From NCBI RefSeq assembly GCF_036588685.1, contig NC_086375.1, positions 33,046,001 through 33,110,000 of the forward strand: a stretch of DNA of 64,000 nucleotides, read 5' to 3'. Shown piece after piece: positions 1 to 64,000 of the stretch (position 1 is its first letter; every line of letters begins with the position of its first letter). The notes beneath the pieces are model-generated. The model was given only the letters and a program-made list of their open reading frames with translations, was not told where the DNA came from and made no database searches. This DNA comes from Mytilus trossulus (taxonomy: Eukaryota). The translations under genes and the position numbers were made by a program.

Positions 1-473
1 CCCGACTCATATACTACACACTGATATTCTTAAACCCGTTTTACGTTGGGACAAATCACCCTCTTTTACCTTGCTAGACCATTTATCTTAAAACGAAAAT
101 ATACAATAGGATAAAGGCACATTATTTCGAAACCGATTCAGAGCATGTGCTAGGTACTGGATGCTAGATAAGGAAATTAGATACCACCGCTCAAAATGCT
201 TTTGCTTTAAATAATTCGTTGTGTATGTTTTTGTATACATGTTGATGGTATGACTCATGTCTACATAAATGTATAGGGTTGATATCTTCAACATATAGTT
301 AAACCATACACATATACATATGCATGCCAGGATTTTTTTCAGAGGTTGTCTTGCTGTAATTCTTGACTTTTTTGCCGTTTTTGACATATGCAACTTTGAT
401 AGATAATCATCGATAGCTTTGAAAACTATAAATACTAGTAGCTTTTATGAATTCTGTATCATATAACAAACTA

Positions 474-883
474 CATCTTCTGACATCTGACTCGGACTTC
501 TCTTGAACTGAATTTTAATGTACGTATTGTTATGCGTTTACTTTTCTACATTGGTTAGAGGTATAGGGGGAGGGTTGAGATCTCACAATCATGTTTAACC
601 CCGCCGCATTTTTGCGCCTGTCCCAAGTCAGGAGCCTCTGGTCCTTGTTAGTCTTGTTTTATTTTAATTTTAGTTTCTTGTGTACAATTTGGAAATTAGT
701 ATGGCGTTCATTAATTATCACTGAACTAGTATATATTTGTTTAGGGGCCAGCTGAAGGACGCTTCCGGGTGCGGGAATTTCTCGCTACATTGAAGACCTG
801 TTGGTGACCTTCTGCTGTTGTTTTTTTATTTGGTCGGGTTGTTGTCTCTTTGACACATTCCCCATTTCCATTCTCAATTTTAT
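474..883 (+). mobile_element. Dispersed repeat family 1 (probable 3' end of a retroelement or non-autonomous derivative)
   Basis: Near-identical copies at ~32210-32575 and ~63125-63520; partial copies at ~39520-39830, 44900-44970, 47500-47535 (-) and 57760-57880 (-). Shared end ...CACATTCCCCATTTCCATTCTCAATT. Confidence 0.75.
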
Positions 884-891
884 TTGATATA

Positions 892-1053
892 CTGTGAAAC
901 CTGTTTAAACCGAACCTCTTACGGACTTAAGATTTTGTTCGGTTTAATCAGGTTCACAACCACGCATGCATTTGGTATGACTATGCTTAAAAACATGTTT
1001 GGTTTATTCAGGTTTTCGGTTTATGCAGGATTTTTTACATCCAGGTTTCACTG
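892..1053. mobile_element. MITE with TA flanks (Tc1/mariner-type ends)
   Basis: Ends C(T)GTGAAACCTG ... CAGGTTTCACTG are inverted repeats, flanked by TA at 890-891 and 1054-1055. Confidence 0.6.
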
Positions 1054-2173
1054 TATTATAGACACCTGTCTAAATTAGAGGAACTTAAGGTGTCTTTTAT
1101 ATTTATTTTTTGTCGATGGTTGTTGTTATATTGACCGTATGTAAGGAGTATCTGGTCAATTAGACACCTACCATTTAATATGAATAAAAAGAGATATGAA
1201 ATATATAGAGTACATCTCATTTTTTTCAATTTAAAGAACACATTCAATGGCTAGAATTAAATCACTTGGAAATTATAGTTAATTTTTTTCAAGTTAAAAA
1301 AACATACATTGAAAATTTGTTTTAGTTACATTAAAATGTTTACTGTTTTGCTTGTGACTGTGTATCGAGTGTTTATATTTTTCGACTAGTATTTGTCAGA
1401 CGACCCAAAATCGAAACACTTTATTGCATAAATATAAATATTTCATTTCTATTGAACACACACGTTTAGGTTTTCACAGCAAGCTGTTTATTAACAGAAA
1501 AATGAAAAGTAAATTTATTTAACTGTTTAAAGGCCCTTTATGAAACATGCGCCCATAGTATACTTATCCTTATGATATATCCGATCTACATGTTCATTTA
1601 ATGCCATTTAAAATGTAAACATGACATTTATTTGTCAATTATCAATGCAGACATATAATTTACATTTTGATCAACAAAAAAACCTGTATTAAAATTGTCA
1701 TTTACATATTATCGCATTTTGAAACGTATGTTTAAGATTATTTAGATACGGTATATGGAACACTGGGATTATATTTTTCACGATAAAACCAATCGATGTG
1801 CTTCAAAAATGACATTTGATTGATGAATTGATTGATTGTTGTTTAACGTGACGTCTGCACGGAACAGCATGTATCGCCACGAGAGTCTGCAATTTGACCG
1901 TCATCAATAATTTAGAATTCTATATAACTATGAAGAAATAAGTTTTTGATTACTGTAAGTGTCTCAGCAGATCGATCAGCTTGTTAGTAAGTTAACAAAA
2001 TGTACTGCATGTGAGATGACAAAATGACACACAAGACATTGTTTAATATCAGCGACTTTGCAAATGACGTTTTGTCACTCAGCAACGTTTTTAATCAATA
2101 TATACTCCACAAGTCAAATAATAATTAATGACATAATAAGAAAACTAATACTATTAAAAGTACTTTTAAAGTT

Positions 2174-4613
2174 TTATTTTCCGACAAATTTATTTGGATT
2201 AAACAGATCGTACTGAAGTCCTTTTCCCATTGACCCGGAAGATGATCCTGAATTTGTTCCACTCATGAACTGAGATGGGTTCATCATATTTGATTGAGAC
2301 ATCATCTGTTGATTCAGCTTATTTGGGTCAAAACTTCCTGTCGATCCACCACTGGAACTTCCACTCTGAGAGCTACTGCTTGACGATCCACCAGATCCGC
2401 CTGAACTTCCACTTTGAGAACTACTGCTTGATGAACCCCCAGATCCGCCTGAACTTCCACTTTGAGAGCTACTGCTTGATGAACCACCTGACGCTCCTGA
2501 ACTCATCTGTAAACTTCCAGAACCCATTTGCGAACCCCCTGAACCCATCTGTGAACTACCAGATCCACCACCTGAACTCATTTGTGATCCTCCAGAGCCC
2601 ATCTGTGAACTACCAGAACCCATCTGTGAACCACCTGAACTCGTTTGTGATCCACTGCTAGAACTTCCACTGGAGCCGCCATTCATAAACATCGACGGAT
2701 CTATCTTATTTTTTTCTGGACTATTAAGTGCATTTGGATCAAACCCTCCTGACCCACCACTTGAACCACTACTCATAGAACTACCGCCACTGCCCATGGA
2801 GCTACTACCGCCACTGCCCATAGAACTACTACCACCACTACCAATAGAACTGCTAACGCCACTGCCCATAGAACTACTACCGCCACTACCCATAGAACTA
2901 CTACCACCACTGCCAATAGAACTACCACCACTTCCCATAGAACTGCCAGTTGGTTTACTGTTGGCGATTTGTTTCAGATTCTGTTGTAACATTTGATTGT
3001 TCAAAGCTGAAGGATTGAATCCACCACTCATAGAACTGCTACCACTGCCCATGGAGCTACTACCGCCACTGCCCATAGAACTACTACCACCACTACCGCC
3101 ACTGCCCATAGAACTACTACCGCCACTACTAATAGAACTACTACCACCACTGCCAATAGAACTACCACCACTTCCCATAGAACTGCCTGTTGGTTTACTG
3201 TTGGCGATTTGTTTCAGATTCTGTTGTAACATTTGATTGTTCAAAGCTGAAGGATCGAATCCACCACTACCCGAAGACTTTCCACCTCCACTACTACCCG
3301 AAGACATTCCACCTCCACCAGAACTTTGTGATTGTGCTCCCCCACTTCCAGCACTTTGCTGTTGCTGAGGCATCTGACTGTTCATGGCATTTGGATTAAA
3401 TGTTCCTGTTGATCCGCCAGAACCTTGTGGTTGTGATCCACCAGAACTTTGTGATTGTGCCCCTCCACTTCCAGCACTTTGCTGTTGCTGAGGCATCTGA
3501 CTGTTCAGGGCATTCGGATTAAATATTCCTGTTGAACCACTTCCTGACGACTGTTGTGATCCACCAGAACTTTGCGGTTGTGCTCCACCGCCACTAGCAC
3601 TTTGCTGTTGCTGAGGAATATTACTGTTTAGGGCATTTGGGTCGAATGTTCCAGTTGCAGAACTACCAGACTTCTGTCCGTTCATGGTCTGTGGGGACTT
3701 TTGTTGTGATGTCATTGTATTTACAGCATTCGGGTCAAAAGTTGCACTTCCTCCACTTGACTGTTGTCCTGATGAACTACCAGATGACTGTTGTGAACTA
3801 CTTGATAATGCCTGACTTGTTTGTTGTGATTGCTGTTTAAATAAAGCATTTGGATCAAAAGTACCCATAGATCCACTACTTGACCCTCCTGATTGTCCAG
3901 AACCACCAGTAGATGCTACACTTCCGGAACCACCAGACGATGCTACACTTCCGGTACCCTTCAGGTACGATTGTACCGACTGCGACTGTTGTTGATACAG
4001 AGCATTTGGGTCGAAATTTCCGAGATTAGTTGCTCGCCTTGCATTTTCTGAAAGAAAGATATCATTGAATATGTTGACTTGTAATAAAGGGAACGGTTAC
4101 TTACTTCACTTATATTTACAATAGTCTTACAGAGTCTGAAAGGCACAGATTTTATAGTGTTACATAATCTGAAAACAAGTTTAATTCTATATAATATGAA
4201 TCCCCCCCTCCCAAAAAACCCCCCGATCCATTACATCATTGTGGGTATCTAGCACCCATAAAGTGTTTATACCACATATATCATAAACCATAGTTCCAAA
4301 TACACGTAGTTAAAAAAGCCGGTGTCTCGGTTTAGTGGAATGGTAACTACACCTGTGAGAAACTATATGTAAAACAACATCGGTTGTCTTTGTTTGGTTG
4401 GGTTTTTATCTCATTGACATTTACACTTATCCATCGTCTAAACTAGTAGACAATACAAGAAGCATTGGCTAATGGATCTCAAAGACATGACAAATTGACA
4501 AATCAGTGCTATTTTGTTTTGTCGAAGGCAAAAAAGTACAAAAACTTACCTCTATAAACTGGAGATCCATGAACGCAACATACTACCAGCAGTACAACTG
4601 TAGCCGTCTTCAT
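2174..4613 (-). CDS. Gene A: secreted Gly/Ser/Gln/Met-rich FDPN-motif protein, ~645 aa; exons 4613-4550 and 4047-2174
   Basis: Exon 1 reads MKTATVVLLVVCCVHGSPVYR (signal-like) with a G|GTAAGT donor. Acceptor TTCTTTCAG| at 4048 joins in frame to ORF 2174-3868 (ENARRATNLGNFDPNAL...). Many FDPN/FNPN motifs; ends FVGK-stop. Confidence 0.85.
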
Positions 4614-5998
4614 GACGATAAAAGAGGGTGAACAATTTAAAATTTGGTCTTAAATTATATTGACGAAACACCTGTCATCCCACAGAACCTTAATCTTGGA
4701 CGTATGACTTTAAACTAAAGATAACTGATAGATGACCTTTCAGGACATGAAGATATAATTTGGTTTACACAGCAACAATTTGATTCCAATTTTTCTTTTT
4801 ACATTCATCAAAATCCAGTACAGATATTTATTTCAAAATCATGACTCGGAAAGGAATGACGTATTGTTTTCACATTTGTCTATTGTTGAAAACCGTAAGT
4901 TGCATCTCTCGTTGCTTTTTGTGACTCGCGTGTTTTTTTAACTTGCTTTCTCTTTCACATTTATTTTTTTGTAAATACGACCATATCTTATTGATATAAA
5001 AAAGACTAGTTGTAAAAAGATTGAAGACAACTATTTTTAATTTCATTGACAAAGGAGGAGCGAAAGATACCAGAGGGACAGTCAAACTCAAAGATCGAAA
5101 ATAAACTGACAATGCCATGGCTTAAAAAGAAAAGACAAACAGACAAGTGTTTAAAAAACCCACTTTTATTAGATTAATTGTTTACTGAAAAGCTATAAAA
5201 GGAATAAGGGTTATACGTAGAGGAGGGAGCAACTCAACTACATCAAACATACATTTTATGCAGAATCGCAAAGAAAAACCACACAGTACAACAGAGCACA
5301 TCAACCACCAGCACCCGACTCCCTCATTGAAATCAGATACTAATATACAAACCAAGACAAACACACGCATGTTATAGAATTGGCACAAGTACATTATATA
5401 TGTGATTAGGTTAAAGCAGATTAACGGGTGCAAAAAACACCCTTTCACTTTCTATACCATCTGACATAAAATCAAAACACACAAATTAAAACCGTCACAA
5501 TGCAGCTACCATCAGGATGTTCAGTAGCATGAACAAGAAAATAAAACACGGCACATAATTTGGAATTCTGGGTCAAAATGTACTCGCTACTACAGGCAAT
5601 TAAGGTAGCTGCAGCTTTTGATATCTACTGAAGATACCAACTTGGGAGAGAATCTTACTTCTGAAATCAATCCATTAATTCAATATCCTTCAACTTCATA
5701 CTTTATTTTGACTTTTATCGCTTTTGATTCGAGCGTCACTGAAGAGTCCTTTGCAGATAAAATACGCGCTGCATGGTGTGCTTAATCATAAACTTGTTTA
5801 GTGTGTCAATCGAAGCAGGTGAATATGTTCCTATACATCTGTGGTTTACAATGGCCACTTGAACGCGAGTCTTGTTTAGTCCCTATGTTTAATTCATTAT
5901 GGTCTAATTTATGAATATTAGATATAAAATGTAGATATTGATCAATAATTAGACAAAATTTAGTATTTAGCTTTTTAATGACATACGATTGAACGATA

Positions 5999-6780
5999 TC
6001 ACTTAAATGTCCTTTTCCCGATAAACTTTCCGGGATCAATGAAGCTAAAACTGGAACTATTTCCACCAGAACTGAATGGATTGGTAAACTGTTGAGGAGT
6101 AAAATTTCCACCGGAAGTAGATGAACTGTTCCTAGATGAACCAGCACCACCGGTACCCCCGGTCCCTTTAAAGAACTGTGAAGGATCGATGAAACTTGGC
6201 ATGAAGTTTGGGTTGGTGTTGTTGCCATTCTGTTGAAATGAAGGATTCATGAATTGCTGTGGTTGAAAATTGGTTCCACTGGATGTAAAGTTTGGATTTA
6301 TAAACTGGTTTGGTGAAAGTTGTGGATTAGTGTTGGAAGTCTGTCTTTTTTCTGTAAATAAAACATGAAATACGTTGTTAGTTATTTTATTGGACCCTTT
6401 TTCCCTCTGATTATTTATAGCGATGTAAGGCATACAAAGTCGAAATCAACTGATTGACTATTATTATATCGCCTCTGTGCAGTCTTGTGCATGTATACGA
6501 ATCTACAACCAGTGTATGCGAATCTACAACCAGTGTTTATTGTTGTCAGTATAAATTTGAAAGTGTTGTATATCCGTACTTGAGTTTTTATACACCACAC
6601 ATACAAAAGAAACATTTATCCATAGTATATAGCTAGAGTCTCAGAAAAGCTCTAAAATATATGAAATTACGTCTCTACAAAATCAATAGAAAGTAGGAGT
6701 AAAAAAAAAATCCACCTACCTACAGATGGTCTGCCAATAACCACAGAAACCAAAAGAAGGAACATTACATAAGACGACAT
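5999..6780 (-). CDS. Gene B: small secreted Asn/Gln/Phe/Pro-rich FxNP-motif precursor, ~137 aa; exons 6780-6720 and 6351-5999
   Basis: Exon 1 reads MSSYVMFLLLVSVVIGRPSV with a G|GTAGGT donor. Acceptor TTTACAG| gives E-K-R-QTSNTNPQ... in the frame of ORF 5999-6433. Ends KFIGKRTFK. Confidence 0.85.
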
Positions 6781-8132
6781 CTTCCAAGTCTATCCAGGAA
6801 CAATAGTAAAAACATGAAAATACTAGTATCTTAACAAGTTGTAAAATAATCTTTGCATCTGTCAAAACTGCTGCCCCAATGGTCTATAATATCATTCATT
6901 TATATTTCACCTGTTGGGTCATGCATTTAAAAAAAAACTAAGTTAAATTGGTTATCTAGGGCGACATTTTCTTTTTAATTTTAGAACAGAAAAGAAGGGT
7001 TTTGAGTTATATAATCATAGATCCATAATACACAATCGCTTAATAAACTAGCGTTATTGGCTTTGCTCATCGTTGACGGCCGTACTATGACCTACAGTTG
7101 TTAATGTCTGTGTCATTTGGTCTCATGTGGAGAGTTGTCTCATTAGCAATCATACAACATCTTCTTTTTTTATAGACAAGCTTTCATCGTTGTTTTTTTT
7201 TAATCATACACCGGACTGTTCAAAATGTAAAGATTATCCTTAAAACCAGTGGGCAGTAGTGCGGACCTTATTCCTTTTTTTCTCTCTCGATAAAGCTACA
7301 CATTCTGACACATAGGCCGGGTAATAAGTGTAACTTTATCGACTTTTAGGTCGACATTCAGCAGAACCGGTGCTTGACAGTTACATTTTGGTTCATGATT
7401 GCCTGTTCAAATTGCTCTCCTTAGTCATAAGAATTGAGATCAGATTTCTGGTTCGCCGTAAAAAAAAACCAACCTGAATCATCCACTCTGATCCAAAAAA
7501 AAATCTCGCTTGATTATATTATCTTCTTTGAAAGAAATTCGCACACACCAAATCGAGAATATTAGTTACACAGTGTTAAATTGTTCCTATACATTTCGTG
7601 TTAGGACAATTGGACACTGTGTAATGAATTTATCCTGATTTTGTTATATTATCTATACTATTAAACGAGAAGACCTCATTTTGGGTGTCGCTTCTCTTCT
7701 TTCCACAATAAATTAATCATCATGCCTCTGTGTCCTATGGGTACAGTGCATAATCGCATTTGTCATCCATTCATATGATTATTCAGATTGTGTTATTTTG
7801 GGTGAAAAACGAGAAAAAAGACGTCCGGATATGTTTCCGTCATTGGGCGAAATTTTAAGTCAGATTATACTTCCGGTTTCCGTTTTTCTGTATACTTTTA
7901 TTTAATAGAAAGGGTCTGAATAATATATCTATGACCGCTGTGGATCAATTATTAAACTGAGAATTGACTGTAAAACGAACGTCTGGAACGGGTGTTTTTT
8001 AAGATCAGATTGTCCATTTCGGGATCCGGGATTTCTCTTTCGGGATATCGAGATATCTAATTTGTATAATAAATTCAGAACGTAGGGATTTCATTTTTTT
8101 AAGCCCGGGATATTGGGATCAGGACCCCTCCG

Positions 8133-8277
8133 CAGTGGCGGATCCAGAAATTTTCATATGCAGGTGCCCGTTGACTGCCTAAGAGGGGCTGGCTCCGGTC
8201 ATGCTTCAGTGATTCCCTATATAAACAACCAATTATTTTCCAGAAAAAGGGGGGTGGGCCCCCTAAATCCGCCTCTG
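8133..8277. mobile_element. Short GC-rich-ended MITE nested in Helitron 1
   Basis: CAGTGGCGGAT...ATCCGCCTCTG inverted ends; similar element at ~56961-57080. Confidence 0.55.
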
Positions 8278-8482
8278 CCCCGACCCCCTTTAATGAATGT
8301 TCATAATATACAGATAAGCGCTAAAATTATTCATCTGTCATTAAAATTAATAGAGAACAAACAAAAAAAAATATTTTTTTGTGGAAAAAGGAGGAGCCGG
8401 GCTAGAAAATAATTATCCTGTACCAAATTACCTATGACTTTTGATACCTTTTCTGAAATTCTCAAGACACTAAATGTTTTAC

Positions 8483-8750
8483 AAAAAAAAGAAGATGTGG
8501 TATGAATGCCAATGAGACAGCTCTCCACAAGAGACCAAAATGACACCGAAATTAACATGTAAAGGTCACCTTACGGCCTTCGACAATAAGCAAAAGCTGA
8601 TACTGCATAGTCTGATATAAAAGGCCCCGAAATGACAATGTAAAACAATTCAAATGAGAAAACTAACAGCCTTTTTTATGTACAAAAAAAAGAACGAAAA
8701 ACAAATATCACTGAACCACTGAATTACAGGCTCCTGACTGGAATGTGCAT
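8483..8750 (+). repeat. Dispersed repeat family 2 (AGAAGATGTGGTATGAxTGCCAATGAGACA head)
   Basis: Copies at ~7065-7170 (-), 10690-10735 (-), 11750-11935 (-), 20135, 33440 and 37175-37470. Confidence 0.7.
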
Positions 8751-8988
8751 AATACATGTGCACTAAATGTATGTTCATAATGAAATTAATAGAAAACAAA
8801 AAATGGGAATTTTGGAAATAAAGGAGGAGGGTTAAAAAAACATTTTCCTGTCCCCAAGTACCTATGACTTTTGATACTTTTCCTGAAATTCTCAAGTCAT
8901 TAAATCTTTTACAAAATTCTTCCTACAACACTTTACATCCTTTCAAATACGCTCTGAATGCCCGCGATTTCGCGGGTGTGTTCTAGTA

Positions 8989-9472
8989 TCTATAATACTA
9001 AAAAGACGAGGTCCAATTTGTCAGCCGTCATCACGTAAAATCGACGAATCAAAGAATTCGACTTTATACACAACTAATATAGTACAAAGGTGTAGATTAA
9101 AAATTACATCACTCCAGGTCCTTTTGTTTTCCACGTAATTAATATTGCCAATAATTAAGAAGTTCCGGGTCGAGTCCGATACCGATACCAATAGTATATT
9201 CACCTGTTACCTATTACCTTATCTGTACGTTCCCCGCATCTGACAGGCGCACCATCAAACGGTGTATTCAGGATTAATATGCCATATACACGGGTAATTG
9301 ATAAGTTCCAGTTCGACGGGTTCAAACAGAAAGATTTGAAAGCAGAGAAAACTGTGTATCTTAAAATCGGCATGACTTTATCAGATGACAATACTAATAC
9401 TAAAATAAGGCTTGCGCATAGTTATAGACTTTAATTCAGTCACGGACCCGCGATATCACGGGTGTGCTCTAG
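8989..9472 (+). mobile_element. Non-autonomous Helitron 2
   Basis: 5' A|TCTATAATAC; 3' hairpin ACCCGCGATATCACGGGT followed by CTAG|T. Begins two bases after Helitron 1. Confidence 0.75.
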
Positions 9473-12400
9473 TATCATTATATTCAAATTCAATATTAGG
9501 ACAATATCAGCCAATCAAATTGCGAGAAATTACACTAAATCAGGATAAATTGTCATATTCAATTTTAAATTTAATACTGTAAAAGAAGATTGATTGATTG
9601 ATTGTTGGTTGCTTAACGTCCAGTGGCTGTAAAAGAAGATATCTATAGAATGTATAAATGGTATATATATGTATATACACTGTCATACAACAAATGACTT
9701 CTAAATACATAATAATTATTTGAATAATTGTAGGAGAATTTTAACCCAAATTACACCTTATTTATATTCAATTGTAATGAAACCTTTAATGTATAAACCT
9801 TTTATACTTTTAAATACTTCGTTTTAGGTAAAGAAAAATCATAATTGATCCAAAGTGCAATTTGAGTCATATTTAACATGCAATAGAAATTTTAAACTGA
9901 CAACCTTTATACTCCACGTGATGAAAGTAGTGCATAATTGATGATGTTCTCGAACTTATTGATAACTCAAAATTTGTTGACTAGGTTGAACTAATCTATC
10001 CGATCGCACTCGATAAAGGATACAAAAGATACAGCAAAGTCAGCCTCCTATCTTGACCTAAATGTAAAAATTGTCAAGAGGGTCGGAGGAAAACAACGAC
10101 AAATGAGATGATTTTAGCTTCCAACTGGTGTACTGTTATTTGTCTTTCTACCTTTTATTTGCCATGGCGTTGTCAGTTTATTTTGATTGATGAATTTGAA
10201 TGTCCTTTTGCTAACTGTCACATCGCTTTTCCGTATAAAGAGTATACAATTTTACTAGATGAAGTACAGCTTCAAAGTGTTTCTGTTAGATACATTGCTA
10301 GAGATCAGGTTTCTGTGTGACGTAATTGCTTCCCTTTTTAGTAGATGCTTAGACAGTTTTGTTAGTGATTGAGCTTAGTAAGTACTTCTTTAGCTCATTT
10401 GGTTAAAGCACTGCCTTGTTACAACGACGTCACGGTGGAAAGAAAGTTGATTTTGTGTTTAGAATCATGCTCTCCGATTACACGTGTATGCCTACGCCTT
10501 GGCAATAAAAACGACAAATACAAACAGCAGTATACAAAACAGAACATATTTATCTGAAGACAAAGCAACAAAAACAACGCCCCGGAAGGGTAAGCAAAGG
10601 TCCTGCTCCACTTGTTTCACCCGTCGTGTTACTCCTATAACATAGATCAACAGTAGGCACCACATAATAGTGGATTGGTAATTGACTTGTGGATAGTTGT
10701 CTCATTGGCAATCATACCACATCTTCGTTTTTATATCTTATCGAGACATTGCCACTTTTATAAACCAGCGTTCAAGTAAATTTTCTAACTCTGAAGTTTT
10801 GCCAAATATGAAATTTTAAAATTAAAACACATTTTCCAAGACAATAAGATAGACTGGTTGATAACGGTATAAACAACAGGCATTCAAAAATAAAAAATAA
10901 ACATAAAAGAACAACAATCATAACTAAAGCAAGAGTTGCAAAATACAATTAAAAAATACAAGCGGTGACGTCACGTGCTCCTAACGGATAAACATATCTT
11001 GCTTTACACGTGAAACCCATTGTGTTGCTCATGAAAGTACCCCTGCAAGGATATATTTACTAGTAATTTTGTTAAGATTTAGATGTTATGATTTTTTTTC
11101 TGGGTTCGTGACATACTATGTAAGTATAAGTGTTAAAGTGCACTTTGCCACTGGACACTAAGCAACCAACAAACAATCATATTACAGAACACGAAAAATA
11201 CAATATTAAATAAACCAAACAAAGGTTTTATTATTTTATAATTTATATGAACAAAAGATACCAAAAAATCCTTCTTTGTGAACTTTTGTGAAAAAAAAGT
11301 GTCTCAATATTTTGGCCCTACCTCTCCTAATATTTGTAGATGTATAAACACAGCTTCGAAGGTATGTCTTTCTACTTTTATCACCGCGTTTCCACAGTCC
11401 TTATCAGTTGGAAATGATTACCCTTTACGGTCACCTATATTTAAGTGAACTTTTGTTTAAGGTTTTAATTCGAATTATAAAACTTTCAGGTTGTTTCCAG
11501 TTTCTTTATCATGCTTATATGAGAATGCAGATTATCAGCAATAATTTAGTTCCACCATGTTTCTATTGTAATCAATGCAGCGAAATGGTACCTTTACATG
11601 TATACGCTCTTGTTCCATTTCTAAATCGATTTTAGGTTTTGACTCTTTCCCAAGTGTGGTTTTATGCAGAAAATAGTTTATAAGGTCTACCTTTTAACAT
11701 GTCCTGTAGTTTGGTGGTAGTCTTTAGTTCGTGTCTGACACACTCGTAAATTGTTTTGTTATAAATCGATTAATTTGTTCCATATCGGGACCATTTATAG
11801 CCGACTTTATATATTGTTTGCATTTTTCTCTTTGATGAAGGCCGCATGGTTGCTTATAATTGCCTACACCAACTTCATTTGATCTTTGATGGATAGTTGT
11901 CTCATCAGTTATCATATCACATCTTCTTATTTTTATATGACTGCTTTATTTAAAATACAATAATGACTGAAGGAACTAGACAACAGAATTAAAAATATTT
12001 AGAAATTAGTTACAGTATACAGTAGTCCTATAATATAAGACTCTGGAGGTTCATATCATTTACATTCAACGTTTTTTATCGGATTTTTTTTTTTACTATC
12101 AATGTTGAACCCCAGAGTCTTATAAAATTTGTAACTTTTTCTCGTAGCAAAAATTTAAATTAATAATCCACTGCCAAAACAAATAAAATTATTAGGAACA
12201 ACCTAAATATGAATGAAAGTAACTTCTTACCGCATAAATAGTTTGAAATAATGTTACTAATCCATCACTTTTATCCTCAGTTGGCAAACAATTTTCTTCT
12301 CGCCATTTTATTTCAAATATTTGCGCCGATTCATAAATTTATGGATTTCGTGAATGAAACGAATTTGACGATATTATCTATAATCAGTATAGTACAACGT

Positions 12401-12805
12401 ACGAAAACACGACCAATTACTGTAATAGTGTCATGCAATTGATCTATACATTAAAGGCGGTGAGAGAATACAATTGGGGTTTACAGAATAGAGAACAATT
12501 GGCCAAAACATAAGTAATAGAAAATATGGGTTCTATTTTTTTTTTAAACTTGATGAAATGCCCGCCCCAAGAAAAAAAAAGTATAAGTACATTGTTTACA
12601 GTTGAAAGGAATAATGTCCAAAATACAGTCATAATGTATCAACAGATTAGTTAAAAATATGTTTAAACATAAATTGTAGGTATAACTTATCATTAATAGT
12701 TCGTACCCAATAATTCTTGTAGGCTAGTCAGTCAATCGTCGGTGAAATCTAGTATGTTGTGAGAGCTGGTGATACATGTCCTTCAAAATACTAGTTCATA
12801 CAACA

Positions 12806-12957
12806 GTGAGCGAGCCAATTCTCATTCACCGAAAGTTCTCTTGTCCAATTGTAAAGCATCAGCCGCAATAAATTTCTAGTTGTAAGAGCGGGGCGATAAA
12901 TTTATTTCAGAATACGAGTTCATTCACCGGGGTGAGCGAGCCAATTCTCATTCACCA
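12806..12957 (-). repeat. Left internal copy (~1.2 units) of the 126-bp repeat, inverted relative to the right array
   Basis: GTGAGCGAGCCAATTCTCATTCACC occurs twice and is the reverse complement of the unit at 19114-19770. Confidence 0.85.
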
Positions 12958-13088
12958 AACGTTATCGTGCATGTATCAATAGAAATAAATAATAGCTGGC
13001 GAAGCAACATTTGCATTGCAAAAATCGAGTTGTTACAAAGAATATAAGCAAGTTGTTAGAGAAGACAGTTGAGAAAAAATCGTCAATT

Positions 13089-14460
13089 TTAATCTCTCGG
13101 TGTTTGTAGAAACTCTTCAACACTAAATTTGCTCCTTTCTTGACAAGTACAGTTTTTTGAACACTCTGCACAACATTTACAGGCAGGACACCGGCACTGC
13201 TGCAAATCGCATCCTTCGCATTTCTTAGTATCTAATTTGTCTTCTTTGAAGTTGTCTACGGTCAATGAATTTACAATTTGACGTCTGATACAAGTGCTGG
13301 TGTTTTTTTATGATATCACGTATACATTTGCCGGTGGTTTTGAGCGACAAAGTAAAGTTATCATATAAAACAAAACTGAATCCATCTCTGCCATCCCTTG
13401 CGCATCTGCCAGCTTCTTGCCAATAGGACAACACTGATTTCGGACATCCTATATGAATAACAAGGTCTATGTCCCTGATGTCCAGTCCCATACCTAATGC
13501 GACAGTAGCAATTAAGCATCGGATTCTGCTATCTTCCCGTTTAAACTCTTTCAGGATGCGTTCTTTAGAGTCTTCCGATGTACTCTTATGGAACATTTCC
13601 ACAAGCAGGTTACTTGCCTTTTTATCCTGATTTGCATAAGCATGTAATTGAAGGTTGTCTTTTAAACACAAGAATAAATCGGACACCCTATCAATTGACC
13701 TACAGTAAACCACGATTTTCTTGGAATTTACTCCGTTTTCCCTGATATAATCAATAAGCCATTTTAGTGAAATTTCAAAATCATTACTGTCGCTTTTCCT
13801 TATTTCAATGAAGATGTTTGGTCTATCCGGTGACTTGAAAATAATATCTGTGTCAGCATCTGTCAACTGCAACGTTTCCATGATGTCATCCTTAACTTTC
13901 TGTGTGGAGGTTGCTGTCAGTGCCATTACGGGTGCACTGAAAAAACTTCTAAGTTCATGCAATGATTGATAGTCTGTCCGAAAATCTTCCCCCCATTCAG
14001 AAATGCAGTGTGCTTCGTCCACACATATCATACACAAACGAGACTGCCAAATACTTCCAAGGAAGACCTTCTTCCAGAATGGTTTCAGTACAGATTCGGG
14101 TGAAGAGAATATTAAATTATATTCTCCATTAGAAATGCCCCTTATAACGTCTGTTTGCATGTCTGAGCGAGATGTAATTTTTGCACACTTGATGTTCCAA
14201 TTTTCCAGGGTTGACATCTGATCGTCTATCAAAGACGATAACGGGGAAATAATAAGAGTTATAGGATTTTTGTCCATTTGTAAAATGACTGGCAACACCA
14301 TGCACATTGTCTTTCCAAAACCTGTTGGAAGCAGACACACAACATTCCTCTTCTGTAAGGCTGCTACAGCCACCTCAATCTGCTCTTCTTTCAGCTCAAA
14401 ATTTATATTGTAACTAGATTTAATCTCATTGAAGTTTGTGCGTACACTTTCGGCATCCAT
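13089..14460 (-). CDS. RecQ-like SF2 helicase of the Academ element (~456 aa after correcting a 1-nt frameshift at 13303-13309)
   Basis: Motifs LPTGFGKT, ISPLSSLIDDQ, VDEAHCISEWGEDFR, ALTAT, ATVALGMGLD and QEAGRCARDG. Removing one A from the A7 run gives KNTSTCIRRQI...CEGCDLQQCRCPACKCCAECSKNCTC (RecQ-type Zn-binding tail) ending at TAA 13091-13089. Confidence 0.88.
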
Positions 14461-14514
14461 CTCGACTTTTTAGCGCGCTTTTTCACGTCACATGATTCTA
14501 GTACATGTACCACC

Positions 14515-14902
14515 ATGGCCACGTGTTCTAACTGTGATCGAGAATTTGAAAAACGACATGACAATAAAGGATACTTTAGGTTTTCTTTGGAAAAGCCAAC
14601 AACCTCTGGTGGGGTAGCAAGAGAAGAGTTGTCAGCATTAACGGGTGTTCCGTTTACTCCTGTATCTAACAAACGTCAAGGTCAATTTTTGTGTCCATCA
14701 TGCTGGTCAAACCTTAATGACACTGTACGATATAAATCATCTTTACATGAACTTTGGGGAAATACTCAGGCCAATTCCTACATTGGAGGGAAGCGTGGCT
14801 CAGATGGAATAAAACAGTCTTCCACAGTAAAGAAACCAAGATTTACAAGTACCCCGTTGAAGGTATTTTTTTTATCCTTATATATATATGAAATTATCTC
14901 TC

Positions 14903-14964
<62 letters not shown>

Positions 14965-17900
14965 ATGAAATGTGTTTTATATTACAGCCGATTGCATTAA
15001 GTGTGTAGGTAAAGGTAATGGTATACTACCCTCTTTTCGAAGTAGATAGTCCTACAGACAAATAAACCGGTTATCTGTCGGACTAGTCTACTCTTAAAGG
15101 ATGGTAGTTGACATACTAATTATCCAAATAATGACTTCACGTTTAAGGTAGAAAGCAAGAAACAAATATTACCTTTACCTACACACCTAATGTAATCGGC
15201 TGTAAAAGAATAAAAATTCATCTGAACTGATTTGTCTTTTTGCGTAAGATTTCTCAATGCCCAAAACTTTTTCTTTCTAGGCCAAAAAAGCCGGGAAATC
15301 ATTGTTCCAGAAAAAAGCCACGAGGAGCTCAAAATGGGATTCCATAATAGGATTTGTGCGTGCGAGGCAGTATGGTAGAGCCATAAAAGGATTGTACGAG
15401 TCGACTAAGGGGGCGAAAAGACAATTTATGCGGTTTGTCAGTGGAGTTGTGCGTAAAGAAATAAAGAATGTTTTAAAACCTAAAACAACTTTCCCACTTT
15501 GTATGAAGGCAGATATTCCATCTATAACAGATTTCAGCTGGACCCAGACCTTGTCCGACTTTGAGAAATCAGCACCAATTACATACAACGTATTTAGAAG
15601 TGCTATAACACGGAAGTCTGAAGAAGCTACGTTGTGCAAAGGAAAAACAGTCAACTTAAAGCCAAAAATAGGAACAGCAGTTGCATATCTCCTTCATGCT
15701 AAGGCTCCAATAAAGGATTCCTTTATTCCTACGCTAGTATCTATCCAGTTTTGGCGGGGAAATCTCAAGCGAGATACTATCAAACAAATGTCAAAAATGG
15801 GGATCTGTAAGGGGTATGGGGCAACCCTTGCCGCTATAGATAATATCAGACGCGAGTTTGATTCGGCTGCAACATCTTGCAAAAGAGAAATTGAAGAACA
15901 GCTCACAAATGTCAATGACATATCAAACATGACCGTCATGGAGGAAGACATGGACGTGTCGAATGCTGTAGCAGTTACGGTGCCAAACATCGAAGACGAA
16001 ATTAATGAACCATCTGACTCGGATGATACAATCTCTTATGAGTATAGAGAACCAAATGAGGATGGATCTGAAGAAAGTGAGAGCGATATTACAGAGGTTG
16101 AGGATAATGATGAAGATTCTAAAGAGGATGAAAATGATGATATTGCCGAAGCATCAGATAACGAATCCATACATGATGTGTCAATTCGATCAGAAACCAA
16201 TCCTAAGTTGCAACCAGGTTTCTCAATGTGTTGGGATAACGTTGGTAAAAAAGTAACATCACGACACCCAACCCTTACTTCAACCAACAAGTATATCAAT
16301 ATGGCACTTGGCTACATGGCTGTAAATCGTGTTACGACTACAAATCTACCATGGCAGTTTGACGATACAGTAAAAAAAGCCATAGAATTGCCGCAAGAAA
16401 TTTTCTTTCCCAGTCAAACAGATTTTAAAAACGTCAAAAACAGAATGGAAATTATTGTTGGTCGTATCATAGGTCGTCATTTAAAATGGTTTAGTGATAA
16501 TATTAGCGATTGCATTATACCACACGTTGTTCATGGCCATTCTGCAGAGTCTGCTCATAGAAGTGTGCTCGTAAACTTGGGCGTGTTTGATGTTAACCCA
16601 TCTTCAACACAAGGTGCCATAACTATATATGAAAATCTGCAACGATATGTTCCATCAATAGCCGGAAACCCTTACACGACAGCTGTTTTTGGTGATGGGC
16701 TTAGTTGCGAGAGGGGAAATGATGCCCACAGGGCGAGGGCTAACGGTCTTAATCCCTGGGATAGATTGGAAGGATGCGAACCTTCAGCACAAGAATTCCA
16801 CAAGGAAATGCTGCTCCTTCAGGATTATTATGATTTATTGTTTAAAGGATCTAGTGCAGCAGATAGAGGCACGTTAGTCCATTTGAAAAAATTATTTAAC
16901 TTCAGAACAGTAAAATCCGACGTTTCCGATAATTTTACTCATGCCTGGGAATTGATGTGTCTAGCCACGGAGGGTTTTGTTTGCTTATTAACAATGCAAA
17001 TTACGGAAATGGAAGATGCAGATAGTGAGCCTGCAAATATTGAGACCACGCTTGTTAATGATGACTTTGAACAACGTAATCAGTACTTTACGGATGTATG
17101 CAGCACTGTCGTTCAAAGATTATGGCATACACTGAACACCAATGCTCTCACAGTGGACGATGGGACTGGACCACCCGTATTTTGTTGTGGAGAAGATTTG
17201 GACGACGACACAATTGCATGCTCTGCAGGAACAAACTGTACACATGGAGAAGTTTTCCATTACATGTGTGCAGATATCGATCCGAACAACCTACCCGAAA
17301 ACTGGCACTGCACTGATGAATGTAGAAACCGTACTAATTTGTACGCGTTTTGCCATTGCAGACAAAACTTGGGAAATGACGAGCCGATGATAGATTGTAC
17401 GGCTGGATCTGCTTGTACAAACAGAGAATGGTATCATATGAAATGTGTCCATATCAATCCTGAAAATGTTCCAAAACGCGACTGGTTTTGTCATGATGCC
17501 TGTAAAACAGCTAAGAGAGGCAAGAGAAAGCGAGGAAAGAAAAGTGTTGACAAACCAGAACAAGTTTCGGATCATATTTATAACTATAGTCGTTCAATGG
17601 CCTGGCTGGGTTTGAATTTATTGTGTAGACGAGATGCAGTACGGGAAGCAGATGGCAATGCAATGATTACACATTGGAAATTAGATCTTGTTCATTTCTT
17701 TGCCTCAAAACATCCAAAATATCTTATTCTGGCGCATAGGTTACTGGCATCAGTACATGGCTGGCTACCGGAGAAGTTACGGGAGGATATCATCCACAAT
17801 CGGACAGTGAATTACGGTGGTGGCATAGGGCGGAATTTGCCGATGGATTTCATGAATGAGATATTGAATAGACTGTTTAAAGAATTGCTGAGTTGTGCAA

Positions 17901-18235
17901 AAGGGCAGTACACTAATGCAACCATACAACGTTGTAGTCAGATAATTGGGCCACTTGGAGAGGCTTTAGATACCGTGTTCGATTCACAAGTGGTGGAAAA
18001 CGAATTGTACAGACATAGACGTAGGAGTGGTAACCGCGATGAAAATGTCAAACAATTAATTTCATTCCTACAAAATGATAAGTTGTTTGCATTTACAGTT
18101 GGTCGCAATCATAAGGCGTTTCCTGATTTTCAGTTCAGCGAAAATCCCCGCAATCCTGGACAGTTTCAGCCGAAAATGATTCAACTATCAAAAAAACTTG
18201 ACAAAAGGAGACGAGTTATTTTAAATGATGATTAA
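14515..18235 (+). CDS. AcademH-type transposase with an N-terminal C4 zinc motif and two PHD fingers, ~1100 aa; exons 14515-14862 and 15281-18235
   Basis: Donor AAG|GTATT at 14863 and acceptor TTTCTAG| at 15280 join in phase 0 to ORF 15302-18235. Features: CSNC...CPSC, an acidic linker, candidate catalytic motifs WDN / FGDGL / DFMNEILN, two PHD-like fingers at ~17170-17505, and an NLS-like KRGKRKRGKK. Confidence 0.88.
14897..14962. repeat. (CT)n microsatellite in the transposase intron
   Basis: Visible TC dinucleotide run; it explains the SLSLSL tail of ORF 14515-15000. Confidence 0.95.
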
Positions 18236-18366
18236 CAGCTAATTTTCAGTTGATAATATTTTTTTCAACGGTCAATTTTGACGAGGTGTATTATTTTACA
18301 TTGTTACAGTTTATTGATTAAAGGCGGGAAACTTTATCACGTGGTATAGGAACATCGTGTACAAAA

Positions 18367-19077
18367 ATGTCCCTCAGCAATTTACAGAAGCAATTGGATC
18401 GTTTTGAAGATGAAGTTTTCTTTGATCGTGTTCAAAGAAGGAAAGCTTTTCTGTTAACAGACAGTAAAGGTCGTTACTTAAAAGATGTTGTTCAGCCGCT
18501 GGAACGTATAGTGGATATTGTGTATAAGGGCGGGGCGAAAATTGATGATGCGGTTTTATACCAGGATCTAAGACAGAAAATTACAGGTCTAGACAACCCA
18601 TTGATTTTAATTTGGCTGGGAACTTGTGAGTTAACAAGAAAGACCGGAAGATACATTTCCATCAATACAGAAATTTCAGTACCCGATGTGCTAAATAAAC
18701 TAGGTAACTTGAAAGAAAAAATTCTAGCTGTGAACTCATCGGCTGAAATTATATTTTTAAAGTGTCCAGCTTATTCGATTAAGCATTATAATAAATATCA
18801 TCACCATCCCGACAGTGAGTCGTTTCACGACGATGACTCCATTTTACAAGACAAAATTCAAGATTTAAACGACAAAATAGTTGATTTGAACACAAACTTT
18901 CCGGGACCTAATTTTTCATTGGATCTGTTAAAAAATACAAAAGTAAATAAAGGACGGCGTTCAAAATATGTCTTTATGTTTAAAGACTTGTATAAAGATG
19001 GAATACATCCATGTCCAACACTTGCAATGGTTTGGTTGAGAAAAATTCAAAAGATAGTCTGTACATTGTGTTTTTAG
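18367..19077 (+). CDS. SGNH/GDSL-hydrolase-like protein inside the Academ element, 236 aa
   Basis: Intact ORF with block I FLLTDSKG, block II GG, block III IWLGTCE and block V DGIHP, in the expected order. Confidence 0.75.
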   Translation: MSLSNLQKQLDRFEDEVFFDRVQRRKAFLLTDSKGRYLKDVVQPLERIVDIVYKGGAKIDDAVLYQDLRQKITGLDNPLILIWLGTCELTRKTGRYISINTEISVPDVLNKLGNLKEKILAVNSSAEIIFLKCPAYSIKHYNKYHHHPDSESFHDDDSILQDKIQDLNDKIVDLNTNFPGPNFSLDLLKNTKVNKGRRSKYVFMFKDLYKDGIHPCPTLAMVWLRKIQKIVCTLCF

Positions 19078-19113
19078 TTTTCAAGGGAAATATTTCTAAT
19101 AACATTTCATACG

Positions 19114-19770
19114 GGTGAATGAGGATTGGCTCGCTCACCCCCGTTGTATGAACTCGTATTTTGAAATAAATTTATCGCCTCTCTTACAACTAGAAATTCA
19201 CTGCTGCTGATGCTTAACAATGTAACAAGAGAACTTTTTGGTGAATGAGAATTGGCTCGCTCACCCCCGTTGTATGAACTCGTATTTTGAAATAAATGTA
19301 TCGCCTCTCTTACAACTAGAAATTTATTTCTGCTGATGCTTAACAATATGACAAGAGAACTTTTTGGTGAATGAGAATTGGCTCGCTCATCCCCGTTGTA
19401 TGAACTCGTATTTTGAAATAAATTTATCGCCTCTCTTACAACTAGAAATTTACTGCTGCTGATGCTTAACAATGTGACAAGAGAACTTTTTGGTGAATGA
19501 GAATTGGCTCGCTCACCCCCGTTTTATGAACTCGTATTTTGAAAGACATGTATCGCCTCGTACGCTCTCTCAACTAGAAATTCATTTGTGCTGATTCTTA
19601 ATTTGGAGAAGAGAATTTTTGAATGAAAATTGGCTTGCTCAACCCATGCACTCGTATTCTGATTGACATTTGTCGGCTCGGCCGCTCTCACAGTAAGCAA
19701 TTCATATCTGTAAATGGTGAACAACTTGGACAAAAAACTTTTGGTGAATGAGGATTGGCTCGCTCATCGT
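19114..19770 (+). repeat. 126-bp tandem array (~5 units, last two degenerate) inside the Academ element
   Basis: GGTGAATGAG recurs at 19114, 19240, 19366, 19492 and 19743, with a degenerate copy near 19618. Confidence 0.92.
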
Positions 19771-20434
19771 GAACTCTTGAAACGAATTTATATAGCTGTC
19801 ATGACCCAACTGGATCTTAATTTCAATTTAATTAGAATAAAGAAAAGAGAAAAATCGGATTTCATAATTAAGGTTGGTATCTTTTAAATCATTTCTATTC
19901 AGGCGTTCTCCTTTTAAGATGTTTAATGGAATCAGATTTCGATTCGTTGTTTGTTTCTGTTACACATTCTTTGCATTTGTTTTGGTACGATTTGTTTATT
20001 TGTTTTTGTCGTTGGATTGTCTCCACATAAAAAAAAAACATTGAATATTTAAACTTTTCATGCAATTTTACCATTGTTTAGTTGCGATGTCTTATTGAAG
20101 GGATTAAACTATGAAATTAGCCGTAATCAAAAGGAGATGTGGTATGGAAGCCAATGAGACAAAAGCCGACCAAAGCTTTACTCTGCAAGCATTATGAAAT
20201 TAGCCGTAATCAAAATTGTAAGGAGATGTTGAAAGGAAGCAAATAAGACAACATAATTTTTACATTAACAAGACTTAAAATGAAGTCGATGTAAGCAATT
20301 TATACCATATGGCTTTCCTCAACAGCTGAAAAATACAGCCGTTATGGCCATCATAAAAAAAAACTCGCTGTAATATGGCAAAGCATGGAAACAAAATATG
20401 TAAAGCAGGTAAATAAAGAAAGCCAACTACCTTA

Positions 20435-20657
20435 GGGACGACATCAAAAGTTCAATGTACGAAAAAAGAACTTAATTCACATAGTTTTTTCACTGACACC
20501 CCCCTCTTAACTTAATTTGGGAAAAAATTATTTACCGATAGGGATATATGTAAAAATCGATTTTACATATACAAAACTTGCAGAATTTTACCCCCCCCCC
20601 CCAAACTATTTGATTTAAGTTTTTTTTTATCCTACATCGATCTTTTGATGTCGTCCC
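20435..20657. mobile_element. PIF/Harbinger-like MITE nested in the Academ element
   Basis: TIRs GGGACGACATCAAAAG / CTTTTGATGTCGTCCC; TTA duplicated at 20432-20434 and 20658-20660. Confidence 0.8.
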
Positions 20658-21389
20658 TTATTGATACATGTATTGATTGTCACCATTTCCACATTTGACC
20701 ATTATTTTCATGAGACAGCAAACTTATTTTCAATAACTCTTTGGAGAAATATTCACCGTATAATTCCTGTTGTTATCGGAAAATAATATTCATTTATACA
20801 ATCATCCATTTCCTTTTTATGAATGCTATATGGTCGCCTCTTAAGTGTTAAGAAACATTTCATGATAAGCTTGCTTTTATTAGAATTAATTTACATCATT
20901 TCATCGTTCATTATCACCTGAAAGTCAATTCAGAATTCATTTTCCAAGGAATATTCTGAAAAATGTACAACTGATTAACATTCGGAAAGACCTGCGGAAC
21001 TTCTCGTTCTTGACCCGCTTGACAATTTGAAATGAGGGGGGGACAGTTTGAAAAGTTGTTATAAAAAGGATATAAATCCATCACATGATAAGGTAAGACA
21101 TTTTTTTTATTATTTGAGATGTTCATTTGTAAGGATAATGACATAAGTTAACTTAAAACTGTCGTAAACATTGTAAAATTGTTGTTCAAAGTTCCCACAA
21201 AAATTCGTTGGGAATTTGCTACGAGAAAAAGTTACAAATTTTATAAGACTCTGGGGTTCAACATTGATAGTAAAAAAAATCCGATAAAAAACGTTGAATG
21301 TAAATGATATGAACCTCCAGAGTCTTATATTATAGGACTACAGTATACAGATAATAACATAAGAAGTTTTATGTACATTTTAAATGCTT

Positions 21390-22939
21390 TTATTTCTTTC
21401 CAAAGCTATTTGGATCAAAGTTTGCAGATGGAGCCTTGTTCGGATCGAATGTGCCTGATCCCATACTATTTGGAGAGAATGATCCTGCACCCATAGAGTT
21501 TGGATTGAAACTCCCGGATGGGACACTGTTCGGATTAAAACTTCCAGCTCCAAGACTACTTGGTTTGAAGGATCCAGCTCCTAATTTATTTGGGTCAAAT
21601 GTTCCAGCTCCAGAGTTTGGACTAAACTTGCCAGCTGCCATCTTATTAGGATCGAAACTTGCTGTGCCATTTGTATTGAACATGCTCAATGATGCTAAAA
21701 CAGAAAAAAAAATTTGATTCAGTATATTATGGGTACTATAAAGTGATCAGTTTCGATTTATTTTGAGAAAAAAATAACATACGACAGCTACATGTAGTTA
21801 GGATATTTGTACTTCAATTTAAGCGAGTAAGAACTGATTGTCTCATATTGAGTTTCCTGGCGACAAATAACTTCGTAAGGTGCAGAATTTGTCGGATATA
21901 TCTGAAATTGATGCCCTCAAATCTTTAAATGAAACATTGTATTTCAGTTATACACATCTGGCTTTCGTCTTTTCCAAATTTTGTCTTAGGAATTATGTTG
22001 ATTTCAATAATAAGAAAAAACTTAAACGTCACACCAAATGATAAAACAAGTACTTAAAATTACTGAACTCCAAGATAAGTTCAAAAGAGTGATCGCTTTT
22101 CCGTTGATTGACGAATACCTCTACCTCTCGTTTTAGTCATAAGGGAGCCACCATTTGATTTTTATGGGGGGGGGGGGCTAGGATGAAATTTGAAAAAAAT
22201 AGGCAGGACAGGAGTTTTGAGTTAAAAAAAAAGGCAGGATGAGACACTTGCAAAAGAAAAAAAGTCAGGATGACAATTAATTTAAAAAAAGTCAGGATAA
22301 ACTAAAAAAAAAAAAAGCAGGACCGGATAGAGTGAAAAATAAAAAGGCAGGACAGAGATTACAACTAAAAAAAAATGCAGGACAAAATTTTTCATCCTAG
22401 CCCCCCCCCCCCCCCCCCCATAAAAATCAAATGGTAGCTCCCTAAGTGTAACCCATATCTTATGTTGAACAAACCACGATAATCGTTTCAGCAGTGTAAA
22501 TGTTGGTTTGTTATACTAGTATTATTGAGTATTTTGCATTACTTGCAATTTTTTTTAACGATTAGAGACTCTTTTAAAATGGAAAGGTACTTATCTATCA
22601 AATGTTAAACAAATTTAGAAGAAATAAGTACTAAAAAAACTTATCAATGCATATAGCCTATTGTAAAACAACATACAGATAGACCACCTTATTATATATA
22701 TTACTTGTAAAATAACCGAAATCAACCTTGTGCTTAAATTCCGTTATGAATTTTTCTCAGAGTTCAGTTTTTTTGCGATTTTACTCTTTTTACATTCGAA
22801 AAAATAAAAAATAACTTATGAATTTGAACCTATCAACATTTTCTATTGTTATATTTGTGAATAGAATAATAAAATAAGATATATTCTTACCACTATAGCA
22901 TGTTGGAATTAAAACAGTTAAAAATATTAACAAATTCAT
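21390..22939 (-). CDS. Gene C: small secreted ~decapeptide-repeat protein (consensus GAGSFNPNSM), ~117 aa; exons 22939-22891 and 21694-21390
   Basis: Exon 1 reads MNLLIFLTVLIPTCYS with a G|GTAAGA donor. Acceptor TTTTAG| is in frame with ORF 21390-21689. Nine F-x-P units; ends SFGKK-stop. Confidence 0.87.
22143..22442. mobile_element. PIF/Harbinger-like MITE in the gene C intron
   Basis: ~45-50 bp TIRs (GGGAGCCACCATTTGATTTTTATG..G-run..CTAGGATGAAA), TAA on both sides, internal AAAAAGGCAGGA repeats. Confidence 0.8.
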
Positions 22940-23249
22940 TATAGCAAACTTGTGTCGTCGTTCTATTCCACCTGCTGATAGGATTGTCAGATAAGGCAGT
23001 GAGATTATCATCAGGTCGCAGCCAGACACGTGGTCAACACTTTACATTATTAGTTATTTTTGTCTTTTATCAGTTATTATTCAAGATTATCTGAAAAGTG
23101 GAGAACTTTTAGAATTTCATCTCATATGCAGAACTCAATTCCTACCACTTTAAAATGGCTGTTACAAAATGGTTTTGCAATAAAACGTCTGTTGTAAAAA
23201 CATTGCCTGTCTTGGCATACAAAACAAAAGTTTCCGTAAATTAATCAAT

Positions 23250-24300
23250 TGATTCAACTTCGTTTTATAGCTAGCTAAACCTCTCACTAGTATGACAGTC
23301 GTATAAAATTCCATTATATTGACAACGATGTGTGAAATAAACAAACAGGCTCAATAAGTAAACATGTTAATAATAGGGGTACAGGAGTCAACATTGTGTT
23401 ATCATCTGAATCATTCTAGAAAAAAATAAGTATATTTACAATAATTAACCATGACAAAATAACTCAATGACGGGATGTATAAGTACAGAGCCACGTCATA
23501 TGTAACAAAGAATCACAAAAAGTCATATAGACAAAACATATTAGCAAAAATGCAAGACAAAAATTATAGAACAATATAACGGGATGTATGAGTACAGAGC
23601 CACGTAAAATGAATACCAGCAAAAGCAGACTGAACAGTAAAAGAAAGATTCATAAAATCGAATAAAAGAATACTACAACACGTTTTTAAGATGATAAAAA
23701 ACGTCAGTACCCAGTATCAAACTGCAAGACCATCGTGTATTAGTGAAGTTGATACCGAATATTTATCAACAAGGTCATGTTACATTCCAAAGGACTTTTT
23801 CTTTGACATACCCCGTGGTTCGTCAACCTTCTGATCAGACACCGGTGACGTTTTACAAAGTCTGAGTAGTTGCGGCATGCTCTTGATTATCGAATAAGTT
23901 GGGAAATGTATATCCGACATGCAGGAAAAGTTGACATGTTTCTACTTAGTTTGGTGAAATTGATAATTCAAAAATCAAAATCGTCTTTTTTCAGAGATTT
24001 TGGTACTGACATGACCGTGTATGTTTAATTCGAGGTATAGGTCTAACAATGAGGTAGTGGAAGCCGTGTCTGTTGTGTCTTTCATTTCTAGTTCTGGGGT
24101 TATATTAATGGAACCAATCAACAATAATTTAATTTTTAATGGGAAGAATATCATCAATATATTTGAATGTGAATTTTAATGACTTGGCTTTTTTGATATG
24201 TGTCTGAAGGAAATCAGATTCATATGAAAATAAGCAAGGACTGCAAGAAAAGGCGCAAAGTTCGTTTCTAATGGAATGCCAAAAATTTGTTGAAAAGTTG
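23250..24300 (-). pseudogene. Degraded reverse-transcriptase retroelement fragment (Penelope-like) with 3' region
   Basis: Minus-strand remnants read GIPL.TNFAP, SYESDFLQ, FTFKYIDDIL (YxDD) and PELEMKDTTDTASTTSLLDL, with frameshifts. Related scraps at ~9990-10120 and ~48030-48070. Confidence 0.75.
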
Positions 24301-24716
24301 AAGAACCTGCAAAATTAAATGCTGAAGCCCAACTGGTTTTCATGAAAATAAATTGTACGTTGAAATATTATTACCGCATAATTTTCACATCCGACCGATA
24401 TCATCTCTCGACCTAACAACAGATCTTTGAATGTAACCGGTATTGTTATGACGATAAGTGTCTGGCACTCAATATAATTAAGCTATTATGGTGGTATTTG
24501 AGCTTGAGATTCACTTTTTGTCCTTTCATAGCGTTTCCATACCCAAACTATACCCGTTTTAATTTTTATTTCATTTGTGGAGACTTGACCCTAAGACGAA
24601 GACCTTGTTTTAACTATTCAGAGCATGCAGCTGGTGTACTTCTTAATTCAAAAGATGCACCCACTCAAGTTAAATATTTGTCAAATGTAAATGTAACAAC
24701 AATGAATATAATTTAT

Positions 24717-25619
24717 TTATTTTCCAAAACTATTGAGCTTGTTTGGATCAAAGGTCCCACTTCCGGTACCACCATTAAGTTTATTCGGGTCAAAGGTTCC
24801 AGTTCCACTTCCACCACTACCAAAACCAGTTCCGGAACCAAAACCTCCTGTTCCACTTCCACTTCCTGTACCGAAACCACTTCCTCCAAATCCAGTTCCG
24901 CTTCCGAAATTGTTTACTTTATTAGGATCGAATGTTTCAGTTGTCCCAGATGGAGCAACAGTCGATGCAGCAAATGTGGTCATGGAGCCGGCAAATGTTG
25001 ACATGGAGCCGAATCCAGCTCCTCCAAAGTTCTGGTTCAAAGCGTTTGGATTAAAACTACCACCTGTGCCAGATCCGAATCCACCACTGCCGGCCGCGAA
25101 ACCACCAGTACCAAAGTCCTTGTTTAGAGCATTCGGGTCAAATGTTCCATCTGAAATGGAACATATTTATACATTAAATGATAAACCTTCTCAAAATCTT
25201 TTTCACATACCATATTAGTATTCCCATCTCAAAGTAGGAATATCAAGCCATAATTTTATATCATATATATTCATGTCATGTATTCCAAATAAATTTATGA
25301 CCGGTAAGAAAATTGATGATGAATCAAGTATCTTTTGCTCCGTTGCACTGAATTATATTATATTCACTATAATATACCTGGTATATTATTACTTGAATTT
25401 CCAAATCTTATATTAATGACATTTATATCAAGTGTATAGTTAAATATGGATTTGCTTAATGACATAATGTTGTAGAAACTCAAGGCTAGTATTTTCACAA
25501 AAGTCTTATTCTATTCAAACTTTGAATTCTTTTCATAATTTTGATTTGATATGCTTACCAGATAGTGGAGCCGACAGACATGCTGGTAAGAGACAAAGAA
25601 GAGCTAAACAACCCTTCAT
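24717..25619 (-). CDS. Gene D: secreted Gly/Phe/Thr-rich FDPN-motif protein, ~164 aa; exons 25619-25559 and 25150-24717
   Basis: Exon 1 reads MKGCLALLCLLPACLSAPLS with a G|GTAAGC donor. Acceptor TTTCAG| gives DGTFDPNALNKDFG... in frame with ORF 24717-25040. Ends SFGK-stop. Confidence 0.87.
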
Positions 25620-25973
25620 TTTGACTTTCGATGATGATCTGACGAAAGCGTGTCTGGATAAGTCTTCTCCACTTCATTATCTTAAGTTACGATAAGACTT
25701 GACACAAATCCTATATACAGCTGACTGTAAAAGATGGGTCTTTCGTTGTACAAGATACCATATATTTCCATCATGGTTAAATATAAATTAAGACTTTTCA
25801 AATTTCTTAAAAGATGTCATAAAGATGCTGACTATAAAAAAGCAATAAAAGATGTTCAAATATTTTTTTATTATCCGTTTCATTATTTTCATAAATTTAT
25901 GTACATACATAGTAAGAACACATCTAAAATACTGTATCAGCTATTATCGATTAAAAAAAACATTGACTATTCG

Positions 25974-27428
25974 AATAAAATCAACGGTACCAATTTTGTT
26001 GCACCAGATGCGCATTTCGACAAAACATGTCTCTTCAGTGATGCTCGTGGCCAAAATATTTGAAATCCAAAGCTTATATAAAAGATGAAGAGCTATAATC
26101 TAAAAGGTCCAAAAAGTATAGTCAAATTCGTGAAAGGAATCAGAGCTTTGCATGAGGGAGATACATTCCTTAATTTATAATAATTTCTAATATTTTGTAA
26201 CAGCAAATTTTAATAACACAAAAAATCCGTATTTTCATGCCAGTACCGAAGTACTGGCTACTGGGCTGGTGATACCCTCGGGGACTAATAGTCCACCAGC
26301 AGAGGCATCGACCCAGTGGTAGTAATAAAATCAACGGTACCAATTTTGTTGCACCAGATGCGCATTTCGGCAAAACATGTCTCTTCAGTGATGCTCGTGG
26401 CCAAAATATTTGAAATCAAAAGCTTATATAAAAGATGAAGAGCTATAATCTAAAAGGTCCAAAAAGTATAGTCAAATTCGTGAAAGGAATCAGAGCTTTG
26501 CATGAGGGAGATACATTCCTTAGTTTATAATAATTTCTAATATTTTGTAACAGCAAATTTTAATAACACAAAAAATCCGTATTTTCATGCCAGTACCGAA
26601 GTACTGGCTACTGGGCTGGTGATACCCTCGGGGACTAATAGTCCACCAGCAGAGGCATCGACCCAGTGGTAGTAATAAAATCAACGGTACCATTTTGTTG
26701 CACCAGATGCGCATTTCGACAAAACATGTCTCTTCAGTGATGCTCGTGGCCAAAATATTTGAAATCCAAAGCTTATATAAAAGATGAAGAGCTATAATCC
26801 AAAAGGTCCAAAAAGTATAGTCAAATTCGTGAAAGGAATCAGAGCTTTGCATGAGGGAGATACATTCCTTAATTTATAATAATTTATAATATTTTGTAAC
26901 AGCAAATTTTAATAACACAAAAAAATCCGTATTTTCATGCCAGTACCGAAGTACTGGCTACTGGGCTGGTGAAACCCTCGGGGACTAATAGTCCACCAGC
27001 AGAGGCATCGACCCAGTGGTAGTAATAAAATCAACGGTACCAATTTTGTTGCACCAGATGCGCATTTCGACAAAACATGTCTCTTCAGTGATGCTCGTGG
27101 CCAAAATATTTGAAATCCAAAGCTTATATAAAAGATGAAGAGCTATAATCTAAAAGATCCAAAAAGTATAGTCAAATTCATGAAAGGAATCAGAGCTTTG
27201 CATGAGGGAGATACATTCCTTAATTTATAATAATTTCTAATATTTTGTAACAGCAAATTTTAATAACACAAAAAAATCCGTATTTTCATGCCAGTACCGA
27301 AGTACTGGCTACTGGGCTGGTGATACCCTCGGGGACTAATAGTCAACCAGCAGAGGCATCGACCCAGTGGTAGTAATAAAATCAACGGTACCAATTTTGT
27401 TGCACCAGATGCGCATTTCGACAAAACA
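25974..27428 (+). repeat. 350-bp tandem array (4 near-identical units + 55 bp)
   Basis: AATAAAATCAACGGTACC recurs at 25974, 26324, 26674, 27024 and 27375. Diverged relatives at ~46140-46500, 54235-54870 and 62270-62640. Confidence 0.95.
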
Positions 27429-29444
27429 AATGGTTATTCAGGCATCCAATATATTGGTAGATGCACGAAGTTGTTTCATAATTTGAGTGGGCGTTGCATC
27501 TTTTGAATTAAGTAGTACATCAGTTGCATGCTCTGAATACTTAAAACAATTGCTCAAATTCATTGAACATTTTACGTTTTAAATATTTAGCTGTATCAAA
27601 TGAAATTTTTAACATAGATGTGGAATTTTAGTATAGGATTTGAATTGTTGGACATAAGATTTTGATATGTTTACTTAACTTCTATTTACCATGCGGAAAA
27701 GTGTGGTTCAATAACTAGGAATCCGTTCTGATTTCTGCACGTGAAGCTGATCTAGACTTAACCAATAATCTTTAATTAGGATTCCTTTCTATTTACTTGA
27801 AATTAAGGTTAAAAAGATTAATATTTAAGTATTATTATTTGTGTAAATGCTGTTCAATACAACAAACAAGATTTCATTCATAATGTGATTAACAAGATTT
27901 AAACATGCTATTCATTGAATGGAAGCATTTTCAACAGGTCATGAACCTTTTTACAATATATATTTTTCATCGATCTGAACTTTGACATATGGTATATTTT
28001 CCCCTTTCAAATTGATGGATCATTTTAATCCAAATTCTGACTGTAAACCCGGAAAGTTCAAAATAAAAAAAGACCTAACAACATAACCAACAGATTTTTT
28101 TTCTTTTCTAAATGCATCAACAAGCATGTCCGTCGGCCAACAATAAGTTAAAATTATCTCCCTTCGTGCCTGTCGACCACTAATGCAGGACCTACTAGTT
28201 GTTTATTTGTTCTCGTTTTGACAATGAAATGAATTGAACGTACAGGGAACAGCAATAAATCGTTGTGTTATAATAATTTATCGAATTTAATTTACACCTG
28301 TTTTGTTTGGTAACTTTCTTAAAGTTCAATTTGAATAAAAGTGTAGAATTTGTGAATTCTGGATACCACAGCAATAAAAAATAATGTAAAGATAATAATG
28401 GAATAAGTCACGCAGAAGACAAATAACATATTTCATTTGTGCTTATCTGAAACCTGTTCCCCGTTCCCATTCTATGACATCACCAATTGTCCAGTACACA
28501 CCCTTGACATCATCTAACTTTATTTTGTAATGACTCCTTTTAATATAAAGGAGATATATGTGACTGTCAACTTAATGAGAGGTTAAGCTAGCTATATAAC
28601 CAGGTTTAATCCAACATTGTCTACTTAAGGAAATGGCTTATCAAATCAGGAATATGACAGCAGTTTTCCATTCGTTTGATATGTTTGAGCTTTTGATTTT
28701 GCCATTTCTAAAAAGTACCTTTTGTTTTGAATTTCCCTTGAAGTTTGGTATCTTTGTTATTTTCTTCTTTTCTTCTATATAGCAATATGGTACATAAAAA
28801 CAGTGAATTCTCTCTGTCACGAAAAAAATAATCAAATTGTATATCTTTATCTGAATTTTTTATAAAAAGGTATATGGTATATTAACATGAAAATGCAAAA
28901 TATACTGATAGTTCAAAATGATTCCATCAAACACTGATGATCTTAAATTGAAGATATACATGCATTTAACTCATTATTTCTCAATCTATTGGGATTTTAG
29001 ACATCTTATAGCGAAATTCTATATATGACTATTTTCATCAAAGATGATGCAAGTGTACGAAATTGTGATGTCGTCAATATATATGAATATGAAAATATCT
29101 GAATAATTAAAGGCAACAGTAGTATACTGCTGTTCAAAAGTCATAAATGAATTGAGAAATAACAAATCCGGGTTACAAACTAAAACCGAGGGAAACAAAT
29201 CACCTAAAAGAAGATAACGATGGAACATATATTGTTCAAACTAACAAAATGACAACCATAAATAAAAATATCCCAAATTAACAAAACAATAACGGCTAAC
29301 AATTTTCTGAAAGCGTCTCGGCCTACACAAAATGAATTGTTATTGTCCTTATCATTTGAGATAGATTTTAAAGTTTTATATCAAAATAATTTCTACAAGA
29401 CCATTTAGGACATTGCTTACATGTGTATTGCATTGCTTAAATGC

Positions 29445-29637
29445 TTACCCTTCCGGAGCACCTGAGATCACCCCTAGTTTTTGGTGGGGTTCGTGTTGTT
29501 TATTCTCTGGTTTTCTATGTTGTGTCATGTGTACTATTGTTTGTCTTTTTGTCTTTTTTCATTTTTAGCCATGACGTTGTAAGTTTGTTTTAGATTTACG
29601 AGTTTGACTGTCCCTTTGGTATCTTTCGTCCCTCCTT
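29445..29637 (-). repeat. Dispersed repeat family 3 (GGGACGAAAGATACCAxAGGGACAGTCAAACTC)
   Basis: Copies at ~5055-5145, 38318-38550, 41805-41985 (-) and 61190-61335. Confidence 0.75.
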
Positions 29638-31854
29638 TAAAGCACACAAAGGCAGTCTCAGTTATGAGAAAAGGAAAATGCCTCACTTGTAAAAATAAAC
29701 TGATTTTTTTTTATTCAAAAAGGTGCATCAATTCATAGAAATTTATTTGGGCTTAAAAATTATTATCTGAGCAAATGTCTTTTTTAACAATTTCAAATTC
29801 ATCTCGGAATGGTATTATACAACAATTTTCTTAATCATTATTATGTATGCAAGGCTAAAAAAAAGTCATATTGGACGACAAGTTAAACGTCAGGATGCTC
29901 GCTCCTCAATTTCTTGACTGTCCCCCTGGTATCTTTCGTCCCTCTTTCAAAATAAAAAGGTTTTCAAAAGACGGTTAGTAATTCAATGTATTTGAACATA
30001 TTTTTGTTCAACAAAACCTATGAAAAAAATAACAAGGGTTTCATAAGATTTAGGAATATGGCTATGTCATTAAATTGTAAAAAGTAAAGAAAGGGTTAGC
30101 CGTCAAAATTTTTATTTACACTACATGAATAAAACTAGAGGATTCGTTATATCTGACAAGAGTAGTGAACATCATTGATAGGCAACAATAACAAAAAAGA
30201 TGTCATCTTTCCTTTATAACTCTCCTGGCCCAAATGGCTCTAGTGTAATTCTTAACACTTTGATGTTGATAGGGTTCAATAACTGTGATCCGTTCAACAT
30301 TTGCATCAGTCTTATTCTACTAAATTTTAATTCAAGGTTGAAATGGTTTATATATTAAGTCTCTTTATTATTTTGTTTGTTATGTTTCATACAAGCATTA
30401 AGATTTCGTTAATAATGAGATGCATAAGATTTAAGCATGTTATTTTTTTCTCTCTTGACAATGAATGGAAGCATTTCTTACTGGTCATGAACTTTTTACA
30501 GTTTAAGTAGATACGTCAAGGATTATGTATGTAATCATTATAGTTCCAAATTTTACCCGTGTTTAAGCATTTTATTTTTTTGAATATGAGATATTCAGAT
30601 AACTGGTATACAGTCCGGTGTCATTGAGTTCATCCTAGTTTTTAGTTTTTTAGTTTTTAGTTTTCTGTGTATTGCTGTAAGGGAGTAGGGCTTTTTATCT
30701 ATCTTTCCGCTTTTTGTTTTTTGTCATGTCTCTCTTTCTTCGATTTAGTTTTTAATTTCCTTATTTGATCTAGTCATTCTTTTTCGGCAGCAGTTTCATT
30801 TTGAGACAACCAAGGAAAACGAAAAGTCCTAACTGTTTTTTTTCAAAATTTTGCATGCAAATTCCACAATTGTCGTTCACACTACATTTATATAGTTTTA
30901 TCGATTGTGTAGAGAAGGCATATTCCATACCATAATACCATTATCTATAGTAAGCAAACTAGTATTGCATTGTGATGTGATCATTAACATATAAGCAAAA
31001 CACCATGGCCAACAGAAAAAAAAACATTTTTTTCATAAAGAGTTATTCGCAAATTAAAGATTTTAATATCTTAACATTTATTATTTATGAATAAATTTAA
31101 TAAGTAATATTTAAGCATATTAGTTTTCCGTGAATAGAAACATTTACACCAGGTCAATCACCTTTTCACAGTGCATTTAAACCAATCAAATTAACCACAT
31201 GTGGTGTATCTTTTTTTCTACAATTTGTTTGGCGGAAAGTTTTTTAATCAAGACCAAATAGCAGAAGATAGTAAACAAGTAAATGTAATTTTTTAAATGT
31301 CATATTTTATTTGTTTGTATTGTTTGTTTTTGATTATACAGTTTTAGGGTGTTCTTTTTGAATGTATTATTTTTTTGTCAAGGTGACTCACAAAGTCAAA
31401 TTGTTTTATTTAAGGTCATATGCATGAAGGTTAACTTGTTGGAAAATTCTTTTTGTGGGCCCAACAAAATTTATTTTTGTTGAAATGATATCACAAATAA
31501 GCCTTGTTTGTTTAAGAAAAACGTAAGTGTGTGATGATATCTGGCAGAGGTCCATTACAGGATAATGGAGTTACGTTACTAGTTTTTGAGAATATATAAT
31601 ATCGTAGCGGTTGTAGAGAAAGCAGATTTACACGAAGAAAACAAAAGAGTTCACGAAAGAGATCATGTTCTTATTAACCCGTTCTGCACCTCGTAAATCA
31701 TACAATTGAAGAAAGACCAGGACGATGAAAATGTTTTAATTATAAAATAAGGAGATGGATATGATTGCAAATTATTTAAAAGGACGGGGATACAAACAAT
31801 TTATGGTTACTGTTCGGTCTAAAACCTTTCTTAATATTGGCATTTATTCACCTC

Positions 31855-32575
31855 AGAAACTAACAAAACCTTTGAATAGACTTATTAAGAAGGGATATAG
31901 TTACGATACTGTTGTCAGGTCATTAAAGATTGCATATTTTGGCGTTAATATTGATTCACTTATAGGGTCTTCGGAACTAAACACATTTATTCAAAAAACC
32001 AGTTGTTGGCATGACACGGGTTACGTTCTTCTCATATATGTTATGATGGTATGATACTAAACCCCTAACGGGAAGGATTGTACCTGATGTTCATATGATG
32101 AAATCATAATCTTTCAGTCAGTTCATTTGAAGTCTGGAGCTGGCATGTCAGTTAACTGCTAGTAGTCTGTTGTTATTTATGTATTATAGTCATTTTGTTT
32201 ATTTTCTTTGGTTACATCTTCTGACATCAGACTCGGACTTCTCTTGAACTGAATTTTAATGTGCGTATTGTTATGCGTTTACTTTTCTGCATTGGCTAGA
32301 TGTATAGGGGAGGGTTGAGATCTCACAAACATGTTTAACCCCGCCGCATTTTTGCGCCTGTCCCAAGTCAGGAGCCTCTGGCCTTTGTTAGTCTTGTATT
32401 ATTTTAATTTTAGTTTCTTGTGTACAATTTGGAAATTAGTATGGCGTTCATTATCACTGAACTAGTATATATTTGTTTAGGGGCCAGCTGAAGGACGCCT
32501 CCTTCTGCTGTTGTTTTTTCTATGGTCGGGTTGTTGTCTCTTTAACACATTCCCCATTTCCATTCTCAATTTTAT
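31855..32575 (+). mobile_element. Longer copy of repeat family 1 with a residual coding stretch (KPLNRLIKKGYSYDTVVRSL)
   Basis: 3' part matches 474-883 and 63010-63520. The 5' extension resembles the end of a retroelement ORF (inference). Confidence 0.65.
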
Positions 32576-33010
32576 TGTTTTTATGGCTGCGTTTAATGGA
32601 CAACAAATGAATATTTATTAGATATATCCTGAGTGTAAAACAAAAATTCGGCCTCTCCTTTCGCTTGCATTGTTTTGTAAGATTTTCCGTATGTTATAAT
32701 AAATCTTGAGTTCTGGAATTTTGAATGTAAATTTCAGACAAACTCATTAAGATTGTTTTGATACGATACCTTATTTAAATATTAATTTATAACCAAAATG
32801 TTTCGAATAGAAATAGATGTTTTCGCTGTTTTTGATGTTGATATTAATAGTTTTGTAATCTTTTTAATCGGTAATTAATAATATTATCCATGCTACCTGG
32901 TCATGTTTACAATTTAATGGCGGGGGTATAAGATAGTGATGGTTTTATCCAACGACAGGTGCCACGACCTCTTACATGGCGGAAGAAAGTTCAAGACATA
33001 AGTGAGAAAA

Positions 33011-36000
33011 ATGACAGTTTTTACCATCTTTGTTGGAATTCTAGTATCAGGTATGCTTTCATTTTTTTCAACACAAGATAATTTTGATGAAACCACTGTG
33101 GTGTTTTCCTGAATTACCAGAACAATATTCATTATACTGGTAAATAATAATTTATAAAAACTTAAAACTCATTACCACTTTAAGGTTACTTTAATACAAT
33201 ACTGGTTTACGGCATTCGTAACGATCTATATTTTGTGTATTTATTATTGTTCCAAGAGAACAACTGTGTATACTTTCCGACCGAGCTGTGAGACCTCTCT
33301 GTTTGCAGAAGTTTTTGCTGATGAAATTGTGCTAGAAATATCGAATGCTGAACCGTTGTCGGAAGGGGCCACGCTCCCGACATTATCTCCAGCATCAGTC
33401 GTTAAAAAATAACATAAAGAGAAAATGCCGAATGTTTTACGAGATGTGGTATGATTGCAAATAGGACAACTACCTAACATAGTTCAAATGAAGGGTATTA
33501 AATCAACTACGGGTAGATCAATACGAGGCTTCAACAATGATCATAACCCATAAAACTTTGTAGTTCAAATGTGTCAGACATGACAAAACGTGAAACATTT
33601 TATTCGAGAAAAAAAGCATGGTCTGATTAACGACGACACAGCAATAGAAAAACAAATATTACAGACAACAACCAATGATACCCACTGTATAACTCGCAAC
33701 ATATTTTTCTGTTGCTGTCTCATCCAATCCTTTTTTGTGCTAATTTGATAGCAGAACTTCCAAGTCAATAGCATTGTTTTTTTTTACTTAAGGTTTAATT
33801 AACTGTCGATCAACCAATAGGCCATACGAATTAATGCAGTCATTTGATAAGTTTGATTTTAAATAAATTCAAATTGCAAAATCGATTGAGCAGTATAAAC
33901 GCCTCACCAAACAATTCCTTTTAAAGGTTTAAAGAAAAGTAAACATGTCGGGCAACTCATTGGTTGTAACTAAAAAAAAAAAAATAGACAAAACGCCGTA
34001 CGATTTTAAAAACTTTATTTTAATGTCTTTTGCAGGATGTTATTGTTTTTCACTACCAGGTCTGCAAAATGTCCAGACAGATGATAATTTCACTAAAACT
34101 TTTGGAATTATACCAGGAAAAAACATATATAAAAAGACAGATCCAAATCATTCAATCGACACAGAACAACTTGGGGAACATGTACTCTCGTCCCAGGAAA
34201 AAGTTCCCACTTCCGTCTCAAATCATGGTAGTCTTGCAACAACGCTGAATCAACTATCTGGTATGTCGGCACTTCAGTTGCTGAAGATTCTAGGAGTACA
34301 ACTTGGAAGTAATGCACCTCTCAACATCAATACAAACGCCATTATCCATCGACAGCCACAAAACAATGTTCAAAAGCAGCAATATTATACAGGAGAACCA
34401 TTGAAACCAACAATGAAAACACTTTCAAACTATGGACAAAAAACCGGAAGTTTTATGCCAATGCTGGACAAACAGATCAAAGGTTATGTTTCTACTGAAA
34501 CTGATAACAACATTTTAAGTAAACCACAGCAAATGAGCAATGCTGGAAAGTCAAATACTCAGCAACAAGTGAGTCCAGTTTTCATGATGACGTCGGGAAT
34601 GGGTGGAATAAGCTTCCCTGATACGTCTTCAATACAACAGCCATCTGGTTCTACTCATGAAGATAATAAAGCTAAATTGTTTGACCCTGATGCTCTGATG
34701 CAAGAAATGATGAGCTCCTCTTCATCCTCACTAGGTGCTGGGAAATATATGGTAAAACAGAATGTTTCTCCACAAAATTGGGCACCTAATCAACAGAACC
34801 ATATGCAAACGAATACCAAAAACAGTCCAGGCACGTTTAATTCTATGCATGGACAAACATCTATCAACTTCAACCCCGATTCATTCAACAACGTAAAAAT
34901 GAATTTTCAACCAGATGCACTCTTGCTATTTGTTAATAAAGAGACACCACATATAAGTAACAAACTTACATATAATCCTGATATACTTAACAACTACCAT
35001 GGAAAGTTTAAACCTGGACAAATGTTCCAAGTTGAAGATATGAATACGCCGCTACCACCTGTACATCAAAGTTTATTCAATGCCGACACTTTAAACAAAA
35101 AGTTGATGAGCAGTGTCAAAAATTCAGAGGACCCAAATCCTAACAGTGAAAACACAGCAACTTCATTGGAGTCCAAAATTGTCCCGCAACCGTCATTGAA
35201 GAAAATGTCAGGCTTTGTACCTGGCTTACTTTTTCCTGGGTTTAAACCTGATAATGATGAGCGAGGGAATCACTTTTCGGAATATGACACCAACTTTGTA
35301 GAAAGAGCAGAGGACATTAAGAAAAGCACCAAGCCTAGATATGCTTTTGTAGATATGTTATCAGATTTACCAGCAGACCCTGACTATTCAGTTAATCAGG
35401 GAAACCAAACAAATCAAACTGCAGTTGCACCAACTGGCCAATCAGAGACAACAATTACAGGCAGTATGGACACAACAACTCAAGGGACTACTATAGTGCC
35501 CACAACTTCAACTGATATGCATGAAAACCATAGTGAGCCCGGTAAATTTATGCCTGCTCAGTCGAACAGCCCTCAAAATGGGTTTGTTCCTGGTTCTTTG
35601 ACAGGAGATGGCCGAACATTACAAATGATGGTAAATAAAGGAATGTATAACCCTAACGTGGTCAATCAGCAGGCTTTCGTAATGAATAACAATCAGAATA
35701 CAGGATCGTCAAATGTCAACAATAACACAACGCATCAGACGTCGAATAGTTTCGGGATGACGTTTAATTTTAATCCTTCGTCAGTTAACCAAGCAAAAAT
35801 GAGTTTCAACACTAATCAGCAAATTGGAATGGATGGTTCGAGTGGGTCGACGTCAAACAACTACAATACATTTTATGATCCAAATAAAGTAAATCAAAAT
35901 TCATATATCAACCCATTCGACAAGGCCCAGACGAATATGAACAACATGTCAACAGGGCAGTATGATAATTCACAGTTCTTAGGAAATTTTGACGCTAACC

Positions 36001-36662
36001 AGGTAAACAGGGGGATTATGGGAAATTCAAGAAATAGTACGCAAAATAGTATGCATTCTGGGTTTGGTGGACAATTTAACCCAACAGAAGTAAATAAAGC
36101 ATATTTTAATCCAAATGTGGTAAATAAAGAGAGAATGAACTTTAACCCTTCTAAAATGTTGGAATCTAATGCTGGCTATGACAAGAAAACAGCCGAAAGT
36201 TATACATTTGATCCGAATAAAGTCAATGATATACATGTGAATTTTATTCCTCCTTTTCTTCAAGACAATAAAAACTCAAGTACAGGGAACAGTTCAGGTT
36301 CTGGATTTATCCCTGGTCTTCTGTCTGGAGGTAAAGATAATAGTGGTGTGTTTGATCCGAGTAAAATGGAGGCTGGCATGTTGTTTAATCCAAACGCAAT
36401 GATGAATACGAACAAAAATACGACAGAAAATAGAGGCAACTCAGATAAAAGTCAAACGAATATGATGTTTAATCCTTCAGCTATGATCGGTAACATGAAG
36501 GGTTTGATCTCGGGAGCAAGTTTTGATCCAAATGCAGTAAACAAAATTAACATGAATTTCAGTCCTAATGAAATGATGAAACAAGTCGCTGGAAGCGACG
36601 AAGGGACAACCAGGACCAATAATTCTGTAATTGGTTATGGAAACGATGAAAAAGTTAAATAA
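33011..36662 (+). CDS. Gene E: large secreted Asn/Ser/Met/Thr-rich protein with many F/Y-[ND]-P-[NSD] motifs, ~888 aa; exons 33011-33050 and 34036-36662
   Basis: Exon 1 reads MTVFTIFVGILVS with a G|GTATG donor. Acceptor TTTTGCAG| continues GCYCFSLP in the frame of ORF 33945-36662, completing a signal peptide. TATA-like TATAAG at ~32926. Confidence 0.85.
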
Positions 36663-39600
36663 AGACTGTTATCGAACAAACACAAGAATAGATTTTATGT
36701 TTTTTTCTTTCTCACTTAAACAATGTGTTTTTCTACGACGGCCAATACGGTTTATTGCAAGAGTATACAGTTGAGCTATTGTTGGTATCGTTTGTTCTTA
36801 AATATACTGATATCTTTTTTTGGGAATAAACTTGCATGCAAATCAGATTTGAAAGATTTTGACCCTTTATGTTCATGTCTATCTCTTAATGTTTATTAAC
36901 TCTCTTTATATCAAGGTAAATATGATATGCAGATTGACAACTTCACTTTTGTTATGTTGAAGTTTTTGCTCCGTTTCGTGGTGGCAAATATGTCAAGCAT
37001 ATTTAAGGCGAGAAAAACATGTTATCAAACTTGCTTTGTGAGTCGACAAGTTTAAATGGGTTTTTTTAAGTTTAATTCATATATAAACATGCGATCTCTG
37101 TATTCCTAAAAGTTGTACACTTACATTGAAATATAATTGGTAAAACCAAGGTTGGATATTTTATTTAAATTTAGGAAGATGTGGTATGAGTGCCAATGAG
37201 ACAACTCTCCATTTAAGTAACAATTTATAAAAGTAAACCATCATACCGGTAGGTCAAGGCACGCCATTCAACACAGAGTCTTTGCTCACACCGAACAGCA
37301 AGCTATAGAGGGTCCCAAAAATTACTAGAGTAAAACTATTCAAACTGGAAAATCAACGGTCCAATTTATTTAAAAACGAGAAACGAGAAACACGTATGAA
37401 GTACATAAATAGACAACAACTACTGTTCATCAGATATCTGACTTAGGACAGGTGCAAAAATTTGCAGCGGCATTATTTTTTTTTGCATTGCTGTCACTAT
37501 TAATTAAGGAATGCACAACGTATTAGAATGCGATTGCAGGCAAAGAGATGCATTTAGTAAATATAGAATATAAACTTCGGCAACCTCCTTGAATGGTTTA
37601 ATTGATCAAATTGTCAAACTGAATAAACGTAAAGGTATCCGCAATTTTATAAAAGTATCCCATTTTTGCAGACTCAAAATTGCCACACTTCTCCAAAAGG
37701 TCAGAACAAATTTAAAAGAGTCTATACAAGATCTGACATCAACCCTACGATTTCTTAAAATAAAAAAAATGAAAACATGACGACATGAATAAACCAGCGA
37801 CTGGCGAGGTGTTTTGTTTGGGATAAGGCACATGGACTGCGGTCTAGTTATTTTTTTCTGAGCAATAAACTAGTTTTTGTTCGTTTCGAAGTTTTCGTCA
37901 CTCGACGATGAGTATTAATAGGTGCAAAACTATTGCTAAGATCTGCTCTCACCCTACAACTGCTAATATAATGATAGATGATAGATGATGATAAAGATGC
38001 CTAAGAGAACGGCAACCTTAGTCTTTTTGTACAATAAGATGATTCTTGAACTTAAATTAAATGGTGTTACCGAATTATTTCTGGCTGCCAAAATCACGAG
38101 TTTGTAGAATAAACTTTGAAAAATGGCCCCCTCTCACCAAACCCAGACATCGTTTATTAAAGTGTACATTCTGGAGGAAAATGAAATAAAATACTTTCCT
38201 CGCTCTCTCTTTGAATATAAACAGTTTGGACAGAACATATTGGCAACACTTTTTGAACATCCGTAACTTTCTTTTGTAAATGTGTGAAATATTGGCTGAT
38301 GCACAACAGGTATATAAGAGAGGGACGAAAGATACCAGAGGGAAAGTCAAACTCATAAATCGAAAATAAACTGACAACGACTGGCTAAAAATGAAAGAAG
38401 ACAAACAGACAAACAATAGAACACATGACACAACATATACAACTAAAGAATAAGCAACACGATCCCCACCAAAAGCTAGGGGTGATCTCAAGTGCTCCGT
38501 AAAGGTAAGCAGATCCCGCTCAACATGTGGCACCCTTCGTGTTGTTTATGTTATATAAAGCACAACTGCATGGTATGTGCTTATCCAAAAACACAGTAAG
38601 TGGTTACTCAACGAATGTACAAAAAAAGTAATCACATACACACTCCCTATTACAAGGATTAACAGTGAAAATATCATGGACTTAGGGTGTGGCTATATAG
38701 CAAAGTATTCTTTAATTTTTTTTAAATCTTTTTTTACAATAACAAATATTTTATTCAATAATTTCCTGATATATAAGTACCTAAGTAGCCCAGGTCGCAT
38801 ACTTAAGGGCCCCTGTATTTTAACAGCCTCACTTGACCAGGGAAAATATCAAATGAGTTTATACAATAGTTTTACATACATAATTATATTTAAATAACCA
38901 ATACAATTGATTTTCACACCTGATACATGTAAGATCACTGTATAAAATCATATTATTATAATTATATAATTTTGCTTTTTTTTTTAATTCACCACACACA
39001 ATACTCTATGCTGCACATCAATAACAGCTTCCAGTATTTGCTGAAAAGTTGTTGGTCATTTTTCATTACGAACTTCATAGTCAATGACACCTGAAATTGA
39101 CTTATAGTTAGAAATTTGATGAGATTTTTCATGCTGAATCTTATCAATGGAATGGTCAATCCTAGGAACAAGATAAAACCTTATTTTGAAACCGAATTAA
39201 CTTGTCTGAGATCAGTTACAAACAGCGTTATCTCGTTTAGATACTAGGACAAAAGAACAGATCCAGTCACTGTTATCCCTCATTCTCATTCTGTAAAAGA
39301 TGGACCAAATTTTCAAAATTTTAAATTACAAGCATTTTCATGAGATTAAAAAAAAACATCTTTACCATAAAATACTTTCGTATACTTAAGTAGAAAGTTG
39401 CAAAAAATAAGGCATAATAGCAAACAGCATTCAAGAAAATTAAGTTTGTATAAGTAGCAAGTTTATATTGTGATTTCATTATTTCCTAAATAAAAAAAAA
39501 CAACAACAAATATCTTAATAAGACACGGGTTATGTTCTTCTCATATATTTGTATGATGGTATAATACTAAACCCATAACGAGAGGAATTTTGCTTGAAAT

Positions 39601-40128
39601 TCATATGATGAAGACATAATCTTTCAATCAATTTAGTTGAGGTCTGGAGCTGGTATTTCAGTAACTGCTAGTAGTCCTTTCTTAATTTATGTATTATTGT
39701 CATTTTGTTTAGTTTCTTTTGTTACCTATTCTGCATGACATCAGACTCGGACGTCTCTTAGTCTAAGTTTTTTTATGCGTATTGTTGTGCGCTTGTTTTT
39801 TTTCTACATTGGCTAGAGGTAATGGGGGGAATTTCCATTTAGAGAATATAGTGATTTAGCAGTCTAAGAACAGACAACTGTTTTGTAAACAGTGAAAGCA
39901 GGAAACAAATTTTGATATCTGATATCACGATTTTGTGACATGAAAAAAATCTACAGTTTTTCACATAAATTTCTTTGTGAAGATAAGAAAGGGTTGAAGG
40001 ATCTCATATCAATTCCACCTGCCGAAAGTATGTTATCAAAGACATGAACTTTTGATACGATGCCTCACCTGCTGCGACCTTCAAATATCAAAATAATCCT
40101 AAAATTTCATTCATAATTCACACCGAAT

Positions 40129-42913
40129 ATGGCGTGGACATCGGTGATATTAGCGACTTTATTGGTCAGCCATGCATTCGCCATTAGTGGTAAGTTTATA
40201 TTTTTGGAAGGAAATTCATGTTGATCGTAAACTGAAGGGAATCCCAAAAAGTCTTTAAACAAATAATAAAAATAATAAAAACGGTTCATTGTTTCTAATA
40301 GATTTTTGTGACTATTCCCTTATCTTTGAAATTAATTCAATTTAATACGATTTCACATGTACATGATTTAACAAAAAATTCACATAACTTCTTTATTTCA
40401 CAATCTATAAGTGAAGATTCATCACTATAAATGAAGTCGTAGTTGCATTTGCTTAGTTCTTAACTATATAATTTACTATTTTGAATTTTGAATTTTAATT
40501 GTTCTAATGAATTTTTATTCCTTTTTTCAATGAGAAATTTTCGTATATTTTTTTTTCTTTTTTTTCAAGTTTTAGATGAAAATAGGTTCAAATGACACAT
40601 AAACAACAGAAACGGGTTCGGATAAAAGAACATTGTGACATATTGATCAGAATTCGGTTATTTCGGTTTTATAGATTCGAATTAGTTTATCAAAAGTTCA
40701 AATTATTGAATACGGAAATATGCCATAACAAATTAAATCCATAAGAACCGAATTAACAAAAATTGTAATACATAATTAATAAATTTATAATGAGACTCAG
40801 TGAGATTACATGGTAAAAGCAGTTTAAAAATGCAATAAACAATACATATATACGATATGTTGACGAATGACAAATGACAAATGCGTTTTTAAATAGCAAA
40901 ATACAAAAATTATAAAACATGTATAGTACTAGACAAACTTTAACCATGGATGTATTATATTTCATTTTATTTTTATGCTTTTAATCACTATAATACTAGT
41001 ACGAAAAGACTGATTTTGATTATCAAATAAATTATTTCTTAGAACATATCTATAAGTGTAAACATTGACCCTAAAATTCCCCGAAATCGCGTGATTTTTC
41101 ACTTGTTTATACAAGTTTTTTGGTTTCTTCTAGTATTTTTTCAGGTGACGGAAGACAAAAAATATCTAGAAGATGGAAATTTGAATTAGAGTTAAAATGT
41201 CAGGTCAGGTGGTAATCTTGCAAATTCTAATTAAAGCTTTAAGTTTATGCCCTTCATTTTTATTTTGTACGTACCTTCAAAATGACTAGACCTTGCTAAA
41301 AAACATAGAAGGATACATTCTTTATTACAGAAATGTTATCAATATTTTCATTTCTTTTCAGTGCGACAAGCAAACAGCACATCCGGTGGGACATCAAGTG
41401 GGGGTTCTGGAGGAGTGACTCAAACTGGTGGAGGTTCTGGTGGGGTGACACCAAGCAGTGGAGGTTCCGGTGGAGTTACTCAGAGCGGTGGAGGTTCCGG
41501 TGGAGTTACCCAGAGCGGTGGCAGTTCTGGTGGTACATCAGGAGGTTCCAGTGGTAGCTCCAGTGGATCAGCATCACAGAATATACAACCTCCTCAGTTT
41601 TTGTTAAATCCATCACAGTTTCTTGGAGGCGGGAATCAGCAAAGGTATTTAGTTACGGAGATTTTCTTTACAGATTAGAAGTTGCAAGAACACATGAAAA
41701 TAGTGCATTTGATGAAGAACATAATGACTTGCATGTTGTCATATTTTCTCAAATCAAAATGTATAGTCTAAACTTTTATGGTGCCACAATTGAAGCAGAA
41801 TCTGCTTAACTCGCCGGAGCACAGGATTTAACCCCTGTATTTGGTGGGGTCGTGTTTCTCAGTCTTTAGTTTTCTGTGTTTTGTTTACTTTTTTTGTCTT
41901 TCTGTGTTTTTTCTCTTTTTGAAAAGCATAGTCAGTTTAGTTTTTACTAATGAGTTTGAATAACCCTTCGATATCTTTCGCCACTCATTAAAAGATTTGA
42001 AAGAACTGAATAAGAACGATCATTCATTTTACTATTGTATTTCAGTCCTAGTGGAGGAGGATCTAGCAGCAGTGGCAGTGGTTCTGGTGGTAGTTCCGGT
42101 GGAAGCAGTAGCAGTTCTGGTGGTGGTAGCAGCAGTGGTGGTGCCCAAATGCCAAATTTTGACCCAAACAAAGTCAACCAAATACATGCCAGTTTTCTAG
42201 ATCCATCAAAGCTACAACTAGGATCTGGGGGAGGAGGGGGCAGTGGTTTTAATCCTGACCAAGTCAACAGCATGTTGTTCAATTTCCTCAACCCTAGTCA
42301 AATGACAGCAGGGAGACGTATGTATTCCATCTTTGTTAATGTTTTTGTAAATTTTATACCAAAATAATAACCAGTTACACATCCAATTTCTGATTCAATA
42401 TTATACGGTAGCTGTTATGCGTAATTTACTGTGCTATTTGATTTTATCTATTAGGTAGACGACAGACAAGTCAAACTAGTTCCGGCGGAAGTAGTGGTGG
42501 AAGTTCAAGCAGCAGTGGAAGTCAGCCACCAAACTTTGACCCTAATAAGGTAAACCAGGTACAATCCAGTATGTTAGATCCATCAAAATCACAGCTTGGT
42601 TCCGGTGGTGGCGGCGGAGCTATGTTCAACCCGGACCAGTTCAACACCATGAAGTTTAATTTCTTTAACCCACAAGCACAGACTAGCGGTGGTGGTGGCG
42701 GCGGCGGCAGTGGAGGCAGTGGAAGCAGTAGCGGAGGTAGTCAGCCACCAAAGTTTGACGCTAATAAGGTTAATCAATTACAAGCCAACATGTTGGACCC
42801 ATCCTCATCAAAATTGGGTCAAAGTGGAGGAAGCGCCGGTGGATTTGATCCAGACCAATTTAACTCCAAAACATTCAACTTCTTTAATCCACAAAACCAA
42901 TTAGGAAAGAGAG
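40129..42913 (+). CDS. Gene F: secreted Gly/Ser-rich FDPNKVNQ-module polyprotein; exons 40129-40189, 41362-41644, 42046-42317 and 42455-42913 (final exon unresolved)
   Basis: Exon 1 reads MAWTSVILATLLVSHAFAIS with a G|GTAAGT donor. All junctions are GT-AG and phase-consistent (1, 2, 1). Three copies of the module PNFDPNKVNQ..LDPS..LG..GG.FNPDQ.N...FNF.NP; internal G-RRRR-Q and QLGKR. Confidence 0.82.
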
Positions 42914-45900
42914 GTATAATATGTGATTTATATAATCAATTAAATTTCATAGAAAGGAAAATGTTTCGAACATGTAAGTTAAAATCACAAGTAAATACAT
43001 AACCAGAAGGAAGAAATTTAAATTCTTTATTATGAATAGTATGATTTGTTGCTATGCATTTCATTTCAATGCACTGCTTTTATATATATGAAAAAAAAGA
43101 ACAGTACAGTTTAATTGTAACAGCAAGCCCATTGGGCTTCTTTTTGTTTCATTTTGAATAGAAATTTAGGTCTCGATAAAAGATCGTTTTGTATTTTCCT
43201 TTCAATCCATTCGTAACTTGTTTATACTCAAATAATTTTGAACCTGAGATATGATATTGATGCTTCCATCATTTAAAATATGAGGGAGGCTAGGGTTTCT
43301 CTCGTTTCTCTCGTTTACGTATATCTTATGTTGAATTGAATTGTATTCAGATTATATAGGAAAATGAACAAATTTACAGACATGGATTAGTAATTTTGCA
43401 ACTTGAATCCCGCTTAATCAATACTTTATACTTCTCTATGATATGTAACTAACTTATTATCAGAATGCTCAAATTGAAAGATTTATCATTTGGAGAACGT
43501 TTACTTATTTCACAATTTTCTTGTTGGAAATCTGTTTCAGAATTTACAAAAAAGGTAGAAAATTTAAGAACGTGGATAGTGTTTAGCCCCTTTTCGCCCA
43601 CATTTCACCGCCTGTTTTCAAATTGGATGTACCAATTGGCATGTCTTGGTTACCAAACGAATTAAAGTGCAAAATGAAAATTCGTTAATTATCCGATTAA
43701 AAATTTCAAAACAAATTTTAACCAATGTGGTTGGTCCTTATTGACTTGCTCGTCTAATTTATATACTTATGTTTATAATCTTTATATTAAGTACTTAATT
43801 TTTTAGTCCTTAATAGGATTGTAACTTTTACTTTCTGTCTTTAATAGGGTTATAATATTTACAAGTGTAAGTACTTTAAAAGGTCAATGAAACAAGGTTT
43901 TGCACGTGTTGGTAGAAGTTATTTGTGCATGCATCAAAGGAAGCAGGCGTGTACGTGTTGGGAATAAGTTATTTGAACATAATAACTAAGGGATAACTTA
44001 TATGCACGTTTTGGCAATGACTGATTGATTTATTGTTGTGAAAGTCCAGCAGCAAATATTTCGTGCATCATTATGGACAACGTATTGGTAATGGGTGATA
44101 ATATGCGCAAAGGGTAACTCATATGCGAATGTTGGTAAAGGGTAGCTTATTTGCACGTGATGGTGAAGGGTAATTTGTAGTGGCATCTTCAAATCATGTT
44201 TAATTTGATTTTTTTTAATTGTGGTGCTAAATCTATGTCTGCAACTTCCTAAGGTGTTGGCGGACTTCTATAGTTTTAAGTGATAATACCGACACATGTC
44301 TTACCTAGTCTACTAAAAGGCTATTTTGCTCTGAAGTCAAGAATAAATTTTGAAAAAAATGGCTGCTTTTGCATTGTATTGATATTATATGATACTTATT
44401 TCAGTGCACGCGACACTTGTTTCTGTTTTGAAAAAAACAAAAATGCATAACAAGTTTGAGAGCATCACAACCAGGGATGCTGTAACACACATGTCAACAC
44501 TGTTTAAGGTCAATTGACTTTTGTTTGTACTTCAGTGGCTTAAGTAGATTATCCGTACTTTTTAAATCTGAACGAGACGCTTAAGCACATGAAAAGTTAA
44601 AGCTAGCAGATGTGCAGTATACGTCAACGAAACAACAAACAAACACCACAATAACGAAAACAATATACGTAACATACATTTTGACACCAGTAAGACTTTA
44701 ATACCTTTCATAAGAACAGCGTTTTTCTTAAGTCGACAATAGGCGTTTCGCTTCAAAAACAATCAATTTAGAGAGGTGTGGCCAATGTTTGTTTCACTAT
44801 TAAGAAGTTCAAAAACTGGAAGAAGATGGAGCCTAGAAGAATACAAAAAAGAAAAGAATTTATGATGCAATTTTAGAACGGTTTTGCATTATTTACTTCG
44901 GCTGTTTTCTGCTCTTTGGTCGGGTTTGTTGACTCTTTGACACATTCCCCTGTTCCATTCTCAATTTTAGTAGGATAAAAAGTCAAATGATGAAAAATCG
45001 TTTTATCTCAACAGCTGTGATGTGAAGTCGTGGTTACTATTAAACTGTTGAAATTGTAAAACCTTGTACATGTTGAACCTGAAATAAGTGTTTTAATAAC
45101 TAGTATCACTGCAATATTATTAAGTAGCTAACTACTTTTTATAATGTTCTTACGTCATAAATTTTACTGTGACAATTTGTATAACATCCCCGCCACAAAA
45201 ATACTAAAACAGACAAACTCTAGCAATTCAAAAGAAAACAAAATTCCCAGATAAGCAAATATCTCAACGCCCTTAAAAAATACTAATAAAACTTGCACTC
45301 ACAACAATTTTTAAAGAATATAACTGAGTTTTTCGGATGTGAAGATTTTCATAAAGGCAACAGACGTCATGTGGTGGCAATGACTCATTCTGGTTCTCTT
45401 AATCAAGCGAGCTTAAACCTTTTCGTAAGCTTCAAACCACAGTGTACATGCGTTTTTGTTCAGTATCACTATCACGGCCCTCTTAGTACAAGCATATTTC
45501 AAAGTTATGTTATTTAAAAACTAGACATTTTCCATCATTCCCCTAAAGCTAATTAATATTTATTTATATGCAGACAGTTTGACAGGATTATCGATATAGA
45601 TTTAAACAAAAAAATCGACATTGATACCGATCTGTGCATAGAAATAAATGGTTCCTCCCCCTATAACTTGCAATAGATAACAAAACGAGTGCATGGTAAA
45701 CTAATTTAAATATTCTCTTTTATTTACTTACAGATGCAGTTAACTATGTTAAAGAAACCAACAAAGAGCTATCAAATGATATTAAACATAATTCAGGAAT
45801 TATAAAATGTATTTTGTACAGAAATTTGTTTTTAATAAACACAAATCCTAATAATTTGTTCTGTCTTAGATGTGTCAACATTTTTTTTTATGGTTAACGT

Positions 45901-48500
45901 GATCTTTTTTTAATGATAGTTTTCTTTTAAACTAGATACTGCGTTATTATGCTAAGATTTTGCTATCTCTCATGAGCGGCGTTGGTCATGGTTTCGATCC
46001 TTTATAAATTATGATTGTAATTCTTTTTTTTGTCTTTATGCTCTTGTTTAAATAATGGAACATTTCCATCTTCTTAAATTTTGATTATATATTAAAAAAA
46101 TGGTGGGTTTTTTTTGAGACCATATAATATAGTCATCATAAATACCAGGATTTGTATGCCAGAAGCACGTTTCGTCTACAAAAGACTCATGTTGAAGCTT
46201 GAGTGAAAAAAAAGTTAAAAAAAAAAAAGCCGAATTAAGAACGAAGTTGAAGAGCATTTAGGGCAAAAATTCCGAAATGTTTTGTCAAATACATCTAATG
46301 TAATCTATACCTGCGGTAGACAAACCTTAGGATATGAAAGATTCAAAGTGTTATAAACAGGTTGATTCATGTCAACACAGACTAGTAGGCTGGCTACCGT
46401 GAAACACTGGGAGAAGAAACTTCCACTAGCAGTGACATTGACGATGGAAACACTCATCATAGAGATTTGACAGTAATAAAATTTTGAACGTCAGGCGCAT
46501 AAGGGACGTTATATTGTTAAGAGAGCTATCGTAAAAGTTTCCTTCTTATAGTTACGGTCTCGCTCAACCTTCTAATATGCGGGGGACGATGTATTCTGCA
46601 GAACCATATCATTAGATGATTCCTCATTTGGGTGAAGGTGCAATTCATCGATGATTCTTGACAAATTCAACTTCCGAGTGTCAAAACAAAAACAAATAAA
46701 TGACCAATGCTAAGGCTCATAAAGTTGCTGCTGCTACTACAGCTCTTCCATAAAAGCATGCAAAAATAACTTTGATCAATTTGCTTGCTACATGTATGTT
46801 TGCTTAGATGTATGCAAACAATAGGTAGGCGGAGTTTTAGTCTGTTTTATATATACTGAGATTTGATTGGACAATAAAAATTGACATGAAGCCCGACAAT
46901 ACAATGGCATGAAAAAACCCCAAAAAACGAGAGAAGACAATAGCAATTTACATAACACTACACTGAGTAACACGAGCCTCCCTGAAACAAGGAATAATCC
47001 TTAGGTGTTCCGAAAGGGTCAATAGCAATTGCTTCAAATGCGACCGCTCATGACCCCAAAAATTGTATAAAAAGGACTTATATCATGTATTTTAAACAAA
47101 ATATCGACTGGGCGACAACTGTTATACATTTCATTTGCTACTATAATTTCAACAAATGAAAATTAAACGTCTTGGTTAATTCCAAATTTTACAACAATTG
47201 TGTCCCAAGAAGATTCTTCAAACGTTTGGCGAATGTCAAAAGCGCAGTTGAAATTGTGCCTGGTAAAAGCTGTAAATATAATTTACATTGTATAGACTTG
47301 GTTATAATTCGAACGAGTATAGACCGATTCTTGTAGTTATTGTTGTGTGGAAATGTAGTTTTACATAGTAGCTAAGTAATATGAGTAGATTTCATGAAAC
47401 ATGGATTTTTCTCAAATCCAAGATGGGACTTTTTTGTTCTTTGCAGGAGACAATACCTCCATATTGTTCACTTGCGCAATTTGTTGACCTTCATTTTCAA
47501 ATAAAATTGAGAATGGAAATGGGGAATGTGTCAAAGTGCCTTTGATTTATCCGATGATATTATTGATCGGATGTTCAACCATCGATATCACTTTACTCCT
47601 ATCAACTTCTTTGTGCTTCCTATGTTCATTTTGGAAATCAAAGCCTTATTCTTGCTAAATTCTCTTAAAATATAAGCCATTTTCTTGGTTATAATCTAGT
47701 TCTTTATCTCGATCGAAACCTATATCAAGATTATGTGACTGGTATTTGAAATAGATTTGAAAATTCTTAACGCTAACAAATCGGGAATAATCAATTACAC
47801 AAACTCATCAACAATAAAAATAGATTGAAAGGCATAACCTAAACATCATACATCATATCCCGCTTACTCCAGGGAGACATAAACGTGATTTTCGGGTAAA
47901 TTGTGTAATAGGTAACTAACAAAATCTTTATTTGGGAAAGCAGCATTTAAGCATGAATTATGAACTGCAATATGTACACACCGAAGAAAGTTGATTGATG
48001 TTATGTTATAATAGTATCATTAACTTATCACTCAGAAATGGGATGTTGACAATGGGAAAATTATGACCACCGTTCATCAAAGTATTCTTGATTTTGAGTT
48101 TAATATAGGACATAACTGATTGAAAGACACATTTGATATACCAGAAAATAAAATTGAGGTGTTTTAATAGTATTTTTGTATGAATATTATCATTCAAAAA
48201 ACATTACAGATTTTTTGATATATTGCGTTTTAAACGCTTTAGAAAAAGTTCTAAACTAACATGTATGCTGAATATTAGAAAAGTCAGTAAAACGATATAT
48301 CAGTGAGAAACAACCATTATAAGCACAGATCACAAGCTTATTTTGCTAGAGGAGTCTTATTGTTTTATTATTATCAAACCATACAGAAGTCGGTTCATGA
48401 TGGCTATTATTGTACAGTCACGCAGTGAAATACGTCTATCCTTATCTTATACTGATAAAATAATTATGTTTACCTTTATTTAGGACTAAATACATTTATC

Positions 48501-51500
48501 ATGGCACCGTTAAATACAATATTTACATTTTTGTGTATGGTCAGTTTGACCAAAACTGACCGAAATGGTGAGTCTGAATTTGTCACCTTCAACAATTTCG
48601 CGATGAAATTCTAGACAAAAATCTTATTTTACGTATTTATAATTTATGTAAATTGGTTATCGAGAAAACAAGCGTCACGGATGATATACCAAAGCAAAAC
48701 CACTATTCAGCTCCCCAACACTCTTATGAATAATCAGATCTCGAAGTTTTTGATTACGTGCTCACAAAGTGTATTAATTTAAGATTTATAATCTTTTTTA
48801 TCACTTGTCAATATGATAAAGACAATATTCATATTATTTATAAAAAAAAGAAAAAAAAAAAAAAAAAAAAAGAAGAAGAAGAGAAGGGAGATGCCATACA
48901 ATTGTAATCAACACCATAAGTCGACTTAAGACAGGAATCTCACCGTCAAATTAAAGAAAGAAAAAAAAACCGAACAGATAAACATTTCTACAAAAGACAT
49001 AATCCATAGACCAATCATATTCTTATATGAATAAATCGTGTGAAACGTAGGTATTTTCTATTTGTTTATAGGGCTGCCTCCAAATTGTTTAAAAAAGTCA
49101 ATACCTTGTAATTTTTTTTTTATAAATAACATACTTGTTGAAGAGAAGAAAACATTATTTTGGTTTTCCAAAAATGAATATTTAATTTACATGTTTTGGA
49201 AGTAGACAACTTTCACGCTTTGTAAACAAAGCTTTATAAAAGATTATACATATGTATAAATGGCGTAAGAACGATATAAATTCAACAAATTAGTGTTACA
49301 ATTATATATTTTGTTCCTGATACATATATTGACATTTACATGAATATTATCTAGTCCATGTTATTCGATACTCTTATATATATATATTATTTGTTGATGT
49401 ATTTTTTACAGTGCGACAAAGTTTCAACCCTAATTCAATGATGGGAAGTTTTCTTGGTGGATCATCGTCGTCATCTTCTTTGTATGGAAGCTTCAACCCA
49501 AATAAGATGATGTCACAATACACAGGCGGGGGTTCTAGTGGTAGCATGTTTAACCCTAATGCTATGATGGGAGGAGGTCAACAACCGCAGCAACCTGCAA
49601 ACAGTGGTCAAAGTTCACAGAAAAGTCAATCATCCCAATCTACAAATAGTCCTCAACAATCAGGAGGTAGTCAGTCATCTGGAACTGGAACGTTTGACCC
49701 GAATGCTCAGATGTCATCGGGTGGTTCCGGTGGCACCTCTGGTGGAAATCAATTTGGAGGCATGTCTCAGTCATCAGGGGGATCCGGTGGCGCCTCTGGA
49801 GGAAGTCAATTTGGAGGCATGTCTCAGTCATCAGGTGGGTCTAGTGGAAGTATGTTCAATCCCAATGCCATGATGGGTGGTCAGCAACAACCAATGAACA
49901 GTGGGCAAAAATCACAACAGAGTCAATCTTCCCAGTCGACAAATAGTCCTGCACAATCAAGTCAGTCATCTGGAACTGGTATGTTTAACCCAAATGCGCA
50001 GATGTCATCGGGTGGATCTGGCGGAACTTCCGGTGGCGGTGGAATGTCGTTCAATCCGAATCAGATGACGTCTGGTGGAGCACAACAAATGAGTGGTAGT
50101 GGTGGTGGTGGTGGTGGTAGCAGTTCAAACACAATACCAAAGTACAACCCAAACAATGCTGTAAATACTGGCGCCAAATATGACCCTAATGCTGCAAACA
50201 GTGGAATGAGTGGTTCTTCTGGTGGAGCAAAACCATCTTTTGCCAACGGTATGGGGTTAAATGCAAAACAACAAACGCCTGGTGGACAACAGACTACGAG
50301 TCAACCAAGCCAACAACCCGGATCACAATCCGCGTCTAGTTTTGGTCAAGCATCTGGTCAGCAACAACAATCGGCAGCATCTAGCTTTGGACAAGCTTCA
50401 GGTCAACCATCACAGTCTTCAGCATCAAGTTTTGGTCAAGCTTCAGGTCAACAGCCACAATCGGGTTCTGGAAGTCAACAGCCTCAATCTGGCTCCGGAA
50501 GTCAACAGCCTCAATCTGGCTCTGGTAGTCAGCAGCCTCAATCAAATTGTGGACAGCAAGGCTCTTTTGACCCAGTAGCCGCCAATACAGGAGGAACTTC
50601 TGGTTTTAACCCTCTTAATCCACTTTTAGGTATGATTGGTGTCCATGAGCAGATAATTGTGCAAATTATAAAACTACTCCAAGATCAGTTAAATTAAAAA
50701 AAAAATATGCAAACTTTTCAGTAAATATTTGAAAATTTAATTCCTCTAAAGAAAAATTTGTATTTCAACACATTAAGCTGTAATTAATGCTGGAACACAA
50801 ATGTATCTCATAAACGTTAACTTTCACTGAATAATATATAAAGATAGAAATATTTGTTCGATAAATGCATTGTTTTTTCATCTATTTACACTCATCTGAT
50901 ACATTTCGCAAACTTTAACTTATTTAGTTGCTTTTCTTATATTTTATAGGAGGAAATACTTTGAGTAAAATCATGGGACCGAACACAGGATGTGGTAAAT
51001 ATCTTCATTAACACTTGCTGATGATACATACTGGTAGTTCATCTTATTTCCACCTTATTTACCCACAACTCTAAATATTTTCAAAGTCATCTAAAATGTC
51101 AGTATTTGTCTGACTGTTTCCTCAGAATTTCACAGCAGGGCCATTTGCTAAATTCTTCCAGGCTGGAATAAAATGCAAAACCTTTTATATTCATAAATAA
51201 CAGATCATTTTGAGATAATTGTATTATTTAAAAGATTTCGGTCTTCAGTATAAAGGTTCCGTGTTAAGGTATAACTGGTTAACTCAAGAATAGTAATACA
51301 GATACCAGTCAGAATTATCACTATTGTTGTTATTAGATTTAAACTATGAATGTTACAGGTAAAAGTAATGGTGGTTTTGATCCTGGATCTGTCAATATGC
51401 AACAAGCCCAACTGGGAACCAGCTTAAACATGTTTGGCGGAGCTAAAGGAGGAGACCCAAGTAAAATGGATGCAAGTTCGTTAATGGGTGGATCCTCTGG

Positions 51501-54500
51501 AATGATGAGTGGAGCTAATTCAGTGATGACTCCAGGTGGAAGCAGTGGCGGGAGTACTGGAGCCAGTAGTGGAGGGGGAATGAATTTGAATCCAATGAAT
51601 ATGATGAGCAGTATGACGGGAGGATCCGGAAGCGGAAGTGGGAGTGGTACAAATCCCATGAACGCAATGTTGGGAGGAACATCTGGTACATCCAGAGGCG
51701 GAAGTAAGAGTTTTGATCTCTTACATTTCTAATAGTTACAACTTCAAAAAAGAAAGTTTAAATGAAAAATGTTATGCTTTTTTTTCACCCAATGCTTTGC
51801 GCTTTGGTTGTTTGGGCATTTTTTATGTGGTTGATATTATGAAATGCTTGATGTAGCTTGGTGCTTAGTCTTATAATATATGCCTTCGAATTATTTTTCT
51901 CTTTTATGCGGATATTTTCTTTATTTGGTTTTGTTGCTACATTGATAGTAAAATAAATCGAAAAAAAATTCACAAATATCAAACTGAATGAAAAGAAAAT
52001 ATCAGAAATAAAATTAAAAAAAATAATGGCCCGAAGTCATGTGTTATAGGACTAGCTTTGTTTTGTGCTTTGCACACGCTTCTTTTAAGACTTTTAGACA
52101 ATATTTATTTTAGACAGTGGCTCTGCAAGTCAAAGCGGAGGACAGACGGGTGGTAATCCGTTGGATCCTTTAGGGGCGATGATGGGTAGGTGGAATATTT
52201 ATCTATATAATGTGATCATTATAGCCGGTATTTGGCCTATCAAATGGCAGAATATCAAAATTGTCAGTTTGTATATAGGTTTTAGGTAAAATTGTGAATA
52301 CGAGCAACATTTATTTCATTCACATCAAATGTATTACAAGATTCAGTTGCGAAATAGTATATAGTTTGCTTATCTCTATGTTTTAAAATGGACCTTTTGA
52401 TTATAAACAAATGTAAAGACCTAAATTCAAGTAATTTGTCAAAATAATGTCTTATTAACATTTGAAACACTTAAGTTGAAAAAAAATGAAAAAAAAGTAT
52501 TTTCTAACTTAAAGGCCTACCATTGTTTTCCATCTATTAAACATACTTATTATTGCATCTCTGAACTTTTGAAACTTTCGATTTATCAAATGACAGTTGT
52601 TATAGCATGTCATTGAAGTACATACATTTGTTTTCTTAGAAACTTGTAATTCTGTTTTATTTTCATTACACCTTCACTTTTTATGACACTACTTTTGTTG
52701 TCTTTATTTTCATAACTCGAGGCTTGTTACGTATTAGAATCAACATCTTGTATATGTGTTTATCTTATTGTATTTATTTTGTAACAGGAGGTGCCCAGAG
52801 GTTTGCAGGAGGTAGTAATCTGATGGATCCCATGGGTTTTATGAATGGTAACTGAATGAAGTTTCGCTTTTCTCTGCTTGATTTTGTATCAATCTAAAAT
52901 ATATGCTAATTTGTTTACCAAAAAAATATTATTTAAAGTCTTGTTTTGTTAGAATTTCAGATCATTTATATCAAAGTATCATCATATGTTTACGTGTACT
53001 TGTTTACTATTAAACGTCTGCTGTATTGATACAAAATTATACCTTTGGCGCCATATCGTAAAACAATTAGACCCTGCATGCCTTGTTTGCCCCGAAAACT
53101 GATCTAAAAAATATAAAACATCGTGTTGGTAAGCAGTTTGAAAAACCATATGTGAGAAGACAATTTTGAAAATTTGTAGCAATCCTAAATCAGAGAAACA
53201 ACTTATTGCTGTTCCTAATATACATATTTCACAAAATCATATCGGACCATTTTCAAAAATACGTAGCACATCCAATACAATTTTGTCCAACAAGTTATTC
53301 TTCATGCAAAACCTGGCGTAGATTTAATTTCTAATCAATGAATGTATTTCAGGAGGTGGACAAACTGGTAAATTTGGAAACCGGTTTTCTGTACCCTTAA
53401 CAGGTACGTACAACTTAATAATATATGTTGACCATAGTTAAAAGCTGAAGATACAACATACTAAATAAATGCATCGATAGATATAATATAATAATTAATT
53501 TCATAAATTATAACTTTAAACATGAAGAAGACGTAGTTGTATGGATTGCAAAAAAAAAACAAAAAAAACGGTTGCTCAATGAATATGCCACAACAATCTT
53601 GTGAAGATTGGAAATAAATATTGTTTTTATAAAACTGATAATTTTCAAGATACAAGATATCTATATCTCGTTTCGCAGACGTTAACTTATCATTATCGGT
53701 TTGATACTATATCACCCGTGACGTAGCTCGGACAGGTGCATTTCGATTACCAAGATGTCAACCAAGTTATTGTTTTGTGTATATTTTGTAATTTCAGGGA
53801 GATCTTTGCAGATAGAAACGGGTAAGTAATCTATTTTTTATTCAAACATTTACAAATATATAGAATAAAAAAATTAAGAGTCTGCAGATACCAAGAGCCA
53901 ATCAAAATCCATAAGTCGAAGTGAAACAGACACACGGCTAAACGTTAAAACGACGTCAAAAAGAAAATACATAGAAAATTGACTTAAGTAGATTTGGATC
54001 GTTTTTATAAAATGTTAACAAAATTATAAAAATTAATTTGAATGTAATTATTCAGAATGGAAAAGGGGAATGAACCACATAATTTACAGGATAATTTTAT
54101 TTGACACATAACAGTTTGGCAAACACTAATTATGATCATTGAGAAACTTGTTTTTTCCTTAGGTGTATTAAGCCTTTTAAAACATACTACAGCCCACACA
54201 ACATATCACAGACGTATTTGATTAAATTGAAAATAAACTCGTCATAGATACAAGTATTAAAATTCTATATTTGTGCAAGATGCGCTTTTCGTCTACAAAA
54301 TACTCATCATTAAAAAGTCAATTACAGTTCGAAGTTGAAGAGCATTGAGAACTAAATGTTCCTTAATTTTTTTCCAAATACAGATAAGTTAATCCATTCC
54401 TGAGTTAAAAAAGCCGTTGTATTTCAAAAATTCGAAATTTCGTAAACAGTTAATTCATAATTATGACTATATCAATGACAATTCATTTCAACACATGAGT

Positions 54501-55098
54501 GCTGACTACTGGGCTGGTGATACCCTCGGGGAATAAAAAAAAATCCACCAGTAGTGGCTTCGACCCAGTGGTTGTAAATGAACTCCTCATAGATACAGGG
54601 ATTAAAAAACGCGCGTTTCGTCTTCAAAAGAATCACCAGTGACACTCGAATAAAAAAATGTAAAAAAGCCAAATAAAATACGAAGTTGAAAAGCATTGAG
54701 GACCAAAAACGTTTTGCAAAATACAACTAAGATAATTCATTCACGAGTTAGAAAAGCCTTAGTATTTCAAAAATTCTAAGTTTTGTAAACAGTTAATGTT
54801 ATTATGACCATACCAATGACAATTAATGTCAACACAGGAGTGCTGACTACTGGGCTGGTGAACCCCACGGGGAATCAGTTGATAAACAGACTTTGACTAT
54901 CAATAAGAAAATACTGCTATACAAGAAGATGAATATACACTAAATTTACATTATGTGATAAACTGCAAACCCATAAATAGAATTACCTTAGAATATCTGA
55001 AACAATAAAATCAACTATCACCATAACCATTAATTTTCTTTCTAGGGAAGGATAGTTCCTTGTTGTTGGCTAGAATTTTACAACACTCAGTACCGTAA
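48501..55098 (+). CDS. Gene G: secreted Gly/Ser/Gln/Met-rich FNPN-motif protein, ~644 aa; exons 48501-48567, 49412-50629, 50950-50994, 51359-51703, 52114-52185, 52788-52847, 53353-53403, 53798-53821 and 55046-55098
   Basis: Exon 1 reads MAPLNTIFTFLCMVSLTKTDRN with a G|GTGAGT donor. All internal exons are GT-AG, phase 1-1, multiples of 3 and stop-free. AATAAA at ~55244. The last three small exons are less certain. Confidence 0.75.
54235..54875 (+). repeat. Two diverged tandem units related to the 350-bp array, in the last intron of gene G
   Basis: Shares CTACTGGGCTGGTGATACCCTCGGGG...CCACCAG...TCGACCCAGTGG with 25974-27428. Confidence 0.75.
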
Positions 55099-58000
55099 CA
55101 ACATTTGGTATACGTAACAGAAATGAAATGTTACTTATACATTAACATTTGCATATTGTAACACATAGTTGCAGCCAATTCAGGGAATGTTTTGTATGTT
55201 ATGTACTGAAATGTAATTACTTCGATCTAAATAGTTCAACAAAAATAAAATGTTATTACACATTCTTTTTTGGGTATCATAAAACATAATTTGAAAATGC
55301 CTGTACCACGTCAGGAATATGACATTGTTGTCCATTCGTTTGGTGTGTTTTATTATTTGATTTTGCCATTTGATTAGGGACTTTCCGTTTTGAATTTCAC
55401 TCCGAGTTCAGTATCTTTGTGATTTAATGTTTACTGCCAATTCGCTGAGTGTGTGTATGTTCTATTCTGAAATTCCAAATGTTCTGTATAAGAATCAAAT
55501 GTATGTGTTGATACCGCCACACTTTTTCAATGGAAAATCAAATAAACTATGGCACATGAGTCTCTACCGAGGTTGTTAGTATGTGCGATTGTTTATATTA
55601 CATGTAGTTTATTTAACTCACGTAAATGGAAATTTATGTACATAGAAATTAAGATGTTGATTTTTTTTTACTTGTTTGAATACCATTTATGAGTCATTTA
55701 TGTGATAGCCATTTTACTTATCTTGTGAATATGTCATTTCCTATAACACTTATCTGAGGCGATCGGTGCGATTTGCTAGAATTACTTATTTTTCTGGCGT
55801 TTTTGATATTACCCTTCACTAACGCCACAAATTGAATGTTTATGTTTATTGTATCATTCAAGATCTGGATCTGGAAACATAACAAACCCAGAAGTTACTG
55901 CCTTGATACTAACTATAATTCTTATCATACAAAATACGCAATGCCTGCATGTACCAAGCAGGAATATGACAGTTCTTGTAAATTCGTTTCAGATTTGTTA
56001 TTTGATTTTGCCATGTGATTATTGCCTTTCCGATTGGATTTTCCTGTGAGTTCAGTATTTTTGTGGTTTTACTTTTTACATCATGGTCTAAAATTTTGGC
56101 GGATTTATAACCAGAGGCCATCAACACTTAATTCTACAAATGAGAAAAATAAGTTGTAAAAAAAGAGACAACTGCAGACGAAGTTGAAGCACATGGAATG
56201 ACGGCTTGGTTAAACTAGTTTATATCTCAATACACTCAATCTCGATTGGTGCTATACCAGCAGTTACGGAGAAACATACCAAAGAAAACTAATACAGGAA
56301 GAAAATTAAACTTGATAATAATGTTATGATTAGTAGAAAACCACAAGTACAAAAATAGAACAAAAACAAAAACTGAATAAACACCTCGCGATGTTTTTTC
56401 CCCACTCCATTGAATTATATAGGGGGGACTGGGGGGGGGTTCTGAACATGACCTAATCATTCTATTTATGCCGTTAGCTGTATGAAACCTACTCGAGTGT
56501 TAACCGACACCGAAAAAAGTGTATAAGATGATGTGGTTTATGCAGAGTGTTTATGTGCTGGTTTTAAACCATCGCGAGATATTTATTTACTTTTTATATT
56601 AATTTTGTTTTATTTATGTACATGTGGTTTTATGCAATTTGAGTTTTTATGCGCCGGTTTTAACTTTGTTCTTGTTAAACGCGAAACGTTTCATCTAAAA
56701 AAAAATGTAAGCCGTATTTAAAAATTGCTCTTGTAAATCGAAATCGAAAACACGTTTGTTCATATTCAAATATACTCCATTAAAGATATCTCTTGTGAGG
56801 GAAAACACGAATATATCGTATCAGTGATTCACTTTAAGAAAAACGATTGAAATAAAAATAAATATTTTTTACGCATTTATTGAGTAAGAAATTACCAATA
56901 GGTTACCCATGCTTGAATCAATATAGTTATGGTAATCGCATCGAAAATTTGGGATGGTTGCAGGGGCGGATCCCGCCATTTTAAAAGGGGGTTCCACCTA
57001 TATGTCCCCATTCAAATGCATTGATCGTCCAAAAATAAGGGGGGTCCAACCCCGGGAACCCTCCACCTAGATCCGCCCCGGGATGATGTTACTTATTTTA
57101 CAGATTTAAATTTACTGGCCTGGCGTTGTTGCCAGTTCAAAGATTTATTTATTAAGGTGAGCGATACAGACTCTAAGGTCTAATATTCGCATCACTTTGC
57201 ATCCGTCGTCAAAATAAATGTAGAGAAAATTGGTTAAAGTACTTTTATTTATAATACTTTAAACAAGGTGAAATATTTTATTCAAATTTTCAAATACCAA
57301 TAAAAAGTTACATATATGAGGAAAATAATATAAGAATTATATCATTTTGACTTATTTTTATATTTTAACATGTTCACAAATATTTTGATTTAATTGTTTT
57401 GAAAAAAAATTAGAAAGACTTCATTTTGCAGAATCAAGGACAATAACTCTATTAATCGCAAAAACAGATTCGTAAGTCCATTTTAAAGTACTTTTAGTAG
57501 TCCTGAACTGAGACTACTATTTATTTTTCAAGATCTGAATACATGTATTTTCCCTCAAAACGTGTTCGTTATTCCAAAACTTGCAGCTGCTACTCAGACT
57601 TTTTAAACGTTTCGTGTGTCTGAACAGGAAGTTGGTGAGCCAAGGTTATGTCAAAGAATGTCTCGTCCTTTTACTAAAAAAGAGTCCATCAGAAGATATA
57701 TAGACCTTGTTGATACAGATTTTGTATCAATTTCATAAATAATACACGATCGTCTTGAATGAAATTGAAAATGGAAATGGGGAATGTATCAAAGAGACAA
57801 CTACCCGACCATAGAACAGACAACAACAGAAGGTCTTCAACAGGTCTTCAATACAGCGAGTAATTCAGCACCCGGAGTCGTACGATTGAAGTATAAATTC
57901 TAGGTATTGATGTTGTTTATCATCTTAATGACGTGTAATATTACTTAATGTAAGTCTTGGTAATTTATTACATTGACTGTTTTAGTAAACTTTTGTTAAT

Positions 58001-58299
58001 ATCCATCGGACGAGACTCGTCCCGTCATTGTGTTATTGTGCTATGGTAATTTGTGTATTCTTGTCTTTCGATTTTGCTATTTCGCTTTGTCTATATGCCT
58101 TTTTTGTGTTCTTTTTTGATATTTTTGTTTGTTTTATAGTGATTACGATTATAACATAATGTTGACTGATGTACCCCTATTTATTAAAAATATTTACCTA
58201 TTGTGTCCGTTTGATTTTTGTTTACACATTGTTGTCAATATAATATAAATAATTAGGTTTTTTAAAAATCCACCTTTTTTTTTTTTAATATTATCATAA

Positions 58300-58640
58300 A
58301 TGTACCAAGTCAGGAGTATGACAGATAGCATCCATTCGTTTTATGTGTTTGCGCTTTTTGATTTTGCCATTTGATTAGGGACTTGCCGTTATGAATTTTC
58401 CTCAGAGTTCGGTATTTTGTTATTTTACTTTTTTAATGAGAATCGGAAAAAGTAAAATCACAAAAATACTGAACTCAGAGAAAAATCAATTTGGAAAGTC
58501 CATAATCACATGGCAAAATCAAAAAACAAAACGCATCAAAAACGAATGGACAAGAACTGTCATATTCCTGACTTGGTACAGGCATTTTCAAATGTAGAAA
58601 ATGGTGGATTAAACCTGGTTCTATAGCGCTAACCCTCTCC
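58300..58640. repeat. Two inverted adjacent copies of dispersed repeat family 4 (TACCAAGTCAGGAATATGACAG)
   Basis: 58300-58435 (+) abuts 58447-58640 (-). Other copies at ~28580-28770, 55297-55430 and 55940-56080. Confidence 0.75.
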
Positions 58641-58659
58641 AACAGTCACTATATCGCAT

Positions 58660-59748
58660 TCAGAGTTACTTCCGATGCCATTAAAGGTAATACCATGTTT
58701 GACTACCTGTCGCTGCTTGCACTGCTATGCATTTGCGGCATGGATGTTATTTTACAATGTTTTAATGTTTATGCGTGGCATTGCTCGCCATTTGTCGTGC
58801 TGGTCAAGGGCATTGTATTGTTCTTCTGCAATAACTACCTCTGTTGGTCAGGTGAGATTTGAGAATTTCGTCTCTGACGGTACCTTTGAGCCGTTAAATT
58901 ACCCGGAACATGTATCAAATCCGTTTTATAGTTATTAGAGATAGCCGCCCACATCATGACACGTCCCCCACTGAGGCTGTCCACTTCTTGGATACACGAG
59001 AGAGGAAAAGGTCCAAACATGCGCCGGTAGTCAAAAGTTCGTCTTTCACGTTTCAGAAGCATAATAAAGGAATCATCACTGAACAATATTCTGTGCCAGT
59101 TGCCCTGTCCCTTATTATGTTCCATCATTAGACTCTATTCTCTCTGTGTAACGGCCTCAAAACTGGTTCAAAATGTGACCTCCTGCGTCCAATGTCATGT
59201 TGTCGCAGTCGATTGCGAACTGTTTGTGAGCTGATTCTTCAATCCTGGTATCCTTACTGCCTGTTACGGCAACGGTTCAATTAAATAGATGAAATACCCG
59301 AAATTAGTGATTTTTCTTATAGTCGTTTTGCGAGGTCGTCCACACCTCGGGTGGTCATTGGTACAGCCAGTCTGTTGATATATGTTCCAACGTCACAACA
59401 TTGTGCTCTAGTTAGCTTTTTTAGAATAGCAGGGCTCTACCTTGACATTGCAGCGTTTTAACGTTGTGATGACTTACTCGGGTTTTATATGCATACAAGT
59501 GTAACAAATGACAACAAACTTTTAGGAAAAACATTGGCAGAATTTCGCGGCGTAAAAGGTCCTATGCACTTTTAGCGAGTCGCAAATGTCATGTGGCAGA
59601 GAGCCAAATAATAAAAACCCGGACATTTAAAGTTTACAAATTACCTATTATAATTCGAAGATGCAATTGACCGTTCATTGTACCGTGTAAAATATATTAT
59701 TTTCTATTTGAAAAATTCATCCAAAGTATGCGTTTCTTTTTTAACAGT
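58660..59748 (-). pseudogene. Degraded Tc1/mariner transposon
   Basis: ORF 58835-59128 has WHRILFSDDS and GGRVMMWAAIS...LIHVPGNLTAQRY (Tc1 DDE region). TIR-like CTGTTAAAAAAGAAACGCATA on the minus strand near 59725-59747. Confidence 0.8.
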
Positions 59749-61519
59749 TAATATCTTCAAATTATTTTGTAATACAGGCATTTTTCAATGCATATTAGTA
59801 CTGTGACAGATTAAGTTGAATTCTTAGAATATTTCGTAATCTTAACTTTATTAACGTTCTAATATGATAAAGACACAAAACACATTGAGCACAACTGGTC
59901 GTGCGTGTTAAGGGAGAAATGCTGTCAGATCGTCAAACAGTTTTTAATTTGCCGAATGTTTTTCTTAAACTATGACATATTATCCCGTTGTCAGTTAACT
60001 GCTGTAATTCTAAAAAGCCATAATAAAAAATTGTGATTGTCAGAAAGAAAAGAATCTCTATATAAATTTTATGGAACGGGGTTTGTAACGTAAAAGACAG
60101 ATTAACAAATGGTCAACCATTTAATTAAAAGTGCCTAAAGTAAATTTCTTTAACCATCGAAAGTCACATTCTATTAATTTAGGGTCCTTTTTTTATGACA
60201 GATTTAAAGCAAATATAAAATTGATTGTGTATTACCAGTGTATGTATTAATTACTGTGGATTCATTTAAATTCGTTTGATACGAGTTTTCTTTGATTTCG
60301 TGGATTCAGTTTAACGACCACCGGCAAAATTTTCTATGGACGTCAGAAAAAAACACGAAACTAAGTATCCACGAACATTTGTGTTTTTCTCACTAGAATT
60401 TGTACCCACTTAAAAATAATCTTAGCATCACTGAAGGTACATTGCTTGTTCAAATGCACATCTGGTGGAGAAAAATGGTACCGTTTATGTTATTAGTAAA
60501 TGTGAAGCCTTGTCTTCCGGCTACTGTCTGCTGATGAATATACTCTCTGTTAATGGCGGTAATTCAATTGAGCTTTTATCTGTAAATATTGGATGAAGGC
60601 TTTTGAATTTGTTTTTGAGATACAAAAGAATTTATCTATTTAGCAAAGAACTTAAACGTTATGGCTATCTTTTGATATTGTCAAAACAAGTTATAACAAT
60701 TAGAAAAAAAGGTCATGAGGTATAGATTGCATTTTTGAATCCAGATTTGCTTGATTGTATTTGCGAAAGATATTTTAAATAGAAATCCGTCGGAAAATGT
60801 ATAGACGAAAATGTCAATAGACAACGAGATATATGTACAGTTGTATTCACCCGTATAATATATATCAGTAAAAGTTTTGTTTGTTAAAATAATGTGGTTC
60901 ATAAACGATGAACTGACTATTTCAAATGGTAAATGAAATTGAGCGAAACTCAACGTAAAGGAAGATATATAGATTATTACCAATAGTAGTGTAGGGAGAA
61001 CTGTGAAATCAAAGTTCAACTGATTGATCTAATCCTTCGGCTCCACCGTTTGAAATCATCCCTTTCCCCAAACCGTAAAAGGTGACCTTTTTAAATATTA
61101 GCTTTCTTTTCCTGTGTGTATATAATGGAAAAACATTGACAGAAACGACTATGCCATTAACAGGGTCTACCTTTCTAAATCTGTTAAAGAGAGACGAAAG
61201 AACCAAAAGAGACAGTGAACACAAACTGACGACGCCATGGCAAAAAAGAAGAAAAAGACCAAAAAGACAAACAACAACATAGAAAACTATCGAATGGGCC
61301 ACACAAACCCCACTAAAAACTGGGGTGGTCTCAATTGTTTAAAAACTAGTACAGACTAAGACAAACGATTAGAAAGCTTTTTCCTAGATGAATATTTAGT
61401 TTTACTCATAGTTGATATATATTGGCTATCATTCGAGATAACCACAATTGAACGAATTTAAAGAAGTTCTAAAGATCTGAAAATATTTGATTTTTTATAA
61501 ATATTTTGTCTTTTTGTAG

Positions 61520-63897
61520 CATTCGTTCCAGGAGATCTTGGATTTTTAGGAAAATTTGATCCAAACCAATACTTTCAAAACTGTAAGTAGTATTCATGTA
61601 ATATTATTTTATCAATCTTTAGTCAGTCTGTTCAAATTTTAGTTGAATATTTCTGGTACTTTATATTTGCGATTTGCACATATGACTTTATTTTCATTCT
61701 TTATAGTAAGATTTCATATTAAAAAAATACATCTTCATTATATCAGAAAGGAGGTGCATTTAATGACAGCCTGTGTTTTGCTTTTTAAACTTGTATTTTT
61801 TTCCCATCTCAGCAATAAATAACAAGAAAGCTTGGAAACAGACCTGGGACGGTTCTTGGCCAAACAAAGGTAAGACAAAACTATAATAAAACATTTAAAT
61901 GATGATATTTTTTCTATGATATTTTGTCATTTGTACGAGAAAACGTGTATGCTTAATCAATCTCTCTCAGCTAAAACAAAACCCTCATCAAATATACCAG
62001 ACCTGTAATTTTGTGCCTTCTTCAAAGACACTTAAGTAACGCTCAAATGAAATAAATATAAAGGTTGAATAGAGTACACGTACAAAGATGAAGAACATTG
62101 GTGATCCAAAATTACAAAGGCTAAAAGATATTTTTCATGCCGACATTATCATAGACGATGATTCAAATCAGCAGCAGTTTATCGATGTTCAAATCTCATT
62201 ATCGATTAAGAATCGACATTAATTTATCAGTTAATTGTGTTGGGAATAAAAAAAGGCTTATCAAAAATTGAAAACAACACGTTTAATAATTTCTTGCGTC
62301 CGAAGCGCTTTTTCTGGATTTACCTTCATCTGAAACGCTCAAAGCCAAACATTTGAAATCCGAAGATGTACCGAAACCGTTGAAGAGCTATATTTCAAAA
62401 ATACCAAAAATAAATAGCCAAATCCATCTCAAGACAACTTTGCCTGAGTGAATTGAAACCTTAGTTTCTGAATAATTTCAAAATGTATAAACGGACAATT
62501 TTAGTGAAGTTTGTTAAATCATGTCAATACCGAAGTACTCGCTACTGAGCTGATGATACAATCGGGGACTGATACTACACCAGCAGAGTTATCGACCCAG
62601 TGGTGTAAACAATTGAAAGCAACACGTTTAATAATTTATTGCGTACGAATCAAATAAAATTTTACTTCTCTTATCATAATACTAATTATAATGATGATAA
62701 TGATAATAACAGTGATAATAATAAATTTGATATCTGTTATTCTCTTTTATGCTGCTGCTTATGTATTCAATAAGTTCAAGACTGTTATAATTCGTCAATT
62801 TAATCATATCTTTGAGATTTCTCACACAAAGTATTATTCTCAGGTGGAAGCCAAAACGAACTGACGACGACTAAAGCAACGCCATCAGAAGTGGACAAAG
62901 AATCGCGTTTTGGGAATACAGATATTAAGGAAGAATTAGTTCAATCTGCTCAAGGGAACAATAACCACCATGGTATGTTCTTTTGTTGTCACTATGATGT
63001 ATGTTCTTATGTTGAAATCATAATCTTTCAGTCAGTTTAATGGAAGTCTGGAGCTGGCATATCAGTTAACTGCTAGTAGTCTGTTGTTATTTGTGTATTA
63101 TTGTCATTTTGTTTATTTTCTTTGGTTACATCTTCTTACATCAGACTCGAACTTCTCTTGAACTGAATTTTAATGTGCGCATTGTTATGCGTTTACTTTT
63201 CTACATTGTCTAGAGGTATAGGGGGAGGGTTGCGATCTCACAAACATGTTTAACCCCGCCGCATTTTTGTCAGGAGCTTCTGACCTTTGTTAGTCTTGTA
63301 TTATTTTAATTTCAGTTTCTTGTGTACAATTTGGAAATTAGTATGGCGTTCACTATCACTGAACTAGTATATATTTGTTTAGGGGCCAGCTGAAGGACGC
63401 CTCCGGGGGGGAAATTCTCGCTACATTGAAGACCTGTTGGTGACCTTCTGCTGTTGTTTTTTCTATGGTCGGGTTGTTGTCTCTGAGACACATTTCCCAT
63501 TTCCATTCTCAATTCTATATTGTAAAAATTTCATCGTTTGAGTCTAGATTGAACATCTATCAATACCGAGAAGATTTGCGTGTTTGCACCTTTCCCGTCA
63601 GAAAAAAATATGAGAACATGCACTTCAGGCCACTTCATAACTACTATTAGTTTAAAAAATATGTAGTGAAAATCAGTAAATTGTATATAATTTTAACACA
63701 GTACGATTTTAACACAGTGATGTATAAATCCACACTTGTGCAATGTCTGATGGATTTTCAAGCATATAAATATAATTGACATATACATGTCGAAAGGAAT
63801 TTAAAGATTAAGAAACTCCATTAAATCTTATGCTACCCCTCATTATACATTCTAGAGGTGAAGGATAAAGTAAAGACATGGGACGGATCTTGGCCAG
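61520..63897 (+). CDS. Gene H (partial): micro-exon gene with FDPN and repeated TWDGSWP motifs; exons 61520-61582, 61813-61869, 62844-62972 and 63856-63897
   Basis: Four phase 1-1 GT-AG exons of 63/57/129/42 nt are stop-free: FVPGDLGFLGKFDPNQYFQN / SINNKKAWKQTWDGSWPNK / GGSQNELTTT...NNHH / EVKDKVKTWDGSWP. Start exon not found; the gene probably continues beyond the window. Confidence 0.7.
63010..63520 (+). mobile_element. Repeat family 1 copy in a gene H intron
   Basis: Matches ~32100-32575 and 474-883. Confidence 0.75.
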
Positions 63898-64000
63898 GTA
63901 TTTATATGTTAATAAGATATGTTATCATAAATATAAACCACACACGAAAAAAAAAAGCCGAACAATAACTGTCCTAAAATTGTTACATAAGGTTGTTTAC

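Follow-up and report, generated by a model that had tools for sequence, protein, structure and literature searches.

The window, a 64-kb stretch of the Mytilus trossulus genome, contains seven adjacent genes (A to G) for secreted low-complexity proteins within 50 kb. Genes A to D lie on the minus strand and genes E to G on the plus strand, with transcription running outward from a common middle. All seven share one architecture, in agreement with the initial annotation, which had described a common short signal-peptide exon of phase 1: a short hydrophobic exon with the ATG, a GT donor in phase 1, and then a long low-complexity exon. Reading frames were intact in every gene, and the predicted proteins comprise 645 (A), 137 (B), 117 (C), 164 (D), 888 (E) and 589 (G) amino acids, gene F being left out of this series; the extremes are the same as those given originally (~117 to ~888 aa). 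No further members were found within 30 kb on either side.

On the minus strand, exon 2 of gene A with its stop codon (2174..4047) encodes 623 amino acids (Ser 32%, Gly 23%, Gln 11%), with RR close to the N-terminus, eleven FDPN/FNPN motifs and ...FNPNKFVGK as the last residues. This exon carries internal tandem duplications of 123, 72, 57 and 48 bp and six matches to the back-translated motif pattern, and the predicted exon 1 (4550..4613), encoding the signal peptide MKTATVVLLVVCCVHGSPVYR, ends at the phase-1 donor GAG/GTAAGT. Gene B consists of a predicted exon 1 (6720..6780; signal peptide MSSYVMFLLLVSVVIGRPSV; phase-1 donor) and of exon 2 with the stop codon (5999..6351), which starts (E)KRQ and ends ...FIDPGKFIGKRTFK. 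Exon 1 of gene C (22891..22939; signal peptide MNLLIFLTVLIPTCYS; phase 1) is followed by exon 2 with the stop codon (21390..21694), whose 100 amino acids bear FDPN, FNPN and FSPN motifs at roughly decapeptide spacing and end in FDPNSFGKK. Gene D is composed of exon 1 (25559..25619; signal peptide MKGCLALLCLLPACLSAPLS; phase 1) and of exon 2 with the stop codon (24717..25150; 143 aa; Gly 29%, Phe 13%), which has five motifs and ends in FDPNKLNSFGK.

On the plus strand, exon 1 of gene E (33011..33050; phase 1) encodes the start of the signal peptide (MTVFTIFVGILVS) and agrees with the N-terminus of NCBI model P0001, while exon 2 with the stop codon (34036..36662) completes the 888-aa protein. 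In this protein, a conserved segment at the N-terminus leads into a Thr-rich linker and then a C-terminal F-[DN]-P-x-x-Phi-N array; a conserved core lies at residues ~686-760. Gene F begins with a predicted exon 1 (40129..40189; signal peptide MAWTSVILATLLVSHAFAIS; phase-1 donor GTG/GTAAGT), followed by exon 2 (41362..41644), a Gly/Ser/Thr-rich spacer that ends ...QFLLNPSQFLGGGNQQ at a phase-2 donor, and by exon 3 (42046..42317), which holds one module (...PNFDPNKVNQIHASFLDPSKLQLG...GFNPDQVNSMLFNFLNPSQMTAGR). Exon 4 (42455..42913), the last one modelled for this gene, adds two further modules and ends ...NPQNQLGKR at a phase-1 donor; its junction with exon 3 yields G-RRRR-Q. In gene G, exon 1 (48501..48567; MAPLNTIFTFLCMVSLTKTDRN; phase 1) encodes the weakest predicted signal peptide among the seven. 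Exon 2 (49412..50629) specifies 405 amino acids (Ser 23%, Gly 20%, Gln 16%) with seven FNPN/FDPN motifs, each followed by M or Q; exon 3 (51359..51703; Gly 27%, Met 12%) and exon 4 (52114..52185; ...GGNPLDPLGAMM) are phase 1 at both ends, and exon 5 (52788..52855) ends ...NLMDPMGFMNGN before the stop codon. The initial annotation had counted eight genes, at least seven of them secreted. Genes A to G, all with predicted signal peptides, were retained, but gene H was not: only a candidate mini-exon of 63 nt (61520..61582, plus strand; AFVPGDLGFLGKFDPNQYFQN) bears the motif (...FVPGDLGFLGKFDPNQYFQN), and its match to the family profile was not significant (E = 5.8).

The junction check against RNA-seq that had been proposed with the original description gave exact results for genes C and D; for A, B, F and G, splice sites were predicted from sequence alone. 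The gene D intron (25151-25558; GT..AG on the minus strand) was skipped exactly by RNA contigs from runs X11 and X18; the X11 contig, of 443 nt, had no mismatches, spanned the joint 25150/25559 and extended 43 nt upstream of the ATG. Likewise, the gene C intron (21695-22890), which ends CT..AC on the plus strand and thus GT..AG on the minus strand, was skipped exactly by a contig from run X13 at the joint 21694/22891. For gene E, the 888-aa NCBI model agrees with exon 2 at 100% identity and includes the signal exon predicted here. All seven genes have a predicted hydrophobic first exon, whose junction with exon 2 is seen in RNA for C and D and in the NCBI model for E. As the proposed co-expression of the members would lead one to expect, C, D and E were found together in the same RNA libraries, in several studies. 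Differences between runs in C and D fell at third codon positions in 21 of 28 cases and were synonymous in 20 of 28 (P = 8e-6); two of the replacements exchanged D and N within motifs. The results support the view that the cluster is genuine and transcribed, and that its tandem genes, alike in structure, form one family encoding secreted low-complexity proteins.

The motif proved to be longer than first described, F-[D/N]-P-[N/S/D]-x-[L/M/V]-N, with the extended consensus G-[TS]-F-[DN]-P-[NSD]-[AK]-[LMV]-[NM]. Counts of F-[DN]-P-[NSD] were 11 in A, 6 in C, 5 in D, 10 in E, 5 in F (exons F3 and F4) and 7 in G, whereas composition-preserving shuffles gave an expectation of 0.01-0.14, an enrichment of 50-1000 fold. 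Hence the claim that all eight genes repeat F-[D/N]-P-[N/S] holds for A and C to G (5-11 copies each), but not for B or H. To score the other cluster genes independently, we used an HMM built from the bivalve E core with those genes left out; A, C, D, F3, F4 and G2 scored z = 7-23 above their own shuffles, and 0 of 300 shuffles reached the real score. Gene B, which has no strict motif and only the variant F-x-N-P-[NS]-x-F, is a marginal family member, its real score against this HMM being reached by 3 of 300 shuffles. Throughout the 1.3-Gb M. trossulus genome, the window is the only such cluster: 15 of 65 genome-wide matches to the back-translated motif fall within it, the others being scattered singletons except for one pair on C7, spaced by 11 kb, that proved to be repeat noise; a reversed-pattern control gave 87 matches. 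When the whole genome was searched with a profile built from C and D together with the homologues from Dreissena and Pinctada, the only matches were C, D and the C-terminus of E.

The family extends beyond Mytilus: both E, its anchor gene, and a small gene of the C/D type are conserved among bivalves. Homologues of gene E were found in Crassostrea, Saccostrea, Argopecten, Pinctada, Potamilus and Dreissena (oysters, scallop, pearl oyster, unionid and zebra mussel), and in these the motif residues were 0.61 identical versus 0.19 for all other residues. Small C/D-like proteins of Dreissena and Pinctada have the layout of D and end in FGRR or FGRK. Gene E is the old, bivalve-wide member, and the short spacer-rich genes, which share its C-terminal motif array, have lengthened through internal tandem duplication. 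Neither the proteins of the window nor eight homologues from bivalves matched a Pfam family, barring two sub-threshold matches of gene C; the family profile had no match in the PDB, and no description or characterised family matching FDPN-motif proteins was found in the literature. To this extent the system is undescribed, as originally suggested. Current database names, among them "homeobox protein 2-like" and "GATA zinc finger domain-containing protein 14-like", are composition artefacts.

An AF2 model of gene E was disordered overall (mean pLDDT 39; core 63-78), with a short helix beginning exactly at the motif Pro in 13 of 14 motifs; an ESM Atlas model had a pLDDT of 0.33. The motif may thus represent an alpha-helix start signal, with Phe at N', Asp/Asn as N-cap, Pro at N1 and Leu/Met/Val at N4 forming a hydrophobic staple; every copy would then supply a short helical turn, already formed, to a chain that is otherwise floppy. 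This assignment follows the helix-capping rules reportedly set out by Aurora and Rose in 1998 and by Munoz, Blanco and Serrano in 1995, together with a model that is weak because AF2 confidence was low outside the core.

Cys, Tyr, Trp and charged residues were very scarce in A-D, F and G, and mature A-D had no Cys and 0-3 Tyr. The statement that most mature regions are poor in Cys, Tyr and charge is accordingly correct for these genes but not for E, which has 65 K+R, 70 D+E and 21 Y, as well as a Thr-rich linker of conserved composition and 15 N-x-S/T sequons. By exon, Gly ranged over 8-33%, Met over 0-14% and Pro over 4-11%, Pro being an invariant motif residue. Genes A, F and G had a Ser content of 19-32% and numerous Ser-Gly dipeptides, and FG dipeptides were frequent only in gene D (10).

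Abductin, the scallop hinge-ligament elastomer, is built of tandem GGFGGMGGGX decapeptides behind an Ala-rich N-terminal region in which Cys and Tyr are conserved; its Gly content is very high, accompanied by Met and Phe, and it has very little Pro (PMC13052691). The present proteins are likewise secreted, of bivalve origin, Gly/Met/Phe-rich and expected to be random coil, and gene G has two FGGM tetrapeptides. However, the suggested kinship with abductin was not borne out: the GGFGGMGGGX repeat is absent, Gly is 8-33% by exon and Pro stands in every motif. No 9-mer of any exon matches GGFGGMGGG with 2 mismatches or fewer, and an Ala-rich part with conserved Cys and Tyr is missing from the low-complexity members. 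DOPA adhesive or mussel foot proteins were rejected because of 0-4 Tyr and few K+R per low-complexity exon, and acidic shell-matrix proteins because of 2-10 D+E, with Asp mostly inside the motif; the initial annotation had set the cluster apart from both on similar grounds. Shematrins, KRMPs, MSI60 and the Met-rich insoluble Pinctada proteins (PMC7591529) also combine a signal peptide with Gly/Ser/Met-rich low complexity. Molluscan shell-matrix and ligament low-complexity proteins resemble the family in their tandem paralogue clusters, growth by internal repeats, lack of a globular domain and presence in RNA libraries from several studies. In contrast, shell-matrix low-complexity proteins are mostly lineage-restricted, whereas here a 7-residue motif occupies fixed positions across Bivalvia, acidic, basic, Tyr and Cys residues are almost absent and the ends resemble convertase and amidation sites. 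With FG-repeat nucleoporins and prion-like domains, the family shares Phe-centred motifs, uncharged Gly/Ser/Thr/Asn/Gln linkers, low charge and predicted disorder. In those domains multivalent weak hydrophobic contacts give gels or condensates, and the likeness may lie in a similar way of working, not in homology: the proteins described here are secreted, their F-[DN]-P-N-x-Phi-N motif is of the helix-cap type rather than FG, GLFG or FxFG, and there is no sequence relation.

Basic sites (RR, KR, RRRR) were confined to the extreme ends of exons A2, B2, C2 and F4. The C-termini are FVGK in A, FIGKR in B, SFGKK in C and SFGK in D, and F has ...LGKR after its last module; Gly followed by basic residue(s) is thus found in A to D, behind the closing module of F and in the homologues from Dreissena and Pinctada, but is absent in E and G. 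These dibasic sites and Phi-G-K/R ends look like convertase and amidation sites. Processing would take place in the regulated secretory pathway: cleavage at RR, KR or RxxR would trim the N-terminal end, often exposing Gln, and the C-terminal Phi-Gly-Lys/Arg would be turned into an amide. Amidation-type ends typify bioactive peptides rather than structural proteins, which speaks against a material role. Neuropeptide and prohormone precursors have the same combination of signal peptide, basic cleavage sites, Gln after the site and C-terminal Gly plus Lys/Arg, and the modules of gene F are separated by RRRR; unlike their short peptides, the chains here are of 100-620 aa, and A-D have no internal sites.

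We hypothesized that the cluster consists of seven paralogues for secreted, intrinsically disordered, motif-studded proteins that form a multivalent extracellular gel, coacervate or matrix, a reading to which we give an even chance. Each protein has a predicted signal peptide followed by uncharged Gly/Ser/Gln/Asn/Met spacers with many motif copies, so that the sticker-and-spacer layout first proposed is a fitting description of the sequences. Weak hydrophobic helical stickers on neutral spacers would let co-expressed proteins bind one another, or a common partner, multivalently, and such binding could produce a gel, coacervate or matrix; candidate bivalve materials are the ligament, the periostracum or organic phase of the shell, the crystalline style and mucus. 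A self-assembling material role is plausible. No FDPN-type protein was found among the sequences printed for insoluble proteins of the nacre, prism and ligament in Pinctada, and tryptic proteomics would be nearly blind to these proteins because they are very poor in Lys and Arg. A more specific proposal, which we regard as speculative and unlikely, is an ancient bivalve class of secreted "extracellular FG-like" proteins, neutral disordered chains with arrays of N-capped staple turns and prohormone-type maturation (pyroglutamate, amide), co-secreted from a single gene cluster and condensing into a multi-component hydrogel or elastomer as a material specific to bivalves, e.g. the hinge ligament matrix or the crystalline style.

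The end marks would also suit precursors of a prohormone-like kind that give rise to bioactive secreted polypeptides with signalling, pheromone-like or antimicrobial functions, in which the motif would be a receptor- or target-binding element, not a sticker; after removal of the signal peptide, convertase would cut at RR/KR/RRRR, N-terminal Gln would cyclise and C-terminal Gly-Lys/Arg would be amidated. The confinement of dibasic sites to the extreme ends of low-complexity exons, the amidation-type C-termini of A-D and of the FGRR/FGRK homologues, the modular gene F, in which G-RRRR-Q separates modules and ...LGKR follows the final one, and short motifs conserved across the whole of Bivalvia, as is typical of binding elements, are consistent with this. 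However, short (<50 aa) multi-copy end products were not found: the products of A-D are low-complexity chains of ~100-620 aa with no internal cleavage sites, and only F is modular and polyprotein-like. Furthermore, seven paralogues with very unequal spacers and 5-11 motif copies suggest multivalency rather than a single ligand, no catalogued neuropeptide family was matched in Pfam or by literature strings, and gene E has no amidation-type end; we judge such precursors improbable. Equally improbable, in our view, are soluble, heavily glycosylated mucin- or proteoglycan-like carriers whose motif arrays dock a folded partner (lectin, enzyme, chitin or mineral), with no self-assembly, as a lubricant, mucus component or recruitment scaffold. 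The Ser content, the Ser-Gly dipeptides of A, F and G, and the Thr-rich linker and sequons of E would fit such carriers, as would the helical turns in the AF2 model of E, since a pre-formed helical turn is a typical element of partner binding in disordered chains. Against them, no candidate partner was identified, the Ser-Gly sites have no neighbouring acidic residues, usually needed for glycosaminoglycan attachment, C and D are short with few Ser/Thr clusters, and Pfam gave no mucin-type domain. Finally, low-complexity sequence with internal tandem duplications, and gene A searches that were swamped and gave no match, could reflect open frames that arose by chance in simple-sequence DNA, or pseudogenes undergoing decay. 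This is extremely improbable given the exact GT-AG splicing in RNA contigs, the mostly synonymous between-run differences, the seven intact frames, and the occurrence of homologues in different bivalve orders, in which the motif positions are conserved.

Most molluscan materials are built from secreted low-complexity proteins, which are usually lineage-specific and difficult to compare. Here, a short motif keeps its positions in all named bivalve lineages with a match and offers a handle on how assembly is encoded in the sequence of a disordered extracellular material, and the small size of C (117 aa) and D (164 aa) makes them easily expressed or synthesised for phase-separation work. With so few tryptic sites, the family may have been overlooked entirely by standard shell, ligament, byssus or style proteomics. 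If the end marks are real, they would represent an unusual use of prohormone-type maturation on large low-complexity proteins. Even if its members prove to be ordinary mucus-type carriers, the cluster provides a clean new protein family for annotation.

A six-frame scan of the window, which lies at C3:33,046,001-33,110,000 of the 1.3-Gb assembly (34% G+C, no N), found 42 F-[DN]-P-[NS] tetrapeptides, and these clustered in a few long open frames at 2.2-4.1, 21.4-21.7 and 24.7-25.2 kb on the minus strand and at 35.8-36.5, 42.1-42.9 and 49.4-50.1 kb on the plus strand. The long frames have an AG acceptor of matching phase, preceded by a pyrimidine tract, and 5' of each lies a short hydrophobic frame that starts with ATG and has a GT donor after codon base 1. 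The window carries seven predicted gene models, A-G, whose signal peptides were called by eye together with a hydrophobicity scan. On the minus strand are gene A (4613-4550, 4047-2174; predicted 645 aa), gene B (6780-6720, 6351-5999; 137 aa), gene C (22939-22891, 21694-21390; 117 aa) and gene D (25619-25559, 25150-24717; 164 aa). On the plus strand are gene E (33011-33050, 34036-36662; predicted 888 aa), gene F (40129-40189, 41362-41644, 42046-42317, 42455-42913; 3' end open) and gene G (five exons, 48501-52855; predicted 589 aa), all introns of the last being of phase 1. Exon 2 of gene E is 100% identical to an 888-aa M. trossulus protein in NCBI (P0001), the N-terminus of which uses the same exon 1 and the same acceptor at 34036 as predicted here; its NCBI name, 'homeobox protein 2-like', is a misnomer. 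Exon 2 of gene E also matches M. galloprovincialis and M. coruscus proteins, at 87% and 83% identity, respectively. The initial annotation had described an eight-gene cluster, and this observation was largely right, since genes A-G stand, but the eighth candidate, gene H, was rejected as an unsupported family member: it has one motif only, in a possible exon of 63 nt, and its match to the family profile was insignificant.

The predicted splicing was examined with RNA contigs from four sequencing runs, chosen because they hold gene E, which were aligned to 21300-25750. Contigs in run X11 (443 nt, zero mismatches) and in run X18 skipped the gene D intron (25151-25558) exactly, and contigs in run X13 did the same for the gene C intron (21695-22890). 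Both skipped intervals read CT..AC on the plus strand, i.e. GT..AG for minus-strand genes, and the introns of C and D had zero depth. These exact skips and empty introns indicate that the predicted C and D introns are real and that the runs contain spliced RNA. Within the region covered by the contigs (21300-25750), the predicted junctions of C and D were borne out exactly; the models of A, B, F and G represent predicted splicing. Genes C, D and E were present in the same RNA libraries, which carry two species labels and come from several studies. Where the runs departed from the window in C and D, 21 of the 28 differences affected third codon positions and 20 were synonymous (P = 8e-6); two of the replacements were exchanges of Asp and Asn within motifs. 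Very many RNA contigs with 5-12% mismatches also piled up in all four runs at 22045-22491, in the gene C intron, and at 23237-23385, between C and D; these are repeat-derived transcripts from elsewhere and not gene C.

The short motif F-[DN]-P-[NSD] occurs 11 times in A, six in C, five in D, ten in E, twice in F3 and three times in F4 (exons 3 and 4 of gene F) and seven times in G2 (exon 2 of gene G), whereas shuffles of the residues of the same proteins contained a mean of 0.01-0.14, with maxima of 1-2. Alignment of 39 instances gave the consensus G-[TS]-F-[DN]-P-[NSD]-[AK]-[LMV]-[NM]; gene B has only the variant F-x-N-P-[NS]-x-F. The back-translated pattern of the seven-residue motif, F-[DN]-P-[NSD]-x-[LMV]-N, had 65 matches in the 1.3-Gb genome, 15 of them within the window, and the reversed-pattern control had 87. 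Matches outside the window were isolated singletons, plus one apparent pair, at C7:10.26 Mb, that was repeat noise; an apparent extra hit at C2:7.97 Mb was repeat noise as well. No further members were found within 30 kb on either side of the window, and each cluster gene was recovered only once in the genome by protein and profile searches, spliced models being queried one exon at a time. Together, the motif-pattern, flank and genome searches show the cluster in the window to be the only one of its type in the genome.

Compared pairwise by BLAST with composition correction, the cluster genes gave weak local matches, centred on the C-terminal third of E. An HMM was built from the best-conserved stretch of the E family (P0001 residues 686-760, 13 bivalve sequences, with the other cluster genes left out); its scores for A, C, D, F3, F4 and G2 were 29-59 bits, versus 2-5 bits for shuffles (z = 7-23), the real score being attained by 0 of 300 shuffles per sequence. 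Gene B and G3, the third exon of gene G, were marginal, and F2, the pure spacer exon of gene F, did not match. In a whole-genome search, a profile of C and D with their Dreissena and Pinctada homologues recovered C, D and the C-terminal part of E (E = 0.03) and nothing else. The profile kinship and the common phase-1 signal exon support a shared origin, or the sharing of modules at the least, for A and C-G as modelled, B being a divergent relative. The cluster genes carry internal tandem duplications, 24-123 bp long, which show at the level of sequence how the arrays grow. The A-G models, the shuffle tests and the spliced C and D RNA largely uphold the earlier description of low-complexity proteins with a common motif and a phase-1 signal exon.

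A search of 1.84 billion representatives with a profile of E from four mytilids yielded 24 proteins. Those named are proteins of Crassostrea virginica (LOC111128246), Saccostrea cucullata (recorded as 'GATA zinc finger domain-containing protein 14-like'), Argopecten irradians, Pinctada imbricata and the unionid Potamilus streckersoni and the products of two adjacent genes of Dreissena polymorpha; all are bivalve, and all bear labels that are 'uncharacterised' or composition-driven. In the 13-sequence alignment of E, almost every invariant column is a Phe, Pro or Asn of a motif, as seen in the core consensus FGGxF[DN]PSxVNxAVFNPNxVNxxxMNFDPSEMLxKNPGYDKxxAxxYxFDPNKVNxxQxNFxPPFL. Identity to Mytilus E was 0.61 at motif residues versus 0.19 at other residues, and 0.59 versus 0.16 when only the non-mytilid sequences were considered. 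Homologues of gene D were found in Dreissena (156 aa) and Pinctada (155 aa), and these share its layout: a signal peptide followed directly by FDPNALNxNFG, a spacer of the GFGSGSG type, a terminal FDPN pair and an FGRR or FGRK end. The E-like and D-like genes lie on one chromosome-scale contig in both Dreissena polymorpha (152.5 Mb; records P0020 and P0065) and Pinctada imbricata (102.3 Mb; P0013 and P0066), a weak hint that the linkage of the family may be old. A further relative of gene E (P0004, 45-49% identity) represents a cluster of 32 nearly identical proteins. Many of these stem from 'metagenome' entries of JGI/IMG, on 1-7 kb contigs, so that environmental or host-associated data sets repeatedly capture this animal gene; no related loci were found on metagenome contigs when it was used to look for them.

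Neither a Pfam family nor a solved structure was found to match members from any species, and literature searches across 8 million papers by motif, core peptide, identifier and NCBI name returned no relevant paper, in agreement with the earlier suggestion that the system is undescribed. The candidates that did arise were rejected: the Pfam matches of gene C, 'PMG' and 'Decapeptide', were far under the cut-offs, and the nearest ESM Atlas cluster for gene E, 'Enamelin' (0.77), was under the level often attained by shuffled proteins. Gene D had no usable match in the ESM Atlas.

The AlphaFold2 model of E, made with the 13-sequence alignment, was disordered (mean pLDDT 39), as was the ESM Atlas model (pLDDT 0.33), and the conserved core reached pLDDT 63-78 with AlphaFold2. 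In the AlphaFold2 model a short helix begins exactly at the Pro or Ala of 13 of the 14 F/Y-[DN]-[PA] motifs, and variant F-x-P sites likewise mark a helix start. Asp and Asn are preferred N-cap residues of helices, Pro is favoured at N1, and hydrophobic residues paired at N' and N4 make up the 'hydrophobic staple'; these capping rules were reportedly described by Aurora and Rose in 1998 and by Munoz, Blanco and Serrano in 1995. The motif falls in register with them, with Phe at N', Asp or Asn at the N-cap, Pro at N1 and Leu, Met or Val at N4. Based on this register and the models, each motif is probably a small preformed turn of helix with an exposed Phe/Leu patch, a reading that also fits the free exchange of Asp and Asn between species.

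Dibasic sites in the low-complexity exons are found only at the extreme ends: RR at residues 3-4 in A, KR at residues 1-2 and 112-113 of 116 in B, and KK as the last two residues of C; in gene F, the joining of exons 3 and 4 creates RRRR, and exon 4 closes with KR. The proteins end in KFVGK (A), KFIGKR (B), SFGKK (C), SFGK (D), LFGRR (Dreissena) and SFGRK (Pinctada). Amidation of a C-terminus is classically signalled by Gly with basic residues after it, and a basic site followed by Gln, which is present in B, F and G, is classical for convertase cleavage with pyroglutamate formation. The ends thus carry putative amidation and convertase/pyroglutamate marks.

The promoters shared no 8-mers beyond chance. 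In the 150 bp 5' of the seven start codons (4614-4763, 6781-6930, 22940-23089 and 25620-25769 for A-D; 32861-33010, 39979-40128 and 48351-48500 for E-G), six E-boxes of the form CAGGTG/CACCTG were counted in five of the seven promoters, against a window-based expectation of 0.48 (P about 1e-5; post hoc), the gene D promoter having CAGCTG in their place, and 13 WGATAR sites were counted in six of the seven versus 3.2 expected (P about 3e-5; post hoc). This pattern may reflect joint regulation of the cluster by bHLH and GATA factors. Foreign coding sequence within the cluster is limited to a large transposon between B and C (12023-21340), with open reading frames at 13228-14469 (-), 15281-18232 (+) and 18322-19074 (+); its coding comprises a DEAD/Helicase_C (RecQ-like) frame, a DUF6589 frame of 984 aa and a third frame of 251 aa. 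A 350-bp tandem repeat (25974-27428; 4.2 copies, 98% alike) is located in the divergent D-E intergenic region. An interspersed repeat of ~410 bp (472-884) has at least 40 copies of 95-97% identity on many chromosomes, and is thus a young, abundant short element, and a 99-aa open frame at 58838-59134 (-) resembles, by eye, a fragment of a Tc1/mariner-type transposase.

The initial annotation had drawn an analogy with abductin, which fails as family membership: the proteins lack the GGFGGMGGGX repeat, their Gly content is far lower, and Pro is invariant in the motif. Abductin contains very little Pro (PMC13052691). By composition the proteins are neither DOPA-type adhesive nor acidic shell proteins, in line with the initial annotation. 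The sequences printed for insoluble proteins of Pinctada nacre, prism and ligament contained no FDPN-type motif, and no FDPN-type protein was present in the crystalline-style proteome of a shipworm, which lists mucin, tubulin and collagen; nor was one described in the ligament and crystalline-style literature searched. Both of these proteome studies were trypsin-based, and trypsin would hardly cut chains so poor in Lys and Arg, so that absence from the two proteomes is weak evidence. The family resembles molluscan clusters of low-complexity matrix proteins in how its genes are built and grow and in its biased composition. Unlike them, it has a motif conserved in position, is conserved across bivalves, almost lacks charge, Tyr and Cys, and has ends like those of prohormones. 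Cohesive FG-repeat and prion-like sticker-and-spacer domains are similar in the working proposed here, although the cluster proteins are extracellular and have no sequence relation to them.

For practical purposes, we rule out a non-functional artefact. The family is secreted, transcribed, coding-constrained and clustered, with multivalent conserved motifs set in neutral disordered spacers. We propose that the proteins would be matured in regulated secretory granules and then co-released, and that many weak hydrophobic helical stickers would cross-link the chains, or bind a common partner, to form an extracellular gel or matrix; we give this proposal about an even chance. The products might instead be processed bioactive polypeptides, which we consider rather unlikely, or soluble glycosylated carriers that dock a folded partner, to which we assign a similarly low probability. 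The 'structural material' reading of the initial annotation is reasonable but unproven. Altogether, our results indicate that genes A-G are a real, previously undescribed bivalve protein family, present here as a unique seven-gene cluster.

What the first reader, a model, noticed from the sequence alone, without database searches (positions are those of the whole stretch)
2174..49420. Prohormone-style processing code on structural-looking proteins: basic-site/Gln starts and Gly-Lys/Arg amidation ends
Seen: C-termini A ...FV-GK*, B ...KFI-GKR-TFK*, C ...SF-GKK*, D ...SF-GK*, and F ...QL-GKR at the end of its last resolved exon. N-termini after the signal peptide are A RR-A, B KR-Q, F R-Q and G R-Q. 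Established: convertase cleavage, carboxypeptidase trimming and PAM convert X-G-K/R into X-amide, and an exposed N-terminal Gln can cyclise to pyroglutamate. Inference: these ~100-600 aa disordered chains mature in regulated secretory granules with one or both ends charge-neutralised, which is unusual for bulk structural proteins.
Basis: partly seen in the sequence, partly recalled or inferred. Interest (0 to 1): 0.82.

Follow-up and report, generated by a model that had tools for sequence, protein, structure and literature searches.

The report
Mussel disordered proteins with amidation-type ends
A cluster of mussel genes encodes long, floppy secreted proteins whose ends carry the cutting and capping signals normally seen on small hormones, and the tail signal is kept in oysters, pearl oysters and zebra mussels, so it is probably functional though not yet shown chemically.

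Summary
The window (Mytilus trossulus) holds a tandem cluster, unique in the genome, of six or seven genes. They encode secreted, cysteine-free, Ser/Gly/Gln-rich proteins built on F-[D/N]-P-N repeats. All have a first exon that encodes the signal peptide and ends in a split Gly codon.

Genes A to D end ...FVGK*, ...FIGKRTFK*, ...SFGKK* and ...SFGK*. F has internal ...TA-G-RRRR-Q... (across a splice junction) and ...QL-G-KR at an exon end.

RNA contigs confirm the A and B introns, and RefSeq confirms B.

New here:
- Homologues in Crassostrea, Magallana, Saccostrea, Pinctada, Dreissena and another mytilid all end hydrophobic-Gly-(K/R)1-3. Lys and Arg interchange and Gly is invariant. Chance per protein is 0.1-0.4%.
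- In oysters the terminal KK are the only basic residues of the mature chain.
- 11 of 12 Arg in about 1,830 residues sit within four residues of an exon-piece end, at or beside the predicted cleavage sites.

This favours convertase, carboxypeptidase and PAM processing to amidated chains of 90-620 residues.

The pyroglutamate half is weaker. B's Gln is Leu in M. galloprovincialis and M. edulis. F's and G's Gln follow a single Arg.

The granule origin and a structural role are untested, and no mass spectrometry exists. The family is uncharacterised.

The parts
2174..4047 (-). Gene A exon 2. It reads (E)NARR|ATNLGNFDPN ... LFNPNKFVGK*, about 624 codons. RR is encoded at 4034-4039, the terminal V-G-K at 2177-2185 and the stop at 2174-2176.
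   Evidence: ORF and translation. Acceptor read. The RNA-contig joint 4047->4550 appears in three runs, and contigs cover 2107-2420 across the stop.
4550..4613 (-). Gene A exon 1, coding part: MKTATVVLLVVCCVHGSPVYR plus the split codon G|gtaagt (phase 1). It encodes the signal peptide and the start of a short propeptide.
   Evidence: Sequence; joint in RNA contigs.
5999..6351 (-). Gene B exon 2. It reads (E)KR|QTSNTNPQ ... FIDPGKFIGKRTFK*. KR is at 6344-6349, Gln at 6341-6343 and G-K-R at 6011-6019.
   Evidence: Identical to RefSeq XP_063427143. Joint 6351->6720.
6720..6780 (-). Gene B exon 1, coding part: MSSYVMFLLLVSVVIGRPSV plus G|gtaggt (phase 1).
21390..21694 (-). Gene C exon 2. It reads (A)SLSMFNTNGTASFDPNK ... 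NFDPNSFGKK*, with ten-residue SF(N/D)PNSxGxG repeats.
   Evidence: The orthologue cluster P0016 and P0034-P0042 ends ...NPSAFGKK or ...NPSAYGKK.
22891..22939 (-). Predicted gene C exon 1: MNLLIFLTVLIPTCYS plus G|gtaaga (phase 1). This is a prediction only, with no RNA support.
   Evidence: Scan for phase-1 signal-peptide exons.
24717..25150 (-). Gene D exon 2. It reads (D)GTFDPNALNKDFG ... GTFDPNKLNSFGK*. It has no Arg and no dibasic site.
   Evidence: It was the query that found the homologues in other bivalves.
25559..25619 (-). Gene D exon 1: MKGCLALLCLLPACLSAPLS plus G|gtaagc (phase 1).
33011..36662 (+). Gene E. Predicted exon 1 is 33011-33050 (MTVFTIFVGILVS plus G|gtatgc). Exon 2 is 34036-36662. 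It is a family member of about 890 aa, rich in Asn and Lys, with F(D/N)P(N/S/D) repeats. It ends ...GYGNDEKVK* and carries no Gly-basic end and no basic-Gln start.
   Evidence: The splice sites were read from sequence only.
40129..40189 (+). Gene F exon 1: MAWTSVILATLLVSHAFAIS plus G|gtaagt (phase 1).
41362..41644 (+). Gene F exon 2. It reads (V)R|QANSTSGG ... FLLNPSQFLGGGNQQ. Its only Arg is residue 1 of the in-frame piece.
42046..42317 (+). Gene F exon 3. It reads (S)PSGGGSS ... FNFLNPSQMTAGR plus C|gtatgt. Its only Arg is the last residue.
42455..42913 (+). Gene F exon 4. It reads (R)RRQTSQTSSGG ... FNFFNPQNQLGKR plus G|gtataa. Joined to exon 3 it gives ...MTA-G-RRRR-Q.... Arg occurs only at its first two and last positions.
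49412..50626 (+). 'Gene G' large exon. It reads (V)R|QSFNPNSMM ... GFNPLNPLL plus G|gtatga, 404 in-frame residues with a single Arg at position 1. It is probably the next exon of F, which would give ...QL-G-KRVR-Q...; this is an inference.
   Evidence: No signal-peptide exon was found at 43000-49410. The only similarity to F intron 1/exon 2 is the acceptor plus TGCGACAA.
51359..51732 (+). Last exon of G (or of F/G). It reads (G)KSNGGFDPGS ... GGTSGTSRGGSKSFDLLHF*. AATAAA lies at 51952. It has no Gly-basic end.

Best explanation
The window holds a bivalve-specific family of secreted, intrinsically disordered proteins, six genes if F and G are one. The chains consist of F-[D/N]-P-N 'sticker' motifs spaced by Ser/Gly/Gln (and in places Met) runs. 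They have no Cys or Trp and hardly any Tyr or His.

Each chain or module ends in a conserved block, F-(D/N)-P-x(2-5)-hydrophobic-Gly-(Lys/Arg)1-4. A, B and F/G also carry basic sites just before the mature start.

Proposed mechanism:
1. The signal peptide is removed (inferred from sequence).
2. A subtilisin-like convertase cuts after RR/KR/RRRR/KR(VR). This removes 7-10-residue propeptides in A and B, and splits F/G into up to three chains (inferred).
3. A carboxypeptidase E/D-type enzyme strips the terminal Lys/Arg (inferred).
4. Peptidylglycine alpha-amidating monooxygenase converts X-Gly to X-amide, giving Phe-, Val-, Ile-, Leu- or Ala-amide ends (inferred).
5. Where Gln is exposed (F/G modules, and B of M. 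trossulus) it may cyclise to pyroglutamate (weakly supported).

The likely benefit is chains whose C-terminal carboxylate is neutralised and resists carboxypeptidases (both ends where Gln also cyclises), useful for long unfolded proteins released into sea water or a matrix. The Phe motifs would provide weak cohesive contacts for a gel or coacervate. Tissue and material are unknown.

Shown: the gene models of A and B, the motifs, their deep conservation, the confinement of Arg to the boundaries, and predicted disorder. Inferred: every enzymatic step and the material role.
For: Family and locus:
- The codon pattern for FDPNK(L/V/M)N occurs 8 times in the 1.3 Gb genome, 7 of them in this window. 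The 30 kb flanks on each side hold no further member.
- All genes share a phase-1 first exon ending in G.

Gene models:
- RNA-contig joints confirm the A and B introns, and contigs read through A's stop.
- RefSeq XP_063427143 equals B.

Conservation of the end:
- C. virginica ...FDPNSFGKK, Magallana gigas/angulata ...FDPNAFGKK, Saccostrea ...FDPNAFGKK, Pinctada imbricata ...FDPNSFGRK, Dreissena polymorpha ...STLFGRR, an unnamed species ...MSFGKRR, and mytilid C orthologues ...SAFGKK or ...SAYGKK.
- B keeps GKR in M. galloprovincialis and M. edulis.
- No difference is listed in A's last 16 codons in any of the three runs that cover them (X5, X6, X12); 62 lesser differences went unlisted.
- Gly is kept after F, V, I, A, L and Y, so it is not merely the 'FG' of the repeat.

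Statistics:
- Chance of the end motif is 0.1-0.4% per protein.
- Oyster mature chains have 2 basic residues in total, both at the terminus.
- 11 of 12 Arg lie at exon-piece ends, and 0 of 200,000 permutations reach that.
- In A-D, F and G, runs of two or more basic residues occur only at the predicted sites.

Disorder: an AlphaFold2 model of the oyster member has pLDDT 57 and pTM 0.17.

Precedent in Mytilus: the gill myticalins are predicted to be processed by a KR site, CPE and PAM (PMC5577615). Copper-monooxygenase C-domain exons are present in the genome.
Against: - No mass-spectrometric or other chemical evidence for an amide or pyro-Glu end exists.
- E, and the final end of G (...DLLHF*), lack the signal, so it is not universal in the family.
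- B's Gln is Leu in two sister species.
- The F and G Gln follow a single Arg in a poor convertase context (ISVR).
- The Gly of the C/D-type ends is also part of the recurrent 'FG' of the repeat, so part of the motif comes free with the repeat.
- Lys-Lys ends could stay on the protein.
- PAM itself was not singled out among the 54 Cu2_monoox_C matches, and co-expression is unknown.
- The F-to-G splice and the first exons of C and E are predictions without RNA support.
Confidence: 0.6

Rival explanations
1. The terminal Lys/Arg residues are not removed. They form a functional cationic tail on otherwise acidic or neutral chains, for example for docking on an anionic polymer or mineral, or as Lys donors for transglutaminase cross-links to the many Gln residues. 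The Gly is simply the repeat's own 'FG'.
For: In C, D and the oyster, pearl-oyster and zebra-mussel proteins, the terminal F-G continues the internal N-x-F-G-S-G-G pattern. A and G are very Gln-rich (66 and 63 Gln) and carry scattered Lys, a composition that would suit Gln-Lys cross-linking (own knowledge, by analogy with loricrin and involucrin).
Against: Dreissena ends GRR with no Lys, and Pinctada ends GRK, so Lys itself is not required. Gly is retained after V, I, A and L, where there is no 'FG' context (A, B and the F modules). The same Gly-basic block occurs internally in F, directly before a new module and across a splice junction, where a 'tail' makes no sense. B has three more residues after GKR.
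Confidence: 0.17
2. Proteolytic processing happens but capping does not. Convertases cut the propeptides and the F/G polyprotein, as Pif is cut into Pif 97 and Pif 80, and carboxypeptidase may trim the basic residues. The chains then end in free Gly, and Gln stays uncyclised.
For: Confinement of Arg and of basic runs to module boundaries shows only cleavage-type sites. Post-translational cleavage of a bivalve shell-matrix precursor is documented (PMC5379566).
Against: Cleavage alone does not explain an invariant Gly immediately before the basic residues in about a dozen sequences spanning Pteriomorphia and Imparidentia. It also does not explain why proteins that end at the stop codon with GK/GKK, where no cut is needed, keep the motif.
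Confidence: 0.13
3. The ends are an accident of low-complexity composition and shared ancestry of paralogues, and have no function.
For: A-D are paralogues, so four similar ends count as one event. Gly is 14-29% of these chains.
Against: Per-protein chance is 0.1-0.4%. The motif is retained between lineages whose remaining sequence is only about 40-55% identical and full of indels. K/R turnover with fixed Gly indicates selection on the class of residue. The position of Arg is far from random.
Confidence: 0.04

Closest known systems
Neuropeptide and prohormone precursors (convertase / carboxypeptidase E / PAM / glutaminyl cyclase pathway)
   Same: Both have a signal peptide, di- or multibasic cleavage sites, X-Gly-basic ends with a hydrophobic X, and Gln directly after a basic site. 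F has several modules in one precursor.
   Different: The products would be chains of 90-620 residues of low-complexity, disordered sequence, not peptides of 3-40 residues. There are no internal dibasic sites that would release short peptides. No homology to any known neuropeptide family was found (Pfam none).
Myticalins, the linear gill antimicrobial peptides of Mytilus (PMC5577615)
   Same: Both occur in the same genus and are non-neuronal secreted products with a predicted KR cleavage site, CPE trimming and PAM amidation, and a phase-1 intron.
   Different: Myticalins are 23-42-residue, Pro/Arg/Tyr-rich, strongly cationic peptides followed by a long anionic extension. The proteins here are long, nearly uncharged or acidic, avoid Arg, and mostly end right at the signal.
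Arthropod glycine-rich antimicrobial proteins with reported C-terminal amidation (armadillidin; acanthoscurrin, 130-132 aa, 72% Gly; PMC5031766 and own knowledge)
   Same: Both are Gly/Phe-rich repetitive (GGGF-type) secreted chains of up to about 130 residues, with a Gly-basic precursor end.
   Different: Those proteins are cationic (pI 10-12) and rich in His or Arg. The C/D-type proteins here have no Arg or His, and the oyster members have no basic residue left after trimming. No sequence homology was detected.
Bivalve low-complexity matrix proteins: Met-, Gly- and Gln-rich shell and ligament proteins (abductin, LMP, NU-5, MRNP34; PMC7591529) and the cleaved Pif precursor (PMC5379566)
   Same: Both are bivalve-restricted, secreted and repetitive, with Gly/Met/Gln-rich composition (G and A). 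Pif shows precursor cleavage at basic sites.
   Different: No homology to them was found. The defining F-[D/N]-P-N motif and the Gly-basic end have not been described for them in the texts read. No proteomic link places this family in shell, ligament or byssus.

Membership tests
PAM substrates (C-terminally amidated secretory products) | Entry into the secretory pathway through an N-terminal signal peptide | tested here: met
   Hydrophobic leaders with small residues at -3/-1 are present in A, B, D and F, and are predicted for C and E. B equals the RefSeq model. No dedicated signal-peptide predictor was available.
PAM substrates (C-terminally amidated secretory products) | X-Gly followed by a stop, or by 1-4 Lys/Arg, at the end of the product | tested here: met
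   A has VGK*, B has IGKR-TFK*, C has FGKK*, D has FGK*, and F has AGRRRR and LGKR.
PAM substrates (C-terminally amidated secretory products) | Gly and the basic class of residue conserved in orthologues while other positions drift | tested here: met
   The ends are GKK, GRK, GRR, GKRR and GK across Mytilus, three oyster genera, Pinctada, Dreissena and an unnamed species.
PAM substrates (C-terminally amidated secretory products) | An alpha-amide demonstrated on the mature product | not testable with these tools
   This needs LC-MS/MS or Edman/C-terminal chemistry.
PAM substrates (C-terminally amidated secretory products) | PAM, carboxypeptidase and convertase expressed in the producing cells | tested here: inconclusive
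   There are 54 exon-level matches to Cu2_monoox_C (PF03712) in the genome, but PAM was not distinguished from DBH-like paralogues. The tissue of expression is unknown because run metadata are coded.
N-terminal pyroglutamate proteins | Gln (or Glu) exposed as the first residue after cleavage, and conserved | tested here: inconclusive
   F/G modules start VR-Q, RRRR-Q and KRVR-Q. Dreissena may start with Q straight after the signal peptide. B's Gln is Leu in M. galloprovincialis and M. edulis. A exposes Ala. C, D and the oyster proteins start with Ala.
Classical multi-copy neuropeptide precursors | Several short peptides, each flanked by dibasic sites | tested here: not met
   There are no internal multibasic sites in A (623 aa), C, D or G's 404-aa exon. 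Basic runs occur only at chain or module ends.
Cationic glycine-rich antimicrobial peptides | Net positive charge and high pI of the mature chain | tested here: not met
   D has K5 against D5+E1. Oyster mature chains have no basic residue apart from the terminal KK.
Myticalins | Conserved myticalin signal peptide, a Pro/Arg/Tyr-rich cationic core, and an anionic C-terminal extension | tested here: not met
   The signal peptides differ, Arg is almost absent from the chains, and there is no anionic extension.
Abductin and ligament Met/Gly-rich proteins | GGFGGMGGGX-type decapeptide repeats, or detectable homology | tested here: inconclusive
   A phmmer search of D against 1.84 billion representatives gave only FDPN-family hits plus one bacterial low-complexity hit. 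GGFGG-like runs exist in D and in the oyster members, but no abductin sequence was available for direct comparison.

The most novel reading that the evidence does not exclude
A family at least as old as the common ancestor of mussels, oysters, pearl oysters and zebra mussels uses the neuroendocrine processing machinery (convertase, carboxypeptidase, PAM and, in F/G, glutaminyl cyclase) to end-cap long intrinsically disordered matrix or gel proteins. That would give the longest amidated polypeptides known (up to about 620 residues). F/G would be a polyprotein cut into up to three chains, the first two with both pyroGlu and amide ends. End-capping would be a general way to protect and charge-neutralise secreted low-complexity materials in sea water.
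Probability: 0.4. Interest if true: 0.72.

Novelty: new variant of a known kind. Interest (0 to 1): 0.58.

Why it matters
Amidation and pyroglutamate formation are regarded as features of small hormones, toxins and antimicrobial peptides. A conserved amidation-type signal on secreted disordered proteins of 90-620 residues would extend that chemistry to material-like proteins.

It would also give a concrete handle on an uncharacterised, bivalve-wide protein family. RefSeq currently mislabels members as 'keratin', 'hnRNP A1' or 'glycoprotein hormone receptor'.

The prediction is directly testable by mass spectrometry. For biomaterials research, end-capped, Cys- and Tyr-free, Phe-sticker proteins would be a different design from the DOPA-based mussel proteins.

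Tried and rejected
**Family and structure-type searches that gave nothing useful**
- Pfam gave nothing for A-G. C gave two sub-threshold repeat hits, PMG and Decapeptide.
- HMMER of C against the own genome found only C itself, so the paralogues are too diverged or too low in complexity. A codon pattern worked instead.
- ESM Atlas gave no usable hit for F exon 4.

- The search for homologous proteins with G's 404-aa exon found nothing. This says little, because low-complexity words flooded the candidate list and a longer F/G protein would fall outside the length window.
Orthologous loci of A, F and G in other Mytilus genomes could therefore not be fetched.
- Two metagenome scans, with F exon 4 and with A exon 2, found no relatives.

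**Literature**
- Searches for 'FDPN' and for every accession of the family found no paper.
- Searches on byssus or foot plus amidation gave only myticalin, CRP-I and neuropeptide papers.

**Ideas considered and rejected**
- A separate promoter and signal-peptide exon for G: none was found.
- A classical neuropeptide precursor, a cationic Gly-rich antimicrobial peptide, a myticalin: see the membership tests.
- GPI or ER-retention signals: there is no hydrophobic tail, and these are luminal proteins.

- Spliced (joined) protein models were not built or searched.

Full report
**What the window is**

The window is animal DNA with about 33% G+C. Earlier notes of this scan call the genome Mytilus trossulus. 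That fits here: the protein of gene B is identical to RefSeq XP_063427143, 'uncharacterized protein LOC134710686 [Mytilus trossulus]'. The window is contig C3:33046001-33110000 of the assembly.

**The genes**

Six-frame ORFs and a scan for F-[D/N]-P-[N/D/S] pick out these members: A (2174-4613, minus), B (5999-6780, minus), C (21390-22939, minus), D (24717-25619, minus), E (33011-36662, plus), F (40129-42913, plus) and G (49412-51732, plus).

The shared architecture, read from the sequence, is as follows.
- The first exon encodes most or all of a signal peptide.
- That exon ends with the first base (G) of a split codon in front of GTAAG/GTAGG/GTATG.
- The next exon starts after a pyrimidine-rich acceptor.

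For A and B the introns (4048-4549 and 6352-6719) are confirmed by joints with GT..AG ends in contigs of RNA-type runs from two coded organisms. Contigs also run unspliced from the last repeat of A through the stop codon into the 3' UTR. The first exons of C and E, and the exon chain of F and G, rest on sequence only.

**A single local family**

The codon pattern for F-D-P-N-K-(L/V/M)-N occurs eight times in the 1.3 Gb genome. Seven of these are in this window. The eighth, on another contig, is an isolated chance match. The 30 kb on either side of the window hold no further member. Pfam recognises nothing in the seven ORFs or exon pieces scanned.

**Check of the observation**

- A ...LFNPNKFVGK*
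- B ...FIDPGKFIGKRTFK*
- C ...NFDPNSFGKK*
- D ...TFDPNKLNSFGK*
- F exon 4 ...FFNPQNQLGKR in front of a donor site

These ends align as one block, F-(D/N)-P-x(2-5)-hydrophobic-Gly-basic. They are therefore one inherited feature of the paralogues, not four independent events.

At the N-termini:
- A reads signal|SPVYRENARR|ATNLGNFDPN.
- B reads signal|RPSVEKR|QTSN. Both have short propeptides ending in a dibasic site.
- C, D and E have no basic site.
- F reads signal|ISVR|QANS.
- G's exon starts VRQSFNPN.

The exon 3/4 junction of F reads ...MTA-G-R|RRR-Q-TSQ....

**Are F and G one gene?**

I think probably yes, at about 0.6, by inference.
- No signal-peptide exon was found in the 6.5 kb before G's exon.
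- The only similarity between that region and F's first intron and exon is the acceptor plus TGCGACAA, which encodes (V)RQ.
- The phases fit.
- F exon 4 has no convincing poly(A) signal nearby, whereas G's last exon has AATAAA 220 bases after its stop.
- The junction would read ...QL-G-KRVR-Q..., a parallel to ...TA-G-RRRR-Q....

Against this, the intron would be much longer than the others, and there is no RNA evidence. If F and G are joined, the precursor has three modules. The last one ends ...SKSFDLLHF*, without the signal.

**Is it more than chance?**

Composition-preserving shuffles give a hydrophobic-Gly-basic end with probability 0.001-0.004 per protein.

Arg is almost excluded from the chains. 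Of 12 Arg in about 1,830 residues of A, B, C, D, F and G, 11 lie within four residues of an exon-piece end, at or beside the predicted cleavage sites. The expected share is 5%, and none of 200,000 permutations reached the observed count. In A-D, F and G, runs of two or more basic residues occur only at those sites. Lys, by contrast, is scattered through the repeats (FDPNK).

A phmmer search of D's exon against 1.84 billion representative proteins and a profile search found homologues in several bivalves:

| Source | C-terminal end | Accession |
|---|---|---|
| Crassostrea virginica | ...GFDPNSFGKK | XP_022329287 |
| Magallana gigas / angulata | ...GFDPNAFGKK | XP_011413369 / XP_052699888 |
| Saccostrea echinata / cucullata | ...NFDPNAFGKK | XP_061174655 / XP_062619619 |
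| Pinctada imbricata | ...GFDPNSFGRK | KAK3089162 |
| Dreissena polymorpha | ...NSTLFGRR | KAH3845421 |
| Unnamed species (Logan assembly) | ...NTMSFGKRR | none |
| Mytilid orthologues of C | ...NPSAFGKK or ...NPSAYGKK | none |

Every complete C-terminus carries the motif. Gly is invariant, the preceding residue is hydrophobic, and the basic residues change in kind and number. The oyster mature chains contain no other Lys or Arg at all. The rest of these proteins is only 40-55% identical and full of indels.

B keeps GKR in M. galloprovincialis and M. edulis. No difference is listed in A's last 16 codons in any of the three runs that cover them (X5, X6, X12), although 62 lesser differences were not listed. 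The K/R turnover with fixed Gly is what a carboxypeptidase/PAM signal predicts (established knowledge of the pathway).

The N-terminal half does less well. B's Gln is Leu in both sister species. The distant homologues start directly after the signal peptide with Ala-Pro-Phe-Asp-Pro-Asn, or with Gln in Dreissena.

**Nature of the proteins**

They have no Cys or Trp, hardly any Tyr or His, and very few acidic or basic residues apart from the Asp and Lys of the repeat. Phe sits at regular positions.

An AlphaFold2 model of the oyster member built on the small family alignment is disordered (pLDDT 57, pTM 0.17), with single helical turns at D-P-N-A.

The tissue is unknown because run metadata are coded. 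Contigs matching A and B also occur in a poly(A) 'aquatic metagenome' metatranscriptome. That hints at expression in planktonic larvae, but it is only a hint.

No paper was found for the family by motif or by any accession.

**Mechanism I commit to**

Confidence is about 0.6 for the C-terminal part. After signal-peptide removal:
1. A subtilisin-like convertase cuts after RR/KR/RRRR/KR(VR).
2. A carboxypeptidase removes the basic residues.
3. PAM turns X-Gly into X-amide.
4. Exposed Gln in F/G may cyclise.

The result is long, unfolded chains whose C-terminal carboxylate is neutralised and blocked, and in the F/G modules possibly both ends. A plausible benefit is resistance to exopeptidases and removal of end charges in a Phe-sticker/Ser-Gly-Gln-spacer material. 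All enzymatic steps are inferred. Whether the route is the regulated one is open, because PAM, furin and carboxypeptidase D also work in the constitutive route (established knowledge).

**Comparison with what is known**

The logic is that of prohormone processing. In Mytilus the same CPE/PAM prediction has been made for the gill myticalins (PMC5577615). Cleavage of a structural bivalve precursor is known for Pif (PMC5379566). Gly-rich proteins of up to about 130 residues, reported to have amidated ends, exist among arthropod antimicrobial peptides (PMC5031766, and own knowledge).

The differences here are the size and the uncharged, disordered nature of the products, the absence of releasable short peptides, and the new repeat family. 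Hence my rating of 'new variant of a known kind'.

**Limits**
- PAM itself was not identified among the many Cu2_monoox_C matches.

Noticed in passing
window 12000-21400: A large DNA-transposon-like insert lies directly 3' of gene C's stop codon. It contains a RecQ/DEAD-type helicase ORF (13225-14460, minus; DEAD and Helicase_C domains), a 977-aa ORF with DUF6589 and PHD-like Cys/His motifs (15302-18235, plus) and a 236-aa ORF (18367-19077).
   Followed up: partly
own genome, e.g. G000:C2:99.31-99.46 Mb, C2:56.0-57.7 Mb, C2:25.38-25.41 Mb: The Pfam family Cu2_monoox_C (the C-terminal domain of copper type II ascorbate-dependent monooxygenases such as PAM and DBH) gives 54 exon-level matches, many in tandem arrays on contig C2. 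This is a strong expansion of that enzyme family in the mussel genome.
   Followed up: no
window 2154-3042 and 6174-6333: Contigs of a poly(A) metatranscriptome labelled 'aquatic metagenome' match gene A (about 96% identity) and gene B (160 bases, no difference). Seawater and other metatranscriptomes also hold parts. This may mean the genes are expressed in planktonic mussel larvae.
   Followed up: no
window 2520-2564: A 21-base (7-codon) insertion/deletion polymorphism lies in the Ser/Gly repeat of gene A. It differs between runs: 21 bases are left out at 2520 in two runs and put in behind 2564 in another.
   Followed up: no
window 5050-5146 and 5662-5832: Two short stretches between genes A and B have very high summed contig depth (up to about 1,070) with many loose ends. 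They behave like pieces of a high-copy transcribed repeat, not part of either gene.
   Followed up: no
P0004/P0010, P0013, P0014 (oyster homologues): RefSeq and UniRef names for the oyster members are misleading low-complexity artefacts: 'probable glycoprotein hormone G-protein coupled receptor', 'heterogeneous nuclear ribonucleoprotein A1' and 'keratin, type II cytoskeletal'.
   Followed up: yes

Follow-up and report, generated by a model that had tools for sequence, protein, structure and literature searches.

Why transposons carry esterases has been a standing question since esterases were discovered in ORF1 of LINEs. The locus described here raises it for a DNA transposon with terminal inverted repeats (TIRs). 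In the window (the whole 64,000-nucleotide stretch of Mytilus trossulus DNA that was analyzed), an AcademH transposase gene is followed on the same strand by an open reading frame (ORF) with the motifs of an esterase.

The AcademH element and its esterase ORF

The transposon is a full-length, 9.3-kb element at positions 12023-21340. Its TIRs of about 130 bp (left, 12023..12151, plus strand, starting with TAGTCCTATAA; right, 21215..21340, minus strand, identified by repeat comparison and ending with TTATAGGACTA) are flanked by 10-bp target-site duplications (TSDs), of which the left one (CAGTATACAG, 12013..12022) is identical to the right one (21341..21350). A copy on contig C12 aligns from position 12023, and the left terminus is common to three subfamilies of the element. 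A left inner (subterminal) repeat (12756..12966, minus strand) is inverted with respect to a right-hand tandem array of 126-bp units (19114..19766, plus strand), found in a repeat search of the window. All four relatives compared at both ends share the terminus and have TSDs, which are 10 bp long in three of them and 9 bp in one. A helicase gene and TSDs of 9-10 bp are given as defining traits of AcademH (PMC10045372), and the window element has TIRs, a TSD of this length and a helicase gene besides the transposase.

The helicase gene (13089..14460, minus strand) is of the SF2 type (DEAD, E 6e-24; Helicase_C, E 8e-22), and we name it RecQ, presumably correctly, after its motifs. In this copy it has a one-base frameshift near 13303-13309, in a poly-T run; copy L051 contains an intact ORF of 459 aa. 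The RecQ genes of subfamilies 2 and 3 (L053-L057) have an intron near codon 112, and those of subfamily 1 have none. The divergent start codons of RecQ and transposase are separated by a 54-bp gap (14461..14514), which holds what we take to be E2F-like and CACGT/ACGT-like words. Similar words are present in both other subfamilies. Judged by its sequence, the gap is likely a bidirectional promoter of the two genes.

The transposase (plus strand) has a predicted exon 1 of 116 aa (14515..14862; GT donor, phase 0) with a zf-AD-like zinc finger (E 3e-4, below the cutoff) and an exon 2 of 984 aa (15281..18235). Exon 2 encodes a DUF6589 domain (E 3e-29), which we take to be the Academ transposase, with inserted PHD-type fingers (E 0.035 here and 4e-5 in the transposase of subfamily 3). 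Animal AcademH includes a PHD-bearing sublineage. The acidic motifs of the transposase (WDN, GDG and the Glu of MNE) are conserved. In related Academ families (L071, L072 and L085), the counterpart of exon 2 is split into several exons, suggesting intron loss in the lineage studied here. The transposase intron harbors a small fold-back element with 51-bp arms (14969-15218), which is matched by many loose-ended RNA reads from other loci.

Several observations concern the surroundings of the element and its termini. The 19-bp TIR terminus has 479 exact matches in the genome; among the 100 listed, many form pairs ~170 bp apart and some lie 2-9 kb apart. The ~170-bp pairs make it likely that the AcademH family drives MITEs. 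Minus-strand, low-complexity Gly/Ser/Asn/Phe frames with FDPN-type motifs are located on both sides of the element (5999-6445, 21390-21746 and 24717-25166). They are likely exons of one host gene, in an intron of which the transposon would have inserted. At 25870-27570 there is a 350-bp tandem array, the core of which recurs at 54460-54875 and 62496-62609.

The esterase ORF (18367..19077, plus strand) extends from an ATG at 18367 to a TAG at 19077 and encodes 236 aa. A spacer of 131 bp (18236-18366) separates it from the transposase stop codon, which ends at 18235, and the inner repeats begin, with a 126-bp unit at 19114, 37 bp past its end. The initial annotation had described an intact, intronless ORF on the transposase strand, 131 bp past the stop codon and within the inner repeats, and coordinates and repeats agree with this description. 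The Ser and DxxH positions that it had reported as retained can be read directly in the translation, in the motifs TDSKG (Ser33) and DGIH (Asp211 and His214), as can GTCE (85-88). SGNH enzymes have GxND where this ORF has GTCE. The substitution is present as annotated, but it is not peculiar to the element: in the family alignment, the block III position is Cys (Cys87) in 226 of 231 members and Asn in 4. GTC[DE] is a trait of the whole esterase family. The other blocks are similarly conserved, with Ser33 in 228, Gly56 (block II) in 214, Asp211 in 216 (14 gaps) and His214 in 216 (12 gaps) of the 231 members. This alignment omits 15 of 92 loci, in which the domain is not intact, and 13 of 166 proteins, which were too short.

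Sequence searches alone do not yield the SGNH assignment, which comes from the predicted fold. The sole Pfam match of the ORF was a weak one to DUF7585 (E 0.009), and no match better than E 0.08 came out of sequence searches against the PDB. Among the 35 aligned relatives, 7 match Lipase_GDSL_2 at E<=0.1, the best of them at 2e-4. In the ESM Atlas, unnamed mollusc and annelid clusters came first (0.98-0.95) and a GDSL cluster followed (0.94), which is a lead only. The closest named homologue, from Mytilus coruscus, is 91% identical. An AlphaFold2 model built on the 35-sequence alignment (mean pLDDT 94.3, pTM 0.90) has the three-layer alpha/beta/alpha fold of SGNH proteins. With this model, Foldseek returned 59 matches at E<=0.001 (best E 5.5e-6), those listed being SGNH/GDSL proteins or SGNH-type scaffolds. 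VIA-align placed a GDSL lipase first (Z 15.7, rmsd 2.9, 176 aligned residues) and PAF-AH next (Z 15.1). At the level of the predicted model, the SGNH identity put forward in the initial annotation is thus borne out.

In the model, Ser33 (block I) follows strand E27-31, and D211 and H214 (block V) precede helix H217-235; these residues are invariant in 35/35 sequences. The predicted triad is Ser33-Asp211-His214, with Gly56 and, at the Asn position, Cys87. The protein would be an "SGCH" variant of the fold and so, by its sequence, not a canonical SGNH member. It has no hydrophobic leader; its N terminus is modeled as an 11-residue amphipathic helix (moment 0.6-0.7), and its net charge is +6 to +9. 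By analogy with the ZfL2-1 esterase, helix and charge are compatible with binding to anionic membranes. Longer fused forms were not found among 7993 candidates (weak evidence), and an HMM of the esterase had no match below E 0.8 in 28 transposase homologues (10 of 36 transposases were omitted from the comparison). Judged by these searches, esterase and transposase are separate proteins.

Conservation, selection and the upstream motif

A search of the same genome with the esterase yielded at least 153 matches, and 150 of 317 candidates were scored. At least 13 loci, belonging to three subfamilies, have the esterase directly behind an AcademH transposase; 9 are intact and 4 decayed. Subfamily 1 comprises the window copy, L051 and L052 (intact) and L059 and L060 (decayed); subfamily 2, L053-L056 (intact) and L130 (decayed); and subfamily 3, L057 and L058 (intact) and L061 (decayed). 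In each of the three subfamilies, full elements match in their termini and are flanked by duplications of 9-10 bp. The gene thus occurs beyond this copy; its presence in this copy alone is what the initial annotation had named as a refuting outcome.

Between subfamilies, the esterases are 44-51% identical in amino acid sequence, with pS of 0.63-0.76 versus pN of 0.35-0.39 and omega of 0.26-0.40 where dS was estimable. The transposases are 58-67% identical (pS 0.79-0.86, pN 0.23-0.29). Intermediate esterase pairs gave omega values of 0.34 (14 synonymous and 18 nonsynonymous changes), 0.31 (19 and 23) and 0.22 (5 and 4); other intermediate pairs, which are decayed, gave 0.69 and, for the two halves of one decayed copy, 0.76 and 0.10. 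Among young subfamily-1 copies, omega was 1.4-1.7 for the esterase (1/6 and 2/10 synonymous/nonsynonymous changes) versus 0.34-0.65 for the transposase, a difference that is not significant (Fisher p 0.21 and 0.48). RecQ had an omega of 1.0 in one young subfamily-1 pair. Neutral evolution, also named beforehand as an objection, does not describe the comparison between subfamilies, where pN is below pS. In our reading, the esterase has been under purifying selection in the long term, less strictly so than the transposase, and young copies change neutrally.

Subfamilies 2 and 3 are closest to each other in transposase (67%) and RecQ (64%) and are grouped in the esterase tree (98/87); pairwise esterase identities alone do not separate the subfamily pairs. 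The identities of the three genes are broadly compatible with shared descent. Of the earlier proposal of a third functional gene in a transposase-PHD + RecQ + SGNH module, the linkage stands in at least 13 loci and the gene is conserved and selected. The word "functional" rests on this conservation, and the module is specific to one lineage rather than a general AcademH trait. Within that lineage, the comparisons give us considerable confidence that the esterase is a selected third gene.

These values also bear on the view that the esterase is a passenger, a captured LINE ORF of no further use to the element, which persists because it drifts slowly, was selected in the past or happens to benefit the host. 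In line with it are the omega values above 1 in the youngest copies of subfamily 1, the weaker constraint compared with the transposase and the near absence of RNA on the ORF (see below), and GDSL ORFs of rotifer LTR elements likewise have no clear departure from neutrality within genomes, in the part of that study consulted (PMC5408684). However, the ORF has stayed open across saturated synonymous divergence in three subfamilies, and any transposon gene is expected to change neutrally in its young copies, as RecQ also does. Moreover, the upstream motif described in the next paragraph is kept in all subfamilies and absent from 67 other esterase ORFs. We regard retention as a mere passenger as improbable.

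The spacers between transposase and esterase are 131, ~690 and ~390 bp long in the three subfamilies and, by eye, look unrelated except for a conserved non-coding motif, GCGGGAAA-N-CACGTGG (18324..18344, plus strand), which sits ~15-30 bp before the esterase ATG. We take GCGGGAAA to be an E2F-like site and CACGTGG to be an E-box. Both words were found upstream of 8/8 intact Academ relatives and of 0/67 other esterase ORFs (2 of 77 ORFs were omitted from this count). Genome-wide (1.3 Gb), the pattern GCGGGAAA-N3-7-CACGTGG has 10 matches, every one just upstream of an Academ esterase, versus 2 matches for the reversed control. Since the pattern was derived from the same Academ loci that it scores, its conservation across subfamilies and its absence elsewhere are what is informative. 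The location of 10/10 genomic matches at the same upstream position makes it likely that the esterase has its own promoter, for which the motif is the candidate. In the 5' regions of four LINEs (L148, L151, L155 and L157), AAAATGGCG, which we take to be YY1-like, is located ~70 bp before the esterase ATG and partly overlaps an E2F-like word.

RNA data neither prove nor exclude such a promoter. Four raw runs were inspected: reads of X23 were scattered over most of the esterase ORF at ~1x in both orientations, X21 had few reads, at the 3' end, and X22 and X24 had none on the ORF. Contigs of X2 run from the transposase into the esterase (17573-18685), as would be seen with read-through or with DNA. 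A contig of X3 (one study) begins at 18349, just past the motif, with a gap upstream; contigs cannot show starts, and it is no promoter evidence. A loose end of X3 before 15279 mismatches the predicted transposase exon 1. A test for a shared or spliced transcript with the transposase had also been suggested. A fusion by splicing to the AG at 18308-18309 was rejected because of an in-frame stop codon at 18319-18321.

Alternatively, the protein could be a transpososome or gap-repair cofactor, perhaps made from a read-through transcript, which binds nucleic acid or the transposase/RecQ via a basic hairpin (188-203), like the RNA-binding OSK domain of Oskar. Its basic net charge, the retrieval of the OSK domain by the structural comparison (Z 13.0), the tight linkage and the X2 contig spanning both genes would suit such a role. 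It is at odds with the near-invariant triad positions, whereas Oskar is non-catalytic (PMC3905857, in part), and with the upstream motif that belongs to the esterase itself. In addition, members of this protein family work in LINEs and Gypsy elements, where there is neither transposase nor RecQ, and other AcademH families do without the esterase (see below). We consider a cofactor role unlikely.

The retroelement esterase pool

Elsewhere in the genome, the esterase family is the leading ORF of LINEs and Gypsy elements (52/59 contexts). Neither this pool nor the upstream motif figures in the initial annotation. The 59 other contexts, of 10 kb each, comprise 46 LINEs, in which the esterase precedes the LINE ORFs (PHD and/or AP-endonuclease-RT), 6 Gypsy elements, in which it precedes gag-pol, and 7 unassigned ones (a few LINE/Gypsy labels were assigned by eye). 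No match to the transposase or RecQ was found beside these 59 esterases. Grouped at 50% identity, the whole family makes up 1789 clusters when E<=0.001 is required and 272 when the limit is E<=1e-30. A metagenome scan gave 28 relatives (26-37% identity) in loci that were LINE, Gypsy or too short, with Academ linkage in 0/28; in viral contigs and prokaryote genomes, 0 of 2 pattern matches and 0 of 15 matches, respectively, were confirmed.

Some of these retroelements have features of their own. In six Gypsy elements (L031, L048, L113, L125, L135 and L139), the esterase ORF is upstream of gag and is not an ORF3, and the Gypsy label needs two changes on the esterase tree. At L097:4211-5589 (G000:C14, near 32.907 Mb), a Gypsy-family esterase ORF, 97% identical to that of L048, is flanked by 205-bp direct repeats without gag/pol, and this locus is likely an LTR-esterase-LTR mini-element. 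L111 has only the Gypsy-family esterase ORF and one 205-bp repeat. The LINE behind the esterase at L035:5615-6133 contains the peptide GDIESNPGP near the start of the next ORF (L040 and L044 are listed with it), which presumably resembles a 2A ribosome-skip sequence.

In an IQ-TREE phylogeny of 91 rows (13 near-duplicate loci dropped, 26 of 153 database proteins kept), the Academ copies and 14 context-less database proteins form one clade (100/98). This clade has a stem length of 0.24 and is joined (100/97) to a group holding the LINE-linked L039 and L117; downstream of the L117 esterase are PHD, endonuclease and RT ORFs. With the midpoint root of this tree, capture from a LINE is parsimonious and its direction is not proven. 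From tree and contexts, we judge a LINE origin of the esterase to be highly probable.

Within 10 kb of 20 other Academ transposase loci, no esterase was found (best E 0.81); the 20 include one truncated member of the esterase-bearing lineage and one locus with Ns. The gene is thus dispensable for AcademH in general. The transposase lineage that carries it is separate from the sampled esterase-less families (long branches flagged), and transposase relatives 50-59% identical are named from Pinctada, Ruditapes, Mizuhopecten and Mytilus.

The reverse direction would make the esterase ancestral to the Academ lineage or host-derived, with retroelements taking it from there. A root placed only at the midpoint and the long stem of the Academ clade leave some room for it. 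However, diversity is far greater among retroelements (several LINE architectures and Gypsy, besides the 272 clusters), the other sampled Academ loci have no esterase, and the ORF is intronless; we find this origin very improbable. Ordinary nesting of a recent LINE fragment in one transposon copy, which a retroelement-borne family might bring to mind, was rejected and has a negligible probability: the esterase has the same position in all of the at least 13 loci of three deep subfamilies and forms a single tree clade, no endonuclease- or RT-sized ORF follows it within the element, and the closest retroelement ORFs among the matches scored are only 33-39% identical to it.

Proposed role and comparison with known systems

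The explanation that we prefer, and hold to be reasonably probable as a whole, makes the ORF a conserved third gene in a single AcademH lineage. Its product, predicted to be an SGNH acyl-ester hydrolase, probably derives from a single capture of a LINE gene, is probably expressed from an E2F/E-box-like promoter that belongs to the gene itself, and would be directed at a host lipid or acylated host protein rather than at a step of cut-and-paste transposition. A LINE with a leading esterase ORF would have entered an ancestral AcademH element; the rest of the LINE would have been lost, and a new cis-motif would have arisen. This motif may activate the esterase in germ cells or cycling cells, along with RecQ and transposase, whose shared gap holds similar words. 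As a free and soluble enzyme, the protein would hydrolyze esters or thioesters, for example in a lysophospholipid or a palmitoylated protein, with Ser-His-Asp as its catalytic residues and an oxyanion hole made up of Gly56 and Cys87. Its target may more likely be the host, for membrane passage or a dampened defense, than the nucleic acid of the element, since LINEs, Gypsy elements and a DNA transposon differ in their intermediates.

Because three element types keep the enzyme and most AcademH families do without it, a host-directed acyl hydrolase is favored over a cofactor or a passenger; taken by itself, this role is one on which our judgment is evenly balanced. Cut-and-paste transposition has no RNA intermediate, yet the esterase is kept under selection, apparently with its own promoter, which separates its role from RNA packaging. 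This suggests that the benefit of the esterase extends beyond RNA-packaging elements to mobile DNA of all kinds. More speculatively, and less likely than not, the widespread "SGCH" esterase could be a portable accessory recruited by LINEs, Gypsy and AcademH, which deacylates a host membrane lipid or a palmitoylated defense protein for germline entry or survival of mobile DNA of any chemistry; AcademH would have added a cell-cycle promoter and may keep the gene across bivalves. The data document that a class II element has likely received a gene from class I, and they define a three-gene AcademH sublineage, with transposase relatives in several bivalve groups. They also offer a small, stand-alone protein, predicted to fold well, for substrate and knockout tests.

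A literature search covering neither Repbase nor the original AcademH description turned up no TIR transposon, Academ or other, described as carrying an esterase, and the main text of a bivalve transposable element survey does not mention esterase or SGNH (PMC10294476). An esterase in AcademH is provisionally new; a Helitron-borne SGNH gene is a published precedent (PMC4021074, in part).

With AcademH, the element shares TIRs, a DUF6589 transposase with PHD-type fingers, an SF2 helicase gene and 9-10-bp TSDs. It differs in carrying, as a third gene, an SGNH esterase preceded by a motif of its own, in the single long exon 2 of its transposase and in the position of RecQ, which is head-to-head upstream here. 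Of 13 other sampled Academ loci with RecQ, 11 have this gene tail-to-tail downstream.

SGNH esterases in the ORF1 proteins of non-LTR elements, mentioned in the initial annotation, are described for CR1/L2, RTEX and Penelope, with a structure for ZfL2-1 (PMC3905857, in part, also for what follows). They have the SGNH fold and a Ser/Asp/His triad, both predicted for the protein studied here as well, and, like it, are borne by mobile elements and patchily distributed. The ZfL2-1 type is marked by an H191/S228 signature and a long N-terminal coiled-coil region ahead of the esterase, whereas the AcademH protein is a stand-alone one of 236 aa with a short amphipathic helix. The latter also differs in having Cys for the oxyanion Asn, in being borne by a DNA transposon and in having no sequence match to a PDB chain. 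The ZfL2-1 esterase is active and binds anionic lipids but not oligo-A RNA; it had no histone deacetylase activity, depalmitoylation was proposed, and ORF1p was dispensable in HeLa cells. The favored role of LINE esterases is assembly of RNA-protein particles on membranes.

Captured accessory enzymes also divide the Kolobok superfamily (KolobokH with RecQ, KolobokE, KolobokD and KolobokP); those named act on nucleic acids, and the paper mentions no esterase or hydrolase (PMC9587614). The GDSL ORF3 of bdelloid LTR and Penelope-like elements is an extra esterase ORF exchanged between unrelated elements. There, it is shared among retroelements only and no DNA transposon is mentioned (PMC5408684), whereas here the likely transfer is from class I to a cut-and-paste element of class II. 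The texim genes of fish Helitrons resemble our case in being SGNH genes on a DNA transposon; they are testis-expressed and were proposed to aid transposition. However, according to parts of that paper (PMC4021074), they are multi-intron genes on a rolling-circle element, treated as captured host genes, whereas a TIR/DDE-type element here carries an intronless ORF whose nearest kin of known context are LINE ORFs.
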